Shown here: piece by piece, positions 1 through 64,000 of the stretch
Numbering within the stretch: the first letter of the stretch is position 1
How the letters are laid out: the number at the start of each line of letters is the position of its first letter
Made by a program: the position numbers and the translations under genes
DNA from: Amphiscolops sp. MND2022
Lineage: Eukaryota
Length of the DNA: 64,000 nucleotides
Direction of reading: 5' to 3'
NCBI GenBank assembly: GCA_964187785.1
Contig: OZ076409.1
Coordinates: 24,306,001-24,370,000, forward strand
Notes under the pieces: generated by a model
What the model was told of the DNA's origin: nothing
What the model saw: the letters and a program-made list of their open reading frames with translations, nothing else
Databases searched by the model: none

Positions 1-450
1 CCATTTTTTCCGAAATTGTAACTGATTTTTCTCAGAAGTGAAAGTAGATACGAAAACCATTCTCCCTCACAGAGTTATGCAAAGATGTAGGCTAGTTCTT
101 GTACTATCAAAGTTTCCGTCATCAAGTATGACGCCTACGTTTTTCTGCTAAAATTACAATTTTCGTTTTTCTCAAACTTCAATTTCTCACTTTTCTTTTT
201 AGTTCTTTCATCTAAATTTTCTTGATCTGAGACTAGATAAGTTCACTAGGTTTTGGAATCTGGGATATACACATTTTCTAGCACCTTCTGCAGACCATTG
301 AACGTTTCTGCTCGTGCCCAAGCGCGACATGCCGTCGCGCCTATGTTTTTTTTGTTTAGGCTAAAAGAAGACAGTCACAATGGGTCGCACGGTGTACGAC
401 AGATTAAACGGAACACGCTGCTGTTTAGGGTGGGATTTCCTTCTGAACAT

Positions 451-548
451 CAACCGAGCAGTTAAGCTCGGACACAGCACATAAAGGAAAGGAGGAAGCG
501 GGTTGCAGCGTCAACCAGTCAGTTAACTCCGGACACAGCTACAACTCG
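451..548 (-). repeat. Two copies of a conserved stem-loop, GTGT-[6-bp stem, 6-nt loop]-TTGA
   Basis: On +: caaccgagcagttaagctcggacac (451) and caaccagtcagttaactccggacac (512). The same motif occurs four times at 60421-60840. Confidence 0.7.
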
Positions 549-562
549 AGGGACGGGGTTGT

Positions 563-1166
563 TTACTCGTTAGCAGCAGACAACGTGTTTTTTATCGCCT
601 TGCGGGCGCGTTTAGAGGGGCGTTTGGGGCGACTACGGGCAGTAATTTGTGATAAATCATTTTCATTCTTCAAAACAAGCTTCAGATGTTTCAATTCTAT
701 ATCAGGACTCTGGTGCAACGCCTTCAAATTTTGCAAATAATCGAGATCCTTGTGCTTACGCAGCGAGATAAAATCTTTTTCAACGTTCAGTACAAGAATG
801 TTTGTCTCTTCCAATTGCAAGAAAATGTCAGGAGTTCGATTCCGTTGGTAGTACACAAGAGCCCTGATTCTGTGTTGATAGGATTTTAGAACATTTACTA
901 AGTCAATTACTGACAAGGCACGATAAAAGTTGCTTTTATGTTTACAGATGCTGGTATTAATGACGTCGTGCCAAATTATCATTTCTTTTTCGTCTTTGAA
1001 ATCCTTTTCAATCAGGTTTTGTACTATTTTTTTTAGGATTTTTTGCGTGAATGTTTAAACTCAGGCCCGGAATAGAATAAACTTTTTCGTTAAGAGCTTT
1101 TTGATCATCGGGATTTATTGTTTCAATTGCGTGGTGCAAAGAACTTGCGGCCAAAATTCGTACCAT
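563..1166 (-). CDS. SGNH/OSK-like accessory ORF upstream of gag, with one frameshift in an A8 run at ~1027-1034
   Basis: ATG at 1166 gives MVRILAASSLHHAIETINPDDQKALNEKVYSIPGLSLN, which joins the 563-982 ORF if one A is removed. Colinear with ORF 60877-61494 (AASS, PGLSLN, IIWH.V.N.SI.KH, LKALHQSP.IE, SRPKRPS.RARKAIK). Confidence 0.75.
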
Positions 1167-1377
1167 CCAGTTTTTTTTCGACAATTTTTACTCGCTTTTT
1201 CCGTTTGGGGGGTGATTGGCCTTTTTTTGCTCAATAAATGCCTTTTTCAATGATGTTAGTGTTTTTTTTTAGGTCTTGCTACCCAATCGAAGCACACATT
1301 TTAAAAGATCAATACAAATGAGTTTCGAAGAGTTTTACTCGTATAAGTACCTTCCGAGGGTCGAAGTTAAGCTTCAG

Positions 1378-1580
1378 GGTTCCTGGGTCTACTTGCGTGG
1401 GTCGCAGGGCAACTTCCAGGGGTCAGGGGGTGACTTCCAGGGGTCAGGGTTCAGCCAAGAGTGAGTCGCGGATCACATCCGGTGGGCTAAGTGTCACGGG
1501 TCACCTTCGATGGGCTAAGGGTCACGAGTCACCTTCTTCGGTGGGCTACGGGTCACCTTCGGTGGAATACAGGTCACGGG
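1378..1580. repeat. Short imperfect GC-rich tandem repeats in the element 1 leader
   Basis: Repeated acttccaggggtcaggg (~21 bp) and gggtcaccttc units. Confidence 0.6.
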
Positions 1581-2066
1581 ATACGGAATTCGCCCAGTTT
1601 TCAAGGTGACGAGTCACTTTCAGGAGTCACTAGCCAACCTCTGGTGTGTACGGATTCTCCTCGTGCGGGGTTCCAGCAATCTTCGTCGTCGAATATGATA
1701 TGCAAGAGAAGGAACAGCGATCCTCCAGAAATATGAGCTAAGAAAAATCGGTAAATTTGGAATACCGGACAATTTCAAATATTTGCTTCCGCCAAGGCCC
1801 ACTTCCTGCCCAGGGGAATTGCGTCTTCTATTGACCTCTCAGCTTGAGTAGTCCTCTTGTTAACAGAAGAATGAGAAGATGAAGGCTCTGCGCTCACACA
1901 ACTTGCCACTGTTTCCGTGTTTTCTGATTTTGTGGTCCATGAAACGTCTCTGGTGTAGCGCTGCTGTTATGTTTCAGCTTCGATCACATCATCCACAAAA
2001 GATCTCACAGTGTATGGCTGGGTTATTGGAAAAAGGGAAACGAATGCAACAATTTTCAAGATCGAG

Positions 2067-2083
2067 CCTCTCTATGGCCATCA
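2067..2083 (-). promoter_or_regulatory. Primer-binding site of element 1 (TGATGGCCATAGAGAGG; TGG mutated to TGA)
   Basis: Directly follows the LTR end ...TTTTACA. Matches the element 7 PBS at 16 of 17 positions. Confidence 0.75.
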
Positions 2084-2363
2084 TGTAAAAGTCTAAGGTT
2101 TCTAGACTTTGGTTTTTGAAAAGAGAGAGAGAGAGACCAATAATGTATTAAAGGCCAAGTGTTCGGTCACAAAATGGAGGCAAAAATGAATATGTAAAAC
2201 GTTCAGAATAATGCGTTTGGCAGACAAAAGAACAATCATGTTTACAAACAATTACAAACAATAGTTAGCAAGACCTTTTATGCAGTGTTTCGAGGTTATT
2301 TGAAATATAAGTTTGCAAAAATTGGAGATATTTTGGACATTTCAAATATTTTTCCCAAATATT

Positions 2364-2436
2364 TGCCGGTCCCGGGAATCGAACCTCCGATCTTATGATT
2401 GGAAAGCTACGATGCTACCGCTACTCTAAATTGTCT
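2364..2436 (-). ncRNA. tRNA-like Pol III module (A and B boxes) inside the element 1 LTR; not a functional tRNA
   Basis: Minus strand TAGAGTAGCGG...TAGCTTTCCAATCATAAGATCGGAGGTTCGATTCCCGG. The B box is perfect; acceptor and anticodon stems do not pair. Confidence 0.65.
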
Positions 2437-3527
2437 TATTATTTGTTTTAACTTCGTCATATTGTATTGCACTGCAATACTATGACTCCCTGAATTCGAA
2501 TACTTTGTTTTGTCCTTGCATTCCTGACAAGCATATTAAAGAATGATAGGGTGACCGGGAGTGCGAATAATTACATTGTGATGGTAAACAATTGTATTGC
2601 TTGTTTTGCACATTTATTTATTTAGACTCTTGATAAGACTCTTACCAAGTTTACTGGCTAAAAATTGAAGAGATTTGTGTGAAGCAAGAGTAACTGAGTG
2701 CTTATCAAGCTTTCAATAATGAACGAGAACATGTAAGAATATGCAAGATTTTGACAAGAGTATCAAGATATTTTGCACTGTAGAGATAATACAAAAGGAA
2801 TATGCCCCCCAGAAGCATAATCCAATTTTTGGACACGTTCGTCGCAAATCTGCATGATTTTATGGTACATAATCATATGCCGAGTGTGCGTCTGCAAAAT
2901 CTCAGTAAGTGATTGATCAAAGGAGATTTTCAAGTCAGCAGAAGTTTCAAAACATGTAGAGTAGAAGACGCCCGCTATGTACCGGGATAATTTCCGCCTT
3001 CAATTGGCTGACAATAGACACTTGATCGAAAAATTATCTCCTCCTTGGTAAAACGCATTTCACTTCGAATTTAACGTCACAGTTCGAATAAAGCGCAATT
3101 GTTTTAAATCTCTGCTTTCTCTGTAGTAAAACACAATAAACTTGCAGGAAAAACGTCAAAAGTTCGGATGTAGCGTGCTGGGACAAATGGGAGCGCTTGT
3201 TTCCAAACATCTGTCTCCTCCTTAGGAAAACGCAATATTAAATATCATAGAAGTAAAAAGTGGAGCTTTGGCAAAATTTGGGAAAAAACGCAACACAGAT
3301 TATATTTTTCCTCCCCTTGCACAAAAAATTATGAAGGCGGAAGTTAATAATGAACACGAACTATGAAGTTTCAATCTTAGTGTTTGTAGAGAGATTTGAT
3401 TCTTTGAAAATAGTAAGATTGAGTTCTGTTGCCTTCGTATTGAAAGGTACATACACTAGGGTACCAAAAAGCTAAAGACACTCAATTTCGCTATCGAAAA
3501 AATTCAAATCGCAGTAACTTTTTCCAG

Positions 3528-4474
3528 TGTAACGGCTGCTTGCCCTTATCCTGCGCTGAGGCTTGACAAGCTTTACGCCGCCCTGATCCGTTGCTTAGTG
3601 CTGTGGACCGTCACTAAACAAATCCTGGTTTTCTTGTTTAAAGGACTGTATCTTTTGACTGGTGGGTCCGATGTGACCCGTGGAATCTCCTGCGATTCCG
3701 CTTTGCACTGATTTGGATCCGATGTGATCCTGCACACACTTCCCTCACAGTATCTTCACGCGCTCCGGCTCTCCAACTATGAGAGTAGCTACTTAGTCGC
3801 TCTGACTCTAGCGAAAAGTTGTGAAGATTGAGAAGTTGAATAATTAGTCTCGCGGTCCTGAGACCCAACTTGACTATAGCTATACAGTGGAGAAAATCTC
3901 TCTCTAATAATGGTATACATATGGTTTACAATTCTACAGTAAATATAAGCAAATATCAGTTGAAATATGTTGTATAAATAAATGACATTTAAAGCATAAA
4001 ATGAAGTTATTGACTAAGTAAACAAAGAATGTGGTGGTTTTGGCATGTTGGTTAGGTGGGTTAGAAAGTATGTTTACACAATGTAAATATCATTAATTTC
4101 AACAGAGATGATTTCCTTCAAGGTCATATGAGAAAATCACATAATAATTAATATATCAAAATTGGGATTTCATGGGGTCCGACCTAGGTCACTTTGGGTG
4201 TTAATTGCTCGGAACCCAGGGGAGATACGGGGTAGGTTGTTAAGAGTGAAAAGTTAGTGTATCACCACCACTATATGTGTGTCAAGTTTCAAGGTGATTG
4301 AATCAGTGGTTTTCCGGGACGGGGGGTGGTGTTTTTTTACATAGGGTCATTTTTGCTTAGACTTGTATTTTTCCAACTTAAATCTTGATAAAGTTTCTAA
4401 GTGTTTTGAGTTATAAGTTTCATCAGTCACGTTCAAGTTTGAGTTTCTGATCTCGCAATTGACTGGCGCCAACT
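3528..4474 (-). repeat. 3' LTR of element 2
   Basis: Direct repeat of 11221-12168, preceded on minus by the purine-rich GGGAGAAAAACAGGGCCGGCAA. Confidence 0.95.
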
Positions 4475-7400
4475 TTGCCGGCCCTGTTTTTCTCCCGAAA
4501 AACACTTTCGTAGAACATGGGTGCCAGTTTCACTACTGGTCTTTTGAGTTTTCCATCTTCAGTTTTCACCAGCGCTGATCTCACTCGCCCATCGCTTCCA
4601 TGATAGACGTCCAACACTCTACCCATCTTGTAGTGTGCTCTTTTCAGATTCTCATCTACTATCCAAACCAGATCATTGACTTCAAGTTGTCTAACTTCTT
4701 CTTCATTCCATTTAGATCTCTCGTTCCATTGGGGTAAATATTCTCTATTCCATCTGCTCCAGATCATATCTGCGTATGCTTGTGATACTCTGAATACTCT
4801 TCTCAGATCTGTATATCGCTGAGCGTCAGGAATAAATGGGGTTGCTGGACTTGCGCGTCCTAGCAGGAAGTGGTTTGGAGTCAAAGCTTCCAAATCTTCA
4901 GGATCATCACTGACACTAGTCAGAGGTCTCGAATTCAATATCTGCTCGACCAGGCACATTGTTGTGAATAATACATCATCTGTCAGTGTTCTGTTTCCGA
5001 CTATTGCCATCATAGCTTTCTTGCAGCTTCTAACCATTCGCTCCCAAACACCTCCAAAATGCGGAGCTCCTGGGGGGTTGAACTTCCATTTTATTTGCTT
5101 TAGAGCCAAAGAATGCTCAATGTCTGATTGATTCCAAGCTTCTATCCATTCTCGCATCTCTCTTGCTGCGCCCACGAAATTTGTTCCATTGTCACTTAGA
5201 ATGACGTTGGGTTTTCCTCTTCTTGCGATGAATCTCGTAATTGCAGCAAGACATGCGTCGGCTTCAAGGCTGGGCACAACTTCAACATGCACAGCTCTTG
5301 TTGTCAAACATGTGAATAGACAACACCACCGTTTCATTGATTTCCTCATGAATCTCACTTCGAATGGTCCAAAATAGTCTACTCCAGTATTGGCAAAAGG
5401 GAAAACTCTTTCTTCCAATCTTTCTTTAGGTAAGTCTGCCATGAAAGGTTGAACTCCTCCAACTTGTTGCTTTCTGCACTTAACACACTTCAACTTCACA
5501 TTTCTGAGCGCGTTTCGGAGTCCAATTATCCAGTAATTTTGCTGCAAAATGCTGCGAACATACTCTGTTCCTTCGTGATAGTTACTTTCATGCGCATCTT
5601 CAATCAATTTCCTCACTATTGGATGCTTCGCAGATAGCAAAATTGGATGTTTCATTTCATAACTCGCATCAGCATGACGTAGTCGTCCTTTTAATCGCAT
5701 TAGGTTCTGATCGTCCATAAATGGTGACAGTTTGTTCAAGTGATCCGATGCAGCCATTGGTTTACCTGCGGCCAATGCTTGATATGTTGGACCAAAACTT
5801 TCCATCTGGCTCTTCCGCAGTAACAGTCGGATCACTTGCTGCATTTCTTCTGTTATCACCACCTTTCCTTTGATTTTTGATTTGAACCGAAGGCAATAGG
5901 CGAAGATCCGGGTCATTCTTCTGAAAGAACCGAACTTCTCCCAATCAATGTTCTTTTCTTCTGGCACGACTTCAAAGACTTGCTCTATGTCTTCTGTTTT
6001 CTGCTGAAACAACTGTGGTGAGGTTTGTGGCCAAGCATCTTCTTTCTCTCGAAGCCATGCCGGCCCTGTGAACCACTCGCTCTTTTCTAATTCATGGACG
6101 GATTTTCCTCTTGTTCCGATGTCGGCAGGGTTTAAGATTCCTTCGACATGTCTCCACTGATCAATAGTTGAACTGTCAAGGATTTCAGCGACTCTATTCG
6201 CTACAAACACCGGTTGTTTCTTGTCAGCTCCATGCAACCATTGCAAAACGGTTGTCGAATCCGTCCAAAAGAAAGTTCGTTCAACTTGAATGTCGTGTTC
6301 GTCTACGATCAGTTGTTTTAATCGGGTTCCATACATAGCTGCTTGTAGCTCTAGTCGGGGAATTGATTGTTGCTTCATTGGCGCTACTCGGCATTTCCCT
6401 AACACATAGGCAAGCTCTCCAATTTGTTGATCTCGAAAGTAGGCAACTATGCACATGGCTTCCAGGGATGCATCGGCGAAAATATGCAAGTCCACTACTT
6501 CAGCATTTTTCGATAGATATTTTCTTTTGATAGCCATTTCATTCATGTGACTCAACTCCGATGCCCAATCCTTGAAAGCAATCTCGTCTTCTGGAGAAAC
6601 TTGTTCGTCCCACGATTGCCCATGCTTCTTCCAAATTCCTTTGAGCAACAATCTCATTCTCACTGTGAAGGGGGAAAACAATCCCAACGGGTCAAACACA
6701 GAGGATACGTGAGATAGAACAATTCTCTGAGTGATCTTGACAGGCACCTCTTTTCCCGTACCGCGGCAAATCTCAAGACTGTCTGACTCCACATTCCACT
6801 GGAGTCCCAACATAGAGGGTGCCAAGGGTTCAGCTTCGAATGTTTTACTTAGCGCGTCTGATCTATCTTCAGAAGGAATTTCTTCCATTACTTTCTCTGA
6901 GTTGCAGATCCATTTCGTTAGTTGAAAGCCACGATCCGCTAAGGATTTTCGCAAGCACTTATACGCTTCCACAGCTTCTTCCCTCGAAGCTACTGACTTC
7001 ACAAAATCGTCCATATAGAAGTTTCTGTTGATCAACTTTGCAACCATCCCATTGTCATCTCTGCTGTCTCGTCCGACTTGTTGCAAAGCGTAGTTGACAC
7101 ATGTTGGCGAACTCTTAGCTCCAAAAATGTGTCTTCCATGTTCATACACAGAGATAGGGTCAGTGTGGTTTTCTCTCCACAAAAATCTCAGTACTCTGCA
7201 ATCAGTAGGGGGTACTTTCACTTGGAGAAACATTGCTTCGACGTCTGCTGTCAGGGCGATTTCCTTTTCCCTGAATCTGAAGATAATTCCTATCAGCGAT
7301 TGTAGGAGGTCTGGACCGGCCATCAAGTTATCATTCAGCGAAACACCTCCGAACTTTGAGGCAGCGTTGCACACTCGTCTCACTTTGTCCGGCTTGTTCG

Positions 7401-10400
7401 GGTTCAGCACAGGGAGATGCGGAACATACCACTGGAGGTCTGAATTAGTGTTTTCAAGCTCTGCTTCGTCCAAAACTCGCACAAAGCCCTTTTGTACGTC
7501 CACATCAATTGTCTCTTTGTAGCGTTGTTTCAAGTTCGCATCCTTTTCCAGTCGGCGCTCGAGAGACTTCAATTGACTTACTGCCGAACTGTAATTGTTT
7601 GGCAAATGCGGCTTTGCATTTTTCCAAAGTAGCCCGACATCGTATCTCTTTCCGTTGAACTTCGTGGTTGCTTTGAGCATTTCGAGGGCTCGCTCGTCTT
7701 CCTTGGACCTTCCGGATACGCTGCAATTGGAAGCATACGATTCCATGCTCCACCAAGACTTCACTTGATCCGCTAACGGGTCCACTTCTGCTGCAACTAG
7801 ACTTTCAGTTGCGAGCTTTGCTGTCTCTTGCTGAGGCAATGGTCCACTGAGCATCCATCCCAGCTTCGTTCGCACTGCCCAGGGCTTGGCGTTTCCACAC
7901 TTTCTATAGTCGATTGCTCTATGCAAGTGGTAGCAATCTTGGCCCAAGATGACTTTCACATCTTTCAGGTTGATGGTAGAATCTTTCAGCACTGACAGGT
8001 GTGGATATTCTTCCTTCAATTTCTTGAGGTTGTACGTTCGATTTCCTGCATTCACGTCGGGATGACTATAGGCCATGATATCTTCTTTGACTTTTCCGTC
8101 CTGATCTCCAATCCTGACTCGAAGTCGTTTGCTACTAATATCTGACGTTCCATGAATCCCTGCAACATTCAAATCCACTGGCTGTCCCGTCAGATTTAGC
8201 GCTTTCATCAGGCTCTCGTCCACAAAGGACAGGCTTGCTCCAGAGTCGCACAAAGCGAACGTTTTCACAGTTTTGCTCCCACTCCCTATCAATACTGGAA
8301 TGACTGGAAGCACTCCACTGCTTCTCATTGAGGACAGGTTGGAGACCTCATCGACATTTTCAACATTTTTCTTTTGTTCCACGTTCTTGTATGTTCTGTG
8401 TAGCAATCTGTGATGAGGTTTTCCGCAACCATTCACATCGCAGAGTCTACCAGAGCAATTTCTCATCTGATGTGCGTCTGACAAGCATTTGAAGCACAAT
8501 TTCAGCTCTTTCGCCTTTTGTCCCCTTTCTTCGACGTTCATCTTCTTGAACTTCTCACATTTCCATATTGGATGTTTGCCATCTTTCAGCGCACACTCTC
8601 GCTGGTATTTTGAGTTGTCACTGGTTGTGTTTGTTGTTGATGTGGCAAACGTGGAGCCTTTGGCCTTTTCCTTGTGGTTTGACTTCGCGCGATCAGCATT
8701 CGGGTTTGAAGACAAAAGCAATTCGTCTTGAACATCTGCTATATCATTGAGCCATTCACTGAACACAGCGAGTCCAGGTTGACACAGGTTCATTTGCTTG
8801 ACATAAGTGAGCCACTTCGTTTTCATGTCCAGTGTTAACTTCCTTGTGGCACTGCCTAAAACTCCTTCTGAGTTTAGGTCTCCCACGTAGTTGAATTGTG
8901 TCAAAACATTCACGCAACTCGACACTTCTCTTGCAAACTTGATCAATGCGGCTCCATCATAAGGTTTCATTGGAGGGAACGAATAGCTTCGCTTCAACTG
9001 GGCGTTCACAACCATTTGAGGTTTTGCAAAGTTTCGAACTAGAACGTTCCACGCCACATTGTACATCTCAGCAGTGTACCCAAGGCCAGCAATCGCCTCC
9101 TTGGCTTTGCCTGTGACCATGGTTTTCAGGTGATTCATCTTTACACTGTCGTCCATATTGGCTGCGTGGACGGTTGCTTGAAAGAGTTGTGACCACTCTG
9201 GCCACTCCAATGGGTCACCGGAAAACTCTGCCAGCTTCAGTTTTGGCAAGCTAGATCTGATGTAGTATTCATCTCTCGCATTTGACACTATGTTTGGCCC
9301 TTGACTTGGCATATACTGCTTCTGTGTGTTCGCAAGCTGTGGTACTTGAAATTCACCACTCTGGATGCCTCCAAACGTAGGCGGTAACCGATTCGGGTCT
9401 GCACTGAGAGTCATCGACGGCTTCGATGGGGCGAATTTCACTTCCGGTTGTGCTGTTGCACTTTGACTGACAGCATCTATGACAGTCTTTGTTCTGTGCT
9501 GTCCAATGCCTCGACTAGCGGCTTCGGTGGATATAGTCGGTTTCACTGGAGGATTCAAGTCCCTCACTAGCGCGGAGCATTGTCCTTCATGCATCGATTG
9601 TACTGTTATTACTGGTGCTGAGACGGACGTTTGCTGGTATACAGATGGCACGTTAGTCGTCGATGCCACGTTTTCAGCTTCTTCTGTCTTGTCCATCCAA
9701 TCTGAGACTTTCGTCAGATTGTCGTCTGGAGTCTCGACTGGTGAGATACTCCAGAAACTAGACCCACAACTACTCGGAACTTTCGCCATCTCTATTTCTT
9801 TTTCGGCTATTTTGGCTTTGCGGGCCAGCTTTTCTTGTAAGTCTGCTATTTCATTTTGTTCCGCATTGCGTCTGAGTTTCTCCAGGCGACTTTGCAATTC
9901 TTCTTGCTCTTTCAAAGCGTTTAGTTCCAAATCGAGAACTCGTCTTGCACTTGATGTTTTTGAAATCACTGAGGTTTTGTTGCTTTTGGTTCTTTTACTT
10001 CGCGAGTGTATGCTCAATTCTTCTATTGGCAATGATCTAGCACATTTGTTTCGCTCTTGGCTGTCATCCGCGTTATGACCAATGCCTTCGTTCTGCTCCT
10101 CGTCTGGTTCGGGCTCCTTTTGTGGTGAAGTGCCATTTCTACTTGATTTGTCTGCGGCTACGCTTGCGCGAACGTCTGCCAGTCTTTGTTCAGCGTCTTC
10201 AAGACTTCGCAAAATGGCTCCTCCTTCTCCTGTCTTCAGCAGATCTTCAATTTTCGTTTTAATGTCAGACCGTTTCTGCAGCAATTCTTGACATGCTGCA
10301 GCATAATCTTCTTCAGCGTCCTCGCCGTTTTCAATTCGTTCATCGCGCAACTTTTCGTTGTGGGCGATTCTTTCATCAATAGCACGTTTCTTCTCTTCAA

Positions 10401-10803
10401 GATCCAAATAGTTTAGTATCTGATTTTCATCTTGCAATGCTGACATCAGTATTATCACCCTTCCAGTGTTAGAGTTTTGTCGCTGCAACTCAACAAATCG
10501 GCTATTCATCGCTTGGATCACTGTTGAGAACATTTCGGGTATCTGGGGTTGGTACTTGATTTTGATTGCATTTTGGATTGCCTTAAAGAGTCGTTCTCGC
10601 CTTTTTATGACATCTATTCGTCGTAACAGCAGCTCTGCTATCTGCTTGTCGTCAACATTGCTAGCTAGGTTCTCATCAATTTCTTTGACAGTCTTACCGT
10701 GTTCAACAGCTGCAGTCCAATAACTCAACGTTTGGGCTTTGTCAGCAGAGTTCTTCAGAAAGTTTTCAATTTTATTGATATCGAACCGTTTTGGTTCTGC
10801 CAT
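4423..10803 (-). CDS. BEL/Pao Gag-Pol polyprotein, 2126 aa, intact
   Basis: DUF1759-type gag (LPKLKLAEFSGDPLEWPEW); three Cys/His knuckles including CFKCLSDAHQMRNC; protease LCDSGAS; RT YMDD; Pao RNase H IFADAS/FWTDS; integrase HHCC, GVDYFGP and SDNGTNF; C-terminal W.REYLP region. Confidence 0.97.
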   Translation of the reverse strand: MAEPKRFDINKIENFLKNSADKAQTLSYWTAAVEHGKTVKEIDENLASNVDDKQIAELLLRRIDVIKRRERLFKAIQNAIKIKYQPQIPEMFSTVIQAMNSRFVELQRQNSNTGRVIILMSALQDENQILNYLDLEEKKRAIDERIAHNEKLRDERIENGEDAEEDYAAACQELLQKRSDIKTKIEDLLKTGEGGAILRSLEDAEQRLADVRASVAADKSSRNGTSPQKEPEPDEEQNEGIGHNADDSQERNKCARSLPIEELSIHSRSKRTKSNKTSVISKTSSARRVLDLELNALKEQEELQSRLEKLRRNAEQNEIADLQEKLARKAKIAEKEIEMAKVPSSCGSSFWSISPVETPDDNLTKVSDWMDKTEEAENVASTTNVPSVYQQTSVSAPVITVQSMHEGQCSALVRDLNPPVKPTISTEAASRGIGQHRTKTVIDAVSQSATAQPEVKFAPSKPSMTLSADPNRLPPTFGGIQSGEFQVPQLANTQKQYMPSQGPNIVSNARDEYYIRSSLPKLKLAEFSGDPLEWPEWSQLFQATVHAANMDDSVKMNHLKTMVTGKAKEAIAGLGYTAEMYNVAWNVLVRNFAKPQMVVNAQLKRSYSFPPMKPYDGAALIKFAREVSSCVNVLTQFNYVGDLNSEGVLGSATRKLTLDMKTKWLTYVKQMNLCQPGLAVFSEWLNDIADVQDELLLSSNPNADRAKSNHKEKAKGSTFATSTTNTTSDNSKYQRECALKDGKHPIWKCEKFKKMNVEERGQKAKELKLCFKCLSDAHQMRNCSGRLCDVNGCGKPHHRLLHRTYKNVEQKKNVENVDEVSNLSSMRSSGVLPVIPVLIGSGSKTVKTFALCDSGASLSFVDESLMKALNLTGQPVDLNVAGIHGTSDISSKRLRVRIGDQDGKVKEDIMAYSHPDVNAGNRTYNLKKLKEEYPHLSVLKDSTINLKDVKVILGQDCYHLHRAIDYRKCGNAKPWAVRTKLGWMLSGPLPQQETAKLATESLVAAEVDPLADQVKSWWSMESYASNCSVSGRSKEDERALEMLKATTKFNGKRYDVGLLWKNAKPHLPNNYSSAVSQLKSLERRLEKDANLKQRYKETIDVDVQKGFVRVLDEAELENTNSDLQWYVPHLPVLNPNKPDKVRRVCNAASKFGGVSLNDNLMAGPDLLQSLIGIIFRFREKEIALTADVEAMFLQVKVPPTDCRVLRFLWRENHTDPISVYEHGRHIFGAKSSPTCVNYALQQVGRDSRDDNGMVAKLINRNFYMDDFVKSVASREEAVEAYKCLRKSLADRGFQLTKWICNSEKVMEEIPSEDRSDALSKTFEAEPLAPSMLGLQWNVESDSLEICRGTGKEVPVKITQRIVLSHVSSVFDPLGLFSPFTVRMRLLLKGIWKKHGQSWDEQVSPEDEIAFKDWASELSHMNEMAIKRKYLSKNAEVVDLHIFADASLEAMCIVAYFRDQQIGELAYVLGKCRVAPMKQQSIPRLELQAAMYGTRLKQLIVDEHDIQVERTFFWTDSTTVLQWLHGADKKQPVFVANRVAEILDSSTIDQWRHVEGILNPADIGTRGKSVHELEKSEWFTGPAWLREKEDAWPQTSPQLFQQKTEDIEQVFEVVPEEKNIDWEKFGSFRRMTRIFAYCLRFKSKIKGKVVITEEMQQVIRLLLRKSQMESFGPTYQALAAGKPMAASDHLNKLSPFMDDQNLMRLKGRLRHADASYEMKHPILLSAKHPIVRKLIEDAHESNYHEGTEYVRSILQQNYWIIGLRNALRNVKLKCVKCRKQQVGGVQPFMADLPKERLEERVFPFANTGVDYFGPFEVRFMRKSMKRWCCLFTCLTTRAVHVEVVPSLEADACLAAITRFIARRGKPNVILSDNGTNFVGAAREMREWIEAWNQSDIEHSLALKQIKWKFNPPGAPHFGGVWERMVRSCKKAMMAIVGNRTLTDDVLFTTMCLVEQILNSRPLTSVSDDPEDLEALTPNHFLLGRASPATPFIPDAQRYTDLRRVFRVSQAYADMIWSRWNREYLPQWNERSKWNEEEVRQLEVNDLVWIVDENLKRAHYKMGRVLDVYHGSDGRVRSALVKTEDGKLKRPVVKLAPMFYESVFREKNRAGKVGASQLRDQKLKLERD

Positions 10804-10838
10804 TTCTTCTCTTCTTGATTGAACTCAGTTCACAAAGT

Positions 10839-11082
10839 CACAATAGCCCAAACTCCCAGAGACACAATAGCCCAATCTCCCAGGGACACAGTAGCCGAAT
10901 CTCCCAGAGACACAATAGCCCAATCTCCCAGAGACACAGTAGCCCAATCTCCCAGAGACACAGTAGCTCAATCTCCCAGAGACACAATAGCCCAATCTCC
11001 CAGAGACACAGTAGCCCAATATCCCAGAGACACAGTAGCCCAATCTCCCAGAGACACAGTAGCCCAATCTCCCAGAGACACA
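10839..11082. repeat. 24-bp tandem array (~10 copies) in the element 2 5' leader
   Basis: Unit gagacacagtagcccaatctccca. Confidence 0.95.
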
Positions 11083-11133
11083 AATCAGAGACTCCAAGAT
11101 CCAGACCCTTGTACTTCTTGGGCAATCTTCTCA

Positions 11134-11218
11134 GTTGTCCACCAACGAGTCGTCCGGGTCGTCCACCAACGAGTTGTCCGGGTCGGCGGACCAACGAGTT
11201 GTCCGGGTCGGCGGACCA
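11134..11218 (-). promoter_or_regulatory. Tandemly repeated primer-binding site (tRNA-Tyr type)
   Basis: TGGTCCGCCGACCCGGAC starts 2 nt after the 5' LTR. Two exact 25-bp copies plus a variant (TGGTGGACGACCCGGAC) and a partial copy. The tRNA assignment rests on resemblance to the usual BEL TGGTCCTTCGAGCCGGA site. Confidence 0.8.
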
Positions 11219-11220
11219 AA

Positions 11221-12168
11221 TGTAACGGCTGCTTGCCCTTATCCTGCGCTGAGGCTTGACAAGCTTTACGCCGCCCTGATCCGTTGCTTAGTGCTGTGGA
11301 CCGTCACTAAACAAATCCTGGTTTTCTTGTTTAAAGGACTGTATCTTTTGACTGGTGGGTCCGATGTGACCCGTGGAATCTCCTGCGATTCCGCTTTGCA
11401 CTGATTTGGATCCGATGTGATCCTGCACACACTTCCCTCACAGTATCTTCACGCGCTCCGGCTCTCCAACTATGAGAGTAGCTACTTAGTCGCTCTGACT
11501 CTAGCGAAAAGTTGTGAAGATTGAGAAGTTGATTAATTAGTCTCGCGGTCCTGAGACCCAACTTGACTATAGCTATACAGTGGAGAAAATCTCTCTCTAA
11601 TAATGGTATACATATGGTTTACAATTCTACAGTAAATATAAGCAAATATCAGTTGAAATATGTTGTATAAATAAATGACATTTAAAGCATAAAATGAAGT
11701 TATTGACTAGTAAACAAAGAATGTGGTGGTTTTGGCATGTTGGTTAGGTGGGTTAGAAAGTATGTTTACACAATGTAAATATCATTAATTTCAACAGAGA
11801 TGAATTTCCTTCAAGGTCATATGAGAAAATCACATAATAATTAATATATCAAAATTGGGATTTCATTGGGTCCGACCTAGGTCACTTTGGGTGTTAATTG
11901 CTCGGAACCCAGGGGAGATACGGGGTAGGTTGTTAAGAGTGAAAAGTTAGTGTATCACCACCACTATATGTGTGCCAAGTTTCAAGGTGATTGAATCAGT
12001 GGTTTTCCGGGACGGGGGGGTGGTGTTTTTTTACATAGGGTCATTTTTGCTTAGACTTGTATTTTTCCAACTTAAATCTTGATAAAGTTTCTAAGTGTTT
12101 TGAGTTATAAGTTTCATCAGTCACGTTCGAGTTTGAGTTTCTGATCTCGCAATTGACTGGCGCCAACA
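11221..12168 (-). repeat. 5' LTR of element 2
   Basis: TGTTGG...GTTACA on minus; adjacent to the PBS and the TSD. Confidence 0.95.
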
Positions 12169-12517
12169 TCCAGAATCAATTGACACAAACGTCCAAGGTG
12201 CAATTTTTTCAAAAGTTCGACCATCCGAATTACAGGGGCACTTTTGGAATCAAACAAAAATTACAGACGGTATGACACTTGTTTTTTTTACTTTTGGAAG
12301 GTTCTAAAATTATAAGGCAATATCTCTAAAGTCGTGGTTTCAAACAAAACGTACTTGAGACACAATTTCTACCACTGATTCTGATCTCTAACTTCTGACT
12401 TCAATAGCTTCTCTGAAACGCCCTTCTATAAATAAATATACAGCGCAAAATGATCACATATTGCACTTTCAGGAAATTGTACAACGTAAATCTATAGTTT
12501 CGACAGAATTAGTCTGT

Positions 12518-13003
12518 TTTTAGTCGGCGCTTTTCTTAAGAAAAGAGCCCGACTATTACAGTCACTCGTTTTTTTTATTTAAGACAGACTCGAAGCGACG
12601 AACGTTAAAATTAACGTTCAACTACTAAATACAGTACTACTAAAATACTGGCAGCGCATTTGAGATAGTGCAAAGGGTCCCCCTTTCAGTAAGTCCATTT
12701 TTATCGTAAGATACAAAACAGGACGAGACTATAGGGTCCCCCCTTTGAGTTTTTTCGGCACTGTGCGACTTTTTTTTCGAGAATTTTTTTGTCCCCAAAG
12801 GGTCCCCCTTCGAGTTTTTTGATATTTTGCAACGCAATGTATGTTAATAAATCCAGAAGGATCCCCCTTTTACATTTTTCGGCACTATGCGACTTTTTTT
12901 GAAAGAAAAAAATTTTTCAAAAATTTCAATTTTTTTCCAAAAATTTTTTTCGCGCTTTTTGAGCCTCAGATATGGCGCCGACTTTAGACGTTCCCGTCTT
13001 GTT
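12518..13003 (+). repeat. Interspersed non-coding repeat family copy, possibly a non-autonomous Helentron/DINE-1-like element
   Basis: Internal aaagggtcccccttt...ttttcggcact units, a 5' hairpin (agtcgg...ccgact) and a 3' end tatggcgccgactttagacgttcccgtcttgtt shared with other copies. Confidence 0.6.
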
Positions 13004-16000
13004 AGCTGTTCATTTCGTAAGAATGGTTTTCCGAAAAGTTCAATATGAAAGGTAATATGAAAGGTAAAATTAATCAAAGTCATAAAAATAATCAAGGGAG
13101 GTTTTATTATTGTATGGAATTTTGTGTAATAGGGTTCAAAAAGTTCCTAATTTCCTCTGATACCCTTTAGCTTCTAAGATTTTTGTCAAACGCTTCTCCT
13201 GAGGGAAAATTTACTTTTAAAGTTTTCGCCTGCGATAATAGCTGTTTTCAGCTTTTTGGTATGATAGAGTAGTTAGATGAAAGTGTGAATCAGTTTAGAA
13301 AAACTATGGGAAAACCTTTTGAAATGCATTTAAAAAAGACACAAAATTTATGTCTAAACGACATAATATATAATTTGTTTCCTCTACTATCACATAATTG
13401 TAGCCAGCACATGTCAAGTTTAGTCTATTATGAGAAGATTCGCGTTGTTAAGACTAAGTTCTATTGCTCAGTCAACAAAAATGCCATTCGCTTCTTTAAA
13501 AAATGCCCTTTTGCATTTTCGGCTTTTTATTCTTCATTTTCTTAGATTTAGCCGGGAAGTTTTTTTAAATATTGCTTCTTCACCAGGGAGTCTTCACCAT
13601 TAACTTTTCTATAGCTTACTTCAACTAGATCCATTTATCACTTGGCCTGCAGGTTATTGTGGGTTATTATGTTTCTACGTGATGAGTGAGTTCCTTTTCC
13701 TCTGCATGAGCGTGCCCTAGTTAAAACTGCTCTAAAAGTTTATATGTTTTATAGGCTGCAAGACAAACTTATTAGGTTTTTGGGAGCTGCTTAGAGACGT
13801 TTTCATGCTCAATATCTTCAAGCTGCGTCACTAATTTTCAGGTATTTATCAAGATTTCTCTACAACTTGGCGTGTTTTCAAAGCAACATTCAAGGAAATT
13901 AAAAAATAAACACTCGCAAAATTTTGCAGGTTTTTGCGGTAAAAACCTCAAATTTCGTGAGCAGAGACGCTATGATATGACATAAACGACTATTCAACGA
14001 ACGCCAGTGTGGCAAACAAATTCGTACGACTGGAATTTTATTTTCGGTGAAAAATTTTTGTTTTTGCTTGCAGCTTGTTGAAAAACAAAATATTTATCAC
14101 TTTTCGAAAGTAGAGGTAAAATATTTATTCTCCTAAAGGTACAAAAAGACAAAAGGGCACCTTGATGTTTTTTTGGCATTATGCCACTTTCTTTGATTTT
14201 TTCCAGCCGAAAGGCCCTCCTAAATTCTAGCAGGAACAAAGTGCTTTGCGAGGAGTATAGAGGGCCCTTAAGGGTTTTCGATACTGTGCAACTTACCAAA
14301 AAAATTCTCCAAAAAGTTAACTGAAAATTTATTTTCACTTAATATTTGGATTTTTTGAGGTTCTCTGTTGAGACTGTTTTCTGAGAACTAAGGGTGACCT
14401 CTTTGATTCTTTTTTGTTCAATTTTTTGAGGAAATTTCGAAAACATCTTGCTCATCCAAAATCGAGATTATTGCCAATCAAAAGTTGCAGCCTTCTTTCT
14501 TACAGCATGCATCCTGCAACCGAATCAATGGTTATAATAAATAGTATATAAAACTTCTGTTCCCAAGGAACCCTTACCGTTTTTTCCAGGCATCTTCAGC
14601 GAGGCTCTTTTCCATCCATTTCTGCTCTGATAAACTGGCCTGTCTGTGCTCGGTGCTGGGGGAACTAGAAAGGGATCGGAGTCTCCGAACAGTGGTGACA
14701 ACCAGATCGTTTGTCTGTTGGGGCAAGTGTATGTATTCAGAGTTGACCTTCTTCAACTGCGATCTCCTCTTCTGATTCACTACTGCGGGCAAGACGTCAG
14801 CTGTCGCAAAGTGAGAACTTAACACAGATTTTCAATCAATTTTTTAAAAATTTTTGAAGTTTGTTTTGAATTTTCAATCAATTTTTTTAAATTTCCGAAG
14901 TTCGTTTTGACTTTTGGTAGTTTCGAATTAGTCTTAATATTGCTGAATCAATAAAATTGAAACGCTTTACGACTGAAAAAATATTTGAATTTTGTTAGTT
15001 TGAGCCTATCAAAAACTGCTTTATGAAAAACATTGAACCAAAATGAAAACGTTGAGAAAGTGAGAAAATTATGTACAAAAAAATTGCTATATTAGTTTGC
15101 AGCGAATATTTGGATACATTTGGTGTTTTGACATAATAATGATTGTCAACACCATTTGATCAAAAATTGATCAAAATACGAATAACTAATGCTTGTAGCA
15201 TGTTGAATTGACAGACGGGATGTTTCTCGATGCTATGTCCGCTGAAGACACATACTTCGAATTAGATAAAATTTTCTTAAAAACCAGCATTGTTGTCAAT
15301 TTTTTGTTGCCATAAATGGTTTATGAAAAAGTGGCAAGTGCTTTATGAACAAAATGTTCCCACTCTGCGACGTCGTGGAGTCTGATTGAAAGGTGAAAAA
15401 TTTGGAATGGGCAACGGAAAAGGAAGATACGAGTGGCTGGGGGGAGGAATGGTCATGAACAGAAAGGTATTTACAATTTGCACCGACCCTAAATTTTTCT
15501 TGCTCTTCTCCCAAATTAAATTGTGCAGCTCCTGAGACATTTAACGACATTAAGACGATGGGAGATACTGTCAAGCACGGAATATTGTACTCTTCTTTTT
15601 ATATATCCACAGTACTTGTAACTGTAATTCTTGTAACTTGTAGCTATCAGTGCTTTTCTTGCAACTCGTAGTATCTGCTCAGCTATGATGATGACAATGA
15701 TGATGAGGTATTTTTGCTGTTTTTTGTTCAGTTGTTGTTCATGTTGTTGATTTTCTTTCCCGCAGCGACGTTGTTGAGAGGGGATAAAAAGTTGGAATGA
15801 AGGGGATTTTTGGTGGAAGGAGGGATTGCCAATAAAGATATCCGTTTCTGCAATAATTAACAAATTTACAATGCTCAATTCTGGAAATTGGGTCGAAAAT
15901 GAGATTGCTATTCCATTGACCGGGAACTCCAAACATACCATCTTATGAGGTTTGATTTCTATAATATAGTCACGGTCTATACATGGCAAAATACACCAAA

Positions 16001-17503
16001 AGGAAGCTTAGTTTAAAACCTGAGTCTAGCAAGTAATTTGAGGAAAGTAGAAATCTAATTAGCGAAATGTATTATGCTGAGAAGTATTTCAAGTTGATTG
16101 CCCCATAAATGATGCAACTCTTGCGTGACGTGAAAGATACAAAATCTCTTTCTTCTTCTTCACATGGCCGGGCAAATTTAATCATTTTTATTGTCTTTTA
16201 AAAAGAGAAACGTTGTCTGCGAATGAGATTCGCCTGTTGAAAATAAGAAGTAATTATAAATTTGTTTCTAAAGTCTCTATATTTATCAGCGTTGGATATA
16301 TTTATAATTACAAAATTTGAAATCTTATAAATATAAATAATGTTTTTTCCCTCAAAATTGCTTTCAACTTCTGGAATTCCTTAGATGGATAAATTAGGCA
16401 TGAAACTTTCAACGACATTGTCATTTAAATGCAATTCCATCAAGGCCCAAATTGATTTATAAAAATCAACACAATAATGCACGATTTTTCCCGAAAAAAC
16501 ATCTCGCATTCTGTTGGAAGCTTCCCGCGTCAATTAGGTCATAAATTTGGGGCATGTTCTTATTTTTCAATAATGAAATCGTCTGAAAGTAACTAGTTTC
16601 TTTCAGCAAACCAGACCATTGTTGCTTTTGGGTTCCTCAAGAATTTTCTGCGAATTCACGACAACAGAATAATTCTTTCCACGATCTCATTTTTTGTTGA
16701 AAAACGCCATATAAACTAGTCAGGAAAATGAATAGCTTTATTATCTAGTTTCAGTATTTAAAGCAAATCTCTCTAAAAATAGATATTCTAATGAGTTTTT
16801 TGTCCCCAATTTCATTGATCGTGTAAATGGATGGATGCAAGACTATTTTCACGCAGTATTTTTCACAATGAGGAAAAATGATCAATTGAGAGCAAACGAG
16901 AACGGAGAACTTTAATCATATAATTCCAGCTAGCTGAGAATTTAAGTCAATTTGGTACTTATTTTACGTTTTCGAGCTGAGCCGCCGCAGAATTGAGCCA
17001 CAAAATGAAGGAATTTAGTAGTCACAACAAAATGTCACAAAAACACTACTTGGATTTTGCAGTCTATAACTAATTAGCTATTACTGTACTAAATGACGTT
17101 CAACAATAATGATGTATATAAAGTCAAAACTATATTATCTGATTCTGGAGATGTTATTTTGGAATCTAGGAAAACTTGTCAATAACACTAAAGCGGAAGA
17201 CTCATCGCAAGGTACAGCAAATTTTCCATGCCAAGTATATGTGGGAGGCCAAGGTCAAACTGCCACATTTCATAACCTGAAATACTTTGGACAGAGAGTT
17301 GTGTAAATACTATTTACAAACAAATTCTAAGTGATTTCTGTCGCATTCATGTTAATGATTTGTTACCATATCATTCGATTGATAGAATACATTGAAGATC
17401 AGTTGAGAAAGATACATACTCCCCAACGTTGTTTTTAACCAACAATTTAGAGATCTTAACATGGCGCAGTAAGCAAGAATTTTTTTAATTCCATTCTTAC
17501 CCT

Positions 17504-18287
17504 GTGAAACCCTTTTTAACACCTCATCAACATAACAAGGCTGTGGCAACAAAGATACATCTACTATATCTAGAAGATACCGGACTTGACGGAAAGAAAC
17601 TACACACACCCAAAGAATGGACCGAACGATTTTGCCAATACATAAAAAAAATCCATGACATCGACATCAAACAAAAATTAACGGATGATACGGTACCCAC
17701 CGGCAAAAATTGGGACACAGAAGAACTAGAAAACAGACAAGATTTCATATGGAGCGCAAGACCATCAGCAGTCGAATTATCACAAAAGGAGAGTTAAACA
17801 CGGATCCCGATACAATCAAAACCAAAAAACCAATACAACTAGTCCGAAAATACTACATGCCAAGAAGGAACACCTACCATAGCTGTAGAGATTTCTTCTG
17901 GGCAAAGCAAGAAGACAATGAGACACCCGAAGAACACTGGAAAACGCTAATAACCCTAGAAAAGAACTGCGACTTCAAAGACATAAAACAGGACGTCCTC
18001 CTTATATCAAAGTTTATCACAACATAACCGAAAAAAAAAACTTCGAGAAAAGCACATCCGTGAAACTTTAGACTTGAAAACAAACGTTGAACTTGTCACC
18101 CAAAACAGTTACGACCGCCGACACAAGCAATCTACCATACCACTTGCCTTGGAAAAAGATGAAGAAATAAAACGAGAACCTATCCAAAAATTTCAGGCAA
18201 AACATCATCGAGAACAACGAAACCAATCGAAAAAAAATAATTGTGGATTCTGCGGACAACAGAACTGGACTCTTCAACATAACTTCA
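17504..18287 (+). pseudogene. Decayed gag of element 3
   Basis: Frameshifted fragments (FFWAKQEDNETPEEHW; knuckle CGFCGQQNW...H) directly after the PBS. Confidence 0.75.
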
Positions 18288-18562
18288 ACAAAAACACTAC
18301 TTGGATTTTTTGCAGTCTATAACTAATTAGCTATTACTGTACTAAATGACGTTCAACAATATAGGTGTATATAAAGTCAAAACTATATTCTCTGATTCTG
18401 GAGATGTTATTTTGGAATCTAGGAAAACTCGTCAATAACACTAAAGCGGAAGACTCATCGCAAGGTACAGCAAATTTTCCATGCCAAGTATATGTGGAAG
18501 GCCAAGGTCAAACTGCCACTTTTCATAACCTGAAATACTTTAGACAGAGAGTTGTGTAAATA
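18288..18562 (+). repeat. Copy of 17037-17309 (host flank plus the first ~70 bp of the 5' LTR) inside element 3
   Basis: Near-identical ~275-bp direct repeat; ORFs 17109-17306 and 18365-18559 translate almost identically. Confidence 0.9.
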
Positions 18563-20144
18563 ATACCGGCGAAAACAGTAAAGCGCCATCGCAAAACAAA
18601 CAATCGCCATTCCAATTTGACACTGACCGCTAATCAGATTCATACCAAAAAAATTAAACACATTACTCATCAACAGCAAAGAGCTATGGACGACAACAGC
18701 AATAACCGACAAAATACGGACAAATTCACTCACGACGGCGGATTGAAAATCCACTGGGGTGCAGATGACGAGATAATGAAAATCATAAACAGAAGAAATT
18801 ATTCCCAAGAAACCAGAGAGCTCGTCGAAAGAAAAATTGAACAGACGAGACCAGGCCCCATGCGATACCAGTGGCACAAAAAAACTAGATGGAGAAATTC
18901 TTCTCCCGAGAAGACCAGACGATGGCGACTGGAATGAATCAATAGGGCTCGGTATACGCCTACGAAGAAAAGAATAATGCCGCGACACACACCATGGGGG
19001 CGCATACTTCAAGCATTTCAAGTAATCCCACCAATGCCAGGAACATCAACCGAAACAAATCCGGATACAATGGGCACGCAAAAAATAATTCAAGACTCCG
19101 AATGGATGGTCCCCTCAACTCTTGAAGAACCGACAATCACGCAAGAACTGGGAACATACCCAGCGATCCCGGTACAACAATACCAAGACGGGCCAATCGA
19201 AAAAGTAGCCGTCTCTTATGTGCGGATAACCCGAGTTTTCGAGAAAAAAGCAATCAGAAACCGTCAACAAGAAGATAACATCCAGTCAGCCGAATATTTT
19301 ATGTTTGACCTGGAAACCCTCATTAAAGAAACGGCAACAGACCCTGACGTGATAGAAGTGCAATGGTGTCTAGAAGACAACAACACGCTGGCAAATCCCG
19401 AAGACTACGAACACGTGGCAAAGAAATTAACCCACCGCTGCTGGGGAATAACAATGGTCGACGACCGCATCATCGTCCCAAAAAATCTAGGCTATGCCGC
19501 ACTAAATGCACTATACTTCGGCCACCCAACAATCAACAAACTGTGCAGCGACGCAACAATCTTCTGGCGGCCAAACATGCGAGCTGATATTGAGAAGAAA
19601 GCCAAGACTTGTTCCACTTTGCCTAAATGCCGGTAAGAATTTTAAAACTCAACTACCCAATACCACAACATAAAAAATCGAACCGCCAAAAAACCCAGGA
19701 GAGGAAATTCAAACTGATTTCATGGGAAATCTAATTAGCAAACATATAAACTGCTCCACATTCATACTAGTTGCTGTGGATAAAAATAGCTGTTGGGCGG
19801 TAGCCACAATCTGCAAACATACAAACCGCGATAAGGTTATTAACTTCATACGGGAATACATAAACGTATACGGTGTACCAAAAATGCTTAAGTCAGACAA
19901 CGGCATGCCTTTGTCTCAAAAGAATAAAAAATGTTTGCAGGAATTACAATGTATTGTACACTCCAAATCTACATACCGGTACAGGACTCGTCCAGAGAAC
20001 CATCCAATCACTGAAGAACCTGATAGAAACAAATTTAGAAGAGATACAGGATTTACGCGAAAGCCTAAATGAATTATTGTATGTCCTCCAATTTTACCAC
20101 ACACGCAGAAACGAAGCAAACTCCTTTCGAAATACACTTCGGGC
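18563..20144 (+). pseudogene. Decayed pol (integrase region) of element 3; continues at 39819-40790
   Basis: Zn-binding FGHP...CST, then IQTDFMG and KSDNG. The motif TPFEIHFG|RK is split exactly by the element 4 insertion. Confidence 0.8.
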
Positions 20145-22707
20145 TGTCGCACGCATGGATAGATTTTACTATTTACTATTTCCTTTTTGTTCCCTTTTCC
20201 TTTCAAGGGGCTGTTCAGTTGTTATCAGTATTAGTCAGTTCAGCTTATGTAGCGTAGTGCAAATTACTTTCAGGTGGCTATTCTATTATTGATTGTAAAT
20301 GAGTAAGAAAGTCTCAAAGCTTACTCTGTGCAATAATAGAAAGGAAGTGCCTTGCGTGTACGTGCGAACAAAGGGAGTTGCGTGAATAAGTGCAAGGCAG
20401 TGTATGTAAATGAGTTATCTGAAAAGCGGAAAAGTATAGAAAGGAAATATGTTGAATTATATTACGTGAACGGACAATGGTACTAAGTAAAAATTTCTAG
20501 GCATCTCAGTGTCTATTCCATCTTTAGTTAAATCCAGCAGCGAAATAACAATTTACTTTACTTCAGCAGTAGATTGGAAGGATTTATTTCGACTTCGAGC
20601 AAAATAGCTTTATAAAATACATCAGAAACGATTAATATATATCAGAAAATTCGTAATAAAATTTACAGACTAAATTGTGAGCTTTTACACTTTCATAATG
20701 AAAATGCTTTATGATTAGCTCCAAATGAGAAATGGTTTTAGCCGGTGATAATTTAAACCAGCGAGTTTTAGTTTTTTTAAAGTCACTGCTCTGTTGGGTA
20801 GAGAGACAGCATTAGGACTTTGTATAAGACACAAACTCACTGGGTAGATGAGGTGAAATGATTTTGTAAGTACTAGTGTAACGCCAACCATTTATTTAGT
20901 ATTTTTCTAAGATATACTTTGAACAACCACTGAGTAAAATCAGTGGAACTTTTCTAAGATATATTTTAAACAACCACTGAGTAGAATCAGTGGAATTTTT
21001 CTAAGATATAAGTTAAACAACCACTGAGTAGAATCAATGGAATTTTTGTAAGTTATATTTTAAACGACCACTGAGTAGAATCAGTGGAATTTTTCTAAGA
21101 TATAATTTAAACAGCCACTGGGTAGAATCAGTGGAATTTTTCTAAGATATAATTTAAACAACCACTGAGCAGAATCAGTGGAATTTTTCTACGATATAAT
21201 TTAAACAACCACTGAGTAGAATCAGTGGAATTTTTTTGAGATATATTTTAAGCAATCACTGAGTAGAATCAGTTAAATTTTTCGAAGATGTAATTTAAAC
21301 AACCACTGAGTAGAATCAGTCGAATTTTTCTAAGATATAATTTAAACAACCACTGAGTAGAATCAGTGGAATTTTTCCAAAACATAATTTAAACAACCAC
21401 TGAGTAGAATCAGTGGAACTTTTCTAAGATATAATTTAAACAACCACTGAGTAGAATCAGTGGAATTCTCTAAAATATAATTTAAACAACCACTGAGTAG
21501 AATCAGTGGAACTTTTCTAAGATATAATTCAAACAACCACTGAGTAGATACAGTGGAATTTTTCTAAGATATAATTTAAACAACCATTGAGTAGAATCAG
21601 TGGAAGTTTTCTAAGATATAATTTAAACAACCACTGAGTAGAATCAGTGGAAATTTTCTAAGATATAATTTAAACAACCACTGAGTAGAATCAGTAGAAT
21701 TTTTCTAAGATATAATTCAAACAACCACTGAGTAGAATCAGTGAAATTTTACTAAGATAGAATTCAGTTAGGAAGGGGAGAATCAGAAATCTCCACAAAA
21801 AGAAACTAAGTTATTTTTTCACTCACCAGACCGGGGACTGTTGTCGGATTGAGGTGAATTCTCTAAGATAGAAAATTCAAGAAAGACGGATGTGACTTCG
21901 CAAATTTGAGAGCCAAAGCAAAAAAGGGGATGAAAGTAAGATAGAAGTTTTTAGTCCAAGGGGGAAATAATTCAAGAATTTAGCGGAGAGAAGATAAGTA
22001 GAGTTGGAGCAAGTTGAAGGGAAGAGAAGTAAAAGTGAGAAAGGGAGAGAGCTTTTTAGGTGTTGAAGCTCTGCCGGTTGGAGGGAAGAATGAAGCTCCA
22101 GCTTGTGCACGCCGTATAAAAACAGTTCAGCACTTCTACCGAAGTGCTTCATTGGCCTGTTTTTCGTTCAGCCAGTCAGAGCTTAGCATTAGATTTCGGA
22201 TCTCCGCGGTAAATAATAGAATTTTTCGTTTCTGTAATCCCGCGGTAGAAGAACCTTTTTTATCCCATTATTCTGCGGCCTTTTTATGAGTTTCAGCTGC
22301 CGCCCTACTTTAATAGTTATTTATCTTCAGCTTCCTCCTTCTCCAGGTTAGTTCAATTTCCTGCTTTGTTTATGCAGGTGTTTTTTAATCATAAACTACT
22401 CTGTAGCTCAAAGGAAATTGATTAGCTTTGTATTTTTGCAGGGGAATTTTTGATTAGAAACGGCTCTGAAGCCCTGGGTTGATAGTTGAGCTTTTTATTA
22501 AATCAGGTGTTTATAATCATAAACTGCGCGGTAGCACACAGAGAATTGATTAGCTTTGTATTTTTGCAGGGGAATTTTTGATTAGGAACGGAAGAGTATC
22601 CCTGGGATGTTTGTAGAGCTTTTTATTAAATCAGGTGTTTTTTGTTGAGCACTTTATTGTTGCAGTTGCATTTGTATTATTCATTAAGCGTTAGTCATAA
22701 CGCGACA
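20145..22707 (-). repeat. 3' LTR of element 4 (2563 bp)
   Basis: Direct repeat of 37208-39814, with an extra ~128-bp internal duplication at 22375-22631. Confidence 0.95.
20900..21760. repeat. 47-bp tandem array with palindromic core, 18 copies
   Basis: Unit aacaaCCACTGAgtagaaTCAGTGGaatttttctaagatataattta. Confidence 0.95.
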
Positions 22708-22814
22708 GCTCACCCCCCTGACAAAGAGAAAAGAGAATGCGGTATCTGGGGTAGGTCAGGAATGAAAATGGGGCCTCTTTAGCACTTGGGATTTTAAAGG
22801 GGGCTTCATTAAAT

Positions 22815-23804
22815 TTAATTGGAATTGTTGGAGTTGTTGTTTAAAAAGGCTTCCCTGAAGTTGACCAATAGTTTTGTGTGAGGGATGAAATCTTCTCGCA
22901 TGAGGTTAGGAAGAGTGTAGGTGCCGGCGTGGGTGTCGCCTTGGTTGTTCTTGTCAGAGTTGTTTGGGAAGTAGGTAGACCACTTGTTGTTTTTGTCTTT
23001 TTGATCTATGATGGAGATTTCTAATTGTCGGTCGAAAGGCCATGTTCGAGGGAGGGTGAAGTCGCTAAGATGGAGCTCACAGCAAATGGAGGAGTGGGTT
23101 CCCCAAAAGAGGTTTATCCCATATGGAAATAGTCTAAGGGATGTTTTGCAGCCTGCTAGGTGAGTGGTATAGATGGGGCTGGTGAAGCTACATTTGAAGT
23201 TGCTTAGTGGTTCATTCGGGAAGGTTTTTGCTTTTCGGTATAGCGTAGAAAATGCGGGAATCTGCCACAGGAAGGGTTCATTGTTTCTCCCATCGATGAA
23301 ATTAGTATTTCTGAGGAGGGAGCATTGGTATTTTATGGTTGCTTGTAAGTTGGATATTGTGGTCTCTAGTTGTAGACATCTAGTCTTTGCTTCTTCTGCC
23401 GAATTGTAGAGTTGTTTCACTTTGCCATCAATGTTCGTTTTAGGCTCTAAGGTTTCTGTTAATGAAAATGATTTCCAAAGGACCGGGGTTTCTAGTAGTT
23501 TTTCGTTTTGGCAACTTGATATGGTTGAGGTTTCTAATTCTGATATCCATTTGCTCAATCTTTCTATTCCCTCGAGAGTCTCTTGTTCTTCCGGGACATC
23601 TGGTTTCGATATGGGTGGCCAGTCGGGTGTAGTAATACGGGAAGAAGGATTATTTTTTGGGATAAAGGGCGTAGCATTAGGGTTTAGCCTATGATTCATT
23701 GTGCGGATATTGATCTTAGGGGGACAGTTAGTCTTTGTCCTTTGAGTGCAGGGTTCTCTATAGTGTATTCTTGTCTCTTGTTGTCCCAGAAAACGATGTT
23801 CCAT
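22815..23804 (-). CDS. Accessory protein: PAM2 motif + coiled coil + TRAF-type MATH domain (likely start 23699)
   Basis: LNPNATPFIP fits the PAM2 consensus. A heptad stretch (VKQLYNSAEEAKTRCLQLETTISNLQ) follows. FLWQIP.F, FTSPIYT...GCK.SLRLFPYG, GTHSSI, WPFDRQLEISIIDQ and FIPHTKL are colinear with TRAF-C motifs. Confidence 0.85.
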   Translation of the reverse strand: MEHRFLGQQETRIHYREPCTQRTKTNCPPKINIRTMNHRLNPNATPFIPKNNPSSRITTPDWPPISKPDVPEEQETLEGIERLSKWISELETSTISSCQNEKLLETPVLWKSFSLTETLEPKTNIDGKVKQLYNSAEEAKTRCLQLETTISNLQATIKYQCSLLRNTNFIDGRNNEPFLWQIPAFSTLYRKAKTFPNEPLSNFKCSFTSPIYTTHLAGCKTSLRLFPYGINLFWGTHSSICCELHLSDFTLPRTWPFDRQLEISIIDQKDKNNKWSTYFPNNSDKNNQGDTHAGTYTLPNLMREDFIPHTKLLVNFREAFLNNNSNNSN

Positions 23805-23903
23805 AATGAGAATTGGGGAAGTAGGGTATACTTTAAATCTGCATTGAACCTAGGCCTTTTAACATATCTGGCCCTTTTTGTATAGTATTCCCTTTTGTGT
23901 TGT

Positions 23904-24278
23904 TTATTTAGTGGTGCCTGGTCCGCTATCTCGTTGTTCCATTGATGGTGGTGTTTTCTGGGGAGGATTCTTTTTTATATTTTTTCCGCCGAATCGGGGT
24001 GGATGTTGGGTTGATGGTAAAGGTGCTACCTCTTCTGTGAACGACAGCGGGAAGGGGGGTCGCTCTGATGTAGTTGATGAGGGCGTTGTTGTATGTGCCC
24101 TTGGGGGTGGAGAAGGAACAGTTGAGTCTGGTGGGTCTAGGAGGAAGTTGATTGTTGTAGGGGATACTGGGGACAGCAGGTCTGATGGCGATAAGGGCTC
24201 AATTTCTAAGTCATCCTCTAAGTTAGGGTTAGGGTTGTCGTCGTCCAGGTTTGGTAGGTCGAAAATTGAGTCTAATTG
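23904..24278 (-). CDS. Putative spliced, acidic and Pro/Ser/Thr-rich accessory exon (124 aa, no 5' ATG)
   Basis: The open frame QLDSIFDLPNLDDDNP...GPGTTK* begins immediately after the acceptor-like TACTACTTTTAG. Confidence 0.45.
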   Translation of the reverse strand, partial: QLDSIFDLPNLDDDNPNPNLEDDLEIEPLSPSDLLSPVSPTTINFLLDPPDSTVPSPPPRAHTTTPSSTTSERPPFPLSFTEEVAPLPSTQHPPRFGGKNIKKNPPQKTPPSMEQRDSGPGTTK

Positions 24279-24314
24279 CTAAAAGTAGTATAATCAATGA
24301 GAAAGGTTTAACTT

Positions 24315-26453
24315 TTAAATTGGAGCTACGAAGCTCTGTACAGAGGGGTATAGTGATTCCTCTTTTTGTTTCAGATTTTGAAGTTCTACCGTTTTTATTT
24401 CGTCTTCCGTTTTTGTTCTTTCTTCAATGCTATCCTCGAGAGGGGCCCGCGCGGTGAATACGGAAGTTAAAACGGAGGTAAAGAAAAGATTGTACGAAGC
24501 ACAGAGCAAGGTTTTAGTGAAGCTCAGGGTATTACCAGTAAAGTGACGAAGTTCGAAATAGCGGAAGACTAGGACCGTGTTTTCTCTAACGAATTTAATA
24601 AAAAGAAAGGCGCCAAAATACGCGCCGCAGAGTTCGAGGACATACATATACTTCCGAAAGTTTCTAGGAATTGATTTTTGAAGTAGTCGGGTGATATCAT
24701 ACCGTCAACGTAAATATCGGTACGGGGTGCGTAATACGCAAATGATTCGGGTCCGCTATGGGCCATTGAAGGGATGATGAGTTCTCGTGAAAAGTTCTGG
24801 AGGGCATTTCGTGAAGCTGCGCTGATGAGGATGTTATCCCAAAATTCCGAGAGTTGTTCCGGCGTGTACATTCCTGCGTCTTGTGATCCAGGAAAGGATC
24901 TGGTAATCAGTGGTTGGATGTCCTTGGGTCCGGTGATAGCAGGTCGGTCACGATGTTCGGGTGAAGGAGTGAGGGTAAACCAGGAATCTTTGTCTTCCAT
25001 GTCCAGTTGGAAGAGGTTCTTAATGCGATCGCTGCAATTGTGCACGTTCGCATTAGGATAAGTCTGTCGGGTGATGGGGTCCACGAAGGCGACCACTCCT
25101 TTGTAGAAGATGGGTATGCGGTCGTAGCATTGGTTCATCGTGTGAAGAGTGGGATTCTGGGCAGTGGTAGAGCCATGCTAGGCTACCATCTGTGTTCAGG
25201 AACATTGAGCGATTTCCCGTGAGCATGTATCCGGCAAGTCGTGGGTTTTCCATGGAGAGCATCAAGATGGTGATGATTTGTGTTCGTTCTTGTTCACATT
25301 GAGCTTTCAATAGCTGGATTTCTGAAGCTTCAAGTAAGCGGGTGCTCTCAAAAAAGAGATAATCTAATTTTGTCCCTTGGTGGAGCTCGTAATCCACGTT
25401 AAGATAATGTGGTGTATTAGGGTTAGAGTCGCCGGGTCCTCTGAAGAGGTGGAGTCGGCCACTACCAGAACCATCGTCAGGTGAGTAATATTGAAGTTTA
25501 GATGTCTCGCCCATGGAGATGCCAAGTCTTCTGCCGGAGGTCATGTCAAAGCCACCAAGTTGGATTGAAACGTACAGGGATTCGTAGTTGGTCGAGTATA
25601 CATCGTCGGGTTTGTTGCAGTACTTTTGTGGTCTGTTGTAGACCTCGAAAAAAATTTTGGTAGTGGAATCGTTGCCGCTGACAATATAGTAGTTAGATCC
25701 GTGTTTGATCATGTTCACCATTTCTTTTCTGTGTACTGCAAGCACGCAATCATCAGGTTCTGCCCATGTGTATGCGTAGGGGTCCAGTGACGTCGTTTCA
25801 CAACCAAGTTGCTCCAAACGACAGGGAAGGATCATTTGAAATGGTGTGAGGACCTTTCCATCTCGGGTTTTGACCGATAACTCAGCGTCTTGAATGTGAG
25901 ATTCGAAAGTTTCGCGTTTGATCCATCCTCCTGTTTTGCACTCATTGCGGGTATCAGGGTCGCGTACCCCGTCCCAACTTTTTCCGTGTTTGGCGTTTCT
26001 CGTCTGTACTTGTTTCACTCCTTTCTTAAATCTAAGGAGTTGTCCATGGATTATGACTTCTTTTCCTTTACCCATTGCATTACAGGTTTCGGGGGACAAG
26101 GAAAGATCGCTGGTGATTCCGTTGTGTAGAATTGATATACTGGAGTGGTCGTGATGACCACAATGCCATTCTTCACTCTGATGTTTCACACGGCACATTG
26201 TGGCGTTGATAGTGCAGCGAAAGTGTTTAGTGTATAACGTTACGCTAGCACGACTTACTTCTAAGTTTTCTGGGGCCACATTGCATTGTTCTACTTGATT
26301 CAATGCGTAGAGCTTATTTTGGGTCATTTCGCCGCAGTCGAAATGAGTTACTCGCAATTTTTTAGCAACGCTAGCGAGGTTTGGCGTAGGGCGTTGTGAG
26401 ATCTCAACGGGCGCGTAATAGGCGCATAAAACGAGTAGGAAAAATAATTTCAT
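24315..26453 (-). pseudogene. Envelope glycoprotein, class III / chuvirus (Monjiviricetes) G-like, ~710 aa, two frameshifts (~25150, ~24645)
   Basis: Signal peptide MKLFFLLVLCAYYA; HFDC, HCGHHDHSS and CYDRIPIFY..FVDPITR motifs; many Cys; sequons (NAT, NDS, NRS, NCS); C-terminal hydrophobic anchor; located 3' of pol. Confidence 0.8.
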
Positions 26454-26512
26454 TTTTGAAATTCTGCAGTCTACGCAAAATCAATCAGGTGAAATCTTTT
26501 ATTCAAAGGTGT

Positions 26513-26789
26513 GGATCCGTTGTAAGGCCGTAAGAAGGCAAGCCGTAATATCAAACCGACAGCTTAGCTGGTACAACACTAAGCGGAGGTTAAAATTTTA
26601 TAGTAGTAACCTCACTACTGTTCACACGTACCTAAGAAAAAGAGAAGTCTGTTATTCTTTTAGTTGCAGTTAAGGTAATGGATCCTGGAGTAAAGCCGTA
26701 AAAAGGCAAGCCGTAATATCCAACCGGCAGCTTAGCGAGCACTGCGCTAAGCGGAGTCTAAAATTTTATAGTAGTAACCTCAATACTAT
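26513..26789 (-). ncRNA. Two copies (26513-26619, 26680-26789) of a ~108-nt structured element upstream of env
   Basis: Conserved hairpins with divergent loops; substitutions between copies are tolerated as G-U pairs on the minus strand. Confidence 0.55.
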
Positions 26790-26850
26790 TAGAAAAAGAG
26801 TGCCTATGAAGAGTATTTGAAAGAGACTAACTTCAACCATTTGTGAAGAT

Positions 26851-27195
26851 TCAGCTGTAATTGTCACTGATGAATTGCAGACTGGGAGAGGGTTTGTTTT
26901 TTCTTCTCGAGTCGATGAAGTCAATGAGTTTGTTGAGAAGGAAGAGTGTAAGAGGGTGAATGTGATTTAAGTATGCTATCTGTCTGTATTCCTTGAGGGA
27001 TTGAGCGAGAGCGGCAGCTTCTTGTGAGTCGGTGTCTACCGGGATGAGCCAGTGACCCGGTTGGTGTGGTCGAAGATTATCGATTTCTCTTTGGATCACA
27101 GGAGCGCTGTCCTTCCAAGCGATAGAGAGAATTTCTAAGAGGGTGTTCGTTTCAGGGTGGCGCCAGAGGAATTTGAGTTGAATCCTAAACATCAT
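26851..27195 (-). CDS. Orphan accessory ORF, 114 aa
   Basis: ATG-initiated; its start overlaps the stop of the preceding ORF. No recognised motif. Confidence 0.5.
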   Translation of the reverse strand: MMFRIQLKFLWRHPETNTLLEILSIAWKDSAPVIQREIDNLRPHQPGHWLIPVDTDSQEAAALAQSLKEYRQIAYLNHIHPLTLFLLNKLIDFIDSRRKNKPSPSLQFISDNYS

Positions 27196-27580
27196 AGGTG
27201 TCGACTAGGCTGTGAAGGTATTTGATTCTAACTTCTTCTTCGAAGGGGTTGGAGGTGAGAGTGATGTCCATAAAATAAACCAAGTCGTCGAAAGCCTTGT
27301 CTTTGAGGACGGCGGGGTGTTGGAGTATGTATTGCTTGAACGAAAGGAATTAGTAGGCGTATTCCTTGGACCCGAAGTGAATAGGGAAGAGGACTAGAGC
27401 TTCTTTGTCTTCTGGCGTGAGTATACGAACTTGAATCGCAGAGGTAGTGATCTCGTAGAAGATTGACTGTATTTCGTATTGGCCCTTGAGTTGTATGGGC
27501 GTCCAAGGAACAGGAGGTTGAAATTGGGTGTGGAAGTAGTAATTATTTCCGCGGAATACAGCTACTGCGGGAGAGGACAT
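27185..27580 (-). pseudogene. Orphan accessory ORF (~131 aa) with one in-frame stop at 27350
   Basis: MSSPAVAVFRGNNYY...EYAY*FLSFKQY...VDTYDV*. TATA-like TATATAA lies ~50 bp upstream. Confidence 0.5.
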
Positions 27581-28042
27581 CAAATGACTGATTTGGCTCT
27601 AGTGAAGACTTCGGTAGGGGTGTTGTTATATAGCAAGCTCTCCAATAGTGGGTAGATAGGTGATGCTGGCACACACGTGTAGGTTTCACTTTCTTCTTCT
27701 GCTATTGCTTAGGCTTGTATGATGATGTTCTGCGTTGAGGGTTCCTTCTGAATATCTGTAATTTGTGAGAGACGGTTGCCGATCTTGAAGGTTATGATCA
27801 TCTGTGTGTGATTTTGCCTCGTGATTTGTGTTCATCAAACATAGCAAATCTGAGAATGGAATCATCAGTTATTTTCATTGCGTTTGAGAACAGTCATATA
27901 ATAAGAATTATTAACACGACTTCATAGGAGTTCGTGGTTGGTTACCGAGAAATGAAGAGCAGATAATATATTGAATCTCGGAATACTAGGTAAGCAAGTA
28001 TAGACGTAATAGTTTTAAATCAATATATTTTTTTAGGTTTAC

Positions 28043-28663
28043 ATGACTTTATCAGTAGCTACTTTGCATTTAGTAATGAGCAGCAATAACACTAATAATC
28101 TTGCCCCTAGTGGGTCGTCGGGCGTTACGGCCTCTACTACATCTACTGTCGTCGTCTCTTCTTCGTCTGCTGCTGTTATGTCTTCCTCAGTAGTGTCTGT
28201 GGCCGGGCCTAGTCGCCCGGACACATCAGTACCAGTGAGTTCTGCCGCTCCGCCTGTTAGTCGTCTGGCCGGTAGGCTAATACCGGGTCATCTCAACAAC
28301 TACGACAGAGAGACATTTATGGATCTGTATGATTGGGGCGATGTCAGGCGACTAGAGGGATGGGTGGAGACTAATAGAGACACAAGGGGGGTTCGGGGTT
28401 ACATGGTTGTCCGGGCCCCCATCTCGGATGCTTTTGCATCGTTTTTGTTGCAGTTGTATGAGCGACCCTGGGAGTCAAGACTTCTGGCGGGGCAGGGGGA
28501 AGTTCTCCTGTTCCAGCTCAGGAGTTATATCCTGGGGTATTCGCGTTTAACTACTTATCAGAGGGGCCAGTTTCGTCGACTGTGGCCCGCCTGGACCAAC
28601 GAGGAGAGGCGTAGCCAGCTAGAGAAGTTGGCTAGTTTGGGGGGCTTTGTAGAGCTGGAGTAG
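28043..28663 (+). CDS. Antisense accessory ORF, 206 aa (Ser/Val-rich N-terminus, globular-looking C-terminus)
   Basis: Intact ORF opposite to the element sense strand, preceded by a GTAAGC...TTTTAG mini-intron (27990-28036) and TATAATA at ~27897. Confidence 0.65.
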   Translation: MTLSVATLHLVMSSNNTNNLAPSGSSGVTASTTSTVVVSSSSAAVMSSSVVSVAGPSRPDTSVPVSSAAPPVSRLAGRLIPGHLNNYDRETFMDLYDWGDVRRLEGWVETNRDTRGVRGYMVVRAPISDAFASFLLQLYERPWESRLLAGQGEVLLFQLRSYILGYSRLTTYQRGQFRRLWPAWTNEERRSQLEKLASLGGFVELE

Positions 28664-28813
28664 GCCCGTATGGCTACTCCACTCAACCTGTTTTTACTTG
28701 CTTCTGTCTTCGTCTGCTATTTCATAAAGTATACTACGGGGTTGCACAAAGGATAACCAAATATAATTATAATATAGATATACAATAGTCTTGCATCATG
28801 AAATTGCGGCCGG

Positions 28814-29224
28814 CTAGGAGCTAGGTGAGGAGATAGTGGAGCAGCAGAATAGGTCCTTTTGGGTATTAGGTAGAGAAGGTTGTAGGTCAGGTATTAGGGT
28901 AGGCATGTAGGATAGGAGTTCTTCTAGGATAGAGTCGTGGTGTGTGACTGCATAGTATGCGAGGTGTTGATATAAAAGAACAAAGGTCTTAGATTCTGGG
29001 CGTATAGGTATGTTTGATTTTCGGGGCGTTGGTTGTTTATTATAGCTCGGGTCTGGGTCTTTAGAGTAGAAGCAAATCCTAACTAGCTTGTTTGTGTAGG
29101 TCCAGTAGATTTTTGTGATTGTTACATTGAGAATGCCTAAGGACTGAAGTTCTCGTGGAACTTGCCAGGGCAAATTTAGATATACTTTATGGCATGGCAT
29201 GGTAAGGTTATTCTTTGTAACCAA
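28814..29224 (-). CDS. Orphan accessory ORF after integrase, ~128-136 aa
   Basis: Open frame directly downstream of the pol C-terminal region. No recognised motif. Confidence 0.45.
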   Translation of the reverse strand: MVTKNNLTMPCHKVYLNLPWQVPRELQSLGILNVTITKIYWTYTNKLVRICFYSKDPDPSYNKQPTPRKSNIPIRPESKTFVLLYQHLAYYAVTHHDSILEELLSYMPTLIPDLQPSLPNTQKDLFCCSTISSPSS

Positions 29225-29348
29225 TTCGAGTCCTTTCGCGGAGGACGGACTGTTGTGCCGGTTGATTGGGCTGTGCTCGTTGATAGCGTGGATTTCTTTC
29301 TATATGGCGGGCAACAACTCTTCTTAATTCTTGCAAAGGAGTCGGTGA

Positions 29349-32300
29349 TTAAGTTGAAGACGCCTGGTTGTTAGTTAGTCGTGCTGGAGTTGGATGACGT
29401 TGTGTCAACGTTAAAATAGGGGTTGCGGTGTCTCGAGGATGTGAGGTCGAAGGCTGATCGGGAGTCTGTGGGGTTGCCAACAACTGATTTTCTGGAGAGA
29501 TGATACCAGAGTCTGTGCTCAGTGGGGTCTGCTCGTTTTTGCGGATAAGTATTTGATCTTGTTGGGTCCGAACTGGCAATATGCAGAGATCTCCGAGTGT
29601 TTGTGCTTCTGAAACATTAAGTTGTTCAATTCTTCCTTTGACGAAATTGTTATAAAAATCTTTGTCTCCACGATGGGGAGTTGTGTATTCTTCGATAAGA
29701 GGGGGGAGTGTTTCTATCAGGTGATTTCTATGTACAGTTCGGAGATTCTCGGGATTTCGATCTTCTGTTATTTGGTAAGTTGTGTTGGTGATTCTCTTGG
29801 TAACTGTAAAGGGTCCTAATCTTAGTTGCTGAAGTTTTTGACTTTTAGAGAGATCCTTTCGATGGTTTTCTAGCAGGACCTTTTGTCCTATGTTCAGGTG
29901 GTTTCCGAGTTTAAATCTGTTTCTGTAGGCGTGTGATCGAGCTTTTTATTGTCTGCAATTTTCATATGTGGATGAGTAGATCTTTTTGAAGACTGTTTCT
30001 CTTTCCAGCAAGTTTTGTGATAGTTGTGGTCGTAATAGTCCATTTACTTGGTTTCCACTATGACGGTGTGGAAGTAGTCCGTTACAGAACTGTGATTTAC
30101 AGTTCTTGTTTTTATTCCTATATAGTCCCAGCTTCAGACTCATAGATATTTGTGGTTTGTTGCAGAACACTATCTCGTAGGGGGTCTTTCCTGTTGTGTA
30201 GTTAACGCTAGTGTTGTGGGCGAATGCAAATTTAGCGGCTAGTTGGGCCCAGTTGTTTCCTGATTCATTTAAGATGTTTCTCCAGTATCTTGCGATGTGT
30301 TGGTTTTGCGTCTCGACTTTGCAATTTGTCCAGGGTGAGTGTGCAGTTCTTGGTCGAAGAGTAATGCCAAACTCTTTCGTCCAGTTGACGAACTCAGTGT
30401 TTACAAAAGCTGTTCCTCTATCATGTATGATGGATTGCGGTATCCCATAGTGAATTATCCATTTTTCCATTGCGTTGATTGTTGATTGTGCTCCTGTGTC
30501 TTGGACCGGATATGCCATTAAATAACGCGAGAATGCGTCAATGATGAGAAGGCAGTGTGAATTTCTACGACTGGGAGGGTTGAGTGGTCCCTTGTGATCG
30601 ATATGAACTGTTCTGAATACTTGAGTTTCGATTTCACAGTCTTCCAGTGGGACTTCGTTATTTCTTCTTTGTTTGGATTTGTTAGACTGGCAGCTAACGC
30701 AGTCTTGTGTGAGGGCACAGATCCAGTCGTGCATTCCGGGCCAGTAGTAGAGTCTTTTAGCATTTAGGTAAGTTTTCTCAGCCCCCATATGGCCGCCCAG
30801 GTCGTTGTAATGTCCCATACGGAAGCAAGTTAGAAATGGAGAGAGAGGTAGGCAGATTCTCAGGTTTTCGTCTGCCGGGTCGTCAGTTGGCTCGTTGTAG
30901 CAGAGGAGATTTCCCTGTTCTTCTATAGTTAGTCGGTCAAATTCCTGAAAGTATCGCATGAGGACTTTCGAGTGTTGTAACTCTGGTGACTTTGGCGTAG
31001 GCTTGTTTCCTGTCTTCATCCATTGTCGGACCACACTGAGGACTGGGTCATTAATTTGTTCTTGTAAAATTGTTGTGACGTTTAGCTCCGCTTCTTTGGA
31101 AATCTTATCGAGTTGGCCTATGAGTTCTCGAGTTGATGTCTTTTGTTTTCCTGTAGTGGTTTTAAGGAGCTCGTAATTTTCAATTGCCTTATCATTTTCG
31201 GAGGTACATTGTTTGAGTGTCGGGGAACTCGTATTAGGCCCATAATTTGTTTCGTTCACTTCTTGACGTTCGTCATCTGCGAGGGCTTTGTCGTCTGCGT
31301 CGCTGTTAACCGAGCTGTAAGTATTTTGTGATATATCGGAGGTGCTTTCTCGCGTGCCAGATCTGATTCGTAGCTCTTCGTAATTTCTAATTTCTTTTCC
31401 GGCGTCAAAACAACTTTGCGCCGATTCAATCTTCGGCAGGTTAGGTTCCTCGTAGACATTGTTGACTGTGAAGTTATTACCGTCATTTTGTAGGTGAAGG
31501 ATTTTCCGTTCATCCCCCTTTTCGTACAATATAGGGTAGAAGTCATTCTTTGAAGTTTCGTCGTTTTCCTCGTGTTTGATTTTGTTGTGAACTTGAGTCC
31601 CGTGCTCGTCGAAGAAGTGTATGTCGTTGGGTAGGATCTTGTGGCTAAGTTGGTGTTTCTTGTGTTCTTCGATTGAGACATTTCGGCTGAGTATATCGGG
31701 GAAGGCTAAATTGCTTCCCGGCGTCCATATTATCTTTAGATTGGGAAACTTGGAAATAATCACTTGGTACCTAAAGAATCGCGGTGAAACCTGTCCTTTT
31801 TGTCCCCAGAGATAAAGAATTGGTTTATGGTCACAGTATAGGTAGATCGGGACATCCAATGATATAGTGCTCGTATGTTTGTAGTGCTGAGACTATTCCA
31901 CATAGTTCTCTATGTAGTGTGGACATCTTTTGTTCTTCTTTTGCGAAAATTCTGGAATCGAAAGAGATGATCCGTTTTCCTTCTGGAAATTGTTGTATGA
32001 GTATACATCCTGTCCCTACGTGTGACGAGTCTACGTGTATATGAAATGGGTATTTCGTTGAAGGTACTACAAGAACCGTGTCTTCGCAGATTCTCTTCTT
32101 TATTTCTTGGAAGAGGTCTTCGTGTTCTTGTTTCCAACAAAAGTTTGTATCTTTCTTGGCAGCTCGTAGAATGGTCGACTATAGACATGTAGATTCTTGA
32201 TGTAACAGCTATAAAATCCCAGAGCCCTAGAAGCTCTTTACCTCAGTTTTCGTTCTTGGCGATTTAAGATTGTGAAGATCCCTGACTCGTTTAACTACAG

Positions 32301-34728
32301 GTTGTATTCCTTCTGCTGCAATTACATGTCCCAGGAACTTGACTTTTCGCGAGAAGAATAGTGTTTTGTCGGGCGCTGCCTTGCGTCCTGCTTTCCGTAG
32401 TAGGTCATGGTATTCTTGGATCACTGTGAACATCTCTTGTTTGTTTTTGGCCTGCATTAACGTGTCGTCTATGTAGGTAATTGCGTGTTTCTTCTTGATG
32501 AGGTTTCGCCTTGGTTCGAAATGGATTGTCATCATACGGCTGAAGAAGCTGGGTAATCCTTTAAGTCCTCTGGTAAATGTATATTGTTTACCGCCAATTA
32601 TGAAGCTAGTGAGCTTCTGTGTGGGCTCGTCTAGTGGGACTTGGTGAAAAGCGCAAGAGAGATCGCTTACTGAGAATATTTTTCCGTTGATGAGCGTCAT
32701 TATGGTTTGGATTGGTTCCAAGGGCCAGGAGTAGTTTGTCAGATCAGTCACTGAATTCAGGTATCTTGCGTCTATGATCAGCTTGACGTAATCATGTTTT
32801 GGTTGTAAGATGATGAGGTTTACGAATAGAGATCCATTTCGTCGTCATCGCCCATCTCTCTTATGATGTCAGCCTCTTTGAGTTGTGTTAGTAGTTTTTC
32901 TAACTTTTCTCGTAAGTGTAGTGGTACTTTACTAGGTCTCTGTCTCTTCAGAATTGCTCCCCGTTCTAGTTTAATGTTGAATTTCTGTCTAGTTTTCCCA
33001 ACATCGAACTTGTGTTGTGAAAATACATCTCTAGCATCCATCAGTAGGTCTATGAGGAGAACAAGTTCTTCGTCTGTGAGGTCCGAGTAGCGAAAGTCGA
33101 ATTCTTTGATGTATTGAACTGCTTCTTTATTCTGATATTGAAGATAGTATTCAATGAGTCGTTCGTTGTCTTCTTTGGGCCTAAATATCTTGAATTGTTC
33201 GTCACAAGGTGGTTGGCAGGACCTTGCATCTTTAGTAAAGTCAGTTTCCAGTTCTCTGTGCTTCAAGTGAAATTCCTCTGGAAATTGTTGTATTTCATCT
33301 TCTACTGCATTTTCAGGGTCTCCTCTGGTAGTCATTGCATAGACATCTAGCTCGTTTCTGGTATAGATTCGGAGCTGCATTTCTGTGTAGGCAAAGACGT
33401 CTTGAATAATTTGCGTAACATCTTGCCATTGAAAGTCCTCTAGTTCTGAGGCTTCTCGTAACATAAAAACAGTCTTGATATTATTCAATTTGGCGTGGGC
33501 TTTTAGTGTTTTCAGCGATTGGGCTAAGATTTGTGGGTCGATTTTGTCTTTTGATTTAGCCTTAGTGATTAAGACGTATATAAATCCCCTTAGAGTTGTA
33601 TCCCAGAGGGTATTGTGTCGCCTTTTTGAGGTTTCTGTTTTGCGCAAGAGTCTTTCAATGAAGGTATATTCGTTAAAATTACTTTAGAGAAGCTTTTGGC
33701 TGGTTTTAGGTCAGCCGGAACAAAGATAGGTCAGCCGGATAGGTCAGCCGGATAGGTCAGCCGGATAGGTCAGCCGGAACAATAGAGTCTGGTCTGTTGA
33801 GTATTGTTGTAGAGTTTCCTCCTTCTATTCTGATGCAATCGTTAAGATCTTGTGAAGGGATAGTAGCGTGTAGTAAAAAGCAATCGTTGTATTCTTCATT
33901 TTCGCTTAAAATGGTGTAAGCGAGTTCGGTAGGATTCCTAATCTGATTATTTGGGATTTCTTTGTCAATGACGTCTAGCATAGAGTATCCAATAGTTCCT
34001 TTAACTAGTGTGATTGTATGGTTCTTGTTGTTTTCCATAACAATTGGCAAAGTCTTCTCAAACCGTGTACAAAGGACGTTTGTGAAGTTGAGTCCTGTAG
34101 AAACTGCCTTTCTGTTTGGAAGGAATGTAGATCCGGGAGGGAAGGAATTTTTCGCGTTTTCGAAGGCAAATTTGTAGCATCTTGTTGTTTTCGGCTCAAT
34201 GAACATGGAGTGAGGGATTTTGAATGTTAATATTTGCGAAACATAGGGGTATACTTTGTTTAGTTGAAGGCTACCATAGCAGAAGGTATTTAGAGGTCTC
34301 TTGAGCTCTATGTCGGGGAGGTCGAAATGTATTTTGTTGATCTGCTCTTGGCAGAAATTCATTCCAAGAAAGTTTTGTGTCTTCATCTCGGTGATCCAGA
34401 CTGTCAGAGGGAAGTTATGTTGGCCGTCGGAGTCATAATAGAGTCTTAATGGAATGTATCCCATCATAGGGTTGATTTGACCAGAGTTGTTACGAGTTGT
34501 GTTGTTGCTCCCGCTGAGTTCGAGGTCTTGTTGAAATTGGCAAACTTCTCTAAATGTCTTATAGTTGATGATTGAAGATGTTGCCCCAGTGTCAAGTAGA
34601 AATTCGATTTCCAAGCCACTATCTTTTTGTGAGTCTTCGGCAGCAAAATAATAAAGATTAAGATTAAATTTTAGTGGGGCACTGCTGCTACTTTTATTTT
34701 TCGGAGACCTTAGTAGTTTAAAGGACAA
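29349..34728 (-). pseudogene. Gypsy pol (PR - macrodomain - RT - RNase H - IN) with multiple frameshifts and stops
   Basis: LLDTGA; SDLSCAFHQV and YIDD; VDSS, CDHKPI and PDILSR; GGHMG...CVSC; HIDHKGP; HDRGTAF; GPF motif at ~29810. Confidence 0.93.
33362..33810 (-). other. TARG1/OARD1-like macrodomain within pol
   Basis: FIYVLITK.K.KDK....LAQSLKTLKAHAKLNNIKTVFM.R...LE.FQWQDV.QIIQDVF..T.MQLRIY parallels the TARG1 pattern YIYYLITK...LQKSLEAMKSHC...MPRIGCGLD.LQW.NV..MIEEVF..T.IKITVY. Confidence 0.8.
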
Positions 34729-34862
34729 AAATCGGCTACTGAGTTCACTGAGTAGTCAGTTTCTAAGAATTGTACTGTGTTGGATCTTCCCACGTCGTTA
34801 GTTTTTGGGAATCTTTGCTCGTAAGACTGAGTAGGGGTGTTGGGTCTTTCGTTTCTGTTTTG

Positions 34863-36166
34863 TTATTGTCTCTGAAAAACTGACTTTTTCCTTGGTGGAA
34901 AGGGTTGTATGTTGCGATTAAAAGGGTTAGGCTGGTCTCTGTTGAAGTTAAAGGGAGATCTAGCTCTCTGTGGTCCTGGAGAAATGCTTCTGGGTCTGTT
35001 AGAATTATTGGGAAAAGGTCTTCTAACCTCTTGCGAAAATCTCTGGTTACCGGAGCTGAATCTAGTATTTGTAGATCTGCGTTCTGGGTTAAAGTTTCTG
35101 TTCTGAGATCTGTCAAATCGGTTCCATGAAGGGGTTGCTTGCATGGCTCCCGCAAGTGCCAGTTGATGGGCAACCGCCATATTTTTTCGGATCTTTGAAT
35201 CGGGTAGTCTTGTCTGAAATCTTGAGCCATGCCCAGGTCCAGTTCTTTTGTTGTAATCGTTGGTGAATATTATTCTTCTCTCTGCATTCCTTCGTTTTGA
35301 ACCTTCTTGACTTCCTCATCTCTCATCTTTTTTCTGCACCAGTTAGGTGTGTGCCCATTTGTTCTGCAGTAGCTACAGAATCGAGTGGCCATTCTTCGTC
35401 CTGTAGCATTAGGGTCTACTGTTTTCTCTACTGCGTTGATAGTATTATTCATCTGTTCCTTGATTTGTAGTTTAATTCCCTTTAGGTCGTCTCGCATTTC
35501 TTGTATGAGTGGGTCTTCGTGTGACTCTCCGCCAGTTAGGGCGGTAGTTACAGTGTAGGAAAGGTCTTTGTTTATTACTGCTTGTGAAAATTGCTCCCAG
35601 GTTGCATTCGGGTGGTCCATCAGATATTCGTGTGCCTTTTCTCTCAGCTTTGGAGGTCTTAGGCCTCTCAGGGAGTAGTCAATGCACCTCTGTCTTCTTT
35701 GTTTGTCTTGAGTTGTCCTTTCAGCGTCTCTATTGTTCTTTGCGACTCCGGCTAGGTCATCTGGCCATCCTTTTCCAACTACTATTTTAATTCTGTGTAG
35801 GAAGTTCTTTATTTCTTCTCCATCTCGTCTGATGACATGTTCGGCTTCCATTCTGTGTCTAAATTTGTTTCTGCCATCTGCGAATCGTGTGATGAACCTT
35901 TCTCTGATTTCTGCCCAAGTGTTAGCGTCTGTGATGCTGGTCTCGAACCACTCCGCTGCGGGTCCTCTTAATAGTGTAGCAAAGTAGGATTTTCTTCTGA
36001 AGTTGTAGTCATCAAGTGCTGGTCCGTTGGCTGGGGTATCACCATGAGAAAACCGGAACTTCTTTTCAATGAGCTGTATAAATTGTTCAGGATCTTGATC
36101 TGGGTCGGTTCCTGTGAATTGGTCTCGGCCGAAGTCTGGATAAGCCAAGTAATTTTGCGCAGCCAT
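34863..36166 (-). pseudogene. Gypsy gag; intact to 35270, then a frameshifted Arg/Ser/Asn-rich tail
   Basis: FTG.DP.QDPEQFI, LLRGPAAEWF, W.EIRERFITRF and the CCHC knuckle CSYCRTNGHTPNWC. Confidence 0.9.
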
Positions 36167-37207
36167 TGTAAGCTGTTGAAAATATTAGAGAAAGAAAATG
36201 TAGCAACGAATAATAAATTAAAGATTCGATTAGGTAGGATACTCCAGGTCTCTGTAAATAACCACAAACGACTAAGGTAAAACACGCTCTTGCAAGAGTT
36301 CTAAAGATAATAAGAGCTAGGCAGGTCTGGCTTTGCATATACTCAATAGTATGCAAAAAAAATTTTAAGATCTCACCTCTCAGCTTAGGAGACGTTAGTC
36401 CTCCGGGTTTAATACTTCAATCCTAAAATAATAGGGGATACTTACAAATCCCGCTAACTTTAAATGATTAACAGAAAGGGCAGTTCGGGGTATACCAATC
36501 CTCCGATTTAACCAAAAAAAATGTGGAGAATACAATCGGTTTCAAAAGGTACTCAATTCGCTAGTCTAGCCTTTCAATGGCTTTTGTAGAAGTAATACAA
36601 CAAACAAACAGAGGGAGGCACTCTCGTCCTCAGGATTAAGTAGCGAGGGGCCAAGATCACTATCATGCAAACACTAGGGTACTATCACTAGAAATCTTAG
36701 AATTCTAGGTTTCCACCTTGGAATGCTACACAGGTTCCGGGACACCCACTGGGCTCATGGCCTTCAATCAGCCTCCGAAGAGACCTAGGCGGGCTTTTCC
36801 TTAATATGTGTCCGTCTGGACTTGAGTGTACATCCCAACTGTAGGTTTAGATTCAGTGTTAGAAAGCAGTTTCATTCTTGTTTTAGGACCGAATGTAGTC
36901 TAGCATTTCTGCAAAAGTAAGTTAGCTCTAACCTTTTGGGGATTGGGAGGACTAATTTGAGTAGTGCACAGTCTCTTCCTAAAGCTTTTAAGCTGGAGAG
37001 ATTCTGTTGGAGTTTTTACTAGCAATTCTATGAATTATAAAGACCAAGGAAGCCACATGTTGGGGCAGTAGGAGAAAAAAGAAAATCAGAAGTAATGTTA
37101 AGAGAAACAGGTAGTAAACCCTAACTTCTTAGAGTAGGGATTCTAACAGATAGCTCATTTATTTCTCTACTAAGAGTAAAAAGGGTGCCTCACTGGTCGC
37201 ACCAGTT

Positions 37208-39814
37208 TGTCGCACGCATGGATAGATTTTACTATTTACTATTTCCTTTTTGTTCCCTTTTCCTTTCAAGGGGCTGTTCAGTTGTTATCAGTATTAGTCA
37301 GTTCAGCTTATGTAGCGTAGTGCAAATTACTTTCAGGTGGCTATTCTATTATTGATTGTAAATGAGTAAGAAAGTCTCAAAGCTTACTCCGTGCAATACT
37401 AGAAAGGAAGTGCCTTGCGTGTACGTGCGAACAAAGGGAGTTGCGTGAATAAGTGCAAGGCAGTGTATGTAAATGAGTTATCTGAAAAACGGAAAAGTAT
37501 AGAAAGGAAAAATGTTGAATTATATCACGTGAACGGACAATAGTATTAAGTAAAATTTTCTAGGCATCTCAGTGTCTATTCCATCTTTAGTTAAATCCAG
37601 CAGCGAAATAACTATTTACTTTACTTCAGCAGTAGATTGGAAGGATTTGTTTCGACTTCGAGCAAAGTAGCTTCATAAAATACATCAGAAACCATTAATA
37701 TATATCAGAAAATTCGTAATAAAACCTACAGACTAAATTGTGAGCTTCTACACTTTCAAAATGAAATTGCTTTATGATTAGCTCCAAATGAGAAATGGTT
37801 TTAGCCGGTGATAATTTAAACCAGCGAGTTTTAAGTTTTTAAAGTCACTGCTCTGTTGGGTAGAGAGACAGCATTAGGACTTTGTATAAGACACAAACTT
37901 ACTGGGTAGATAAGGTGAAATGATTTTGTAAGTACTAGTGTAACGCCAACCATTTATTTAGTATTTTTCTAAGATATAAGTTGAACCACCACTGAGTAGA
38001 ATCAGTGGAACTTATCTAAGATATATTTTAAACAACCACTGAGTAGAATCAGTGGAATTTTTCTAAGATATTATTTAAACAACCACCGAGTAGAATCAAT
38101 GGACTTTTTCTAAGATATGTTTTAAACGACCACTGAGTAGAATCAGTGGAATTTTTCTAAGATATAATTAATTCAGCCACTGGGTAGAATCAGTGGAATT
38201 TTTCTAAGATATAATTTAAACAACCACTGAGTAGAATCAGTGGAATTTATCTAAGATATAATTTGAACAACCACTGAGTAGAATCAGTGGAATTTTTTTG
38301 AGATATATTTTAAACAATCACTGATTAGAATCAGTGAAATTTTTCTAAGATATAATTTAAACAACCACTGAGTAGAATCAGTGGAACTTTTCTAAGATAT
38401 AATTTAAACAACCACTGAGTAGGATCAATGGAATTTTTCTAAGATATATTTTAAACGACCACTGAGTAGAATCATTGGAATTTTTCTAAGATATAATTTA
38501 AACAGCCACTGAGTAGAATCAGTAGAATTTTTGTAAAATATATTATAAACAACCACTGAGTAGAATCAGTGGAATTTTTCTAAGATATAATTTAAACAAC
38601 CACTGAGTAGAATCAGTGGAATTTTTTTAGATAAATTTTAAACAACCACTGAGTAGAATCAGTGAAAGTTTTCTAAGATATAATTTAAACAACCACTGTG
38701 TAGAATCAGTGGACTTTTTCTAAGATATAATTTAAACAACCACTGAGTAGAATCAGTGGAATTTTTCTAAAATATAATTTAAACAACCACTGAGTAGAAT
38801 CAGTGGAATTTTTCTAAGATATAATTTAAACAACCACTGAGTAGAATCAGTGGAATTTTTCTAAGATATAATTTAAACAACCACTGAGTAGAATCAGTGG
38901 AATTTTTCTAAGATATAATTTAAACAATCACTGAGTAGAATCAGTTGAGTTTTTCTAAGATATATTTTAAACAACCACTGAGTAGAATCAGTGAAATTTT
39001 ACTAAGATAGAATTTAGTTAGAAAGGGGAGAATCAGAAATCTCCACAAAAAGAAACTAAGTTGTTTTTTCACTCACCAGACCAGGGACTGTTCTCGGATT
39101 GAGGTGAATTCTCTAAGATAGAAAATTCAAGAAAGACGGATGTGACTTCGCAAATTTGAGAGCCAAATCAAAAAAGGGGATGAAAGTAAGAGAAAGTAAG
39201 AGAGAAAGTAATTTAGCGGAGAGAAGATAAGTAGAGTTGGAGCAAGTTGAAGGGAAGAGAAGTAGAAGTGAGAAAGGGAGAGAGCTTTTTAGGTGTTGAA
39301 GCTCTGCCGGTTGGAGGGAAGAATGAAGCTCCAGCTTGTGCACGCCGTATAAAAACAGTTCAGCACTTCTGCCGAAGTGCTTCATTGGCCTGTTTTTCGT
39401 TCAGCCAATCAGAGCTTACCATTAGATTTCGGATCTCCGCGGTAATTAATAGATTTTTTTCGTTTGTGCAATCCCGCGGTAGAAGAAACTTCTTTTATCC
39501 CATTATTCTGCGGCCTTTTTATGAGTTTCAGCTGCCGCCCTACTTTATTAGTTATTTATCTTCAGCTTCCTCCTTCTCCAGGTTAGTTCAATTTCCTGCT
39601 TTGTTTATGCAGGTGTTTTTTAATCATAAACTACTCTGTAGCTCAAAGGAAATTGATTAGCTTTGTATTTTTGCAGGGGAATTTTTGATTAGAAACGGCT
39701 CTGAAGCCCTGGGATGATAGTTGAGCTTTTTATTAAATCAGGTGTTTTTTGTTGAGCACTATATTGTTGCAGTTGCATTTGTATTATTGATTAAGCGTTA
39801 GTCATAACGCGACA
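37208..39814 (-). repeat. 5' LTR of element 4 (2607 bp)
   Basis: Followed on minus, after 3 nt, by the PBS at 37188-37204. Confidence 0.95.
37960..39010. repeat. 47-bp tandem array with palindromic core, 22 copies
   Basis: Same unit as 20900-21760. Confidence 0.95.
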
Positions 39815-42467
39815 GGGCGAAAATCGGGAACTAACTATTTAACCTGAGAAATGCTATTTCAGTTGACTGCAAAGACTTGTCAGTCTACATTACCCGCAAT
39901 TCAGCCGGAGAAATCACGGACCACCTGGTGATGTTCAAAAAAGCAATGACCCGAAGTATCGGAGAGGGATGACCTTCATCCAAAACAAAAAACCGTCAAA
40001 TACGGTAAGTAACAATACAAACTCCAACTACCCGTTTACTTTCTTCGAGAAAGCTCATACAAAACGATCACTCGGTAGTAAATTCGATAACAAACCACAA
40101 ATTGTAGACTCTGGTACCAAACACACCATTATCATTGACGAAAACAAAAATACACACAGGATACAAATATCTATTCCAATATCTTTTCAGAACACAGCCA
40201 CACCAGCGAGAATCAGTTCAAGATTCTCGACCACAGCCGACCAGCCATCCTGCTCAAAGACGAAAAGCACTGGCACAGCAACTTGAGGTTACCGCCGAAA
40301 AGAACCGCTGCTAGTAGACAACACAGAGAGCAGCGCTGATTGGCTCAAAAGAAAAGAGCAACCGAGGAACGAGAAGAGACAATTTACCAGCCCTGACAAA
40401 TCAGCCAGTAAACGCTGGAACTCGACCTGAGTATGGTTTCAGACGACGACGATTTCCAATGTTACAATAATAGTGAAGGAAAGCCAGTGCACACCAACTT
40501 AGACGACGAACTGCCGAAGGATACAAATCTAACCCCAGAAACAGGCATAAAAACAAGAGAACCAATTGACGAATCCCACCTAACGGTGAGAGAATCAAAA
40601 AGAATACCCCATGCTAAACAAACCGCTTTAGGTGGTATCCCATACTGTACAAAAAACAATAAAAAGAAAACAAGTATTAATTGTATTTCACAGGAAAAGC
40701 AGACCAACCAGCCGGACCAACCGCAGACAAACAGTAATGAGGAACTGGACAACTGAAATATACGGTCAAATACGGAGAGCCTACAAACTAACTGTATGAT
40801 ACGGACATACAAACCCAAACAACCATACGTAGCCAACTTTACCCGGAGGGGGGCAATGTGGAATGCCAAGGTCAAACTGCCACATTTCATAACCTGAAAT
40901 ACTTCAGACAGGGAGTTGTGTAAATACTATTTACAAACAAACTCTAATTGATTTCTGTCGCATTTATGTTAATGATTTGTTACCATATCATTCGATTGAT
41001 AGAATACATTAAAGATCAGTTGAGAAAGATACATACTCCCCAATGTTGTTTTTAACCAACAATTAAGAGATCTTAACAGTATACAGCTAATTTTGTGATC
41101 CTACTATATTACGAACAAAAGTATTACACTTCATTTTGTAAAGTTATGTCATTTCATGCAGTTATCCACTTTAAAGAAGCTATATTACGCGTAAATAAGT
41201 GCTTTTTTGTAGGTTTTTACTAACAGCTAATTGGTAATCTGCAATTGTTCGAGTTTTTACCTAATCAATATTCGGCGAGTCAGTTGTCGACAAGTTTTGC
41301 ACTTACCGTTATTCTGAGTTAACTTAGAATTATCCCACATAAGTTAGTAGGTTGTTTGAGATTTACATGTAGCATTCATTCTAACTGGTATCGAAAAAAA
41401 TTCCCAGAAATTGTTACCTCAAGGATAAACAGTTTCAAGTCAACACCTAATCGAAAATTATGTCAGTAATTGCCTCCGGCAGTGTTGAGATAAATTTGCC
41501 AATGCAAAAAACAACAACCATTGTTGTTAAAACGTGCAGTATTTGCAGTTGATTGCAAAAATGGTTATTCACCACTAGTTTCACATCTTGTTACTTGGTG
41601 TGCAACCATTAGCTACTAATTTGACATTGAGATTCAAAATTGATCGACTGGGACGTCTCCCAGACAAAAACCCCAATTGGGAATTTTCGTTAAAACCATG
41701 AAATATTGAAGTAAATTCAACAAAATCTTGTGAATAGTATTGGTTAACTGTAAGAGTGGAAATATTTGTTTATGTTGGTAATATGATAGCTCATTAAGCA
41801 TAGGTCAATTTCCTATCAACTATCTTCGAATATGTTTTTTCTCTGGTATCATGAAAAACAGTTCCCAAAATTACAGAAAAGATTGCAACGAGCTGCAGCC
41901 CAGTACTGTCAAAAAAACAAGCTACCCTAGTCGAGATTGCTTGAATTTTAACATGCTGCAAGGAAAGATGCAGGCTAATACAAAACATGAAATTTCAGGG
42001 AGTTTTCATAGAAAAATTTTGTAGGATTACAATGCAGTTTCCACTATTTCAATTGAACCTGAAAACAATATCACTTCTTAACCGTCGCGATTAGTTTGTT
42101 TTCAAGCTTAAGTTTTTGAAAAAAAGTACCTTTTGTAATCACCGTTAGTCAAATAGCACGCTGAGTATGACGGTACCTCGAAACTTACAATGTGACCGAA
42201 GTTCATTTGCATTAAAATTGTGGCAAAATTAATGTGGTCTCAGCTGCTTTCAAAATTAGAAGTGCTTCTTCTAAGCTTGGTTTGGTCTCTGTTTTTGGTC
42301 TTGTCGCAATTTCGGAATCTTTTAATGATAACCGAAATGACCCCCGAAACTGCGCAAAGTACTGAAAACATTTCGAGAAAAGAAATAAAAAGATTTTATG
42401 CATTTTTCTACTGTTTCGATATTTTTCGTGGGTTGTAATATACAAAAAACAATAAAGAGCAACCAGC

Positions 42468-43300
42468 TAGAATAGAATAGAATAGAATAGAATAAATTGA
42501 ATTAATCATTTGTTGCCCGGAGGCGTAACAATTACAAAATGGTTTGGTTTTTACATGTCAAATTTAGCACAACAGAGGGTACGGTTAGATTCGCACAATG
42601 AGGCGAGGCTTCTTAGTTGAGTATTATTAATGGAGTTCATCAGCTGGTCAAATTTTATGACATTCGGATACTTATACAAAAGTTACGACAGGAGCTCTTC
42701 TCTCTTTTCGCTAAAGTAATTACAGAAAAACAACATATGATATTCATCTGGGTTATATTTCAAACTACAAAAAGGGCATACAAAGCTGGTTTCATTTGCT
42801 ATTTTATTACGCATTTTGGATAAAAAGATGGGGCACACCTGAACGTAGATAACTGTGTCCCCTCGCGTGGTTTTAAACAATGTAAATTATTCTCCAACTT
42901 TAGCTGATGTTTGAAGGAGCTATAGGTCTCACTTAAAGAACTTGTTCGTATGTTTACATGTCAAGATTGAATTGCAGGTCTTGGCAGCAACGTTTGACAA
43001 AATTGCGAAATTCACCATCGTTTATGAAGCTAGCGTACTCATTTGCTCGTGGTGTGCCACAATTAACAAGAATGTTTTTTTTATCGAGATCAACCATTTA
43101 TTCTCAGATAAAAATGACAACTTTTCAGAGAAACATACAAATAGCTTCGTTGAAAAAGTCTCAAAGTCAGCCCAAACGGATTAAAATGTTCAAAAGCATC
43201 CAAACATTCGAGATTTTTTGATAATTTTGATACAAATTTTGGACGTTTCGATAAATTAGATAATCCAGAGAATTCAAGGACGACCTAGCTTCTAAGTAAT
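42468..43300 (-). mobile_element. 5'-truncated, decayed non-LTR retrotransposon (LINE) 3' end with a (TTCTA)n tail
   Basis: CPFC...DEYHMLFFC is a typical LINE ORF2 C-terminal knuckle; (TAGAA)5 at 42468-42492. The 5' boundary is approximate. Confidence 0.65.
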
Positions 43301-43422
43301 ACGCAACTGGGAAGAGCAATTAGATGTTTGTGTTATGAAAATGCATGAGAATTACCACAAAACTGTCAGATTCTCTTTTTCCACTCCTTCGGACAACTTT
43401 TGTCACGTTTTGCAACACCCAC

Positions 43423-44158
43423 GCCGTACTGAGATCCCATCGCATTTCATCGATGGCCATCGCAGTCCCATGGGACCCATCGATGGCCATCAATGGTCCA
43501 TCGATGGGCATCGATGAGATTTCTCAAACGATGATCTCATCGATGGGAATCGAAATCTTTGATCACAAAATTCAATCGACTTGGCCGTGTTCAACAAAAT
43601 TCTCGCCATTTTAGGTTTTCAGTCTATTTAGGCTTTGTTTGGGATTTCGAGGATGCTCAAATAAATTAGTCGGAAATGAAGTTATACATAGTTATCCATA
43701 TTATTTATCTTTGTGAGAAACCGGATTCTGTTGATTTCCAAGGAAAAAACACCGAATTTTTTGATACAAATTTTTTGATACTCCTTTTAGGAGTCAAATT
43801 CATGCATATTCCAGATATTTTTTCTTCTTACAAGGAGATGGTTTTCTCAGCAATTGAAGCTCGATTCCGTCGCATTTTCATGCAAAAAATTGCAATTCTG
43901 CCAGGTTTTTCATTTTTTTTCTCAAACAATTCATTGGCTCCGAAATAAGTGATTTTCAGGCTCGAGAAAGCTTACTCAGGCTCAAAAAAATGAGAGTAGG
44001 TTAAAATTAGATATATTTAACCCTAAAACGCTCTACAAATGCCCCCATGCGCTGGGCGATAATTCAAATCTTACCGATGCTCATCGAAAAAGGTTGCGAT
44101 TGGTCCATCGTTGCCCATCGATGCCCATCGATGGGATTGAATGGAGTCTCAGTACGGG
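43423..44158. mobile_element. Non-autonomous DNA transposon (MITE), CMC/EnSpm-like
   Basis: TIRs CCGTACTGAGA...TCTCAGTACGG(G), 2-bp TSD AC, and subterminal CATCGATG palindromes at both ends. Confidence 0.75.
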
Positions 44159-45018
44159 ACAGAGTTAAACGAGAAATCAAACAGTTCTCTCATACGCTTT
44201 TACTACAAGCTATTTTGAACAGATGGCTTATGGATTTAAAAAGCCTTCAAATAACACCAAAGAGAAAATTTTCACTATTACAATGACTTTGTAGTACTTT
44301 TTGCATGTTTTGAAGGGTTAGTTGGAACAAAAAGCTATCGAAGGGTTTTTTTCACTAGAATAGCTTCAAACAGATGTATAACTCTTTCAAGTTTGATCAT
44401 TCAAGCATTTTCCCAATTTTCTGAACGTATTCAAAGGTATGAACATATACAGCACACAGAAACAAAAAATTTATAATTTTGATCATTTTGATCAGAAATT
44501 ATGACCAGAAAGTTAGAAATGAAAATTACAGTTTTTCCTCCAAAAAAGTCTACACAAAAGCCCATAAAAGACAAAACATTTTCACCAATTTTAATCTATT
44601 AGAGCAATTTCTGAGCAATAAAATATCTTTTTGTTGTTATAGATTAAAAATGTATTCTAAAAGTAACAGTTCGAAGAGAGAAAAATGTTTCTTTAGCAGT
44701 TTATTTGAAAATGGGAAAGCAGAAGCTGTCAAATGAAGAGCCAAAATGTCCACATTTTTCATGTTTATACCGAGTGTTCAGAGCTGTGCTTTTGTAGGTA
44801 CTCATATATAACAAAACACTTGGGACTAAACAATTTTTAGTCGGTGCTTCGTGAAGTGAAACGCGATAATACTAGCGACTCTTTTTTAATCCACATAAAC
44901 TGACAAAAACAGTTCTACAAAGTTCTACTGAATTTAGGGTCTCAAATTGGACTATTTGGCCCAGGGAACTGAACTATGAAAGTTGCACCTTTTTTTCAGC
45001 AACAACATTCAACATACA

Positions 45019-45417
45019 AAACCGGGCGAGACTAAAGAGTCCCCCTTTCGTTTTTTTGGCATTATAAGACTTTTTTCATGAGAATAATTTTCAATGTTCC
45101 CAAAGGATCCCCCTCAATTTTTTTTGATATTTTGGAACAGAATGGGTGTTGAAAAACCACAAAGTTCCCCCTCTTACGTTTTTCGGCACTATGAGACAGT
45201 TCAAAATTTCATTTTTAGTTTTTCGACAATTTTTTAATGTTCTCTCTTCATTTTTTTGATATTTTGCAGCAGAATGGATGTTCGCCTTTTAGCACGTTAG
45301 TTCGGTCTAACTTTCAGGCCTTTAGGGTAGTGTAGAAGAGAACACTTGACACTTTCAAATCCTTCTGCTACTTTTGTGCCTACGAAATGGCGCCGATTTA
45401 TGACGTTTCCGGTTTTT
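45019..45417 (+). repeat. Interspersed repeat family copy (as 12518-13003)
   Basis: aaaccgggcgagactaaag start, cccccttt/ttttcggcact units and atggcgccgatt end. Confidence 0.6.
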
Positions 45418-45599
45418 TACACGGTACTTGCCACAAGTAAAAATCTATTTATTGGATTACTTTTTTTTCATTTTTCATTTCGAAAAATTTTATAAATAAA
45501 CGTAAGAGTGATGAAACACTGTTCCTTGAAACACTGTTTCATTACAGTCACGTGAACAAAACATTACTTAGAAGTCGAACTTGTAAAAAACAAACTTGA

Positions 45600-46182
45600 T
45601 TTCTTTGTGCATGTTTTTTCGGCTTTGTGAGACTTTTTTCGCAAATTTTTAAATGTCTCCAAAGTGTCCCCTTCCATTTTTTGATTTTTAGCAACAAAAT
45701 GGATGTTCAAAAATTCCCAAAGGGTCCCTTTTTTTACAATTTTCCGCATTGTGAGATTCTTCCATTTTCTGTCTTAAAAGTTTCTCAGGTTTTCTCAGCA
45801 CGCTTCATACGAATTTTGAAATTTCAAGACCGGCGTTTTTTTCCATGCGACTTTTTTCCAATTTGTTTTTATTGAAACCCTCTCTCAATTTGTATTAGAA
45901 ACGGAATTTTGCGAGCATAGAAGACTCCTTAGGGTTTTCGGCACCATGCGACTAACCGGAACCGGAGACTTCATAAAAAATCTTTCGAGATTTTTAAAGT
46001 TTTTTGAGATGCTTTGTTGTCTCCAGCTGCGGAAAAAGTGGTTTTCGAGTCTTATGCGTATCCCTTGAGGTATATTTTGGCACTGTAAAACTGTTAGAAT
46101 GTTAACAAGAGTGCATATGTAAAAAACTTTACTTTTTTGAACCTTGAGCGGGGCGCCGATTTGGGCCGTTCTCGGCTTGTTT
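45600..46182 (+). repeat. Interspersed repeat family copy
   Basis: aaagggtccct units and end ttgagcggggcgccgatttgggccgttctcggcttgtt. Confidence 0.55.
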
Positions 46183-48977
46183 TAAGAGCAACGAAGTGAC
46201 AGATTTTATAAGCTTTATAAGCTGTAACGTATATAGGTTATAACATTCCTTGGAGAATGCTTCAAAGCTGTAAAAAGTGCCAAAGAGTTCCTTTCGACAA
46301 AAACAACCCATACCGGATTTAACGCAAACCGGATATAACGAATTCCGGATACAACGCATACCGGATATAGCGTTTTTTGGAGAAGTTTTCAATGTTACAA
46401 GAGGGTCACCCTTTGGATTTTTTGACGCAATCCCGAATTAACGCAAATCAGATTTAACGCAAACCAACACTTGGATCGTGTGTTTTGTATCGAATTGATC
46501 TGGGCGCCATTGATGATGAGAAAAAAAAGTAACAATGAGCGCAGGCGTCTCGACGTTTTTAGTTGCCTGAATCAAACATCAAGTTAAAAAATGATACTGC
46601 TTCTCGGCTTCGTTCATAGGCATAGTTTTCACCATCTTTCTCCGAGCAAATATACTCTTCTTTCCAATCACTCTTTACGAAATTCATCATAAACCATGGA
46701 ATATGATCTACGATTCTGCGGCTAAAACAAAAATTTGAAAGTGTGTAGCGTCAAAGAAAAATCGAGGTGAACCCAGCTTCAAGCACACAAAGGAGAGTCT
46801 TCTCCCGTAAGAATTTTGTCAGAAATTGCGAAGGGAAAGGTATGCCATAGTTTCGCAAATCTGACTCATTCAGATGTCAATGGCTTCGATGATTTAAAAG
46901 AAATGTGTCTATTAGGTAGTATACATACTCCTTTTGCTCTTAATTCGGTGGGTGATTTTAGCTTTTATTCTAGTGCTTTTAGACTTAATTTCAGTGATTT
47001 TTAGATCTTATTCCGGTGATTTTCATCTATTCTAGTGTAGCTTTAGTTCTCAATTCAGTGGTTTTGGATATTATTCCAGTGCTTTTCAGATATATTTAGT
47101 GATCTCTAAATATTATTGCGGTTGTGTTAGATTCTATTCTTTTGCTTTCAAAAAGTTAAATCAGTGGATTTTGATGTTTTATAGTGGTTTGAAAAACTTT
47201 TCAGTAATTTTATAGTTTTCGGTGAGTTTTAGATTCTCAATAATTTTTAATTCAATTTTTTTTAATGCCGCTTTTTTTCGAAATCAAGCAAATCGTAAGT
47301 CTTAGAAAGTATTTTCTTGGAAACATTCCTGTCTTGATCAAAATGCATACCATGGCAAGATCTTCCCATGCTCTTAGAATCTTAGACGATAGAGTACCTT
47401 TCTCTAAAATTTTATGCGCTAATTCTCTGAAGTCCTAGAGTGTTACGAGAATGTTTTCAACGTAACACAAAAATCGCGTAAATCTTGACTCGAAGAGAAA
47501 AGCGTTGAATAAGCAAAAATCTCCTGGATGAAAGAATAAGACATCTCTTTCATTAGCTTGTGAATATTGAACATTTGTAGTTTAAAAACTACTTTCTTTT
47601 AAATGCTTTACATTGGAAGAAATTTGGATAAAACGTTTGAACTGTAAATAGAGCTACAACATGTAGTTGGGAACAGATTTTTTGTATTCCCTTCGCTACG
47701 TCACAGTCTGTATTTAACTAGACGTGCCGCTTGAGAGCACAGATAAACCGGAGTTAGTTTATACTCCATCCAATGTGCGATTGAATTTTAAACATGAGAG
47801 GAAGTTGGCAGCACACTCTATGGAAAACACGCGCGAAGGAGGACACAGTGCCAACTCGAAAGATTGTTCCTTGGTTGCGGCTGTTTTTGAATCTAAATTC
47901 AAATTCTGATTCAAACAATCGTTGCTATACAGTCCTCATCCTTGAAAACATTTTATTACTTCTCTGATATCTAAAACCCAGAAACTGGCTTCATATTTGC
48001 CCATAAAGTATGTTATCTGTCGATTGTCGGAGCTCTTGATTACCGCCAATATTCGGTCATTTGACGAGATCTTTGTGAGAAAGTTAATTCAAAATGACAT
48101 AGTTTAAAATATCGTTGTAAAAAAACTGATAAACACCGAATTGTGATTAAAATCTCAGCAGCAAATATTGCGAAAACTTCCACAAAGAATATGTACCTGC
48201 TTCAGAAATTGGAATAAATGAAGATGCAAAGTCAAATTCCTCGATTTCAACAAAATTTTTTTTACTATTTCGTGAAAAACTTAAAATTCAATTTTTGGTA
48301 TCGAATAAAAATTTGATCTTAAAAGTAATGAAGAGCTTCCGCAGTATTGTCAGTTATTGCGTTATCTTTATTACTAGTTATAGCTAAAAGACAATTAATG
48401 CACTCAACTACTATTGTACAGTGGTGTGATGAAAGTTTCGCCCTCTCTCTTGCTCGCCAAAAACTTTCATATTTTGAATGAAAATATTTCACTGAATAAT
48501 TCAAAACGTTTTTTTTTCTCGAATTTCTTCTATTGAGCATTTGCGTTTGCTCGAAACTTGTATTAAAAAAGTACGAAATTGAACGTATTTAGCACACGAA
48601 CTTTCCTTTGATAACTCAATTTCGGTTCTTTCAAATGAAAGAAACATTTTAAACTTTTATATATCTATTCTCCGCAAACATCAATTCTATTTCAGATGAA
48701 CATGGCGTTTATCGTCGACGAATAATATTTAAACGTCGCAATGAATATCACGAAACTTACATCTTTATTTGATGAGTTTTTAGGATTTGCGGTTGTTTTC
48801 GATTATCCGCTTACTATTTCTTCAGAAACCTTCACAAGAAATTAGAGTACGAAACAAACATCACTACTGTTTCCATTGACGATTTAGCCAATTAGTTAAA
48901 CTGGATTAGATATCGTTATTACTATTTATATTTTGGTCAGACGTTAACATCAACTAGATAGCTATCCTTTGGTTTCG

Positions 48978-49213
48978 ATGACCAGCTTAAATGAGTCTTC
49001 GTCGCCCAAAAAACGAACCAACTCGGCAGTGTCGGGCGAAAGAAGTCGGAACACTTCGGAAGCTTCGGAGGAACCCACTCAGAAGGAAAACAATGAAGAG
49101 TCCCAATCCTGCTTCCGACCCTTTTCAGACTTCACAGATTTCGTCAACTTAGTCGCGATCGTGTTTTTAGCTGCCGGTTTTATTGCGACACTGTCTGCCT
49201 GCATGGTTCCAAG
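48978..49213 (+). CDS. TMEM74/neurensin-like two-TM host protein, coding exon 1
   Basis: Ser-rich N-terminus, then TM1 FVNLVAIVFLAAGFIATLSACM followed by VPR. Confidence 0.7.
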
Positions 49214-50349
49214 GAATGAGCAACTAAATTTCTGTACTTTACCAGAACTTTGTTTAAACCAATGTTTAAACTAAGTAGTTTTTCACCAGTGAACTTAACC
49301 AAAATAGGGTGTGCGAAAATGTTTTTTTTGTGTTGAATTTCCTTGTGTTCAGTTTTCCCTACCCCGTTGGATACCATGGTTGCAACATGTCGAGATCTTT
49401 TTGAAACATTATGAAAACTTCATCAAAAAAGTTCCATATATTAGAAAAGTATTTGATGGGGAACCGACGATCAATTCTTTTGTTTCTTCTATTTTCGTGA
49501 ATATCAAAAAAGTGTAATGAAAAGCGCTTAGCGTTTGTTCGCTACACAGGGTGGAGGAACTGATGCCATGGATTAAGATTCGGGACCAATCACCATAACG
49601 CCAGCCCATTTTGTCCTCCTAAGGAAGCCGGTCCCGAGGAGGGGGAACCGTCTCTAGGGATGCTCTCCGGCCTGTTCCAGTCTGTTACTGCTGAGAATAA
49701 CGGGCATTATGCTTTTTCTCTTCATAACCACCGTCTAGACAGCCTTTAAAAACAATGCCAAGGATAAGCAGTGTAAATTTCCCATTCCAGAATGAAATTC
49801 CAGGGTGACATGTGAATAAGGTCTAAAATGGGTACTAAGATCTAAACTGCGAAAACTAGCGCATGGGCTAGCTAAAAACAGTAGAAACACATCAAAATAA
49901 GCACGAATATGGCCAACCACACAGCTACAAGCTGGGGCGCAGGGACTCCAAGCACCAAAAAAGGATAATTAAGCGAAAAGACGCATTTTCCCGGTTCTTG
50001 CTACTTTGGGTAGCATAATGCTGAAAATCGGTAAAAACCGGAGTTAGCACCTCAAAAAGAGTCTATTTATGAGTTTCCTAAACGCATTGGCTTCTACACT
50101 CCGTGTTCCCGTTCGGTCGTCTCCGCGGGCGGCTTGCTTCGTCTTCTGAACTGATTTTTGACAGGTACTTTGGCCAAAGCATCCTCAATTTGCCACGTCA
50201 GATTTGAACGAATTTTTGGTCGATTTTTCTGGAAACTCGTTGTACCACAGGCTTCCGTTACAAAGTATTGAAAATTGTTGAACGATATATCAAAATTTTA
50301 AACGTTCATCTCATGTTTCACGATAAATTTGGTTGATATATTTCAATTC

Positions 50350-50947
50350 AAACAAACCGGGACCGGTCCAAGTCGGCCGGCGCCATATCTAAGGCTCGAA
50401 AATAGCAAAAAAACTTCAAAGCGTCAAAGTATTCTTTTCTACAGTACCCGAAAAACACAGAAAATGCACCAATTGGCGCGCCAGGGGGCGTTTTGAGATT
50501 TTTCATCCATTGTTGCGAAACATCAAAAAATTGAATGGGGAAAACTTTGGGTAGAAAAAAATTCGAAAAAAGTCTCACAATGCCGAAAAAAACTGAAAAA
50601 GGGACCCTTTGGGATTTTTAAACATCCATTCTGTCGCAAAACTCCAAAAACAATTGAAGGGGGAACCCTTTGGGGAATTGTTTTTTGAAAAAAAAGTCTC
50701 GCAATTCCGAAAAAAAACTAAAAAGGGACACTTTAGTCTCGTCCGGTATTGTATGTTTTGCGGAAAAAAGAAAAAACATTTTTGGTTCTGTTCCTTGGGC
50801 CAACAGCTACAATTTGGCTTCTTCTTAAAATTTTGTATAACTTTTGATAGAACTATTTTGGTCACTTAAGGTGTATCTGACGAAAAACACTGACGAAAAG
50901 GCATGACTTTAGCCGACTCTTTTCTTAAGAAGAGCCTCGACTAAAAA
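50350..50947 (-). repeat. Interspersed repeat family copy, inverted, inside the host gene intron
   Basis: Reverse complement of the ends and internal units of 12518-13003. Confidence 0.65.
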
Positions 50948-51589
50948 TAGGAATTTAAAAACGAAATAATACGCCAAGGGCAATATGCGAAACCTGATGT
51001 TTGGCATTCGCTGAAACTAGTTCTTGTACGTCTAGTAGTGTGAAAAAGTCATAACCTATAGTTTGCTCTACTACTGAAAATTGCTACCTTTAGAAAACGC
51101 ATTTGGTCGGATACTTTTATCCATCCTACAAGACAAATCAGCTTCCATACAGTATTGTTGTTGAACAGCATTCAATCGCTGAGTTAAATCGGTGAACCGA
51201 TTAAAATTGCTCATTTGCTCTCACTTTCAAATTTGATTGGCGCATTAGGTGAAATTTCAGGCACAGAAAGAACACTTCAGTAATTTTCCAAGTTTTAGCA
51301 GGTTTTTGAAATTTGCCTTATGTTCATTTTGACAATATCACTACTTTATATTGGTCTGCAATTAGATATACTTAAGGAAACCATCGCTGACATCTACGCT
51401 TCTAAAAAAGTCAAGATAATTCAAAAAGTTTACCAAGAAAAAAATGAATGCTTTGGTTTCAGTGGAAATTTATACAATTATTATACAATTATGGAATGGG
51501 AACAAAATACGACAATTTCTCCATTTATTGCAAATGCATAATTATATTAAAAGTTTCCTAAATTCACTTCTCATTCCTTGGTTTCTCAG

Positions 51590-51872
51590 GGATCCACCTG
51601 AGTTAGACGAGTATGACTCAGCCAGAGAAGCGGAAAAGGGCCAAAGGGAATTTGCGGAGAAGATAGAATTTTGGGATTATATTTTACTGCTGGGAATGTT
51701 TTTCGTGGCCATCGGCGGGATAATAGTCACTTTACTAATGGTGCATGGATGGTTGACCTATGAACTCTACGTTTCGAGGTCAGAAATACGCATGTACAAA
51801 CCTGGAGAGGTCACCCAAAGTTCAAAGTCAAGTGGCAGCGGTACTAAACAGCAGTACGGTGCCATCAATTAA
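51590..51872 (+). CDS. TMEM74/neurensin-like protein, coding exon 2 (joined product 172 aa)
   Basis: Strong acceptor ccttggtttctcag, then AREAE, TM2 ILLLGMFFVAIGGIIVTLLM and C-terminal YGAIN, resembling TMEM74 (AREME...LGGVILSCLLM...YGSFN). Confidence 0.75.
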
Positions 51873-53664
51873 AAAAGGGGTATGCATAAAAAAATTTATA
51901 AACAGTAATTGCTATTTGAAATTTTTACAAATTTACAAAGGTTTCTTTAATCAAAAGTTGCTCTAGAAAACGATTGATTGGTTTCAATTTTTAACAGCTT
52001 TATATTATCTTGAATCAGTTTTCTGTATCATAAAAACGATTAGAACAATTTGCAATTGATAACTCTTCACATGTAAAAAAATCGCAAGGTTCTTATTTTA
52101 GGTTTTTTTTAAAAAAATGTTTCATCTCTACAATTTTTTAATATCACTGTTGACAAAATGGATTGCAATCTTTTGAACCCTGATAAATCTACTGTTTTAC
52201 ACCATTCAGTAACCCAACTATTGCGTGCCCCTTAACCTAAAGATACGAAGCCAGTACAACGTATGTAGTGACGTCATTAAGGACGTAATTATGATGTAAA
52301 GTCATTCTCGGCACAGAATGAACCAATCGCATCTCAATTAGCTGCAGCCAATGGCGACAGTCGACAATTCTCGGGTCCTCGCATGAAATGCAAGCGTTCG
52401 AAATGTCGAAATTATAGTTTTTATTTTTATCCAAATTTTTAAACAAAGAAATAAAAATGTAATCAGAACTGTATCCGACCCCCACAAATAGAAATTGAAG
52501 TTATTGCACAACATTTGAGTTTTCACATATGTAGTGTGTTTCTTTCAATTACACTGCTGGAATTATCTTGAGAATTTGCTCGTGACACACTTTTGAACAA
52601 GTTTGAAAAGATAGGAGTACACGTGTTGACAAACCACGTGCTTCCATGCATGCTACATACATGGTCCATGGGAATTCTATGCACGGTCCATGTGAACCCC
52701 ATTGCACATGGTCAATATACATGGCCGTGCTGTTTTTCTTTGTATGGAATCGCAAGGTCCCTGCATGTTCTATTAGCTCAGGGAAAAGGTTCACAGAACC
52801 ATCAGAGATACGAATGACATAGAAGCAGTTCTCCTATCAAATGAATCCAGTCGTGGAGACCTTGGCAGTGTCTTCAAAGTTTTTTAAACTTCGGCCTGAT
52901 CATAAGGTTCCCAACTTGAGCAGTCCCTTATTGTTTCTCTCCATCAATTCCTTCTATTTAGTTGGGAAAACAAAACATTAGATTTGTAACATCTCAAATC
53001 ACCAGATTAAAACCCAAATGCATTAGGAAAATAATTTAAACTCATTGACATTAGATTTGAAATCATCGAAATTTGATCAAAAATTTCATTTTAGATCATA
53101 TTAATGACTGGTTTTCATTCAACAAATTATGAATAAACGTATCCAAATTCGAATCTCTGAGTGTCCGATCTGCAAAAGTGAACCATTTGGCGTTGCTGAA
53201 CGAAACCAATACTGACAAAAACAAATGCGAGTGTTCGGAACTACACATAGATAGTAAAACGACATTCAAAGACATACTGCGCATTTACTGAAAGAAATTT
53301 TTGTCGGTTAATTCAATTGTCGGTTAGGAGTTAGGCCTATGTTTTCCACTTACTCTCTTCTTTTGGTTTACTTTGCTAAATCGAATATAACGTCTAGATT
53401 CTTTGTACATGGAGTGAAATAACTATAGATTTAAAGGCTTTCTCTATCGTTTGAGAGTCAAAGAATCAATTGAATATGGCTATATACGGTCGCAAAAATG
53501 AATCAAACAATGTATATAGAAAACGACACAACTGACAAAAGATCAAATAATATTAGTCAACAAAAATAACAACAGTGAACATAAATAGCAAGGCCTTTTC
53601 TCAAGGTTATTTTACTGAAATGAAGAAAATATTCAGATCTTATTTCCGAAATAGGAAATATTTT

Positions 53665-53736
53665 ACCTGTCCGGGAATCGAACCCAAGACCTTATGGTTC
53701 GAAAGCTAGCACACTAACCATTCGGCCATAGCGCCT
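53665..53736 (-). ncRNA. tRNA-like Pol III module in the 3' LTR of element 7
   Basis: TGGCCGAATGG (A box)...GGTTCGATTCC (B box) at tRNA spacing; TCG at the anticodon position, but the stems do not pair. Confidence 0.7.
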
Positions 53737-53921
53737 TGAAAAGGAGCGGATAATATTTGCTTTTATTCTTATCGCTGAATTAATTGCTTGCCAACATCCT
53801 CCGGGCCCAAGACGATGTGGAGAAACGAATCAATCAAACAAAAACTTTTTTTACATGTTACATGAAATATAATAATGATAATAATGTAAATAATGTACGG
53901 TGAAATGAAGCAAAAACAAAA

Positions 53922-56900
53922 TTATATAGATTGTTCGGGAATGGGGAGAACGGGGGCGAGCTTGACAACTGGGCGAACAAGGTTTCCGGTAGATGTCTTG
54001 ACTTCGGCTGAACGGGCGATGGCATCGGTGCCGTAATTTAACTTCACTACGCGACCAAGTGGGTAGTGTCCTCTTGGTGCGGTCGGTTCGACTAACCAGA
54101 CGAGATCTCCGGTTTTCAGGTCTCTGTCTGACGACTTGGACCATTTGGAGCGACGGTTGAGGTTTGGAACGTACTCCTTGAGCCAACGATTCCAAATTGC
54201 GTCTGAGTACGCTTGGGCTCGGACGTATCGCTTTCGATGGTCTATTTCAGGGCGGAAGTGTGATGGCAATGTTGAACTTGCAGTTCCAAGGAGAAAGTGG
54301 TTTGGTGTAAGAGCGTCGAGATCAGTAGCTTCAGGGCTCACGGGAGTGATTGGGCGAGCATTGAGACATTGTTCTACAAGCAGAACGTGGTCGTCAAGAT
54401 TTCGTCTGTCAAACGGCGGTTTCCTAAAACGGCATAAAAAACGTGCTTGAAGCTACGAACTAGGCGTTCCCAAACACCTCCGTGATGGGGAGCACTTGGT
54501 GGGTTAAACTTCCACGTTATGCCTTTCTTTGCAAGTGTTTCTCCGAGGACTTGCTGGTTCCAGTTGTTGATGTTGGACATAAGTTCTTTCTCGCTAGCAA
54601 CGAAGTTTGTTCCATTGTCGGACCAGATTACTGATGGGATTCCACGACGGGCACAAAATCTTTCTATTCCCATCACACAGCTACTGGTGTCCATGCTAGG
54701 AACTACTTCAAAGTGGAAAGCGCGAGTGGTGAGACATGTGAAAAGGAAGCCCCAACGTTTTTCAGTGGACCGCCTCACGGTTACAAAGAAGGGTCCGAAA
54801 TAGTCTACACCTGTGTTCGAGAAAGGTGGTTCTTTGAAAGCAAGTCTTTCTCGCGGGAGGTCCGCCATCACTGGAGTAACGGTTTCAGCCCTTCGCTTGC
54901 GGCATGTAACACACCTCGAAACTATTGTTCTCAAAGTTGCTCGCAGTTTTACCACCGCCAGGCGTTGCTGTATCAAAGCGCGGAGGTAGTCAACACCTTG
55001 ATGACAATGTTGAACGTGCGTGTGTTCTAACAAGAGTCGAACCAAGGGATGTCGGGCGTCCAACAGAATGGGATGTTTCACATCGAAGGTTGCAACGTCA
55101 AGGTTTTTTGTTCGACCAGAAGCTCTTAGGAGCCCGTTGGGTCCTATGAAGGGAGAAAATTGGGCAAGTTTGGAAATTTTACTGAGCGGGGTTGACTTCA
55201 GCAAACTACTTCTTTCAACGTGGAATGATTCCGCCTGACTCAGGTAGAAAAGACGTTGTTCGGCATTTTCAAGTTCGGCCGGATCCCTAATGGCACCTGT
55301 GATAGTCCTGTAGTCTCTGTTCTTTAATAAGAGCCGCAAAATATAGGCTGCAATGCGCAGGAGTTTCTCGTATGAGCAATACTTCTGCCACTCGAAAGTT
55401 CTTGCAATTGCAACTTGGGTTTCGCACAGCATTGAAGAAGACTTAGGAACTAGTTCGTCAATCGGATCCGGTTTTACTTGCTTCAGTTTCTGTCGAAAGT
55501 CTTCGGAAGGCTTGAAGGGCCATTCATCTGTATTCAGGAATTCGGGGCCATTTAGCCAACTACTTTGCAGAAGAGTCTTGGCAGACAAACCTCTAGTTCC
55601 GGCGTCAGCAGGGTTGTCGGCGGATTGCACGTGGTACCACTCATCTGTAGTTGTCAGTTCGAGTATCTCCGCAACACGGTTTGCTACGAACACCGGCTGT
55701 TTCTCAAGAGAATGTAGCCACTGAAGGACCGTAGTACTGTCAGTCCACATAAATGTTCTTTCAATCTGTAAAGTGAGCGCGCGTTGCACTTCGTTTCTCA
55801 ATCTTGCGGCGAGTAACGCGGCTTGCAGTTCGAGTTTGGGATTGGTCAGTGCTTTCATTGGCGCAACTCGTGCTTTGCCAAACACAAAGGCTAATTCAGT
55901 AGAACAACCATTTCCAGTGTTGACTTTCCCTCTGAGGAAAGCTACGGCACTAAAGAAATCTTGCGAACTGTCGCCAAACATATGTAACTCCAAACACTCG
56001 ACATTTTGCTGGAAGTAACTTCTTGGGATCACGAGTTCACCAAGAGTTCCCAATTCAGAACTCCAGTCCAGAAACTTGGTTACAATGTCCTCCGGGAGGA
56101 GGTCATCCCATTTATGGCCGCTCAGTCTCCATATGTCTTTCAGCAGAAGTCGGGCTTTCACGGTGTACGGTGCTACGAGCCCAATAGGGTCGTACACGGC
56201 GGAGACGAGGCTGAGAACAACTCGTTGAGTAACAGTTCGGTTTGTGTCGGGAGTGGTGCCTCGGCTAACAACAAGTGTATCCGAGACGTGGTTCCATTTG
56301 AGGCCAAGTACGTGCGATGATTCCTCAGTTGTCGGTAACTGTTTACCATCGTTGGGTTGGCACTCAGAGTTTGGTTCGATGTGTTGCAAGATGTTTTGGT
56401 CGTTAGACACAAATTTCGTTAAGTTGAATCCACCCAGCGAAAGCAATTTCACTGAGTCTTTGGCTTTCTGGGTAGCTTCGTCGGCAGTGGGACTAGACTC
56501 GAGGTAGTTGTCCATGTAGAAATTCGTCTGCACGCTTTGAGCGGCTTTCGGAAATTTGTCGGCGTTGTCGGTTGCGGTCTTCTTCAAAGCGTAATTTGCG
56601 CAAGTCGGAGAGTCCTTCGACCAAAGATCTGTCTTACGTACTGAAAAACAGCAACTTCAGTTGATGGATCCTCCCGCCACAAAAAACGAATGGACGGTTG
56701 GTCTTTCGGTATAACTCCCACTTGTAAGAACATGCCTTCAATGTCGGCGGACACGGCCTTGGGGAATTGACGGAATCTGAAGAGGATATGGATCAAACTT
56801 TGCAGTAGATCCGGACCGGTTAGAAGGGCGTTGTTCAAAGAGTGTCCATGGAACTTTGCAGCACCATTGAGAACTCTTCTCACTTTGCCGGGTTTGTGCG

Positions 56901-59900
56901 GGTGTACTACGGGGTGATGTGGCAAGTACCACTCACGACAGTTATCGGTACGGAAACATTCGGACTTATCGACTCGAACGATATACCCTTTTTCGAAGTC
57001 CTCTCTGATTGTCTTGCTGTAGCTCTCTTTCAGTTGAGGATATTTTCCGAGGCGGCGTTCTAACGACTTAAGTTGTACAAGAGCCGAGAAGTAGTTGTTC
57101 GGCAACGTACTTTCTTCGTCGGCCTACAACGTTCCAACTTGGTAACGGCATCCATCGTTGAATGTCGTCTCTTCGAGGATTTTCATCGCTCGCGCATCGG
57201 CTGCGGAGCGAGAGTCAACTTGTTTGTAGGCACCATATGACTCGATGTCGTACCAGCTGCGAAGTTGTTCGGCAAGAATAGAATCGTTCTCTGAGCCAGT
57301 GACAGCTTTGAAACAAGTCGAGAAAAGACCCGTGGTGGAAGGAAGCGGACCACTCAGTACCCAACCCAACGGTGAACGGACGGCTATTGGAGTATTCGGA
57401 CGGTCAGCTTCGAAGTAATCCAATGGGCGGATACAGTGGAAGACATCCTGACCAAGGATCATCTCAACGTCTGAATAGCTGTACTTGCTCAGGGGGATCG
57501 GTTCTAGATGCGGGTAAGTCGTTTTCAGTTTGTCAACGTCGGTAATGTCGTTTCCAACTTTCAAATCATCTCGGACGTAAGGAGTGACAGGAAAAGATGA
57601 ACAAGAGCCACCCGAATGAACGGGTGTCAACTTAAGCTCAACTGTTTCCGTGTCAATCAGTTGTTGGGAGTTTATCCCATGCACGGTTAACTTGGTTGCT
57701 GAGCCCTTAACTTGTAGTTTGTCGGCTAATCTTCTCGAGATCCATGAATGACTACAAGCTGAGTCACATAGAGCAAGAATTTTAGCGGAGCTCGACGGCG
57801 ATGTCAATTCGACTTCTGTTATCTGCAACAAGCCTTTGACGTCGGTTACGGAAGGCATGCCGGAGCTTTCGCTGCCAGTTTGTCTCTGACTGACCTTTGT
57901 CGTTTTACTTTGAGAAATTTTCGCATCGCCGAGACTTTTCTGTGGGAAAACTCTGTCGGACCCGTGAAGTAAGGTGTTATGAGAGCTGCTACAGCCGTCT
58001 CTTGTGCATTTTCTTGGTTGCGGGCATTGCCGGAATGAATGTCCTTCGTTTAGACAAGAGAAGCAAAGTTCGCTCTCGGCGGCTAGCTTGGTTCTCTCTG
58101 TCGGAGTTTTTTGGCGGAACAATCTACAACGCCAAAGCGGGTGAGTGTCCTTGCATGCTACACATTGTTTCTCACTTTTAACCTTGGTAATAGCGTTCCT
58201 TTGGTTACTGGTGGTCGCCGCAAAAACTTTGGTTCCTGTTTTTGTCTTGGTTACGGTAGTGACAGGAACTTCTTCGGATCTTGGTTTACTGGAGGCGACT
58301 TTCATTCTTTCGTGTGCCTCTGCCTTCTCCTTTAGCCAATCGTTAAAGTGAATCAAAGTCGGTCGATCCAGATTCCGTTTGACAGTGTTCATTGACCACG
58401 CTTCCTTCAAATTTGGTGGAAGCTTTTGAACCGCTCGGCCCAGGAGAGAAGCACTCGACAGATCCTGCAGGTAGTTCAAAGATCGAAAAACCCCAACCAG
58501 TGAGGAAACTGTGGCAGAATAGCTGATGATACTGTCGCTATTGTGCATCTTTACTGGCGGGTAGTTGGCGAGTTTGTCGAGGTAGGCACTAACAACAGTC
58601 TGAGGTTGCCCAAACTTTCGTTCCAACGTTTTCAACGCGTCTTTGTACATAGTACCACAATATGCAAACTCGGCTATAGCAGTTTTTGCCTTACCGGACA
58701 CCAATGTCTTCAAGTAGGTCAGTTTCACGTCATCGGTAAGGGGCGCTGAATCGATGGCACTCTTGAACTGGCCAAACTACTCGTGCCATTGAAGTGGATC
58801 TCCACTGTACTGGGCCAGTTTCCATTCAGGGAGGTGATCCCTTTTCGAGGACGCTAACAGTTGTGCAAGATCTTGGACAGTGAAACTGGTAGTAGCAGGT
58901 TGCGGTACATTGACGAATGGAGGAGTTGCCAATGGTGTTACTGTTGAAGGAACGGCCGGGAAAGTAGTCGGTACTGGTGCGCTGCTCGGTGCGGGCACAG
59001 TTGCAAGAGACGTCGAGTTAATATAGTATACTGTTCCTCCAGCGGTGACTGGGATAACAGGCGAAGATGTTGAGGCGACACTAGTAGCCGGTAAAACTGT
59101 CGGAAACACAGTGGCGGTCGAAGTTACGGGGTTTACTTTCACGGGCGGGTTACTTGGTCCTGTCGGAAACGTCCAGGCTGATAAATTTGGAAGAACATGA
59201 CTTGCGGGAACGGTGACTGTTGAAATCGGAATTGACGTGGCGGTTGCCAAAGGAGCTGAGGCTGAAACAGTTACTGATGGAGCATTTGTCCCCTGAAGCG
59301 TTGTGGTCGACTGGGGGACCTGGACGTGGCCAGTGTTTGGTAGGTAAACTATTGAACCTGGTCCTGTAGCTGCAGGCATATTGTTAGTCGTCGAAGCGGT
59401 TGGAAGAGCTACAGGAGTCACTACTGGGAAGCTAGGTGTTGGCGTTGTTGTAGGAGCTCCTCTGTGGACTGAACTTTGTGCTGCGGTAGTGACGATAACG
59501 ACGTTCGGTTCCAAAATAACGGTGTTTGTGGGATCACTTGCAGTAGCAACAGGTGAATTGTTAACCCACTCGCTGACTCTGACAGTATCGTCAGCTTTAG
59601 TCGAAGCCGCTAGTTGTGAAACTGTGTCTAGAAACTCCGATTGAGAGTCTGACAAGTCCTCAGTCAGTTCAAGCTCGGTGAGTGTTGCTTCAGCTAGTTT
59701 CTTTCGATTTTCTTCTTCTAACTGTTCAACTCGAAGTGCTTGTTCTTTCTTAAGTCTGTCGGTCCTCAGTCTAAGTAGTTCTTGTTCTTCCTGTAGACGT
59801 TCAAGTTCCAGTTCCTGCTGTTGCTTTGCAATTCTAAGGGCGGCTTCGTTTTGCCTTTCTATCTCCTCCTTACGTTGCTTGGCAATCAACAAGTCCCTTT

Positions 59901-60330
59901 GTCGTTGACTGGAGGCTCGCGATTGTCTGGATGTCCTTGTGGTAGACGTTTTGCTTGGTTGCTTGCTCTTGGTGACAGTCGTTGACGATTGAGATGCTCC
60001 ATCGACTAGTGGACATTGATCGATGTAATCGCGAGCCTTCTTTAAAATCTCATCGTTTCGAGTGGTCACTTCATTCAACCAAGTTTCCAAATCTTGTTTA
60101 ACAATTGATGGGTCTTCTGTTTTGCCAGAGAGTTCGAAAAGTTGTTCATGTTTAGCAAACAGTTTCGTCATCGCTTCGTCGCAGGAAGTAACAAATCTTT
60201 CGACGCGGACACGTCTATCTTTGTTCTGCACGGCATCTTGAACTTTTTCTTGAAACCTTTGTAACTCGGTCTCAGCTTTGGCACGACTTTCGAAAAGTTT
60301 TCTAACTTTGTCTTGTCTGGTGTCGGTCAT
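53922..60330 (-). pseudogene. BEL/Pao gag-pol with 2 stops (58777, 57124) and 2 frameshifts (~56620, ~54375)
   Basis: LPEWKLAQYSGDPLQW; three knuckles; LCDSACS; YMDN instead of YMDD; MFGDSS; GVDYFGP; SDNGTNF. Confidence 0.95.
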
Positions 60331-60420
60331 CTTTGTCGTGATCTTTTGCAAGAGAATGAATCAAGGTAGCAAGGAAAGTGTTAAATCAAATAGATCGAGG
60401 AGCAACTTCTTCGACAGCGT

Positions 60421-60856
60421 CAACCAAGCAATTAAGCTTAGACACAGCTGAACGGAGAAATTTTGGGTTAACGGTAACGGTGTGTTTTGGATGATGGGAG
60501 CTGTATCTCACGATAAGCGCAACGGTAGAGTAGTTTTGCGATTTTTCGTTTTTTAAAAGTAATTACAAGTTACAGGAGGAAGTTACATGGGACGAGTCGA
60601 TGATTTAAAAACACGCTCTTCCCGAAAGGACAATGGTTCGTCCAATATTAAGCGCCCAAGGGGCGGAAGAAGGCCGAAAGATCTTCAACCAGACAATTAA
60701 GTCTGGACACTGTCCAAACGGCAGGAAGAAAGACGGGGAGTAGACTTCTGAGTATCAACCGGACAATAAAGTCCGGACACAACTCAAGAAGACGGGTAAA
60801 CTACTGTAGAAACTTCAACCGGACAATGAAGTCCGGACACCGTAACTACAGTACAG
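60421..60856 (-). repeat. Four copies of the conserved intercistronic stem-loop
   Basis: Copies at 60421, 60686, 60756 and 60816, on + caa-CCNNNC-aatNaa-GNNNNG-acac. Confidence 0.8.
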
Positions 60857-60876
60857 TAAAGAGGGATGGAGGGGGT

Positions 60877-61494
60877 CTAGGACGAAGAAGCGACGGCCGC
60901 TGCACTCTTGATTGCCTTTCGGGCGCGCTCACTAGGCCGCTTGGGGCGGCTTTTGTCGGTGATAGCGTCAAGCTCGCTCTCTTTGCTCAAAATAAAGTCA
61001 ATATGCTTTATTTCAATCTCGGGGCTCTGGTGTAACGCCTTGAGTTTTTTAAGAAAGTCAGGATCTTTCTGTTTTCTCGTGGAAATGAAATCATCAGCGA
61101 TACTGAACACTTCAATATTGGTTGTTTTTTCAATTTCCTTCAATTTTGGTAAAATATGCGGGGTACGGAATCGGTGGCAATACACTAGAGCCCGGAGTTT
61201 GTTTTCGAAAGATTTCAAAATTTCCATCAATTGGAGAACGGTCAATGCTCGGTAATTATTGCTCTCATGTTTAGAAATACTGTTATTCAGCACAACATGC
61301 CAAATAATGATGTCAGAATTTTCGGCAAGATCTTTAGAGAGCAAACTTTGCACAATTTTTCGGGGATTTTTTGTGTTAGGGTTAAGGCTCAGGCCCGGGA
61401 GTGAGAAAATTTTCTCTTCATATGTTTTTCGGTTTTCGGGGTTTAGGGTGTCAAGAGCATGATCAACGGAACTTGCCGCTACAATGTATACCAT
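60877..61494 (-). CDS. SGNH/OSK-like accessory ORF, 205 aa, intact
   Basis: Homologous to 563-1166; degenerate SGNH blocks (IVAASS, LPGLS, IIIWH..LNN, ALHQS) and a basic C-terminal tail. Confidence 0.8.
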   Translation of the reverse strand: MVYIVAASSVDHALDTLNPENRKTYEEKIFSLPGLSLNPNTKNPRKIVQSLLSKDLAENSDIIIWHVVLNNSISKHESNNYRALTVLQLMEILKSFENKLRALVYCHRFRTPHILPKLKEIEKTTNIEVFSIADDFISTRKQKDPDFLKKLKALHQSPEIEIKHIDFILSKESELDAITDKSRPKRPSERARKAIKSAAAVASSS

Positions 61495-62316
61495 TAGATT
61501 TCAATTTTCTCAATGAGATTACGGAAAAAGTTTGAAAAATCCAATCCGAAAGGTTTTTTTTCGATACTTTTATGAACAGATGCAAACAATCAAATTCCAC
61601 TCAGAAGGGAAATTTTTTACTCTCGAATTAATTTTTATTGATGATGAGAACGTTATGTTATACCAATGATTTTTTTTTCAAAGGCCTTGCTATGAAAGTA
61701 GCACTAGTTCTCGTTTTAATCACAGTTTTGAAAGTTTCTATAATTCAGCTCTTTGAACATAACCGGTTTTTTGTAGTAGTCGTGTTTGAGGGGCGAAGAT
61801 CGTGCTTTGCGTGCTCCTTCAGGTTATGGGGCTCTTCAAATTATTTCGGGTCAGGCAGTCGATAAATCAGCTTTCTCAAATTCTTTATATCCCTCTGTGG
61901 TCGTCATGTTGCATCCCCTTCGTCAATTGCCTGAGTTGCCAGGCACCCCTGCAAGTGGTAGTTTGGAAGACTGGGGTGCGCTTTCTGTCAGTTGAGTGAA
62001 ATTGGGGGCACTCCGATTGTGACTTGGGGGTTACAAAACGAATTCCAATGACGTTAATAAGTGAAGTAAATACTAGTCATCATTCTGAAGGAGAGCGAAA
62101 TACAATTCCAGGGGTCGAGTTTTCAGTCCGTACTCTTGGTTGATGTCCGAGAGAACCTCTTGCTGAGTGAGGGCGAAATACTCTGGCGGTGAAGTGTGTT
62201 TCCTTTTGGCATAAATTATCAATTTAGACAAATCACAATTCGAAGCGTCTCCTCCACTATGGTGCACGTGTTGTTCACAGATTACTAATCAACTACTAGG
62301 TGAACCAAAAAAACTG

Positions 62317-62333
62317 CCTCTCTATGGCCACCA
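62317..62333 (-). promoter_or_regulatory. Primer-binding site of element 7 (probably tRNA-Ile type)
   Basis: TGG-T-GGCCATA-GAGAG-G fits the CCA + discriminator + acceptor + T-stem geometry of a tRNA 3' end. Confidence 0.8.
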
Positions 62334-62579
62334 TGAAATAACTATAGATTTAAAGGCTTTCTCTATAGATCGTTTGAGAGTCAAAGAATCAATTGAATAT
62401 GGCTATATACGGTCGCAAAAATGAATCAAACAATGTATATAGAAAACGACACAACTGACAAAAGATCAAATAATATTAGTCAACAAAAATAACAACAGTG
62501 AACATAAATAGCAAGGCCTTTTCTCAAGGTTATTTTACTGAAATGAAGAAAATATTTAGATCTTATTTTCCGAAATTTT

Positions 62580-62650
62580 ACCTGTCCTGGAATCGAACCC
62601 AAGACCTTATGGTTCGAAAGCTAGCACACTAACCATTCGGCCATAGCGCC
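62580..62650 (-). ncRNA. tRNA-like Pol III module in the 5' LTR of element 7
   Basis: Copy of 53665-53736. Confidence 0.7.
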
Positions 62651-64000
62651 TTGAAAAGGAGCGGATAATATTTGCTTTTAATCTTATCGCTGAATTAATT
62701 GCTTGCCAACATGGAGGAGAACAAATTATCGTTGTACAAAAACAAATCTGAAACTGAATAAACAGGCTCAAACACGCATTTCGAGATCTATCTACGAAAA
62801 AAATGACAGCCTTCAAGTGATCTCAAAAGATATTGTTAACCCTAACTTGACCCATGGTACAATTCGGCACATTTAGTTTCTGCATTCCTTTCTGCAAAAG
62901 CACCAGCTGATTGTATGGTAAGGAAAACTCTTGAATAAGATTTTCAGACAATATTGTATAGAATTCCGCGCAATTTCACGGAATATTGACATGATGTCTT
63001 CGATATCAAGAAAACGGGACCAAAAAATCAAAACAAAATTGAGCGCAGCTCTCCGGTTTTCCAGTTTTCGTTTGTGGCCTTTTTATCCCACTGGTATCAA
63101 CATTGGGTCAAAGCGGCCCCAGCATGTTTTGAAACATGCTGAAAAGCAATCAGAGACACGACGCGTGCAAAGTAAGTTTTGGCGCAAAGTCCGGAGCCAG
63201 TGCGGCGCTAGCGGGCCCCAGCCCAGCGGTTTATAAATTGATAAATTGATCTGGAAGCCCTGATTCTCCTCTTTCGAACGCTCTATAAATCGTTTGTTGG
63301 ACTTCATCCAGGATAAGTTGATGAAACATTTTAGATAAATAAAAAACACTTCTCCTCTAGTGCAAAACCAGCAAACTGACAACGCATATTATTACGACCG
63401 CAAGCGTCGAAAGCTGGGTTCACTGCCTTCTACGTATCACGGCACTCAAATTAAATCAAAAATGGTTGCAAATACCGTCAGAAACGCATACAACTGGTGG
63501 GTTCAGTTGCCAATGTTGATTGTTTTTTTTTAAGTTTTTACACCAAATGTGGTAACTAATGACTTTCAATTAAAATAACTACCTCTTCAACATCATAGGG
63601 AACGTTTCCCAAATCACCTATATTTGGTCTGGATGTTTGGAACGTTTTGGAAAAAGATCGGGAAGCAATGGAATAAAATTCAAAATCACAAGTACTGTGA
63701 ACTAGAATCACCAGGACAATAAACTAATGAAACACTACGTATCAGATCGGAAAAGACCGTGATATTAGAGTCGAACACATGGAACGAAATCATAAGCATT
63801 ACGATGAAGATTGACCAAGATATTTATCCCAAAGCTCTTCAAAAAAAATGATAAGAAAACGAAAGCAAAGCGTTGAACTCTAAAACCACTGGAATAGATG
63901 TAATGACACTAGGAGTATGACATATCCTGTAAAAATATTATCTATGTTCATGTTAAATGAAAACTGAAACTACATTAGTTGTCATACAAGAAATTGACGT

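Follow-up and report, generated by a model that had tools for sequence, protein, structure and literature searches.

A copy, now decayed, of an endogenous Ty3/Gypsy retrovirus-like element that was recently active and is present in multiple copies, furnished with a set of accessory genes maintained by selection, is the probable explanation for a 19,670-bp unit found in the window (the whole 64,000-nucleotide stretch of DNA analysed here); counter-defence, transfer and the mode of expression are functions that we infer for it. The unit (20145–39814) was recognized from its structure and domain order as a single Ty3/Gypsy-type LTR element in minus-strand orientation. Its 5' LTR in element sense (37208–39814, minus strand, 2607 bp, with TG...CA ends) and its 3' LTR (20145–22706, minus strand, about 2562 bp) are about 97.0–97.4% identical outside a tandem array, and the LTR termini read TGTCGC...GCGACA. 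The array is built of 47-bp units, each with a short palindrome, present in 22.4 copies in the 5' LTR (37963–39016) and 18.4 copies in the 3' LTR (20901–21764). Both flanks carry GGGC (20141–20144 and 39815–39818), and this 4-bp target duplication of its own indicates insertion by integrase; the single LTR-bounded, duplication-flanked 19.7-kb unit proposed by the first-pass annotation was thereby recovered. The primer-binding site (37187–37204, minus strand, 18 nt) is complementary to the 3' end of a host tRNA-Met(CAT) plus CCA, and the matching 15-nt tRNA end occurs at five genomic sites, the three retrieved all being tRNA-Met genes; tRNA-Met is the primer used by the element. The polypurine tract adjoining the 3' LTR (22707–22719, minus strand) is identical in five other full-length copies. 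Mobile elements are abundant in the surroundings, where the insertion is neighboured by two BEL/Pao elements and an older integrase fragment; the strand shows a strong composition skew.

The core genes all lie on the minus strand. The gag gene (34713–36181) matched Retrotrans_gag and encodes one CCHC knuckle, with a single frame change near 35288, and pol (29211–34755) encodes protease, a macro-like domain, reverse transcriptase (RT), RNase H and integrase, interrupted in the window by at least four frame changes or stops. The Pfam domain order PR-RT-RNase H-IN can be read along a single 1846-aa frame. In a sequence search of solved structures, the best relatives of the RT were Ty3 RT and Ty3 Gag-Pol (E = 7e-31 and 3e-30, respectively), and those of the integrase were the foamy-virus and Ty3 integrases. 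By domain order, LTR features and closest solved RT, the element is assigned to the Ty3/Gypsy kind (Metaviridae-type). The env gene (24318–26480), which has two frame changes, matched the viral fusion glycoprotein family PF24664 in two pieces (Pfam, E = 9e-22); its product has a signal peptide, one C-terminal membrane span and 15–16 Cys, and neither a furin site in the protein nor, by sequence search, a solved structural relative was found. A chuvirus glycoprotein was reported as class III in a preprint, and together with the Pfam name and the sequence features this suggests an env of class III, gB/chuvirus type, which would let particles move from cell to cell. In the Env tail, the residues P-x-E-x-S-x-E are invariant across three families, a pattern which we take to resemble short TRAF-binding motifs. 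The earlier description of a decayed copy holds: in the window copy, gag, pol, env and ORF8 have suffered frame changes, ORF5 is interrupted by in-frame stops and the C-terminus of the TRAF-like protein is lost. Among seven copies examined, gag was open in three, pol in one and env in two; none of the seven had gag, pol and env all open, and none had every gene open.

The segment of pol between protease and RT (about 33354–33855, minus strand, in three pieces in the window copy) was identified by sequence comparison as a TARG1/OARD1-like macrodomain. It matched human OARD1/TARG1 with E values of 3e-9 and 4.9e-10 in the search of solved structures, where all five matches were human OARD1 constructs, and a three-family profile of the segment gave an E value of 5.4e-12. 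The alignment covers about 88 residues, chain positions 60–145 of 146. No Pfam Macro family matched the segment, even at E ≤ 10. TARG1-type catalytic features comprise a Lys, an Asp and a glycine-rich phosphate loop. The segment keeps the Lys of 'ITK', but the aligned Asp is replaced by Glu and, unlike in human TARG1/OARD1, the 'GCG' loop by ASE or GKE; the loss of the glycine loop makes hydrolase activity doubtful. The domain would bind ADP-ribose on host or viral targets, with its removal less likely. Its identity is 90% in a sister family and 67% in a distant family. A 13-bp × 4.2 microsatellite inside the segment (33725–33778) is present in the window copy only. The first-pass annotation was right that a macrodomain is present; the domain lies outside the accessory block (22.8–29.2 kb). 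No report of a macrodomain in the Pol of an LTR element was found in the literature searched.

The TRAF-like ORF, taken from its Met (22818–23699, minus strand), encodes a PAM2-like motif, a helical region and a MATH/TRAF-C domain, and its C-terminal ~28 aa are altered in the window copy. The protein matched MATH_2 PF22486 (E = 5.5e-12) and PF21355 (E = 1.1e-7), and TRAF5, TRAF4, TRAF1 and TRAF2 were its best solved relatives. With this match, all four of the genes first proposed as gag, pol, a glycoprotein and a TRAF-domain ORF were matched by Pfam. No RING or TRAF zinc-finger family was found in the protein at E thresholds of 0.1 or 1, and it therefore does not count here as a canonical TRAF but as a RING-less, TRAF-like protein. 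With its helical region and TRAF-C domain, the protein would enter host TRAF signalling as a decoy or a dominant-negative adaptor. The PAM2 profile scored 13.2–16.6 bits at residues 2–16 in six of the eight TRAF-like proteins scanned, all below the Pfam cut-off of 20, and the motif was degenerate or absent in the other two. In this clade, the N-terminal PAM2-like motif would tether the TRAF-like protein to poly(A)-binding protein. A PABP MLLE exon is contained in the host genome. Each of the three pathways named in the first-pass annotation (ADP-ribosylation, innate signalling and mRNA control) therefore has a candidate sequence correlate, namely the TARG1-like macrodomain, the RING-less TRAF-like protein and the PAM2-like motif, whereas their action against host defence is something that we infer.

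Five orphan ORFs, one of them antisense, agree with the four to five on both strands that had been proposed; no known family was found for any. ORF3 (28817–29299, minus strand, 161 aa) is open in the window and overlaps the end of pol in a different frame. The antisense ORF (28037–28660, plus strand, 208 aa), also open in the window copy, combines an N-terminus rich in Ser and Thr with a conserved domain of about 125 aa at the C-terminal end. ORF5 (27188–27610, minus strand, about 131 aa counted from Met) carries two in-frame stops in the window, and its stop is overlapped by the ATG of ORF6 (26854–27204, minus strand, 117 aa, open). A confident fold was predicted for ORF5 (pLDDT 80.8), and no known structure matched it. 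ORF8 (23699–24278, minus strand, 193 aa if whole, one frame change) has an acidic disordered N-terminus, a basic helix and a small conserved beta domain. Its frame opens directly 3' of a conserved acceptor-like TACTTTTAG, and its stop overlaps the ATG of the TRAF-like ORF (ATGA). A spliced mRNA would yield ORF8, as a nuclear regulator, and by termination-reinitiation also the TRAF-like protein. No strong splice donor conserved in the leader was found among seven copies; one donor-like site was seen in early env, weak in the distant family.

The accessory proteins could instead serve the element's own life cycle and not counter-defence, which we consider unlikely, though deserving of serious attention. 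In assembly, the TRAF-C domain might be an adaptor for the Env tail or for a host factor of trafficking or of the ubiquitin system; the macro segment might be a structural Pol spacer in which ADP-ribose handling has been lost; and ORF5 and ORF6 might be virion or assembly proteins. The lost glycine loop, the general nature of MATH domains as peptide-binding modules, the invariant Env-tail residues with their presumed likeness to TRAF-binding motifs and the confident ORF5 fold without a known match all fit such a reading, and the present results offer no direct counter-argument. Against it, viral TRAF-like and macro domains elsewhere have been tied to host signalling and ADP-ribosylation in the available parts of the respective reports (PMC3352826, PMC7232374).

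Further copies of the element were gathered from the genome. When 40 of 449 candidate loci for a 2-kb pol query were scored, at least 15 other full-length loci were found at 86–96% and at least 22 at 82%. The TRAF block was found at 17 other loci at ≥84%, near full length, the env block at 39 loci at ≥88% and the 26.8–29.35 kb block at 13 loci at ≥80%. The accessory block, with identical order and spacing, was present on different contigs, at no fewer than 13 further loci. Copies are 19–19.7 kb long, and each of the five further full-length copies is flanked by a separate 4-bp duplication and bounded by LTRs that are 98.7–100% identical. In the sister family, seven units occur in identical order at 42–94% aa identity, and only the antisense ORF, divided between two frames, is not open; the distant family retains the seven units in the same order, all open, at 33–74% aa identity. 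The accessory genes are thus not peculiar to the window copy, given that the block is conserved at other loci and in other families. The dN/dS values computed between deep copy pairs were 0.09 for gag, 0.07–0.12 for pol, 0.09–0.12 for the macro segment, 0.30–0.51 for ORF3, 0.14–0.20 for the antisense ORF, 0.04–0.29 for ORF5, 0.08–0.09 for ORF6, 0.09–0.32 for env and 0.32–0.47 for the TRAF-like gene. ORF8 gave 0.09–0.11 in two pairs and 0.80 in a third (the pair of the window copy with copy C5, with 9 changes). Opposite the antisense ORF, the mirror frame in the sense direction had a higher ratio (0.27–0.47) than the antisense frame, and constraint on ORF3 and the TRAF-like gene was only moderate. 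All genes of the element are under purifying selection. The first-pass annotation had named absence of the block from other copies and neutral evolution as observations that would speak against it; the block recurred and the accessory genes were not neutral, and an env-bearing Ty3/Gypsy element with conserved accessory genes, carried at other loci as well, stands.

These results contradict the idea of an ordinary intracellular LTR retrotransposon whose extra ORFs are neutral passengers, either captured host fragments or chance frames. Most genes are broken in the window copy, five ORFs have no known family and composition skew can hold frames open by chance, but synonymous change exceeds non-synonymous change in all units within and between families, order is kept and frames stay open (the antisense ORF of the sister family excepted) at only 33–51% aa identity, and a search with ORF5 gave 103 genomic matches as well as 14 hits (E ≤ 0.001) in a set of 1.84 billion cluster representatives, making this reading very improbable. 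Least credible of all is a composite, that is, a plain Gypsy element with an inserted element or host genes, or an assembly chimera, which the unusual length and the adjoining BEL/Pao elements and integrase fragment might suggest but which is contradicted by the identical order at other loci and the separate duplications of the five full-length copies, with no internal LTR or second duplication seen.

The arrangement extends beyond these families. In a superfamily scan, 150 of 440 candidates were scored for TRAF-mep_MATH and 150 of 913 for the macro segment, giving at least 150 matches for each, those to TRAF-mep_MATH lying above its cut-off; at least 10 pairs of such matches lie 11.6–12 kb apart on one strand, and two retrieved loci show the env tail followed by ORF8 and then TRAF. 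As judged from these matches, the genome contains a far larger superfamily in which a macrodomain in pol is again combined with env, ORF8 and TRAF.

Among known systems, the env-carrying Ty3/gypsy 'errantiviruses' in the broad sense of Chary & Hayashi (eLife 2026, PMC13524379) are described in the available text with three ORFs only, and gF-type and HSV/gB-type envs are named there across Metazoa. The present element shares with them an LTR-bounded gag-pol-env, multiple copies, young age and a viral-type env, and differs by six further conserved coding units and the macrodomain in Pol; the terms TRAF, MATH, macro, accessory and antisense are absent from the main text of that paper. The closest published precedent found is the planarian Burro element (Arkhipova & Yushenova 2019, PMC6431247), a giant Gypsy-like element of more than 30 kb. 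According to the sections available, Burro fuses gag, extra domains and env in frame as one polyprotein of ~4,900–5,100 aa ahead of PR, with BIR, BCL2-like, SUMO-like and dUTPase domains, the extra domains being thought to interfere with host apoptosis or ubiquitin pathways, and with a MATH domain as a separate accessory ORF in one species (PMC6431247). Gypsy-like character, MATH_TRAF_C and an env like mononegavirus fusion glycoproteins are common to both, whereas the present element has gag and pol as distinct genes, env downstream of pol and TRAF in last position, is 19–19.7 kb long and carries the TARG1-like macrodomain in the place of the Burro dUTPase. No BIR or BCL2 domain was found in the element by Pfam. 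Membership in the Burro elements was rejected, as there is no single giant gag-to-env polyprotein ahead of PR. The earlier claim of an undescribed lineage is therefore retained in part: no description of this gene set was found in the literature searched, but the lack of precedent had been overstated, since Burro, in the text available, combines MATH_TRAF_C, apoptosis domains and a mononegavirus-like env (PMC6431247).

By analogy, the layout resembles that of complex retroviruses, with small ORFs around env, an antisense gene, overlaps and a Met-less frame behind an acceptor-like site. Complex retroviruses (deltaretroviruses, lentiviruses and foamy viruses) have small accessory ORFs around env, an antisense gene and overlapping frames. 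The element differs in not being a member of Retroviridae, its closest solved RT being that of Ty3, and in accessory proteins unlike theirs. Like the macrodomains of positive-strand RNA viruses, as far as the consulted sections describe them, the segment is embedded in a replicase polyprotein, but it is host-type and TARG1-like, not MacroD-like, and belongs to a reverse-transcribing element (PMC7232374, PMC7729036). ORF111L of the iridovirus ISKNV is a viral TRAF-domain protein engaging host death or immune adaptors, but it comes from a large DNA virus of fish and is likened here by its description, as given in part of the source (PMC3352826). A chuvirus glycoprotein was captured by a mosquito Pao element (PMC7642597), and no clear capture by Gypsy elements was reported in PMC10084718. 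That case has in common a Monjiviricetes-kind glycoprotein on an LTR element; it differs in its BEL/Pao carrier and insect host, and accessory genes are not described in the text available (PMC7642597, PMC10084718).

The reading of a decayed copy of a recently active element with a selected accessory set may be taken further, although we put this forward tentatively and would sooner doubt than assert it. The element might represent a large lineage of Metaviridae-type retroviruses of 'complex' organization, present in this genome and active still or until very recently, whose ancestral toolkit would comprise a host-derived, TARG1-like macrodomain fused to Pol, a RING-less TRAF decoy made by termination-reinitiation behind the nuclear regulator ORF8, an antisense gene and coupled ORF5/ORF6. 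Accessory complexity would then have been invented independently outside Retroviridae, with ADP-ribosylation, TRAF signalling and the poly(A)-binding protein as its targets. Accessory-gene complexity is usually seen as a hallmark of some vertebrate retroviruses. In the present case, selection maintains a macrodomain within Pol, a gene for a TRAF-like protein, another in antisense orientation and several more without a known fold across a whole superfamily. These genes are testable candidates for the handling of ADP-ribosylation- and TRAF-based defences by a reverse-transcribing element in a non-model animal, and five protein families without known relatives are open to structural and functional study. 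With the Pol segment, the range of viral macrodomains would grow to include a reverse-transcriptase polyprotein beside the replicases of RNA viruses.

Two long terminal repeats bound the Ty3/Gypsy-type element, as located by a direct-repeat search and by BLAST of both ends, one at 37208–39814 (-) and the other at 20145–22706 (-), and the former is taken as the 5' LTR because every long ORF that encodes a retroviral domain has minus-strand orientation. Both LTRs start with TGTCGC and end with GCGACA, and the element is bounded on either side by GGGC. The primer site, 18 bases lying 3 bases internal to the 5' LTR, is complementary to a tRNA 3' end plus CCA; the matching 15-base tRNA end occurs at five genomic places outside an element context, and all three of those fetched were tRNA-Met(CAT) genes. 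A G-rich polypurine tract adjoins the 3' LTR. Each LTR carries a 47-bp tandem array, with 18.4 copies in the 3' LTR (20901–21764) and 22.4 copies in the 5' LTR (37963–39016), and the copy number varies both from one LTR to the other and from copy to copy of the element. The 47-bp unit contains an inverted repeat, CCACTGA...TCAGTGG, and may serve as a site to which a regulator, for example ORF8, binds.

The element lies within older repeated DNA (18458–19633 and 40465–40926), with a weak integrase zinc-finger fragment just upstream of it and a 74-bp repeat, 93% identical, on both flanks (18492–18565 and 40856–40929). Two BEL/Pao elements lie nearby, one at 4426–10824 (-) with an uninterrupted 2133-aa gag-pol (DUF1759, RVT_1, Peptidase_A17, integrase and DUF5641), and a second at 53925–60360 (-) with gag-pol in several frames (DUF1759, Peptidase_A17, integrase and DUF5641). 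A 207-aa frame at 60880–61500 (-), with a weak CTLH-domain match below the cut-off (E 7e-4), is possibly a host exon.

The LTR-bounded unit and its genes, as described in the first-pass annotation, were confirmed in full, and the accessory block proved not to be confined to this copy: 13 other loci hold the 26.8–29.35 kb block (80–97% identity) and 17 hold the TRAF block nearly at full length (84–96%), while the env block is present at 39 loci (88–97%), all at positions that agree with the pol matches. The copy analysis covered seven copies and three partial family samples. Five of the six other copies fetched are full length (18.8–19.4 kb), each with its own 4-bp duplication and an LTR identity of 98.7–100%, and the sixth is without most of its 5' LTR. 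The window copy is the oldest among the copies examined, since its LTR identity is the lowest (97.0–97.4%). Across the seven copies, gag (489–490 aa) is open in three, pol (a single 1846-aa frame) in one, ORF3 (159–169 aa) in all, the antisense ORF (202–227 aa) in six, with 137 aa in the seventh, ORF5 (130–141 aa) in five, ORF6 (110–117 aa) in all, env (723 aa stop to stop) in two, ORF8 (191–193 aa) in five and the TRAF-like ORF (335–364 aa) in five, with altered C-termini in two. None of the seven has every gene open. The window copy is indeed decayed, as had been claimed, with one frame change in gag, at least four in pol, two in env and one in ORF8, two in-frame stops in ORF5 and the final ~28 residues of the TRAF-like ORF altered. 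The frames still open in it are the antisense ORF, ORF3 and ORF6. Between ORF6 and env, a 101-bp repeat (26522–26622 and 26690–26790) recurs 168 bp apart, and alignment gaps indicate a 168-bp block that is present in some copies and absent in others.

The Pfam order of the core genes is Retrotrans_gag, aspartic protease, RVT_1, RNase H, and integrase zinc finger, core and C-terminal SH3. In the search against sequences of solved structures, the nearest reverse transcriptase was that of Ty3 (E 7e-31; Ty3 Gag-Pol, E 3e-30), and the integrase matched those of foamy virus and Ty3 (about 5e-23). The match of the window env to PF24664 (Monjiviricetes_fusion) is divided into two parts (E 1e-11 and 5.5e-12); in another copy, the C-terminal half of env matched the family with an E value of 9e-22. 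The whole env has 714 aa, including a signal peptide and a single membrane span around residues 611–637, and, in the three families, 15–16 cysteines; no R-x-K/R-R site was found in the three families scanned. Env homologues formed 208 clusters at E up to 1e-5, with PF24664 in all 120 clusters listed, each of them unnamed, and the sequence search against solved structures found nothing. A chuvirus glycoprotein is reported in a preprint to give a class III model whose closest structure is herpesvirus gB (10.64898/2026.08.30.748148), and we infer that env may be of the gB type.

The macrodomain lies within pol, in the order protease, macro segment and reverse transcriptase, and was found in all seven copies examined. 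No macro family was reported by Pfam in any frame, and a scan for MacroD-type motifs was blank, a misleading result given that this domain belongs to the TARG1 type. Among sequences of solved structures, human O-acetyl-ADP-ribose deacetylase 1 (OARD1/TARG1/C6orf130) was matched by a 974-aa pol frame from another copy (E 3e-9), by a 272-aa pol piece (E 4.9e-10) and by a three-family profile (E 5.4e-12, chain positions 60–145 of 146). The segment is 90% and 67% identical to those of the two other families, with dN/dS values of 0.05–0.12. In the window copy (about 33354–33855, minus strand) frame changes interrupt it, as does a 13-bp microsatellite that no other of the seven copies has. Compared with TARG1, the Lys of 'ITK' is retained, ASE or GKE stands in place of the 'GCG' loop, and Glu in place of the aligned Asp; these residues have a presumed catalytic role. 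ADP-ribose binding is plausible and hydrolase activity doubtful.

Selection was evaluated by Nei–Gojobori counts after aligning the internal regions of the seven copies with MAFFT. In the deep pairs (C8–C13, C1b–C7 and the window copy with C5), dN/dS values were 0.09–0.10 for gag, 0.07–0.12 for pol, 0.30–0.51 for ORF3, 0.14–0.20 for the antisense ORF (0.27–0.47 for the sense mirror frame opposite it), 0.04–0.29 for ORF5, 0.08–0.09 for ORF6, 0.09–0.32 for env and 0.32–0.47 for the TRAF-like ORF; ORF8 gave 0.09–0.11 in two pairs and 0.80 in the third, on 9 changes. Neutral evolution of the accessory genes was therefore not borne out, with values below 1 throughout the deep pairs. Shallow copy pairs were nearer 0.25–0.55, as expected if part of the change is post-insertion decay. 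Against the sister family, pN and pS were 0.095 and 0.483 for ORF3, 0.046 and 0.449 for ORF5, 0.126 and 0.744 for ORF6, 0.031 and 0.401 for env, 0.142 and 0.696 for ORF8, 0.239 and 0.694 for the TRAF-like ORF and 0.419 and 0.874 for the antisense C-terminal domain.

The TRAF-like protein matched MATH_2 (E 5.5e-12), its best solved relatives being TRAF5, TRAF4, TRAF1 and TRAF2 (5e-7 to 3e-4), and the Pfam search reported no RING or zinc finger family in it. Its homologues, 58–66% identical, start with M-N/S-x-x-L-N-P-x-A-x-P-F-x-P, and the Pfam PAM2 model aligned to residues 2–16 in six of eight proteins with 13.2–16.6 bits, below the cut-off of 20, whereas the proteins of the distant family and of the 384-aa family were not matched; a PABP MLLE exon is present in the host genome. 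Four sequences, drawn from three families, have a pyrimidine-rich tract with TTTAG at its end (TACTTTTAG in three of them), and the ORF8 frame opens exactly 3' of this tract, without a Met in the clade of the window element. In each of these four, the stop codon of ORF8 and the start codon of TRAF share the bases ATGA. Of five sequences, four have the start of ORF6 4 bases 5' of the stop of ORF5 (ATGTTTAA); in the fifth, ORF5 runs on. From these junction sequences, splicing to ORF8 and reinitiation at the overlaps are proposed as routes of expression. In-frame splicing of env codons 1–65 to ORF8 via GTAAGT was rejected, the site being weak in the distant family, and no conserved donor with a score of at least 7 of 9 was found in the leader. 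In one ORF8 homologue (P0144), the frame continues through the N-terminal part of TRAF, along with its PAM2-like motif, to give a single protein, so ORF8 and the TRAF-like protein can occur in a fused form.

In this genome ORF5 is matched 103 times; searched against 1.84 billion representatives, its profile retrieved only 14 proteins with E values of 0.001 or less, mostly of 124–156 aa with a few longer, all 14 without a meaningful Pfam family. Its model (pLDDT 80.8) consists of five strands and then four helices, with best E values of 0.28 against PDB (Foldseek) and 0.1 against BFVD and a best Z of 3.9 in the VIA-wide search, nothing there being convincing. A resemblance to herpesvirus gL in recurring rows (probability 0.69, TMq 0.42; Z 3.2) was rejected because these scores are too weak and ORF5 lacks a signal peptide. 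ORF8 homologues formed 16 clusters, the more distant ones having their own Met start. The ORF8 model (pLDDT 59) is disordered to about residue 118, order being confined to the last ~75 residues, a basic helix and a small sheet; the best VIA-wide Z was 3.9, and the many chromo/Tudor-like small barrels (Z 2.9–3.5) give a weak lead. The Protein Atlas gave no usable match for the antisense ORF or ORF8, and the sequence search against solved structures found nothing for ORF3, ORF6 or the antisense ORF.

The sister family, with at least 22 loci, is 82% identical in pol and 88% in env at the DNA level and keeps the order ORF3, antisense ORF (split over two frames), ORF5, ORF6, env, ORF8 and TRAF. In the distant family, 68% identical in the integrase tail and 74% in env at the protein level, all accessory units are open and their proteins are 33–51% identical. 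A search with TRAF-mep_MATH gave 440 genome candidates, and the 150 of them that were scored matched above the cut-off, many in frames of recurrent size (384, 257 and 342–349 aa). Two of the four MATH loci fetched contained an env tail, an ORF8 homologue and a helical-plus-MATH ORF, in that order, and the other two had MATH alone and may be host genes. The latter, L031 (G000:C3:90865567-90868881) and L033 (G000:C2:79075784-79079110), rank highest among the MATH matches that have no neighbouring env or ORF8 and may be TRAF genes of the host; they are about 29% identical to the TRAF-C domain of the element, and a recent capture of TRAF is therefore not evident. With the distant-family macro segment as query, 150 of 913 genome candidates were scored as matches, including versions 30–33% identical whose open frames measure about 1853 aa. 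Frames of at least 1,800 aa contain about 63 of the 150, and at least ten of the macro matches are followed on their own strand, 11.6–12 kb downstream, by a 384-aa TRAF frame. The pairing of macro and TRAF in the superfamily thus indicates that the combination of a macrodomain in pol with env, ORF8 and TRAF predates the window family.

Env-carrying Ty3/gypsy elements, with gF and gB envs, are widespread in animals according to the main text of PMC13524379, where TRAF, MATH, macro, accessory and antisense are unmentioned. Neither a macrodomain in the Pol of an LTR element nor this gene set was described in the literature searched. The interpretation offered in the first-pass annotation was right on gene content and conservation and overstated the lack of precedent, Burro of planarians being the closest precedent (PMC6431247). 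The counter-defence function, the infectivity and the invertebrate host that it proposed are putative. The cytoplasmic tail of env (protein P0009, residues 673–679; window about 24400–24460) contains P-x-E-x-S-x-E, which is invariant in the three families while the tail is otherwise variable. This stretch is similar to short TRAF-binding motifs, and if it does bind TRAF domains, env would be linked to the TRAF-like protein of the element or to the TRAFs of the host.

Follow-up and report, generated by a model that had tools for sequence, protein, structure and literature searches.

A RING-less TRAF gene apparently captured from the host and kept by an env-bearing Ty3/gypsy lineage of an acoel

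Introduction

How did a TRAF-like gene come to lie next to the 3' LTR of a retroelement in the genome of Amphiscolops sp. MND2022, and what might it do there? Large DNA viruses typically carry signalling modulators taken from their hosts, whereas such genes are seldom seen in invertebrate LTR elements, and genes captured and retained by parasites tend to mark what limits those parasites. A 2026 study described acoels as lacking the Toll and complement pathways and asked what replaces them (PMC12849515).

The window analysed here (the whole 64,000-nucleotide stretch from contig OZ076409.1) holds a minus-strand reading frame which an earlier note, made from the letters alone, had interpreted as a captured host gene: an intronless coiled coil plus MATH domain, without RING or zinc fingers, acting as a dominant-negative decoy in TNFR/TLR-NF-kB signalling. 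We compared this frame and the element around it with other copies in the genome, with host TRAF genes and with related sequences from other assemblies.

Results

Layout of the window element

By its sequence features the window element is a Ty3/gypsy LTR element with env, of an errantivirus-like lineage. It spans ~19.7 kb in the order 5' LTR, gag, PR-RT-RNaseH-IN, class III fusion env, a small ORF, the TRAF ORF, polypurine tract (PPT) and 3' LTR (Table 1). The hallmarks of env-bearing Ty3/gypsy elements were all found: TG...CA LTRs, a target duplication, a PBS-like stretch and a PPT, together with gag followed by PR-RT-RNaseH-IN and then by a fusion glycoprotein. Since the LTRs are ~97% identical outside a tandem array and gag, pol and env are all broken, the window copy is old. 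The position of the TRAF gene between env and the PPT agrees with the earlier description, with the addition of an extra ORF between env and TRAF.

Table 1. Features of the window element, in window coordinates
Feature	Positions	Strand	Remark
3' LTR (TG...CA)	20145..22707	-	contains 47-bp tandem array; 4-bp target duplication outside
Polypurine tract	22708..22719	-	adjoins 3' LTR
TRAF accessory ORF from conserved ATG	22815..23699	-	294 aa in window copy; last strand out of frame
Frame-changing break in last beta-strand	22820..22827	-	window copy against 4/4 sisters compared
MATH/TRAF-C domain	22866..23273	-	PF22486, 36.6 bits, residues 193-328 of 344-aa frame
Coiled-coil-like stretch, TRAF-N position	23337..23420	-	crude heptad score; alignment to TRAF1 stalk
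PAM2-like motif L-N-P-x-A-x-x-F-x-P	23658..23687	-	TRAF N-terminus; sub-threshold Pfam match in sisters
Upstream accessory ORF, two pieces in window copy	23696..24278	-	stop overlaps TRAF ATG (ATGA)
env, broken, class III (Monjiviricetes-type) fusion glycoprotein	24315..26480	-	PF24664 Monjiviricetes_fusion
pol-env interval with conserved small ORFs	26851..29299	.	includes antisense ORF 28037-28663
pol, broken, Ty3/gypsy order PR-RT-RNaseH-IN	29349..34755	-	Pfam
gag, broken	34863..36184	-	PF03732, 24.0 against 24.1 bits
PBS-like stretch starting TGG	37188..37204	-	3 nt after 5' LTR
5' LTR	37208..39814	-	96.8-97.1% identical to 3' LTR outside array

Several other features accompany this layout. 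The 47-bp tandem array occurs within both LTRs (20760-21900 and 37836-39016). The antisense (plus-strand) ORF of ~208 aa between pol and env has homologues in other copies of the window's clade (clade I, defined below), namely at 92% in copy L061 and 44% in copy L063. An insert between protease and RT (32820-33683), found in all clades fetched, seems to resemble a macro domain; Pfam gave no macro-domain match in it. The window also holds two BEL/Pao elements (3528-12167 and 53415-62712); in the first of them a 2133-aa ORF is unbroken and the LTRs are 99% identical.

The TRAF ORF: domains, start and break

The minus-strand frame 23849-22815 runs for 344 aa from stop to stop in the ORF listing of the window. 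It matched the Pfam model MATH_2 (PF22486) above the cut-off (36.6 vs 32 bits, E 6e-9) and fell marginally under that of TRAF-mep_MATH (27.3 vs 27.4 bits), while unbroken sister copies exceeded the cut-offs of both models. Its closest PDB matches were TRAF4/5/1/2/3, and a family profile searched against PDB returned TRAF1-6 (E 2e-23); the claimed MATH domain is thus confirmed by profile and by sequence relatives in PDB. No Pfam match to RING or zf-TRAF appeared in the window's ORF or in the sister element copies scanned, again as claimed. N-terminal to MATH lies a heptad-like stretch (residues 94-121 counted from the 23699 start, by a crude script score), and the pre-MATH stretch aligns to the TRAF1 stalk in the PDB comparison. 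Word-index protein searches with the TRAF ORF returned close copies only (12 proteins), no relative was found among IMG/VR viral contigs (114 pattern matches, 0 confirmed), and the Atlas placed it in TRAF clusters (0.92, with a low recognition score).

Compared with the sisters (4/4), the window copy has frame-changing gaps at ~22827-22820 and ~22766 and its last strand is therefore out of frame, while unbroken sisters read in frame through this strand. A frameshift near 22830 had been correctly foreseen; however, the hexapeptide TIPIKF then taken as the last strand is partly out-of-frame sequence, and the second frame, said to end at the PPT, continues beyond it into the LTR. The start proposed at 23804 is probably wrong and was rejected because it lies inside the 3' end of the upstream ORF; the conserved ATG at 23699 is the likely start. 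Judged across its copies, the TRAF gene appears to be functional at the family level and broken in the window copy.

Conservation of the env-TRAF cassette

TRAF searches of the window's genome (1.07 Gb), in which 150 of 467 and 150 of 440 candidates were scored, yielded at least 265 distinct TRAF-matching loci after removal of 16 second-piece rows; at least three of these are host genes, and many copies are partial. The element copies split into clades I (the window's), II, III and IV, between which identity was 20-38% for MATH and 77-87% for RT-RNaseH.

Linkage to env was nearly complete in both directions. An env lay upstream at 19/20 TRAF-centred loci and at all seven repeat loci of a further set. 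Conversely, of the 7100 env candidates in the genome the 150 best, each with an identity of 69% or more to the query, were inspected, and 149 of them were closely followed by TRAF. In 140 a TRAF match was listed no more than 3.5 kb downstream, all seven others fetched (7/7) carried TRAF and two had an N-terminal match; in the last env match TRAF lay 14 kb away.

Selection on naturally unbroken ORFs was estimated by the Nei-Gojobori method. The dN/dS ratio was 0.03-0.21 for MATH (11 of 13 pairs computable) and 0.16-0.32 for the N-terminal part (9 of 13), and in the same analysis 0.02-0.06 for env and 0.04-0.13 for pol, the pairs sharing branches (hence not independent) and several being near saturation. 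These ratios show, at the sequence level, purifying selection on the TRAF gene of the element lineage. They also bear on whether the gene is a functionless host fragment copied along as a passenger, as the broken window copy and the many partial copies might suggest: dN/dS far under 1 largely refutes this reading, frames that stay open across such divergent MATH domains and the 149/150 env linkage also speak against it, and we consider it hardly credible. Conservation of the ORF among element copies, on which the earlier interpretation depended, accordingly held in clades I-IV.

The same order was found outside the window's genome. A 2.5-kb metagenome contig (L144) carries the end of env (60% identical), the upstream ORF (42%) and a TRAF gene with the same N-terminal motif as clades I and II. 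Its TRAF is 85% identical to protein P0090, whose best match in the window's genome is far lower (34-44%), so that the cassette is not confined to that genome. The env tree, with ((I,II),L144) set apart from III and IV, is compatible with the MATH tree and with co-descent. Thus the comparisons show a cassette of env, upstream ORF, TRAF and PPT fixed in four divergent element clades.

Two side observations concern rearrangement. Between clade I subfamilies L051, L063 and L069 the synonymous distance in MATH is 1.4-1.9 vs 0.2-0.8 in env/pol of the same pairs, an excess hinting that 3' modules may have been exchanged between elements. Predicted proteins P0145 and P0003, which fuse env pieces to TRAF sequence, are probably internal deletions of element copies.

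The upstream ORF had no Pfam match and no useful Atlas match. All four clades and L144 share, at the C-terminus of this ORF, a conserved basic domain of ~70 aa. In 41/41 clade I/II junction rows, several of which duplicate a copy already included, the stop of the upstream ORF and the TRAF ATG overlap (ATGA); in clades III and IV the first TRAF ATG lies 5-40 nt past the first base of the upstream stop. Such stop-start overlaps are familiar from viral termination-reinitiation, and we infer that the TRAF ORF of clades I and II may be translated in this way.

A host family of RING-less TRAFs as donor

The genome holds a single-copy host TRAF gene with GT-AG introns (G000:C3:90.87 Mb) and a paralogue at C3:25.70 Mb, both with an intron at an identical site and phase near the MATH C-terminus. 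This intron is common to the two paralogues and to a further element family (clade V, below) and is missing from clades I-IV, where the sequence is continuous, which indicates capture from spliced RNA and agrees with the ORF having been called intronless. Directly upstream of the host RING-less TRAF gene lie a Pao element and a Polinton-like element (L120:8147-L143).

Similarity to the host gene fades from clade III to clade I. The host coiled-coil exon matched the clade III N-terminus at 50% over 64 aa (E 2e-18), P0090 at 37.5% over 80 aa and clade II weakly; between the host N-terminal exon and clade I there was no detectable similarity, and clade I MATH is 31.5% identical to the host gene. 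In MATH trees of 44 rows with nine canonical-type TRAFs and of 29 rows with seven, element copies, the host family and its relatives fell on one side (100/100) against canonical-type TRAFs, the outgroup being a haphazard sample that includes one MATH exon of the window's genome, in the 44-row tree only. Sequence comparison thus shows that the element TRAF derives from the RING-less TRAF family of the host. In the trees its rows lie outside the crown formed by the host paralogues (91/93, not starred), and a single capture was not rejected (p-AU 0.36), with long branches that may distort the tree. We infer one capture, long ago, from spliced mRNA. The idea of a captured host gene kept by the element is therefore strongly supported: the donor family is found, introns are absent, selection is purifying, env linkage is near-complete, and the tree with host TRAFs joins element copies to the RING-less family.

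The plan of the host family is one zinc-finger remnant, coiled coils and MATH. The first coding exon of the host gene has an ATG followed by one TRAF zinc-finger remnant; upstream of this ATG lies a CCAAT box and no pyrimidine-rich acceptor. Because the frame 5' of the ATG is open for at least 50 codons, the gene start rests on homology: the full-length relatives P0182 (474 aa) and XP_075250303.1 (482 aa) begin at the equivalent place, the latter (LOC142342694 of the acoel Convolutriloba macropyga) being the only named relative. Neither had a RING or zf-TRAF match, while controls were zf-TRAF-positive (4/4). Therefore the donor family has a TRAF1-like plan, of which the element lost only the finger remnant. 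Loss of RING at capture was rejected: with a donor already RING-less, RING loss predates capture, and the absence of RING is inherited and not a truncation that makes a decoy. The N-terminal RING and zinc fingers that mark a canonical E3-ligase TRAF (TRAF2-6 type) are missing from the element copies, and the RING also from the donor family.

Which pathway could the element TRAF affect?

The donor's plan bears directly on whether the element TRAF is a conventional TRAF that was truncated and now blocks TNFR/TLR-NF-kB signalling as a dominant negative, the reading of the earlier note. The TRAF-C identity and the lack of RING fit this proposal, and conventional TRAF signalling may exist in the genome, given a host TRAF with a zinc-finger exon (C10:42.09 Mb) and 29 TIR_2 matches. 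However, the donor was RING-less before capture, the element copies stand apart from canonical TRAFs (100/100), and acoels are reported to lack TLR, MyD88, IRAK and NF-kB, with an acoel-specific response suggested instead (PMC12849515; the words "TRAF" and "TNF" are absent from its main text). NF-kB is thus an unlikely target and an NF-kB decoy very improbable; the target is more likely whatever the host RING-less TRAFs do. Of the immune-decoy idea, interference with some host TRAF pathway remains our best reading and the NF-kB dominant negative is not supported.

Domain searches of the genome relate to this question. Those for NF-kB (PF00554) and TNFR (PF00020) were blank but uninformative, their controls being silent; the Rel search also missed the NFAT-type Rel domains, which are reported in all acoels examined (PMC12849515). 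TIR_2 gave 29 matches and BIR two. Several of the TIR_2 matches lie in long open frames of 400-670 aa, and it is possible that TIR_2 proteins are partners of RING-less TRAFs in a genome that would lack TLRs. The MATH exon of the C10:42.09 Mb TRAF was not found along the 30 kb followed, and this gene was therefore left out of the trees.

A donor that is a RING-less adaptor also means that its copy need not be inhibitory. The element TRAF could then activate host signalling as a gain-of-function adaptor, promoting carrier-cell survival or a timed death that aids spread. The iridovirus TRAF protein ORF111L promotes caspase-8 apoptosis and yet has a RING domain (PMC3352826), so that it speaks on both sides; BIR genes are present in the genome (two matches). 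We rate this reading as improbable, above the NF-kB proposal.

Further captures of the RING-less TRAF family

In clade V, a second family with many copies, a TRAF belonging to the donor family is flanked by long inverted repeats, which reach ~2.5 kb in the copies seen and are 88-99% identical. Within the stretches fetched, env and pol were absent at all seven clade V loci, whereby the notion that every MATH repeat of the genome belongs to an env element was rejected. Clade V retains a short intron at the shared site (3/3 read), which marks a capture at the DNA level. Its copies are L132, L134-L136 and L138-L140 (e.g. G000:C1:103.77 Mb), with Polinton-like fragments nearby in L133. A clade II ORF between pol and env (L031:877-1563) is related to a clade V inverted-repeat ORF (L140:1758-2360) at 24% over 164 aa (E 4e-14); by eye the clade II ORF resembles a degenerate MATH fold, and Pfam gave no match.

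A further intronless TRAF-family ORF (P0062), which falls within the host crown of the MATH trees, lies on metagenome contig L145 beside a BIR-RING (IAP-like) gene, Hsp70, a kinase and two more MATH ORFs. By its gene content L145 looks like a large DNA virus. The stretch L145:9437-16041 is gene-dense and intronless, with three MATH ORFs and an endonuclease/exonuclease/phosphatase-family ORF.

Receptor groove and N-terminal motif

TRAF1/2/3/5 bind receptors through hot spots that include an R/Y polar pocket and a serine finger (PMC6125299). Clades III and IV retain the host's G-E/P-Y/F-D and C-F-x-R/K-P stretches. Clades I and II keep the core W, S-P, P-Y-G, W-P-F and F-I positions, and both of their groove stretches (G-E-Y-D and F-x-R-P) are replaced. 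Measured against the hot spots, the window clade keeps the Arg and has lost the Tyr position and the serine-finger/F-x-R-P stretch; the acoel RING-less family itself has no serine finger in the hot-spot stretch. With G-E-Y-D and F-x-R-P lost, clade I may no longer engage the host pathway.

The TRAF of clades I, II and L144/P0090 opens with a motif, L-N-P-x-A-x-x-F-x-P, that resembles PAM2, the ligand of the MLLE domain of poly(A)-binding protein (PMC9753129). Two sisters scored under the Pfam cut-off of 20 for PAM2 (PF07145), with 15.4 bits (E 0.014) and 13.1, and the same scan reported no PAM2 match for clade I sister L051. The residues are retained through synonymous changes in 7/7 copies shown; the pattern occurs in 12 of the 171 proteins collected, in none of the host-type proteins checked, and clades III and IV do not have it. 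Two MLLE matches were found in the genome. We treat the binding of poly(A)-binding protein by this motif as a lead, not a result.

These features raise the alternative that the captured domain serves the element's own machinery, as a trimeric adaptor which, by way of this motif, would link poly(A)-binding protein to the RNA or the particles of the element, or else as a partner of the Env tail or of the upstream-ORF product. Several observations favour it: i) the motif is shared by clades I, II and the L144 cassette, which comes from a different assembly; ii) it is absent from the host-type proteins checked, in a genome with MLLE domains; iii) the groove is remodelled in the very clades that bear it; and iv) the TRAF ATG overlaps the upstream stop in every clade I/II row, some of them duplicate copies. 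On the other hand, the PAM2 match is sub-threshold, selection maintains the gene in clades III and IV in the absence of the motif, and the host family was also captured by a non-LTR multi-copy element and by a virus-like contig without env. A role in the element's own machinery is unlikely on balance, though a more serious contender than activation of host signalling.

Discussion

We lean slightly towards the reading that the element TRAF is a mimic of the host RING-less TRAF which alters defence or cell-death signalling. Cells with an active element would produce the protein, and in clades I and II its translation would probably depend on stop-start coupling to the upstream ORF. It would trimerise through coiled coil and MATH, and then enter host RING-less TRAF complexes or take their partners, with a damped defence or cell-death response other than TLR/NF-kB as the outcome. 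Two analogies favour this reading: planarian Burro elements combine MATH_TRAF_C with BIR and BCL2-like domains (PMC6431247), and on the virus-like contig L145 the TRAF has an IAP-like gene as its neighbour. The clades may differ in how they do so: clades III and IV, in which the groove motifs of the donor persist, might be competitors for its ligands, whereas the remodelled groove and PAM2-like tail of clades I and II make it more likely that these poison or redirect complexes than that they bind the old ligand.

A bolder and more tentative proposal, one we think possible and would not bet on, is that RING-less TRAFs form the core node of an undescribed acoel defence or death pathway free of TLR and NF-kB, that mobile DNA of three unrelated types took them up on separate occasions (the env retroelement via mRNA, an intron-keeping inverted-repeat DNA element and a large DNA virus), and that the window clade was rebuilt as a TRAF tethered to poly(A)-binding protein. 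If so, the window clade would link signalling interference to translation control. Repeated capture names the RING-less TRAF family as a concrete candidate for the acoel defence pathway, and one genome shows donor, RNA route, selection and fixed env link together.

In the literature searched (Repbase, supplements and most subscription journals being outside its scope) no description of the acoel TRAF-carrying family was found. The closest and only precedent found is the planarian Burro/GYPSM1 group of giant gypsy elements, which carry MATH_TRAF_C with BIR and BCL2-like domains, as a domain annotation without a traced donor (PMC6431247). Burro shares with the window element a Ty3/gypsy LTR framework, MATH_TRAF_C and an env related to mononegavirus fusion proteins, and in Dugesia tigrina the domain even forms a separate accessory ORF (PMC6431247). 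It differs in that the domain is either part of a ~4,900-aa polyprotein or precedes it, accompanied by BIR, BCL2-like and ankyrin domains, and in that env sits between gag and pol (PMC6431247); in the window element env is a separate ORF after pol, and the element ORFs scanned with Pfam had no BIR or BCL2 match. The donor is traced for the window element, and Burro was compared by description, not by sequence.

Other systems share parts of this arrangement. Env-carrying metazoan Ty3/gypsy errantiviruses of invertebrates have the same gag-pol-env layout with a class III (HSV/gB-type) fusogen (PMC13524379, the main text of which has 0 occurrences of "TRAF", "MATH" or "acoel"). ISKNV ORF111L is likewise a virus-encoded coiled coil plus MATH from a host TRAF, but it belongs to a large DNA virus, keeps its RING and is pro-apoptotic through TRADD (PMC3352826). 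Mammalian TRAF1, the sole RING-less mammalian TRAF, has the domain plan of the host donor family (PMC3697994); this likeness is one of plan, with no orthology claimed and TRAF1 absent from the MATH trees, and TRAF1 keeps three receptor hot spots (PMC6125299), of which the window clade has lost more than the acoel family. Convolutriloba macropyga XP_075250303.1 and XP_075250305.1 are named members of the RING-less host family behind the element gene, and differ from the element copy in being cellular, with longer N-terminal coiled coils and a zinc-finger remnant. Thus MATH-carrying gypsy elements are already known from planarians (PMC6431247), and what is new is that the 3' cassette stands alone, that its RING-less donor is traced, that capture was repeated and that a PAM2-like motif was gained.

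Follow-up and report, generated by a model that had tools for sequence, protein, structure and literature searches.

A class III fusogen-like env gene in Ty3/Gypsy elements of the acoel Amphiscolops sp.

The env-bearing element of the window

The window is a 64,000-nucleotide stretch of contig OZ076409.1 from Amphiscolops sp. MND2022 (assembly GCA_964187785.1, positions 24,306,001 to 24,370,000 of the forward strand). The mitochondrial COX1 of this assembly, read with genetic code table 5, matches acoels best among named hits (75% and 73%), against 67% or less for other phyla; a more distant acoel, Paratomella, reaches 62%, no better than other phyla. By COX1 the host is thus likely an acoel, on the strength of the first two named matches. 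It carries a 19.7-kb Ty3/Gypsy element with LTRs, a 4-bp TSD and a tRNA-Met primer-binding site, situated on the minus strand; the features given below are on this strand unless stated otherwise. The 5′ LTR (37208..39814) and the 3′ LTR (20145..22707) both show TGT...ACA ends, and the K2P distance between the two is 0.030 with the internal tandem array left out. The TSD, GGGC, is found at 20141-20144 and 39815-39818. The primer-binding site (37187..37204) is complementary to the 3′ end of the host tRNA-Met(CAT), with the same site in all five other copies examined, and a polypurine tract is present at 22708..22720. Each LTR contains one array of a 47-bp tandem repeat (20890-21770 and approximately 37960-39010); arrays in the other families of the element differ in period.

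The gag region with a zinc knuckle (34760..36166) and the pol region (29349..34755) display Gypsy-type Pfam domains in the order gag, PR, RT, RNase H, IN, with an additional macro domain between PR and RT. PF03732 is found in gag of unbroken copies. The best PDB match of the RT is the Ty3 RT (E-value = 1.8e-28), with foamy and other retroviral RTs behind it. The domain order, the TG...CA LTRs, the short TSD, the tRNA primer-binding site and the polypurine tract are those of Ty3/Gypsy elements (Metaviridae). A BEL/Pao identity was considered and rejected, as Peptidase_A17, DUF1759 and DUF5641 are absent from the env-bearing element; all three are displayed by a BEL element of the same window, which served as control. 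The env gene sits between IN and the 3′ LTR. The window copy is dead, with gag, pol, env and ORF-X (an open reading frame directly behind env) all broken.

The element sits within the integrase region of an older, decayed Gypsy-like element (17055-20144 and 39819-41078), into which it was inserted. The window also contains two BEL/Pao elements with LTRs, at 3528-12167 and 53446-62712. The first of these carries an unbroken 2133-aa open reading frame and a 24-bp tandem repeat at 10782-11117. Two related open reading frames of 160-210 aa, unassigned as to kind, are found at 563-1054 and at 60877-61500 (minus strand), the latter placed between the 5′ LTR and gag of a BEL element.

The env gene, its copies and its predicted fold

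The env gene occupies 24315..26453, with the ATG at 26453 and the stop codon at 24315-24317, and is annotated here as a class III (gB/chuvirus-G-like) fusogen gene. The window protein is encoded in three pieces and shows the motifs HFDC, CGHHDHSS and CYDRIPIFYKGVVAFVDPIT. When the window DNA is aligned with a natural, unbroken copy found elsewhere in this genome (97% nt identity), the reading frame shifts at just two points, near 25149 and 24645, and the two pieces that follow them share 98% and 92% identity with it. The alignment agrees with the two frameshifts of the initial annotation, and the signal peptide, C-terminal transmembrane segment and motifs it had listed are all present in the window or in the unbroken copy. 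A 101-nt direct repeat (26522-26622 and 26690-26790, 86% identical) lies just upstream of env and is possibly a regulatory or splice element.

The unbroken env is 714 aa in length, with hydrophobic segments at residues 1-21 and 601-637 by hydropathy. It displays the signal peptide, large Cys-rich ectodomain and C-terminal transmembrane segment typical of class III fusogens. All 14 ectodomain cysteines are conserved, each in 87-100% of the alignment rows that span it. A furin-type site is absent from the unbroken protein, which has four sequons for N-glycosylation. The cytoplasmic part carries a YPx-hydrophobic motif, visible in most full-length relatives, which may act as a sorting or ESCRT-type signal.

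A search of the organism's own genome (1.07 Gb) with env gave 98 matches, and in 67 of these the frame is open for 710 aa or more and the matched part is free of stop codons. The matches come from 97 scored candidates out of 7092, and the count of 67 leaves out one partial match. A full env open reading frame of 714-715 aa is present in 25 of the 30 loci fetched. At least four env-bearing families are found. Families A, B and C show 92-96%, 71% and 57% identity to the window env piece, respectively. Family D (locus L061) was reached by way of ORF-X, has dozens of near-identical ORF-X matches, and was not listed by the first env search; the env copy counts are therefore lower bounds. All four families show gag-pol-env, the same primer-binding site, 4-bp TSDs and a length of 17.8-19.2 kb. 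LTR pairs are 98-100% identical in six other copies of families A-C and 99.8% identical in family D. Sister copies with unbroken pol and env exist. By the working definition used in PMC13524379, which asks for an intact gag, pol and gB-type env within a multicopy Ty3/gypsy element, these sister copies are gB-type errantiviruses; the window copy is a broken one.

The env dN/dS ratio is 0.035-0.053 in three family-A pairs, as against 0.064 (pol) and 0.066 (gag); in comparisons across families, dS is saturated in most cases. Env is thus under strong purifying selection, which shows its importance to the element but is no proof of membrane fusion. The many unbroken copies of the env-bearing family likely still move between cells.

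Pieces 1 and 2 of the window env match the Pfam family PF24664 (Monjiviricetes_fusion) above cut-off (E-value = 1.3e-11 and 5.5e-12), and the unbroken env matches it with an E-value = 2.5e-32. The top match in the ESM Atlas is a Monjiviricetes_fusion cluster (0.97), followed by gB and rhabdovirus G clusters (0.93-0.96); the recognition score of 1577 lies below the guide value of 2300 and is weak when taken alone. A PDB sequence search with the env profile gave nothing up to an E-value of 10, and only the fold search gave matches.

An AF2 model of the unbroken env, built from 102 sequences, has a pLDDT of 78 and a pTM of 0.56, and displays hairpins and a long central helix at residues 355-400. 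With Foldseek, all PDB matches listed are herpesvirus gB, the best being HSV-1 gB (E-value = 2.5e-14). Among predicted viral structures, chu-like, xinmovirus and qin-like glycoproteins are on top (E-value = 3e-32 to 3e-27, 12-18% identity), and the first herpes gB is found at rank 25 (E-value = 5e-15). VIA aligns the model with gB over 436 residues (Z = 11.8, rmsd 17.8), with the isolated gB domain IV over 163 residues (Z = 7.2, rmsd 3.4) and with Mokola G (Z = 7.2). Global TM-scores are 0.2-0.4 with an rmsd of 13-35 Å, so that the match is one at the domain level and not one of a single conformation; low scores of this kind are to be expected when a flexible fusogen is modelled as a monomer.

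The model shows the fold common to gB and rhabdovirus G, and the unbroken sister env is predicted to fold as a class III fusogen. No class I or class II fusogen and no cellular protein is found among the fold and family matches listed for env. The best structural match by Foldseek or VIA is likewise of neither kind, a point on which the initial annotation had staked its reading. Pfam, language-model features and the fold search all support that reading, a chuvirus/Monjiviricetes-like class III envelope in a Gypsy element. The acoel env resembles the G proteins of Jingchuvirales and Xinmoviridae in its PF24664 family and its best Foldseek matches, but it is encoded by a reverse-transcribing element, and its identity to the viral G proteins among the matches listed is only 12-18% even though PF24664 is matched above cut-off. 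No L or N gene is present among the element open reading frames scanned.

Accessory open reading frames

ORF-X (23696..24278, frameshifted in the window copy) consists of an acidic/Pro-rich N-terminus, a basic stretch and a conserved core of about 75 aa. In families A and B it lacks an ATG, and a pyrimidine tract with TTTAG precedes the open frame. This start is found in all 30 family-A loci, which are related copies and not independent, and also in family B. Families C and D show an AG followed by a close-by ATG at the ORF-X start. On this sequence evidence ORF-X is likely a spliced regulatory protein.

Close homologues of ORF-X number only three in the protein search, and no Pfam family and no usable ESM Atlas match were found. 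Weak homologues are situated behind env in four metagenome loci (tblastn E-value = 3e-4 to 0.02) and share invariant residues; ORF-X may be conserved in distant relatives. These homologues (L051, L052, L054, L057) show a C-terminal coiled coil, and L052 carries two of them, at 9876-10754 and 11223-12092. A model of the core has a pLDDT of 73 and yields Tudor/SH3/KOW-like matches (best Z = 4.0, Foldseek E-value of at least 0.4), which are too weak for a fold assignment, and none is claimed.

A TRAF-like open reading frame (22815..23699) follows, with a coiled coil and a MATH domain; no RING or zinc fingers were seen in it. It is found 3′ of env in all four families, matches TRAF1/TRAF5 in the PDB (E-value = 4e-13) and has a dN/dS of approximately 0.18 within family A. 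Its ATG is fused with the stop codon of ORF-X into ATGA in families A and B, an overlap which suggests stop-start translation of the TRAF frame; in the same families its N-terminus carries a weak PAM2-like motif. The last residues of the window TRAF sequence differ from those of unbroken copies.

The macro domain between PR and RT (33360..33584) is TARG1/OARD1-like (E-value = 6e-9) and degenerate in the window copy. Its GCGLD stretch is lost in families A and B. The family D domain (locus L060, about 6800-7230, plus strand) is canonical-looking with an E-value = 2.5e-24. The macro-domain motif was not found in a metagenome contig that carries a related gag-pol-env element.

Two or three small orphan open reading frames are present between IN and env, with dN/dS of 0.06-0.08 within family A, and similar ones are found in families C and D. 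In the window these are ORF a (28814..29200, about 128 aa) and ORFs b and c (26851..27580), with a premature stop in b. They show no Pfam match and no credible PDB match. The three are possibly paralogous; hhalign gives probabilities of 84%, 17% and 8% among them, and one of the alignments mixed two types of open reading frame. Kinship with ORF-X was rejected, as it is unrelated to them on comparison. Sre/serpentine and TcdB_midC matches were also rejected, being below cut-off.

An antisense open reading frame of about 195 aa (28076..28663, plus strand) displays a Ser-rich N-terminus and a conserved C-terminus. It is common to families A and B, with dN/dS of 0.15-0.32 at a dS near saturation, and has no Pfam match.

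Known systems, and the origin and role of env

PMC13524379 (Chary and Hayashi, eLife 2026) describes 'ancient errantiviruses', Ty3/gypsy elements with an HSV/gB-type env, in cnidarians, ctenophores, tunicates, nematodes, flatworms and arthropods, and reports 114 arthropod gypsy elements that were retrieved by using chuvirus-like BEL/Pao sequences as baits. The acoel elements share with them the gag-pol-env order, a Ty3/gypsy RT, an env with signal peptide, ectodomain and transmembrane segment, the class III fold, conserved cysteines, multiple near-identical copies and an env co-diverging with pol. They differ in a pol-env gap of 3-4.6 kb with orphan open reading frames, and in the ORF-X and TRAF frames 3′ of env. 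Xenacoelomorpha is absent from the genome list of that paper, and word searches gave 0 matches for it in the supplements and none for TRAF, MATH, macro or accessory in the main text. Three short motifs of the acoel family also have no match in the supplements, the long cells of which were covered in part.

The novelty that the initial annotation had implied for a class III env in Gypsy is not supported, as gB-type env is already described in that paper for Ty3/gypsy elements of many phyla. The same paper disputes the origin of errantivirus env from baculovirus F, which the annotation had taken as given. The statement that a chuvirus-like glycoprotein was captured by BEL/Pao elements agrees with PMC7642597, where a Pao-chuvirus hybrid, Anakin, is described in mosquitoes.

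Anakin (PMC7642597, PMC10084718) resembles the acoel element in that its LTRs enclose a class III glycoprotein of chuvirus-like type. However, the acoel element is Gypsy and not BEL/Pao, and its env is distant from every viral G. In PMC10084718 no clear case of a Gypsy capture was found for arthropods. The Burro/GYPSM1 giant gypsy of planarians (PMC6431247) also combines env and a captured MATH/TRAF-C domain in a Gypsy element. In Burro, env is in frame between gag and pol within a polyprotein of about 4,900 aa, whereas the acoel env is a separate 3′ open reading frame and the acoel TRAF a separate one with a stop-start overlap. Fish epsilon-like ERVs with macro-domain open reading frames and foamy-like ERVs with accessory ones (PMC4977317) are likewise env-bearing with extra open reading frames. 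Those ERVs are Retroviridae, while the acoel TARG1-type macro domain lies inside a Gypsy pol, in the PR/RT interval. A literature search on acoel/Xenacoelomorpha env elements, TRAF in LTR elements and Gypsy macro domains, with subscription journals and Repbase outside its scope, gave nothing describing the acoel family. Each ingredient has precedent; the combination, ORF-X and the host phylum are without precedent in the literature searched.

A profile search with env gave 1755 proteins at an E-value of 0.001 or better and 318 at 1e-30. In the metagenome contig that carries a gag-pol-env element, env is 41-44% and RT-RH 68-73% identical to the acoel elements. For six elements the RT tree agrees in shape with the env tree; one branch is open and the outgroup is long. 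Env and RT thus diverge in step in these sequences. The initial annotation had left two possibilities, an independent capture of a negative-strand RNA virus-type G by Ty3/Gypsy or an old shared ancestry. With an identity to viral G of 18% or less and an env diverging in step with RT, old shared ancestry fits better than recent capture, and env would have been acquired long ago and have diverged together with pol.

An improbable alternative is that an acoel Gypsy captured the G gene of a chuvirus or another mononegavirus fairly recently, in its own lineage and independently of the other gB-type errantiviruses. It could draw on the chu-like and xinmovirus G structures, which match env far better than herpes gB does (E-value = 3e-32 vs 5e-15), on the PF24664 match above cut-off and on the similar event reported for mosquito Pao elements (PMC7642597). 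However, the 12-18% identity to viral G compares with 41-44% to a distant Gypsy env in the same gene order, the step-wise divergence with RT argues against it, and gypsy elements widely carry gB-type env (PMC13524379). A scan of viral contigs also speaks against it, as 67 pattern matches included 0 relatives.

As to function, the window env is a frameshifted copy, and its unbroken sisters quite probably encode a class III (gB/chuvirus-G-type) fusogen, as predicted from the model, that lets particles enter other cells. Env would enter the secretory path by its signal peptide, be anchored by its transmembrane segment and trimerise. The conserved cytoplasmic YPx-hydrophobic motif may sort it to budding sites. 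It would then coat particles and fuse them with target membranes, giving entry into neighbouring cells. The spread would probably be from soma or stem cells to the germ line, by analogy with Drosophila gypsy (PMC13524379). ORF-X, made from a spliced mRNA, may boost expression of the element, and the TRAF frame acting as a decoy, together with the macro domain, may dampen host signalling or defence.

Env could instead be kept for a role other than entry, such as receptor interference, cell-cell fusion or a function that benefits the host, with the element copying itself inside the germ line. Solo chuvirus-like glycoproteins have been proposed as domesticated in mosquitoes (PMC7642597), which lends this some precedent. 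The acoel env, however, stays within full elements, in many young copies and four families, and is as constrained as pol. Such a pattern would be expected if every new insertion requires env, and a non-entry role is very improbable, more so than the recent capture discussed above.

A class III env in Gypsy is already known and adds little alone. What is new is the acoel host (Xenacoelomorpha), the presence of at least four families, the many open env copies, the low env dN/dS of about 0.04 and the unusually rich, conserved accessory set. With the locus, Xenacoelomorpha joins the phyla that carry Gypsy elements with a gB-type env, and it is a lineage of importance for the dating of env acquisition. 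The dozens of young unbroken copies offer a system for testing how a gB-only element gains entry to cells. The conserved accessory genes point to a capacity of invertebrate Gypsy elements to evolve the kind of regulatory and immune-modulating layout known from complex retroviruses. A wider reading is tentative and, taken as a whole, somewhat unlikely. It would make the acoel elements complex, currently infectious invertebrate endogenous retroviruses with a class III env, a spliced ORF-X, a RING-less TRAF decoy translated through stop-start coupling and a macro domain of the TARG1 type that undoes antiviral ADP-ribosylation. If true, Metaviridae would have a counterpart to the accessory layout seen in foamy and delta retroviruses, and this in a phylum that branches near the bilaterian base.

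Follow-up and report, generated by a model that had tools for sequence, protein, structure and literature searches.

Can a coding LTR retrotransposon hold on to a tRNA-derived RNA polymerase III (Pol III) promoter in its LTRs, and to what use? The question is raised by the window (the whole 64-kb stretch of DNA analysed here), animal DNA dense in LTR retrotransposons, in which an earlier note had described an A/B-box module in both LTRs of one BEL/Pao element (element 7) and in an LTR of another (element 1). The tRNA-derived LTRs characterised so far belong to tiny non-coding elements, where the promoter has been explained as the source of the RNA. As this explanation fails in a 9-kb coding element, lasting conservation of the module would point to a second use of a Pol III promoter, for which chromatin protection, help to Pol II, and a short RNA are the candidates. 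The module would also shed light on the origin of TRIMp3 elements. If it is a passive relic, it is an ordinary capture of the kind already noted in Repbase LTRs.

The BEL/Pao host element and its partial relative

Element 7 is a BEL/Pao LTR retrotransposon, as seen from its protein domains, TG...CA LTRs, 5-bp target site duplication (TSD), tRNA primer binding site (PBS), as well as a polypurine tract (PPT). Its features are as follows.

53415..62711, minus strand: element 7, full-length BEL/Pao LTR retrotransposon, 9,297 bp, recognised by LTR pair, TSD and Pfam domains
53410..53414, plus strand: TSD TGGAG, left copy
62712..62716, plus strand: TSD TGGAG, right copy
53415..53796, minus strand: 3′ LTR, TG...CA, 382 nt
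62334..62711, minus strand: 5′ LTR, TG...CA, 378 nt
62316..62333, minus strand: PBS, TGGTGGCCATAGAGAGGC
53797..53808, minus strand: likely PPT, a short stretch rich in purines ahead of the 3′ LTR, judged from the sequence
60877..61494, minus strand: ORF0, an accessory ORF of 205 aa upstream of gag
53922..60360, minus strand: gag-pol, in five pieces

The two LTRs differ by just 3 substitutions in 373 columns and two small indels, which makes the insertion a recent one. Element 7 was described earlier as a coding element, and it does hold gag-pol and ORF0, but the gag-pol frame is broken by in-frame stops at 58777-58779 and 57124-57126 and by two frame changes. Pfam finds the domains Peptidase_A17, DUF1759, DUF5641, and Integrase_H2C2, arranged in gag-pol order. 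The RT region, which is split by the breaks, has no Pfam match of its own; it shares 79% identity with the unbroken relative P0358 (2,130 aa, 71-79% identical to element 7, 156 member sequences) and 53% with the intact BEL ORF of the window. Among relatives of the pol protein that carry a name, identity does not exceed 44%. The first 9 nt of the PBS fit the 3′-end of tRNA-Ile(AAT), as judged by the Aplysia tRNA-Ile end (PMC10886601, supplement).

Element 1, a distant relative of element 7, is truncated by the left edge of the window, such that its 5′ LTR, PBS, and first ORF are visible and the partner LTR lies outside.

2084..2530, minus strand: element 1 5′ LTR, with the 3′-end set by the PBS and an approximate 5′-end
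2066..2083, minus strand: PBS, as that of element 7 but with TGA for TGG
563..1166, minus strand: ORF0 homologue with one frame change near 1030

With gag-pol outside the window, the earlier description of element 1 as a coding BEL/Pao element is deduced from its relatedness to element 7, with which it shares the PBS, a homologous LTR, and ORF0.

Ancestry and inheritance of the tRNA-derived module

The module is found in all three visible LTRs, where the earlier note had placed it.

53664..53735, minus strand: tRNA-derived module, element 7 3′ LTR, with tRNA position 1 at 53735
53718..53728, minus strand: A box TGGCCGAATGG, element 7 3′ LTR, matching the consensus in full
53674..53684, minus strand: B box GGTTCGATTCC, element 7 3′ LTR
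62579..62650, minus strand: tRNA-derived module, element 7 5′ LTR, with tRNA position 1 at 62650
62643-62633, minus strand: A box, element 7 5′ LTR
62599-62589, minus strand: B box, element 7 5′ LTR
2364..2435, minus strand: tRNA-derived module, element 1 5′ LTR, with tRNA position 1 at 2435
2428-2418, minus strand: A box TAGAGTAGCGG, element 1 5′ LTR
2385-2375, minus strand: B box, element 1 5′ LTR, full consensus

All copies read along the minus strand, in the sense direction of elements 1 and 7, and in element 7 the module begins at LTR base 62, upholding the claim that it sits in sense orientation near the 5′-end of the LTR. The A box of element 1 (TAGAG...CGG) misses the CY of TRGCY and has one non-consensus position. 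Three strict B boxes are present in the whole window, one in each of these LTRs, while 50 simulations averaged 0.1 and never gave more than 1. With one mismatch allowed there are four matches, where 0.89 are expected and four are reached in 0 of 100 shuffles. A profile built from the three copies finds no fourth copy in the 64-kb window (next E-value 0.64), and it finds none in the intact BEL/Pao element at 3528-12166 or in the gypsy element at 20145-39815. The shared motif quoted earlier is also present, with 29 of 35 ungapped identities between element 1 and element 7.

A weight matrix was built from 27 of 54 phage tRNAs, namely those with a 5-nt variable loop; the other 27 had a different geometry or no clear anchor. 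The three module copies are the top of the window with scores of 31.9, 30.5, and 27.6 (next 10.6), on a matrix that slightly favours the module since the three phage loci behind it had been picked for one module-matching tRNA each. Positions 27-48, scored without the B box, still place element 7 within the top 1.6e-5 of window positions and element 1 within the top 7e-5. The register is exactly that of a tRNA, with no indels over positions 27-65 and the full tRNA length. Of the 14 phage records found by blastn with the element 1 module, 8 were matched in tRNA genes; with the element 7 module it was 18 of the best 30 of 53 records, and in both cases all E-values were at least 0.2. The isotypes of these matches are mixed. 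Among the phage tRNAs compared with the module, Glu and Lys matched best, and the module may resemble tRNA-Gly(TCC).

The cloverleaf has not survived. In the 3′ LTR of element 7, pairs remain at 2/7 positions of the acceptor stem, 2/4 of the D stem, 1/5 of the anticodon stem, and 5/5 of the T stem (4/5 in the 5′ LTR), and in element 1 the corresponding counts are 4/7, 3/4, 1/5, and 2/5. The CCA end is missing and the anticodon position reads TCG in one version and TCC in the other. ARAGORN predicts 0 tRNA genes in the window, and the Rfam tRNA model has no match in the window at E-values up to 5 or in either LTR at E-values up to 10. The module is shown to be tRNA-derived, with a decayed cloverleaf and A and B boxes that can still be read.

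Full tRNA length and register are what would be expected of a functional tRNA or of a primer that the element makes for its own reverse transcription, as C. elegans Cer7 reportedly does. A functional tRNA gene is contradicted by the ARAGORN and Rfam negatives and the broken cloverleaf, to which the lost CCA and the TCG/TCC difference at the anticodon add. As for a self-encoded primer, the PBS has no complementarity to the 3′-end of the module, and the 3′-end of the primer occurs nowhere in the window in sense, being present only at the two PBSs, in antisense. We regard both roles as almost certainly wrong.

Whether the two elements inherited the module from one capture was addressed by comparing them with tRNA pairs. 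Over positions 27-48, elements 1 and 7 share 18 of 22 nucleotides, beyond anything seen among 351 phage tRNA pairs (mean 9.3, maximum 16), and this argues for a common origin of the two modules. Over positions 27-65 they share 32 of 39 without a gap (phage maximum 30, 351 pairs). The phage-pair control is compatible with two captures of one host tRNA or SINE. The LTR downstream of the module is homologous between the elements (z 7.8, 0 of 300 shuffles), with a gappy alignment, and only the upstream part is unalignable (z −0.6), so the earlier statement that the two LTRs are otherwise dissimilar was wrong. Within these homologous LTRs the module occupies the matching place. A single capture of tRNA-derived sequence, inherited in the lineage, is well supported by these sequence comparisons. 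It was probably also conserved, since 18 of 22 positions are still shared while the synonymous sites of ORF0 are saturated. The evidence comes from two independent elements; scans with the module, PBS, and protein found no more family LTRs in the viral, prokaryote, and metagenome collections, and the three PBS matches in the viral and prokaryote collections are all by chance.

Conservation, transcription signals and competing readings

The reading that we favour would begin with a BEL/Pao ancestor whose LTR acquired a tRNA-derived sequence, either a SINE2 head or a tRNA retrocopy. Copying of the LTR would then have passed the captured sequence down the lineage, where the tRNA structure decayed and the A and B boxes stayed readable. 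Placed at the head of the LTR, the module would act as a Pol III promoter unit of type 2, with TFIIIC on the boxes and TFIIIB upstream, and its Pol III product would be at most an RNA of 100-120 nt ending at the first T-run. The genomic RNA would come from Pol II and not from Pol III. What the element gains may be the bound complex itself, which could keep chromatin open or form a barrier at both ends of the insertion, aiding the LTR Pol II promoter in withstanding silencing. From the sequence, we judge the chances that the module is such a retained TFIIIC/Pol III unit, making no more than this short RNA and helping the Pol II promoter, to be about evenly balanced.

ORF0 is 55% identical in amino acids between element 1 and element 7 over 155 codons, and its synonymous sites are saturated, with 8 of 28 four-fold sites identical (a fraction of 0.26 is expected at saturation) and a pS of 0.88. 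The leader gives no convincing alignment (z 2.3). Without gaps, no stretch of the LTR aligns better than the module at 32/39; the best 39-mer elsewhere reaches 25, within the 22-25 of the null. The B box is identical at 11 of 11 positions. The A box, with the consensus TRGCNNARYGG, is identical at 5 of 11, yet T8, G10, A14, G18, and G19 are all retained and five of the six differences are tolerated by this consensus. Three of the seven differences in positions 27-65 strike the 5′ T-stem just outside the B box, and thus T-stem pairing has not been kept. Taken together, the module is probably conserved above the neutral background. Of the earlier proposal of a selected Pol III promoter, the tRNA origin, the inheritance, and the above-neutral conservation stand; selection on the boxes themselves and an insulator role are conjectural. 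The stretch between the boxes (18/22) is as conserved as the boxes themselves, which TFIIIC binding does not predict.

The same data could be read as a passive relic, a SINE head or tRNA retrocopy that hitchhikes in an ancestral LTR. The apparent conservation would then come from an LTR ancestor younger than that of ORF0, shared through template switching, together with fewer indels in GC-rich DNA than in the AT-rich remainder. The rest of the LTR is indeed partly conserved too, and the homology of its downstream part means that the LTRs may share a younger ancestor than ORF0 by recombination. The relic reading also gains from the low identity of the A box and from the matches outside the B box, 18/24, which have a P of about 0.1 at a background identity of 0.6. 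Captures of this kind have been seen elsewhere: "not a few" Repbase LTRs contain part of a tRNA (PMC10886601), and a coding Culex gypsy element has a tRNA dimer inserted near its PBS that is lacking in its relatives (PMC3286476). Against a relic, the invariant box positions are all retained while adjoining stem positions change, and the sequence directly upstream of the module is unalignable. The repeats that flank the module are AT-rich and 7-8 nt long, so no TSD-like repeat longer than 8 nt surrounds it, with the caveat that an old TSD would have decayed. No free copy, as a dispersed SINE would leave, lies outside the LTRs within the 64-kb window. We consider a passive relic doubtful, although it is the foremost rival. 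The ORF0 family is large (260 clusters), so that one genome would give LTRs enough for a position-wise test of selection.

The retained-promoter reading makes predictions on transcription, for which the relevant signals in the three LTRs are listed here.

53626..53629, minus strand: first T4 after the module, element 7 3′ LTR; predicted Pol III RNA of about 110 nt
62552-62549, minus strand: first T4 after the module, element 7 5′ LTR; predicted Pol III RNA of about 102 nt
2321-2317, minus strand: first T5 after the module, element 1; predicted Pol III RNA of about 119 nt
53762..53767, minus strand: AATAAA 32 nt upstream of the module, element 7 3′ LTR, noticed post hoc
62682-62677, minus strand: ATTAAA before the module, element 7 5′ LTR
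2468-2463, minus strand: AATACA before the module, element 1

Pol III terminates at runs of four or more T. The sense strand of element 7 contains 44 runs of at least four T and 15 of at least five, and given this termination rule Pol III cannot make the 9.3-kb genomic RNA, so Pol II must; this limit on full-length Pol III transcription is a prediction from the sequence and not a transcript measurement. The T-runs reported earlier at some 40-50 nt downstream of the module are present, at about 27, 35, and 44 nt, but at chance level, as 68% of shuffled downstream LTRs have a T4 within 50 nt. They were dropped as evidence for a terminator, and a T-run frequency no higher than chance is also what a passive relic would show.

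A further possibility is that the RNA is the product under selection, either as a short Pol III non-coding RNA or, within the genomic RNA, as a motif such as a decoy for silencing by tRNA fragments or piRNAs. Selection on RNA sequence would explain the conservation between the boxes, and the element 7 module, taken with its flanking bases, is more stably folded than its shuffles (z −2.2 to −2.9), with a long hairpin possible. A precedent exists in the U3 of simian foamy virus (PMC3993851). However, the bare 72-nt module of element 7 reaches only z −1.3 and element 1 lacks the fold (z −0.8 to −1.5), such that no fold common to both elements was found, and an element 7 hairpin that has no counterpart in element 1 weakens the case for a short RNA. 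The T-run also lies away from the base of the hairpin, at a distance that varies by copy (102, 110, and 119 nt). Selection for an RNA product seems to us unlikely.

A poly(A)-signal-like, AT-rich hexamer stands at −32/−33 in 3/3 LTRs, and neither AATAAA nor ATTAAA occurs downstream of the module in 3/3 LTRs. The switch from AATAAA to ATTAAA is one of the three substitutions between the LTRs of element 7. The hexamer could equally be a poly(A)-like signal or an AT-rich −30 element, that is, a TFIIIB site, and as it fits both a TFIIIB site and a short-R layout, it keeps the short-R interpretation alive. In such a layout, the module would set the start of the genomic RNA, with Pol II initiating at or just before it together with TFIIIC, the hexamer at −32 ending the RNA at the matching point of the 3′ LTR, and a very short R between. 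Cassandra offers a parallel, its RNA starting and ending inside the 5S part with an 18-nt overlap (as summarised in PMC10886601). Nevertheless, the hexamer was noticed after the fact in sequence that is 70% AT, where it may as well be a TFIIIB site, and a conserved AAATAAC block with a GT-rich tract about 120-135 nt past the module start is an alternative 3′-end signal. We hold a start-setting role of the module to be quite improbable.

A broader version, which we rate as distinctly unlikely, would make the module a domesticated tRNA promoter that serves as the core of the LTR: TFIIIC would enable the Pol II start and shield the ends of the element, with poly(A) addition directed from −32 and, again, a very short R. 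If true, element 7 would stand beside Cassandra and Helenus as their coding counterpart transcribed by Pol II, and TRIMs that carry a tRNA might have come from such elements through internal deletion instead of through a SINE landing in a TRIM.

Both LTR types also carry a conserved block, AAATAACCT...AAGG.CTTGCTA followed by a GT-rich tract, at 53612-53580 and 2301-2265 (minus strand). It is possibly a 3′-end signal or a hairpin.

Known systems, the ORF0 family and neighbouring elements

The closest structural likeness is to Helenus (TRIMp3), which has a tRNA-like sequence in both LTRs, in sense, with A and B boxes kept and no functional tRNA (PMC10886601). Its boxes are thus conserved without tRNA structure. 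As in element 7, the tRNA-like part of Helenus is not complementary to the PBS, and PBS, PPT, and TSD are present (PMC10886601). The Helenus boxes, TRGCY...YGG and GGTTC, are found in full in element 7; in element 1 the B box is full and the A box partly so. The differences are of size and kind, as Helenus is non-coding and 311-1,263 bp long, while element 7 is 9,297 bp with ORF0 and gag-pol, and animal Helenus has a 4-bp TSD and gypsy partners, compared to the 5-bp TSD and BEL/Pao affiliation of element 7 (PMC10886601). The Pol III promoter of Helenus is thought to make its full-length RNA, which element 7 with its 44 T-runs cannot do (PMC10886601). Element 7 is therefore not a Helenus, as Pol III cannot make its genomic RNA, and Kojima (2024) has argued that Pol II is the obligatory choice for autonomous elements (PMC10886601). 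The supplement of that paper contains the inter-box motif TAGCTTTC 0 times. Since the screen by Kojima analysed only tRNA-containing LTRs under 1 kb (PMC10886601), parts of tRNAs within LTRs of bigger elements have probably been noticed before and left unstudied.

Cassandra and Ajax likewise have a promoter derived from a Pol III gene fixed in the LTR, probably by SINE capture, and they differ in that this promoter is of the 5S type (A/IE/C) and the elements are non-coding and short enough for Pol III (as summarised in PMC10886601). The closest mechanistic precedent is the set of miRNA units in the foamy virus U3 (Kincaid et al., 2014; PMC3993851), where an A/B-box Pol III unit with a T terminator lies in the LTR of a coding, Pol II-transcribed element. 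The boxes there are non-canonical and hairpin pri-miRNAs were shown by experiment (PMC3993851), whereas here a full-length, decayed tRNA is known from sequence alone and the T-runs are at chance level. A conserved pre-miRNA hairpin at the terminator, as in foamy virus, is not found either, the hairpin being confined to element 7 and apart from the T-run.

In fission yeast, host tRNA genes act as tDNA barriers that need TFIIIC and Pol III (Scott et al., 2007; PMC2040200). By analogy, the A and B boxes of the module could recruit TFIIIC and Pol III and block the spread of heterochromatin; the literature searched held no case of a TFIIIC barrier inside a coding LTR retrotransposon. A tRNA-like insert in a coding LTR retrotransposon has been described in cqgypsy_1 of Culex, and that insert is a tRNA dimer which has CCA ends, sits at the PBS between the copies of a 26-nt duplication and is absent from relatives, hence a one-off that is not inherited (PMC3286476). 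No description of a tRNA-derived module inherited in the LTRs of a coding BEL/Pao element came up in a search that excludes Repbase, most subscription papers, and bioRxiv supplements. Judged by analogy with these systems, a function of the module is plausible, at best as a Pol III unit like that of the foamy virus U3 or as a tDNA barrier.

The ORF0 family adds a second unusual piece. Its members used here are the following.

60877-61494, minus strand, window: ORF0 of element 7
563-1166, minus strand, window: ORF0 homologue of element 1
417-971 of metagenome locus L002: ORF0 family member
1-492 of metagenome locus L007: ORF0 family member

ORF0 has no curated Pfam match. The fold of the family is that of an SGNH/GDSL hydrolase, based on the model of the relative P0048 (pLDDT 96), which matches an SGNH hydrolase with a Foldseek E-value of 2.5e-4 and a Z of 11.6, at an rmsd of 3.1 Å over 143 residues. 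Clustered at 90%, the relatives form 260 clusters; at 50% they have 559 representatives. No paper on a BEL/Pao element with an SGNH esterase was found in the literature searched. A metagenome scan gave seven loci, out of 80 candidates, with ORF0 at 31-41% identity. None of the seven contains the module, but these distant loci make no fair test of it: two run into LINE-type ORFs, L001 starts just 195 nt ahead of a PBS-like site, and the rest have no recognisable LTR. In L002, the ORF0 family member stands ahead of ORF1 of a LINE that has endonuclease and RT, and it probably does so in L007 as well. The lineage may therefore combine two pieces typical of LINEs and SINEs, ORF0 as an esterase-like ORF and the module as a tRNA head. 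That the two share a history of capture is speculation.

The PBS-like site of L001 (196-213) is identical over 18 nt to the PBS of the element at 3528-12166 and is followed by an ORF0 homologue, which suggests that ORF0 occurs with more than one primer type.

The window holds several other elements and repeats.

3528-12166, minus strand: second BEL/Pao element with an unbroken ORF of 2,133 aa, LTRs of about 947 nt that are 99% identical, and TSD TCCAG
20145-39815, minus strand: gypsy-type element with LTRs of about 2.6 kb containing 47-nt tandem arrays, a 4-bp TSD, and a broken gag-pol
24569-26480: env-like ORF of the gypsy element, in two pieces, matching Monjiviricetes_fusion
22815-23849: MATH-domain ORF of the gypsy element
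12708-12903, 44889-45774, 50378-50876: dispersed repeats, 65-80% identical, in both orientations and with internal subrepeats, MITE- or Helitron-like
17025-17461, 18275-18565, 40856-41078: another repeat, in three overlapping pieces at 93-97% identity, with no A/B boxes

The BEL/Pao element at 3528-12166 has neither ORF0 nor the tRNA module, and as its ORF is intact, BEL/Pao elements here do not need a module. The PBS of this element is repeated in tandem, in two perfect and two decayed 25-nt units that are followed, in the leader, by a 24-nt tandem array.
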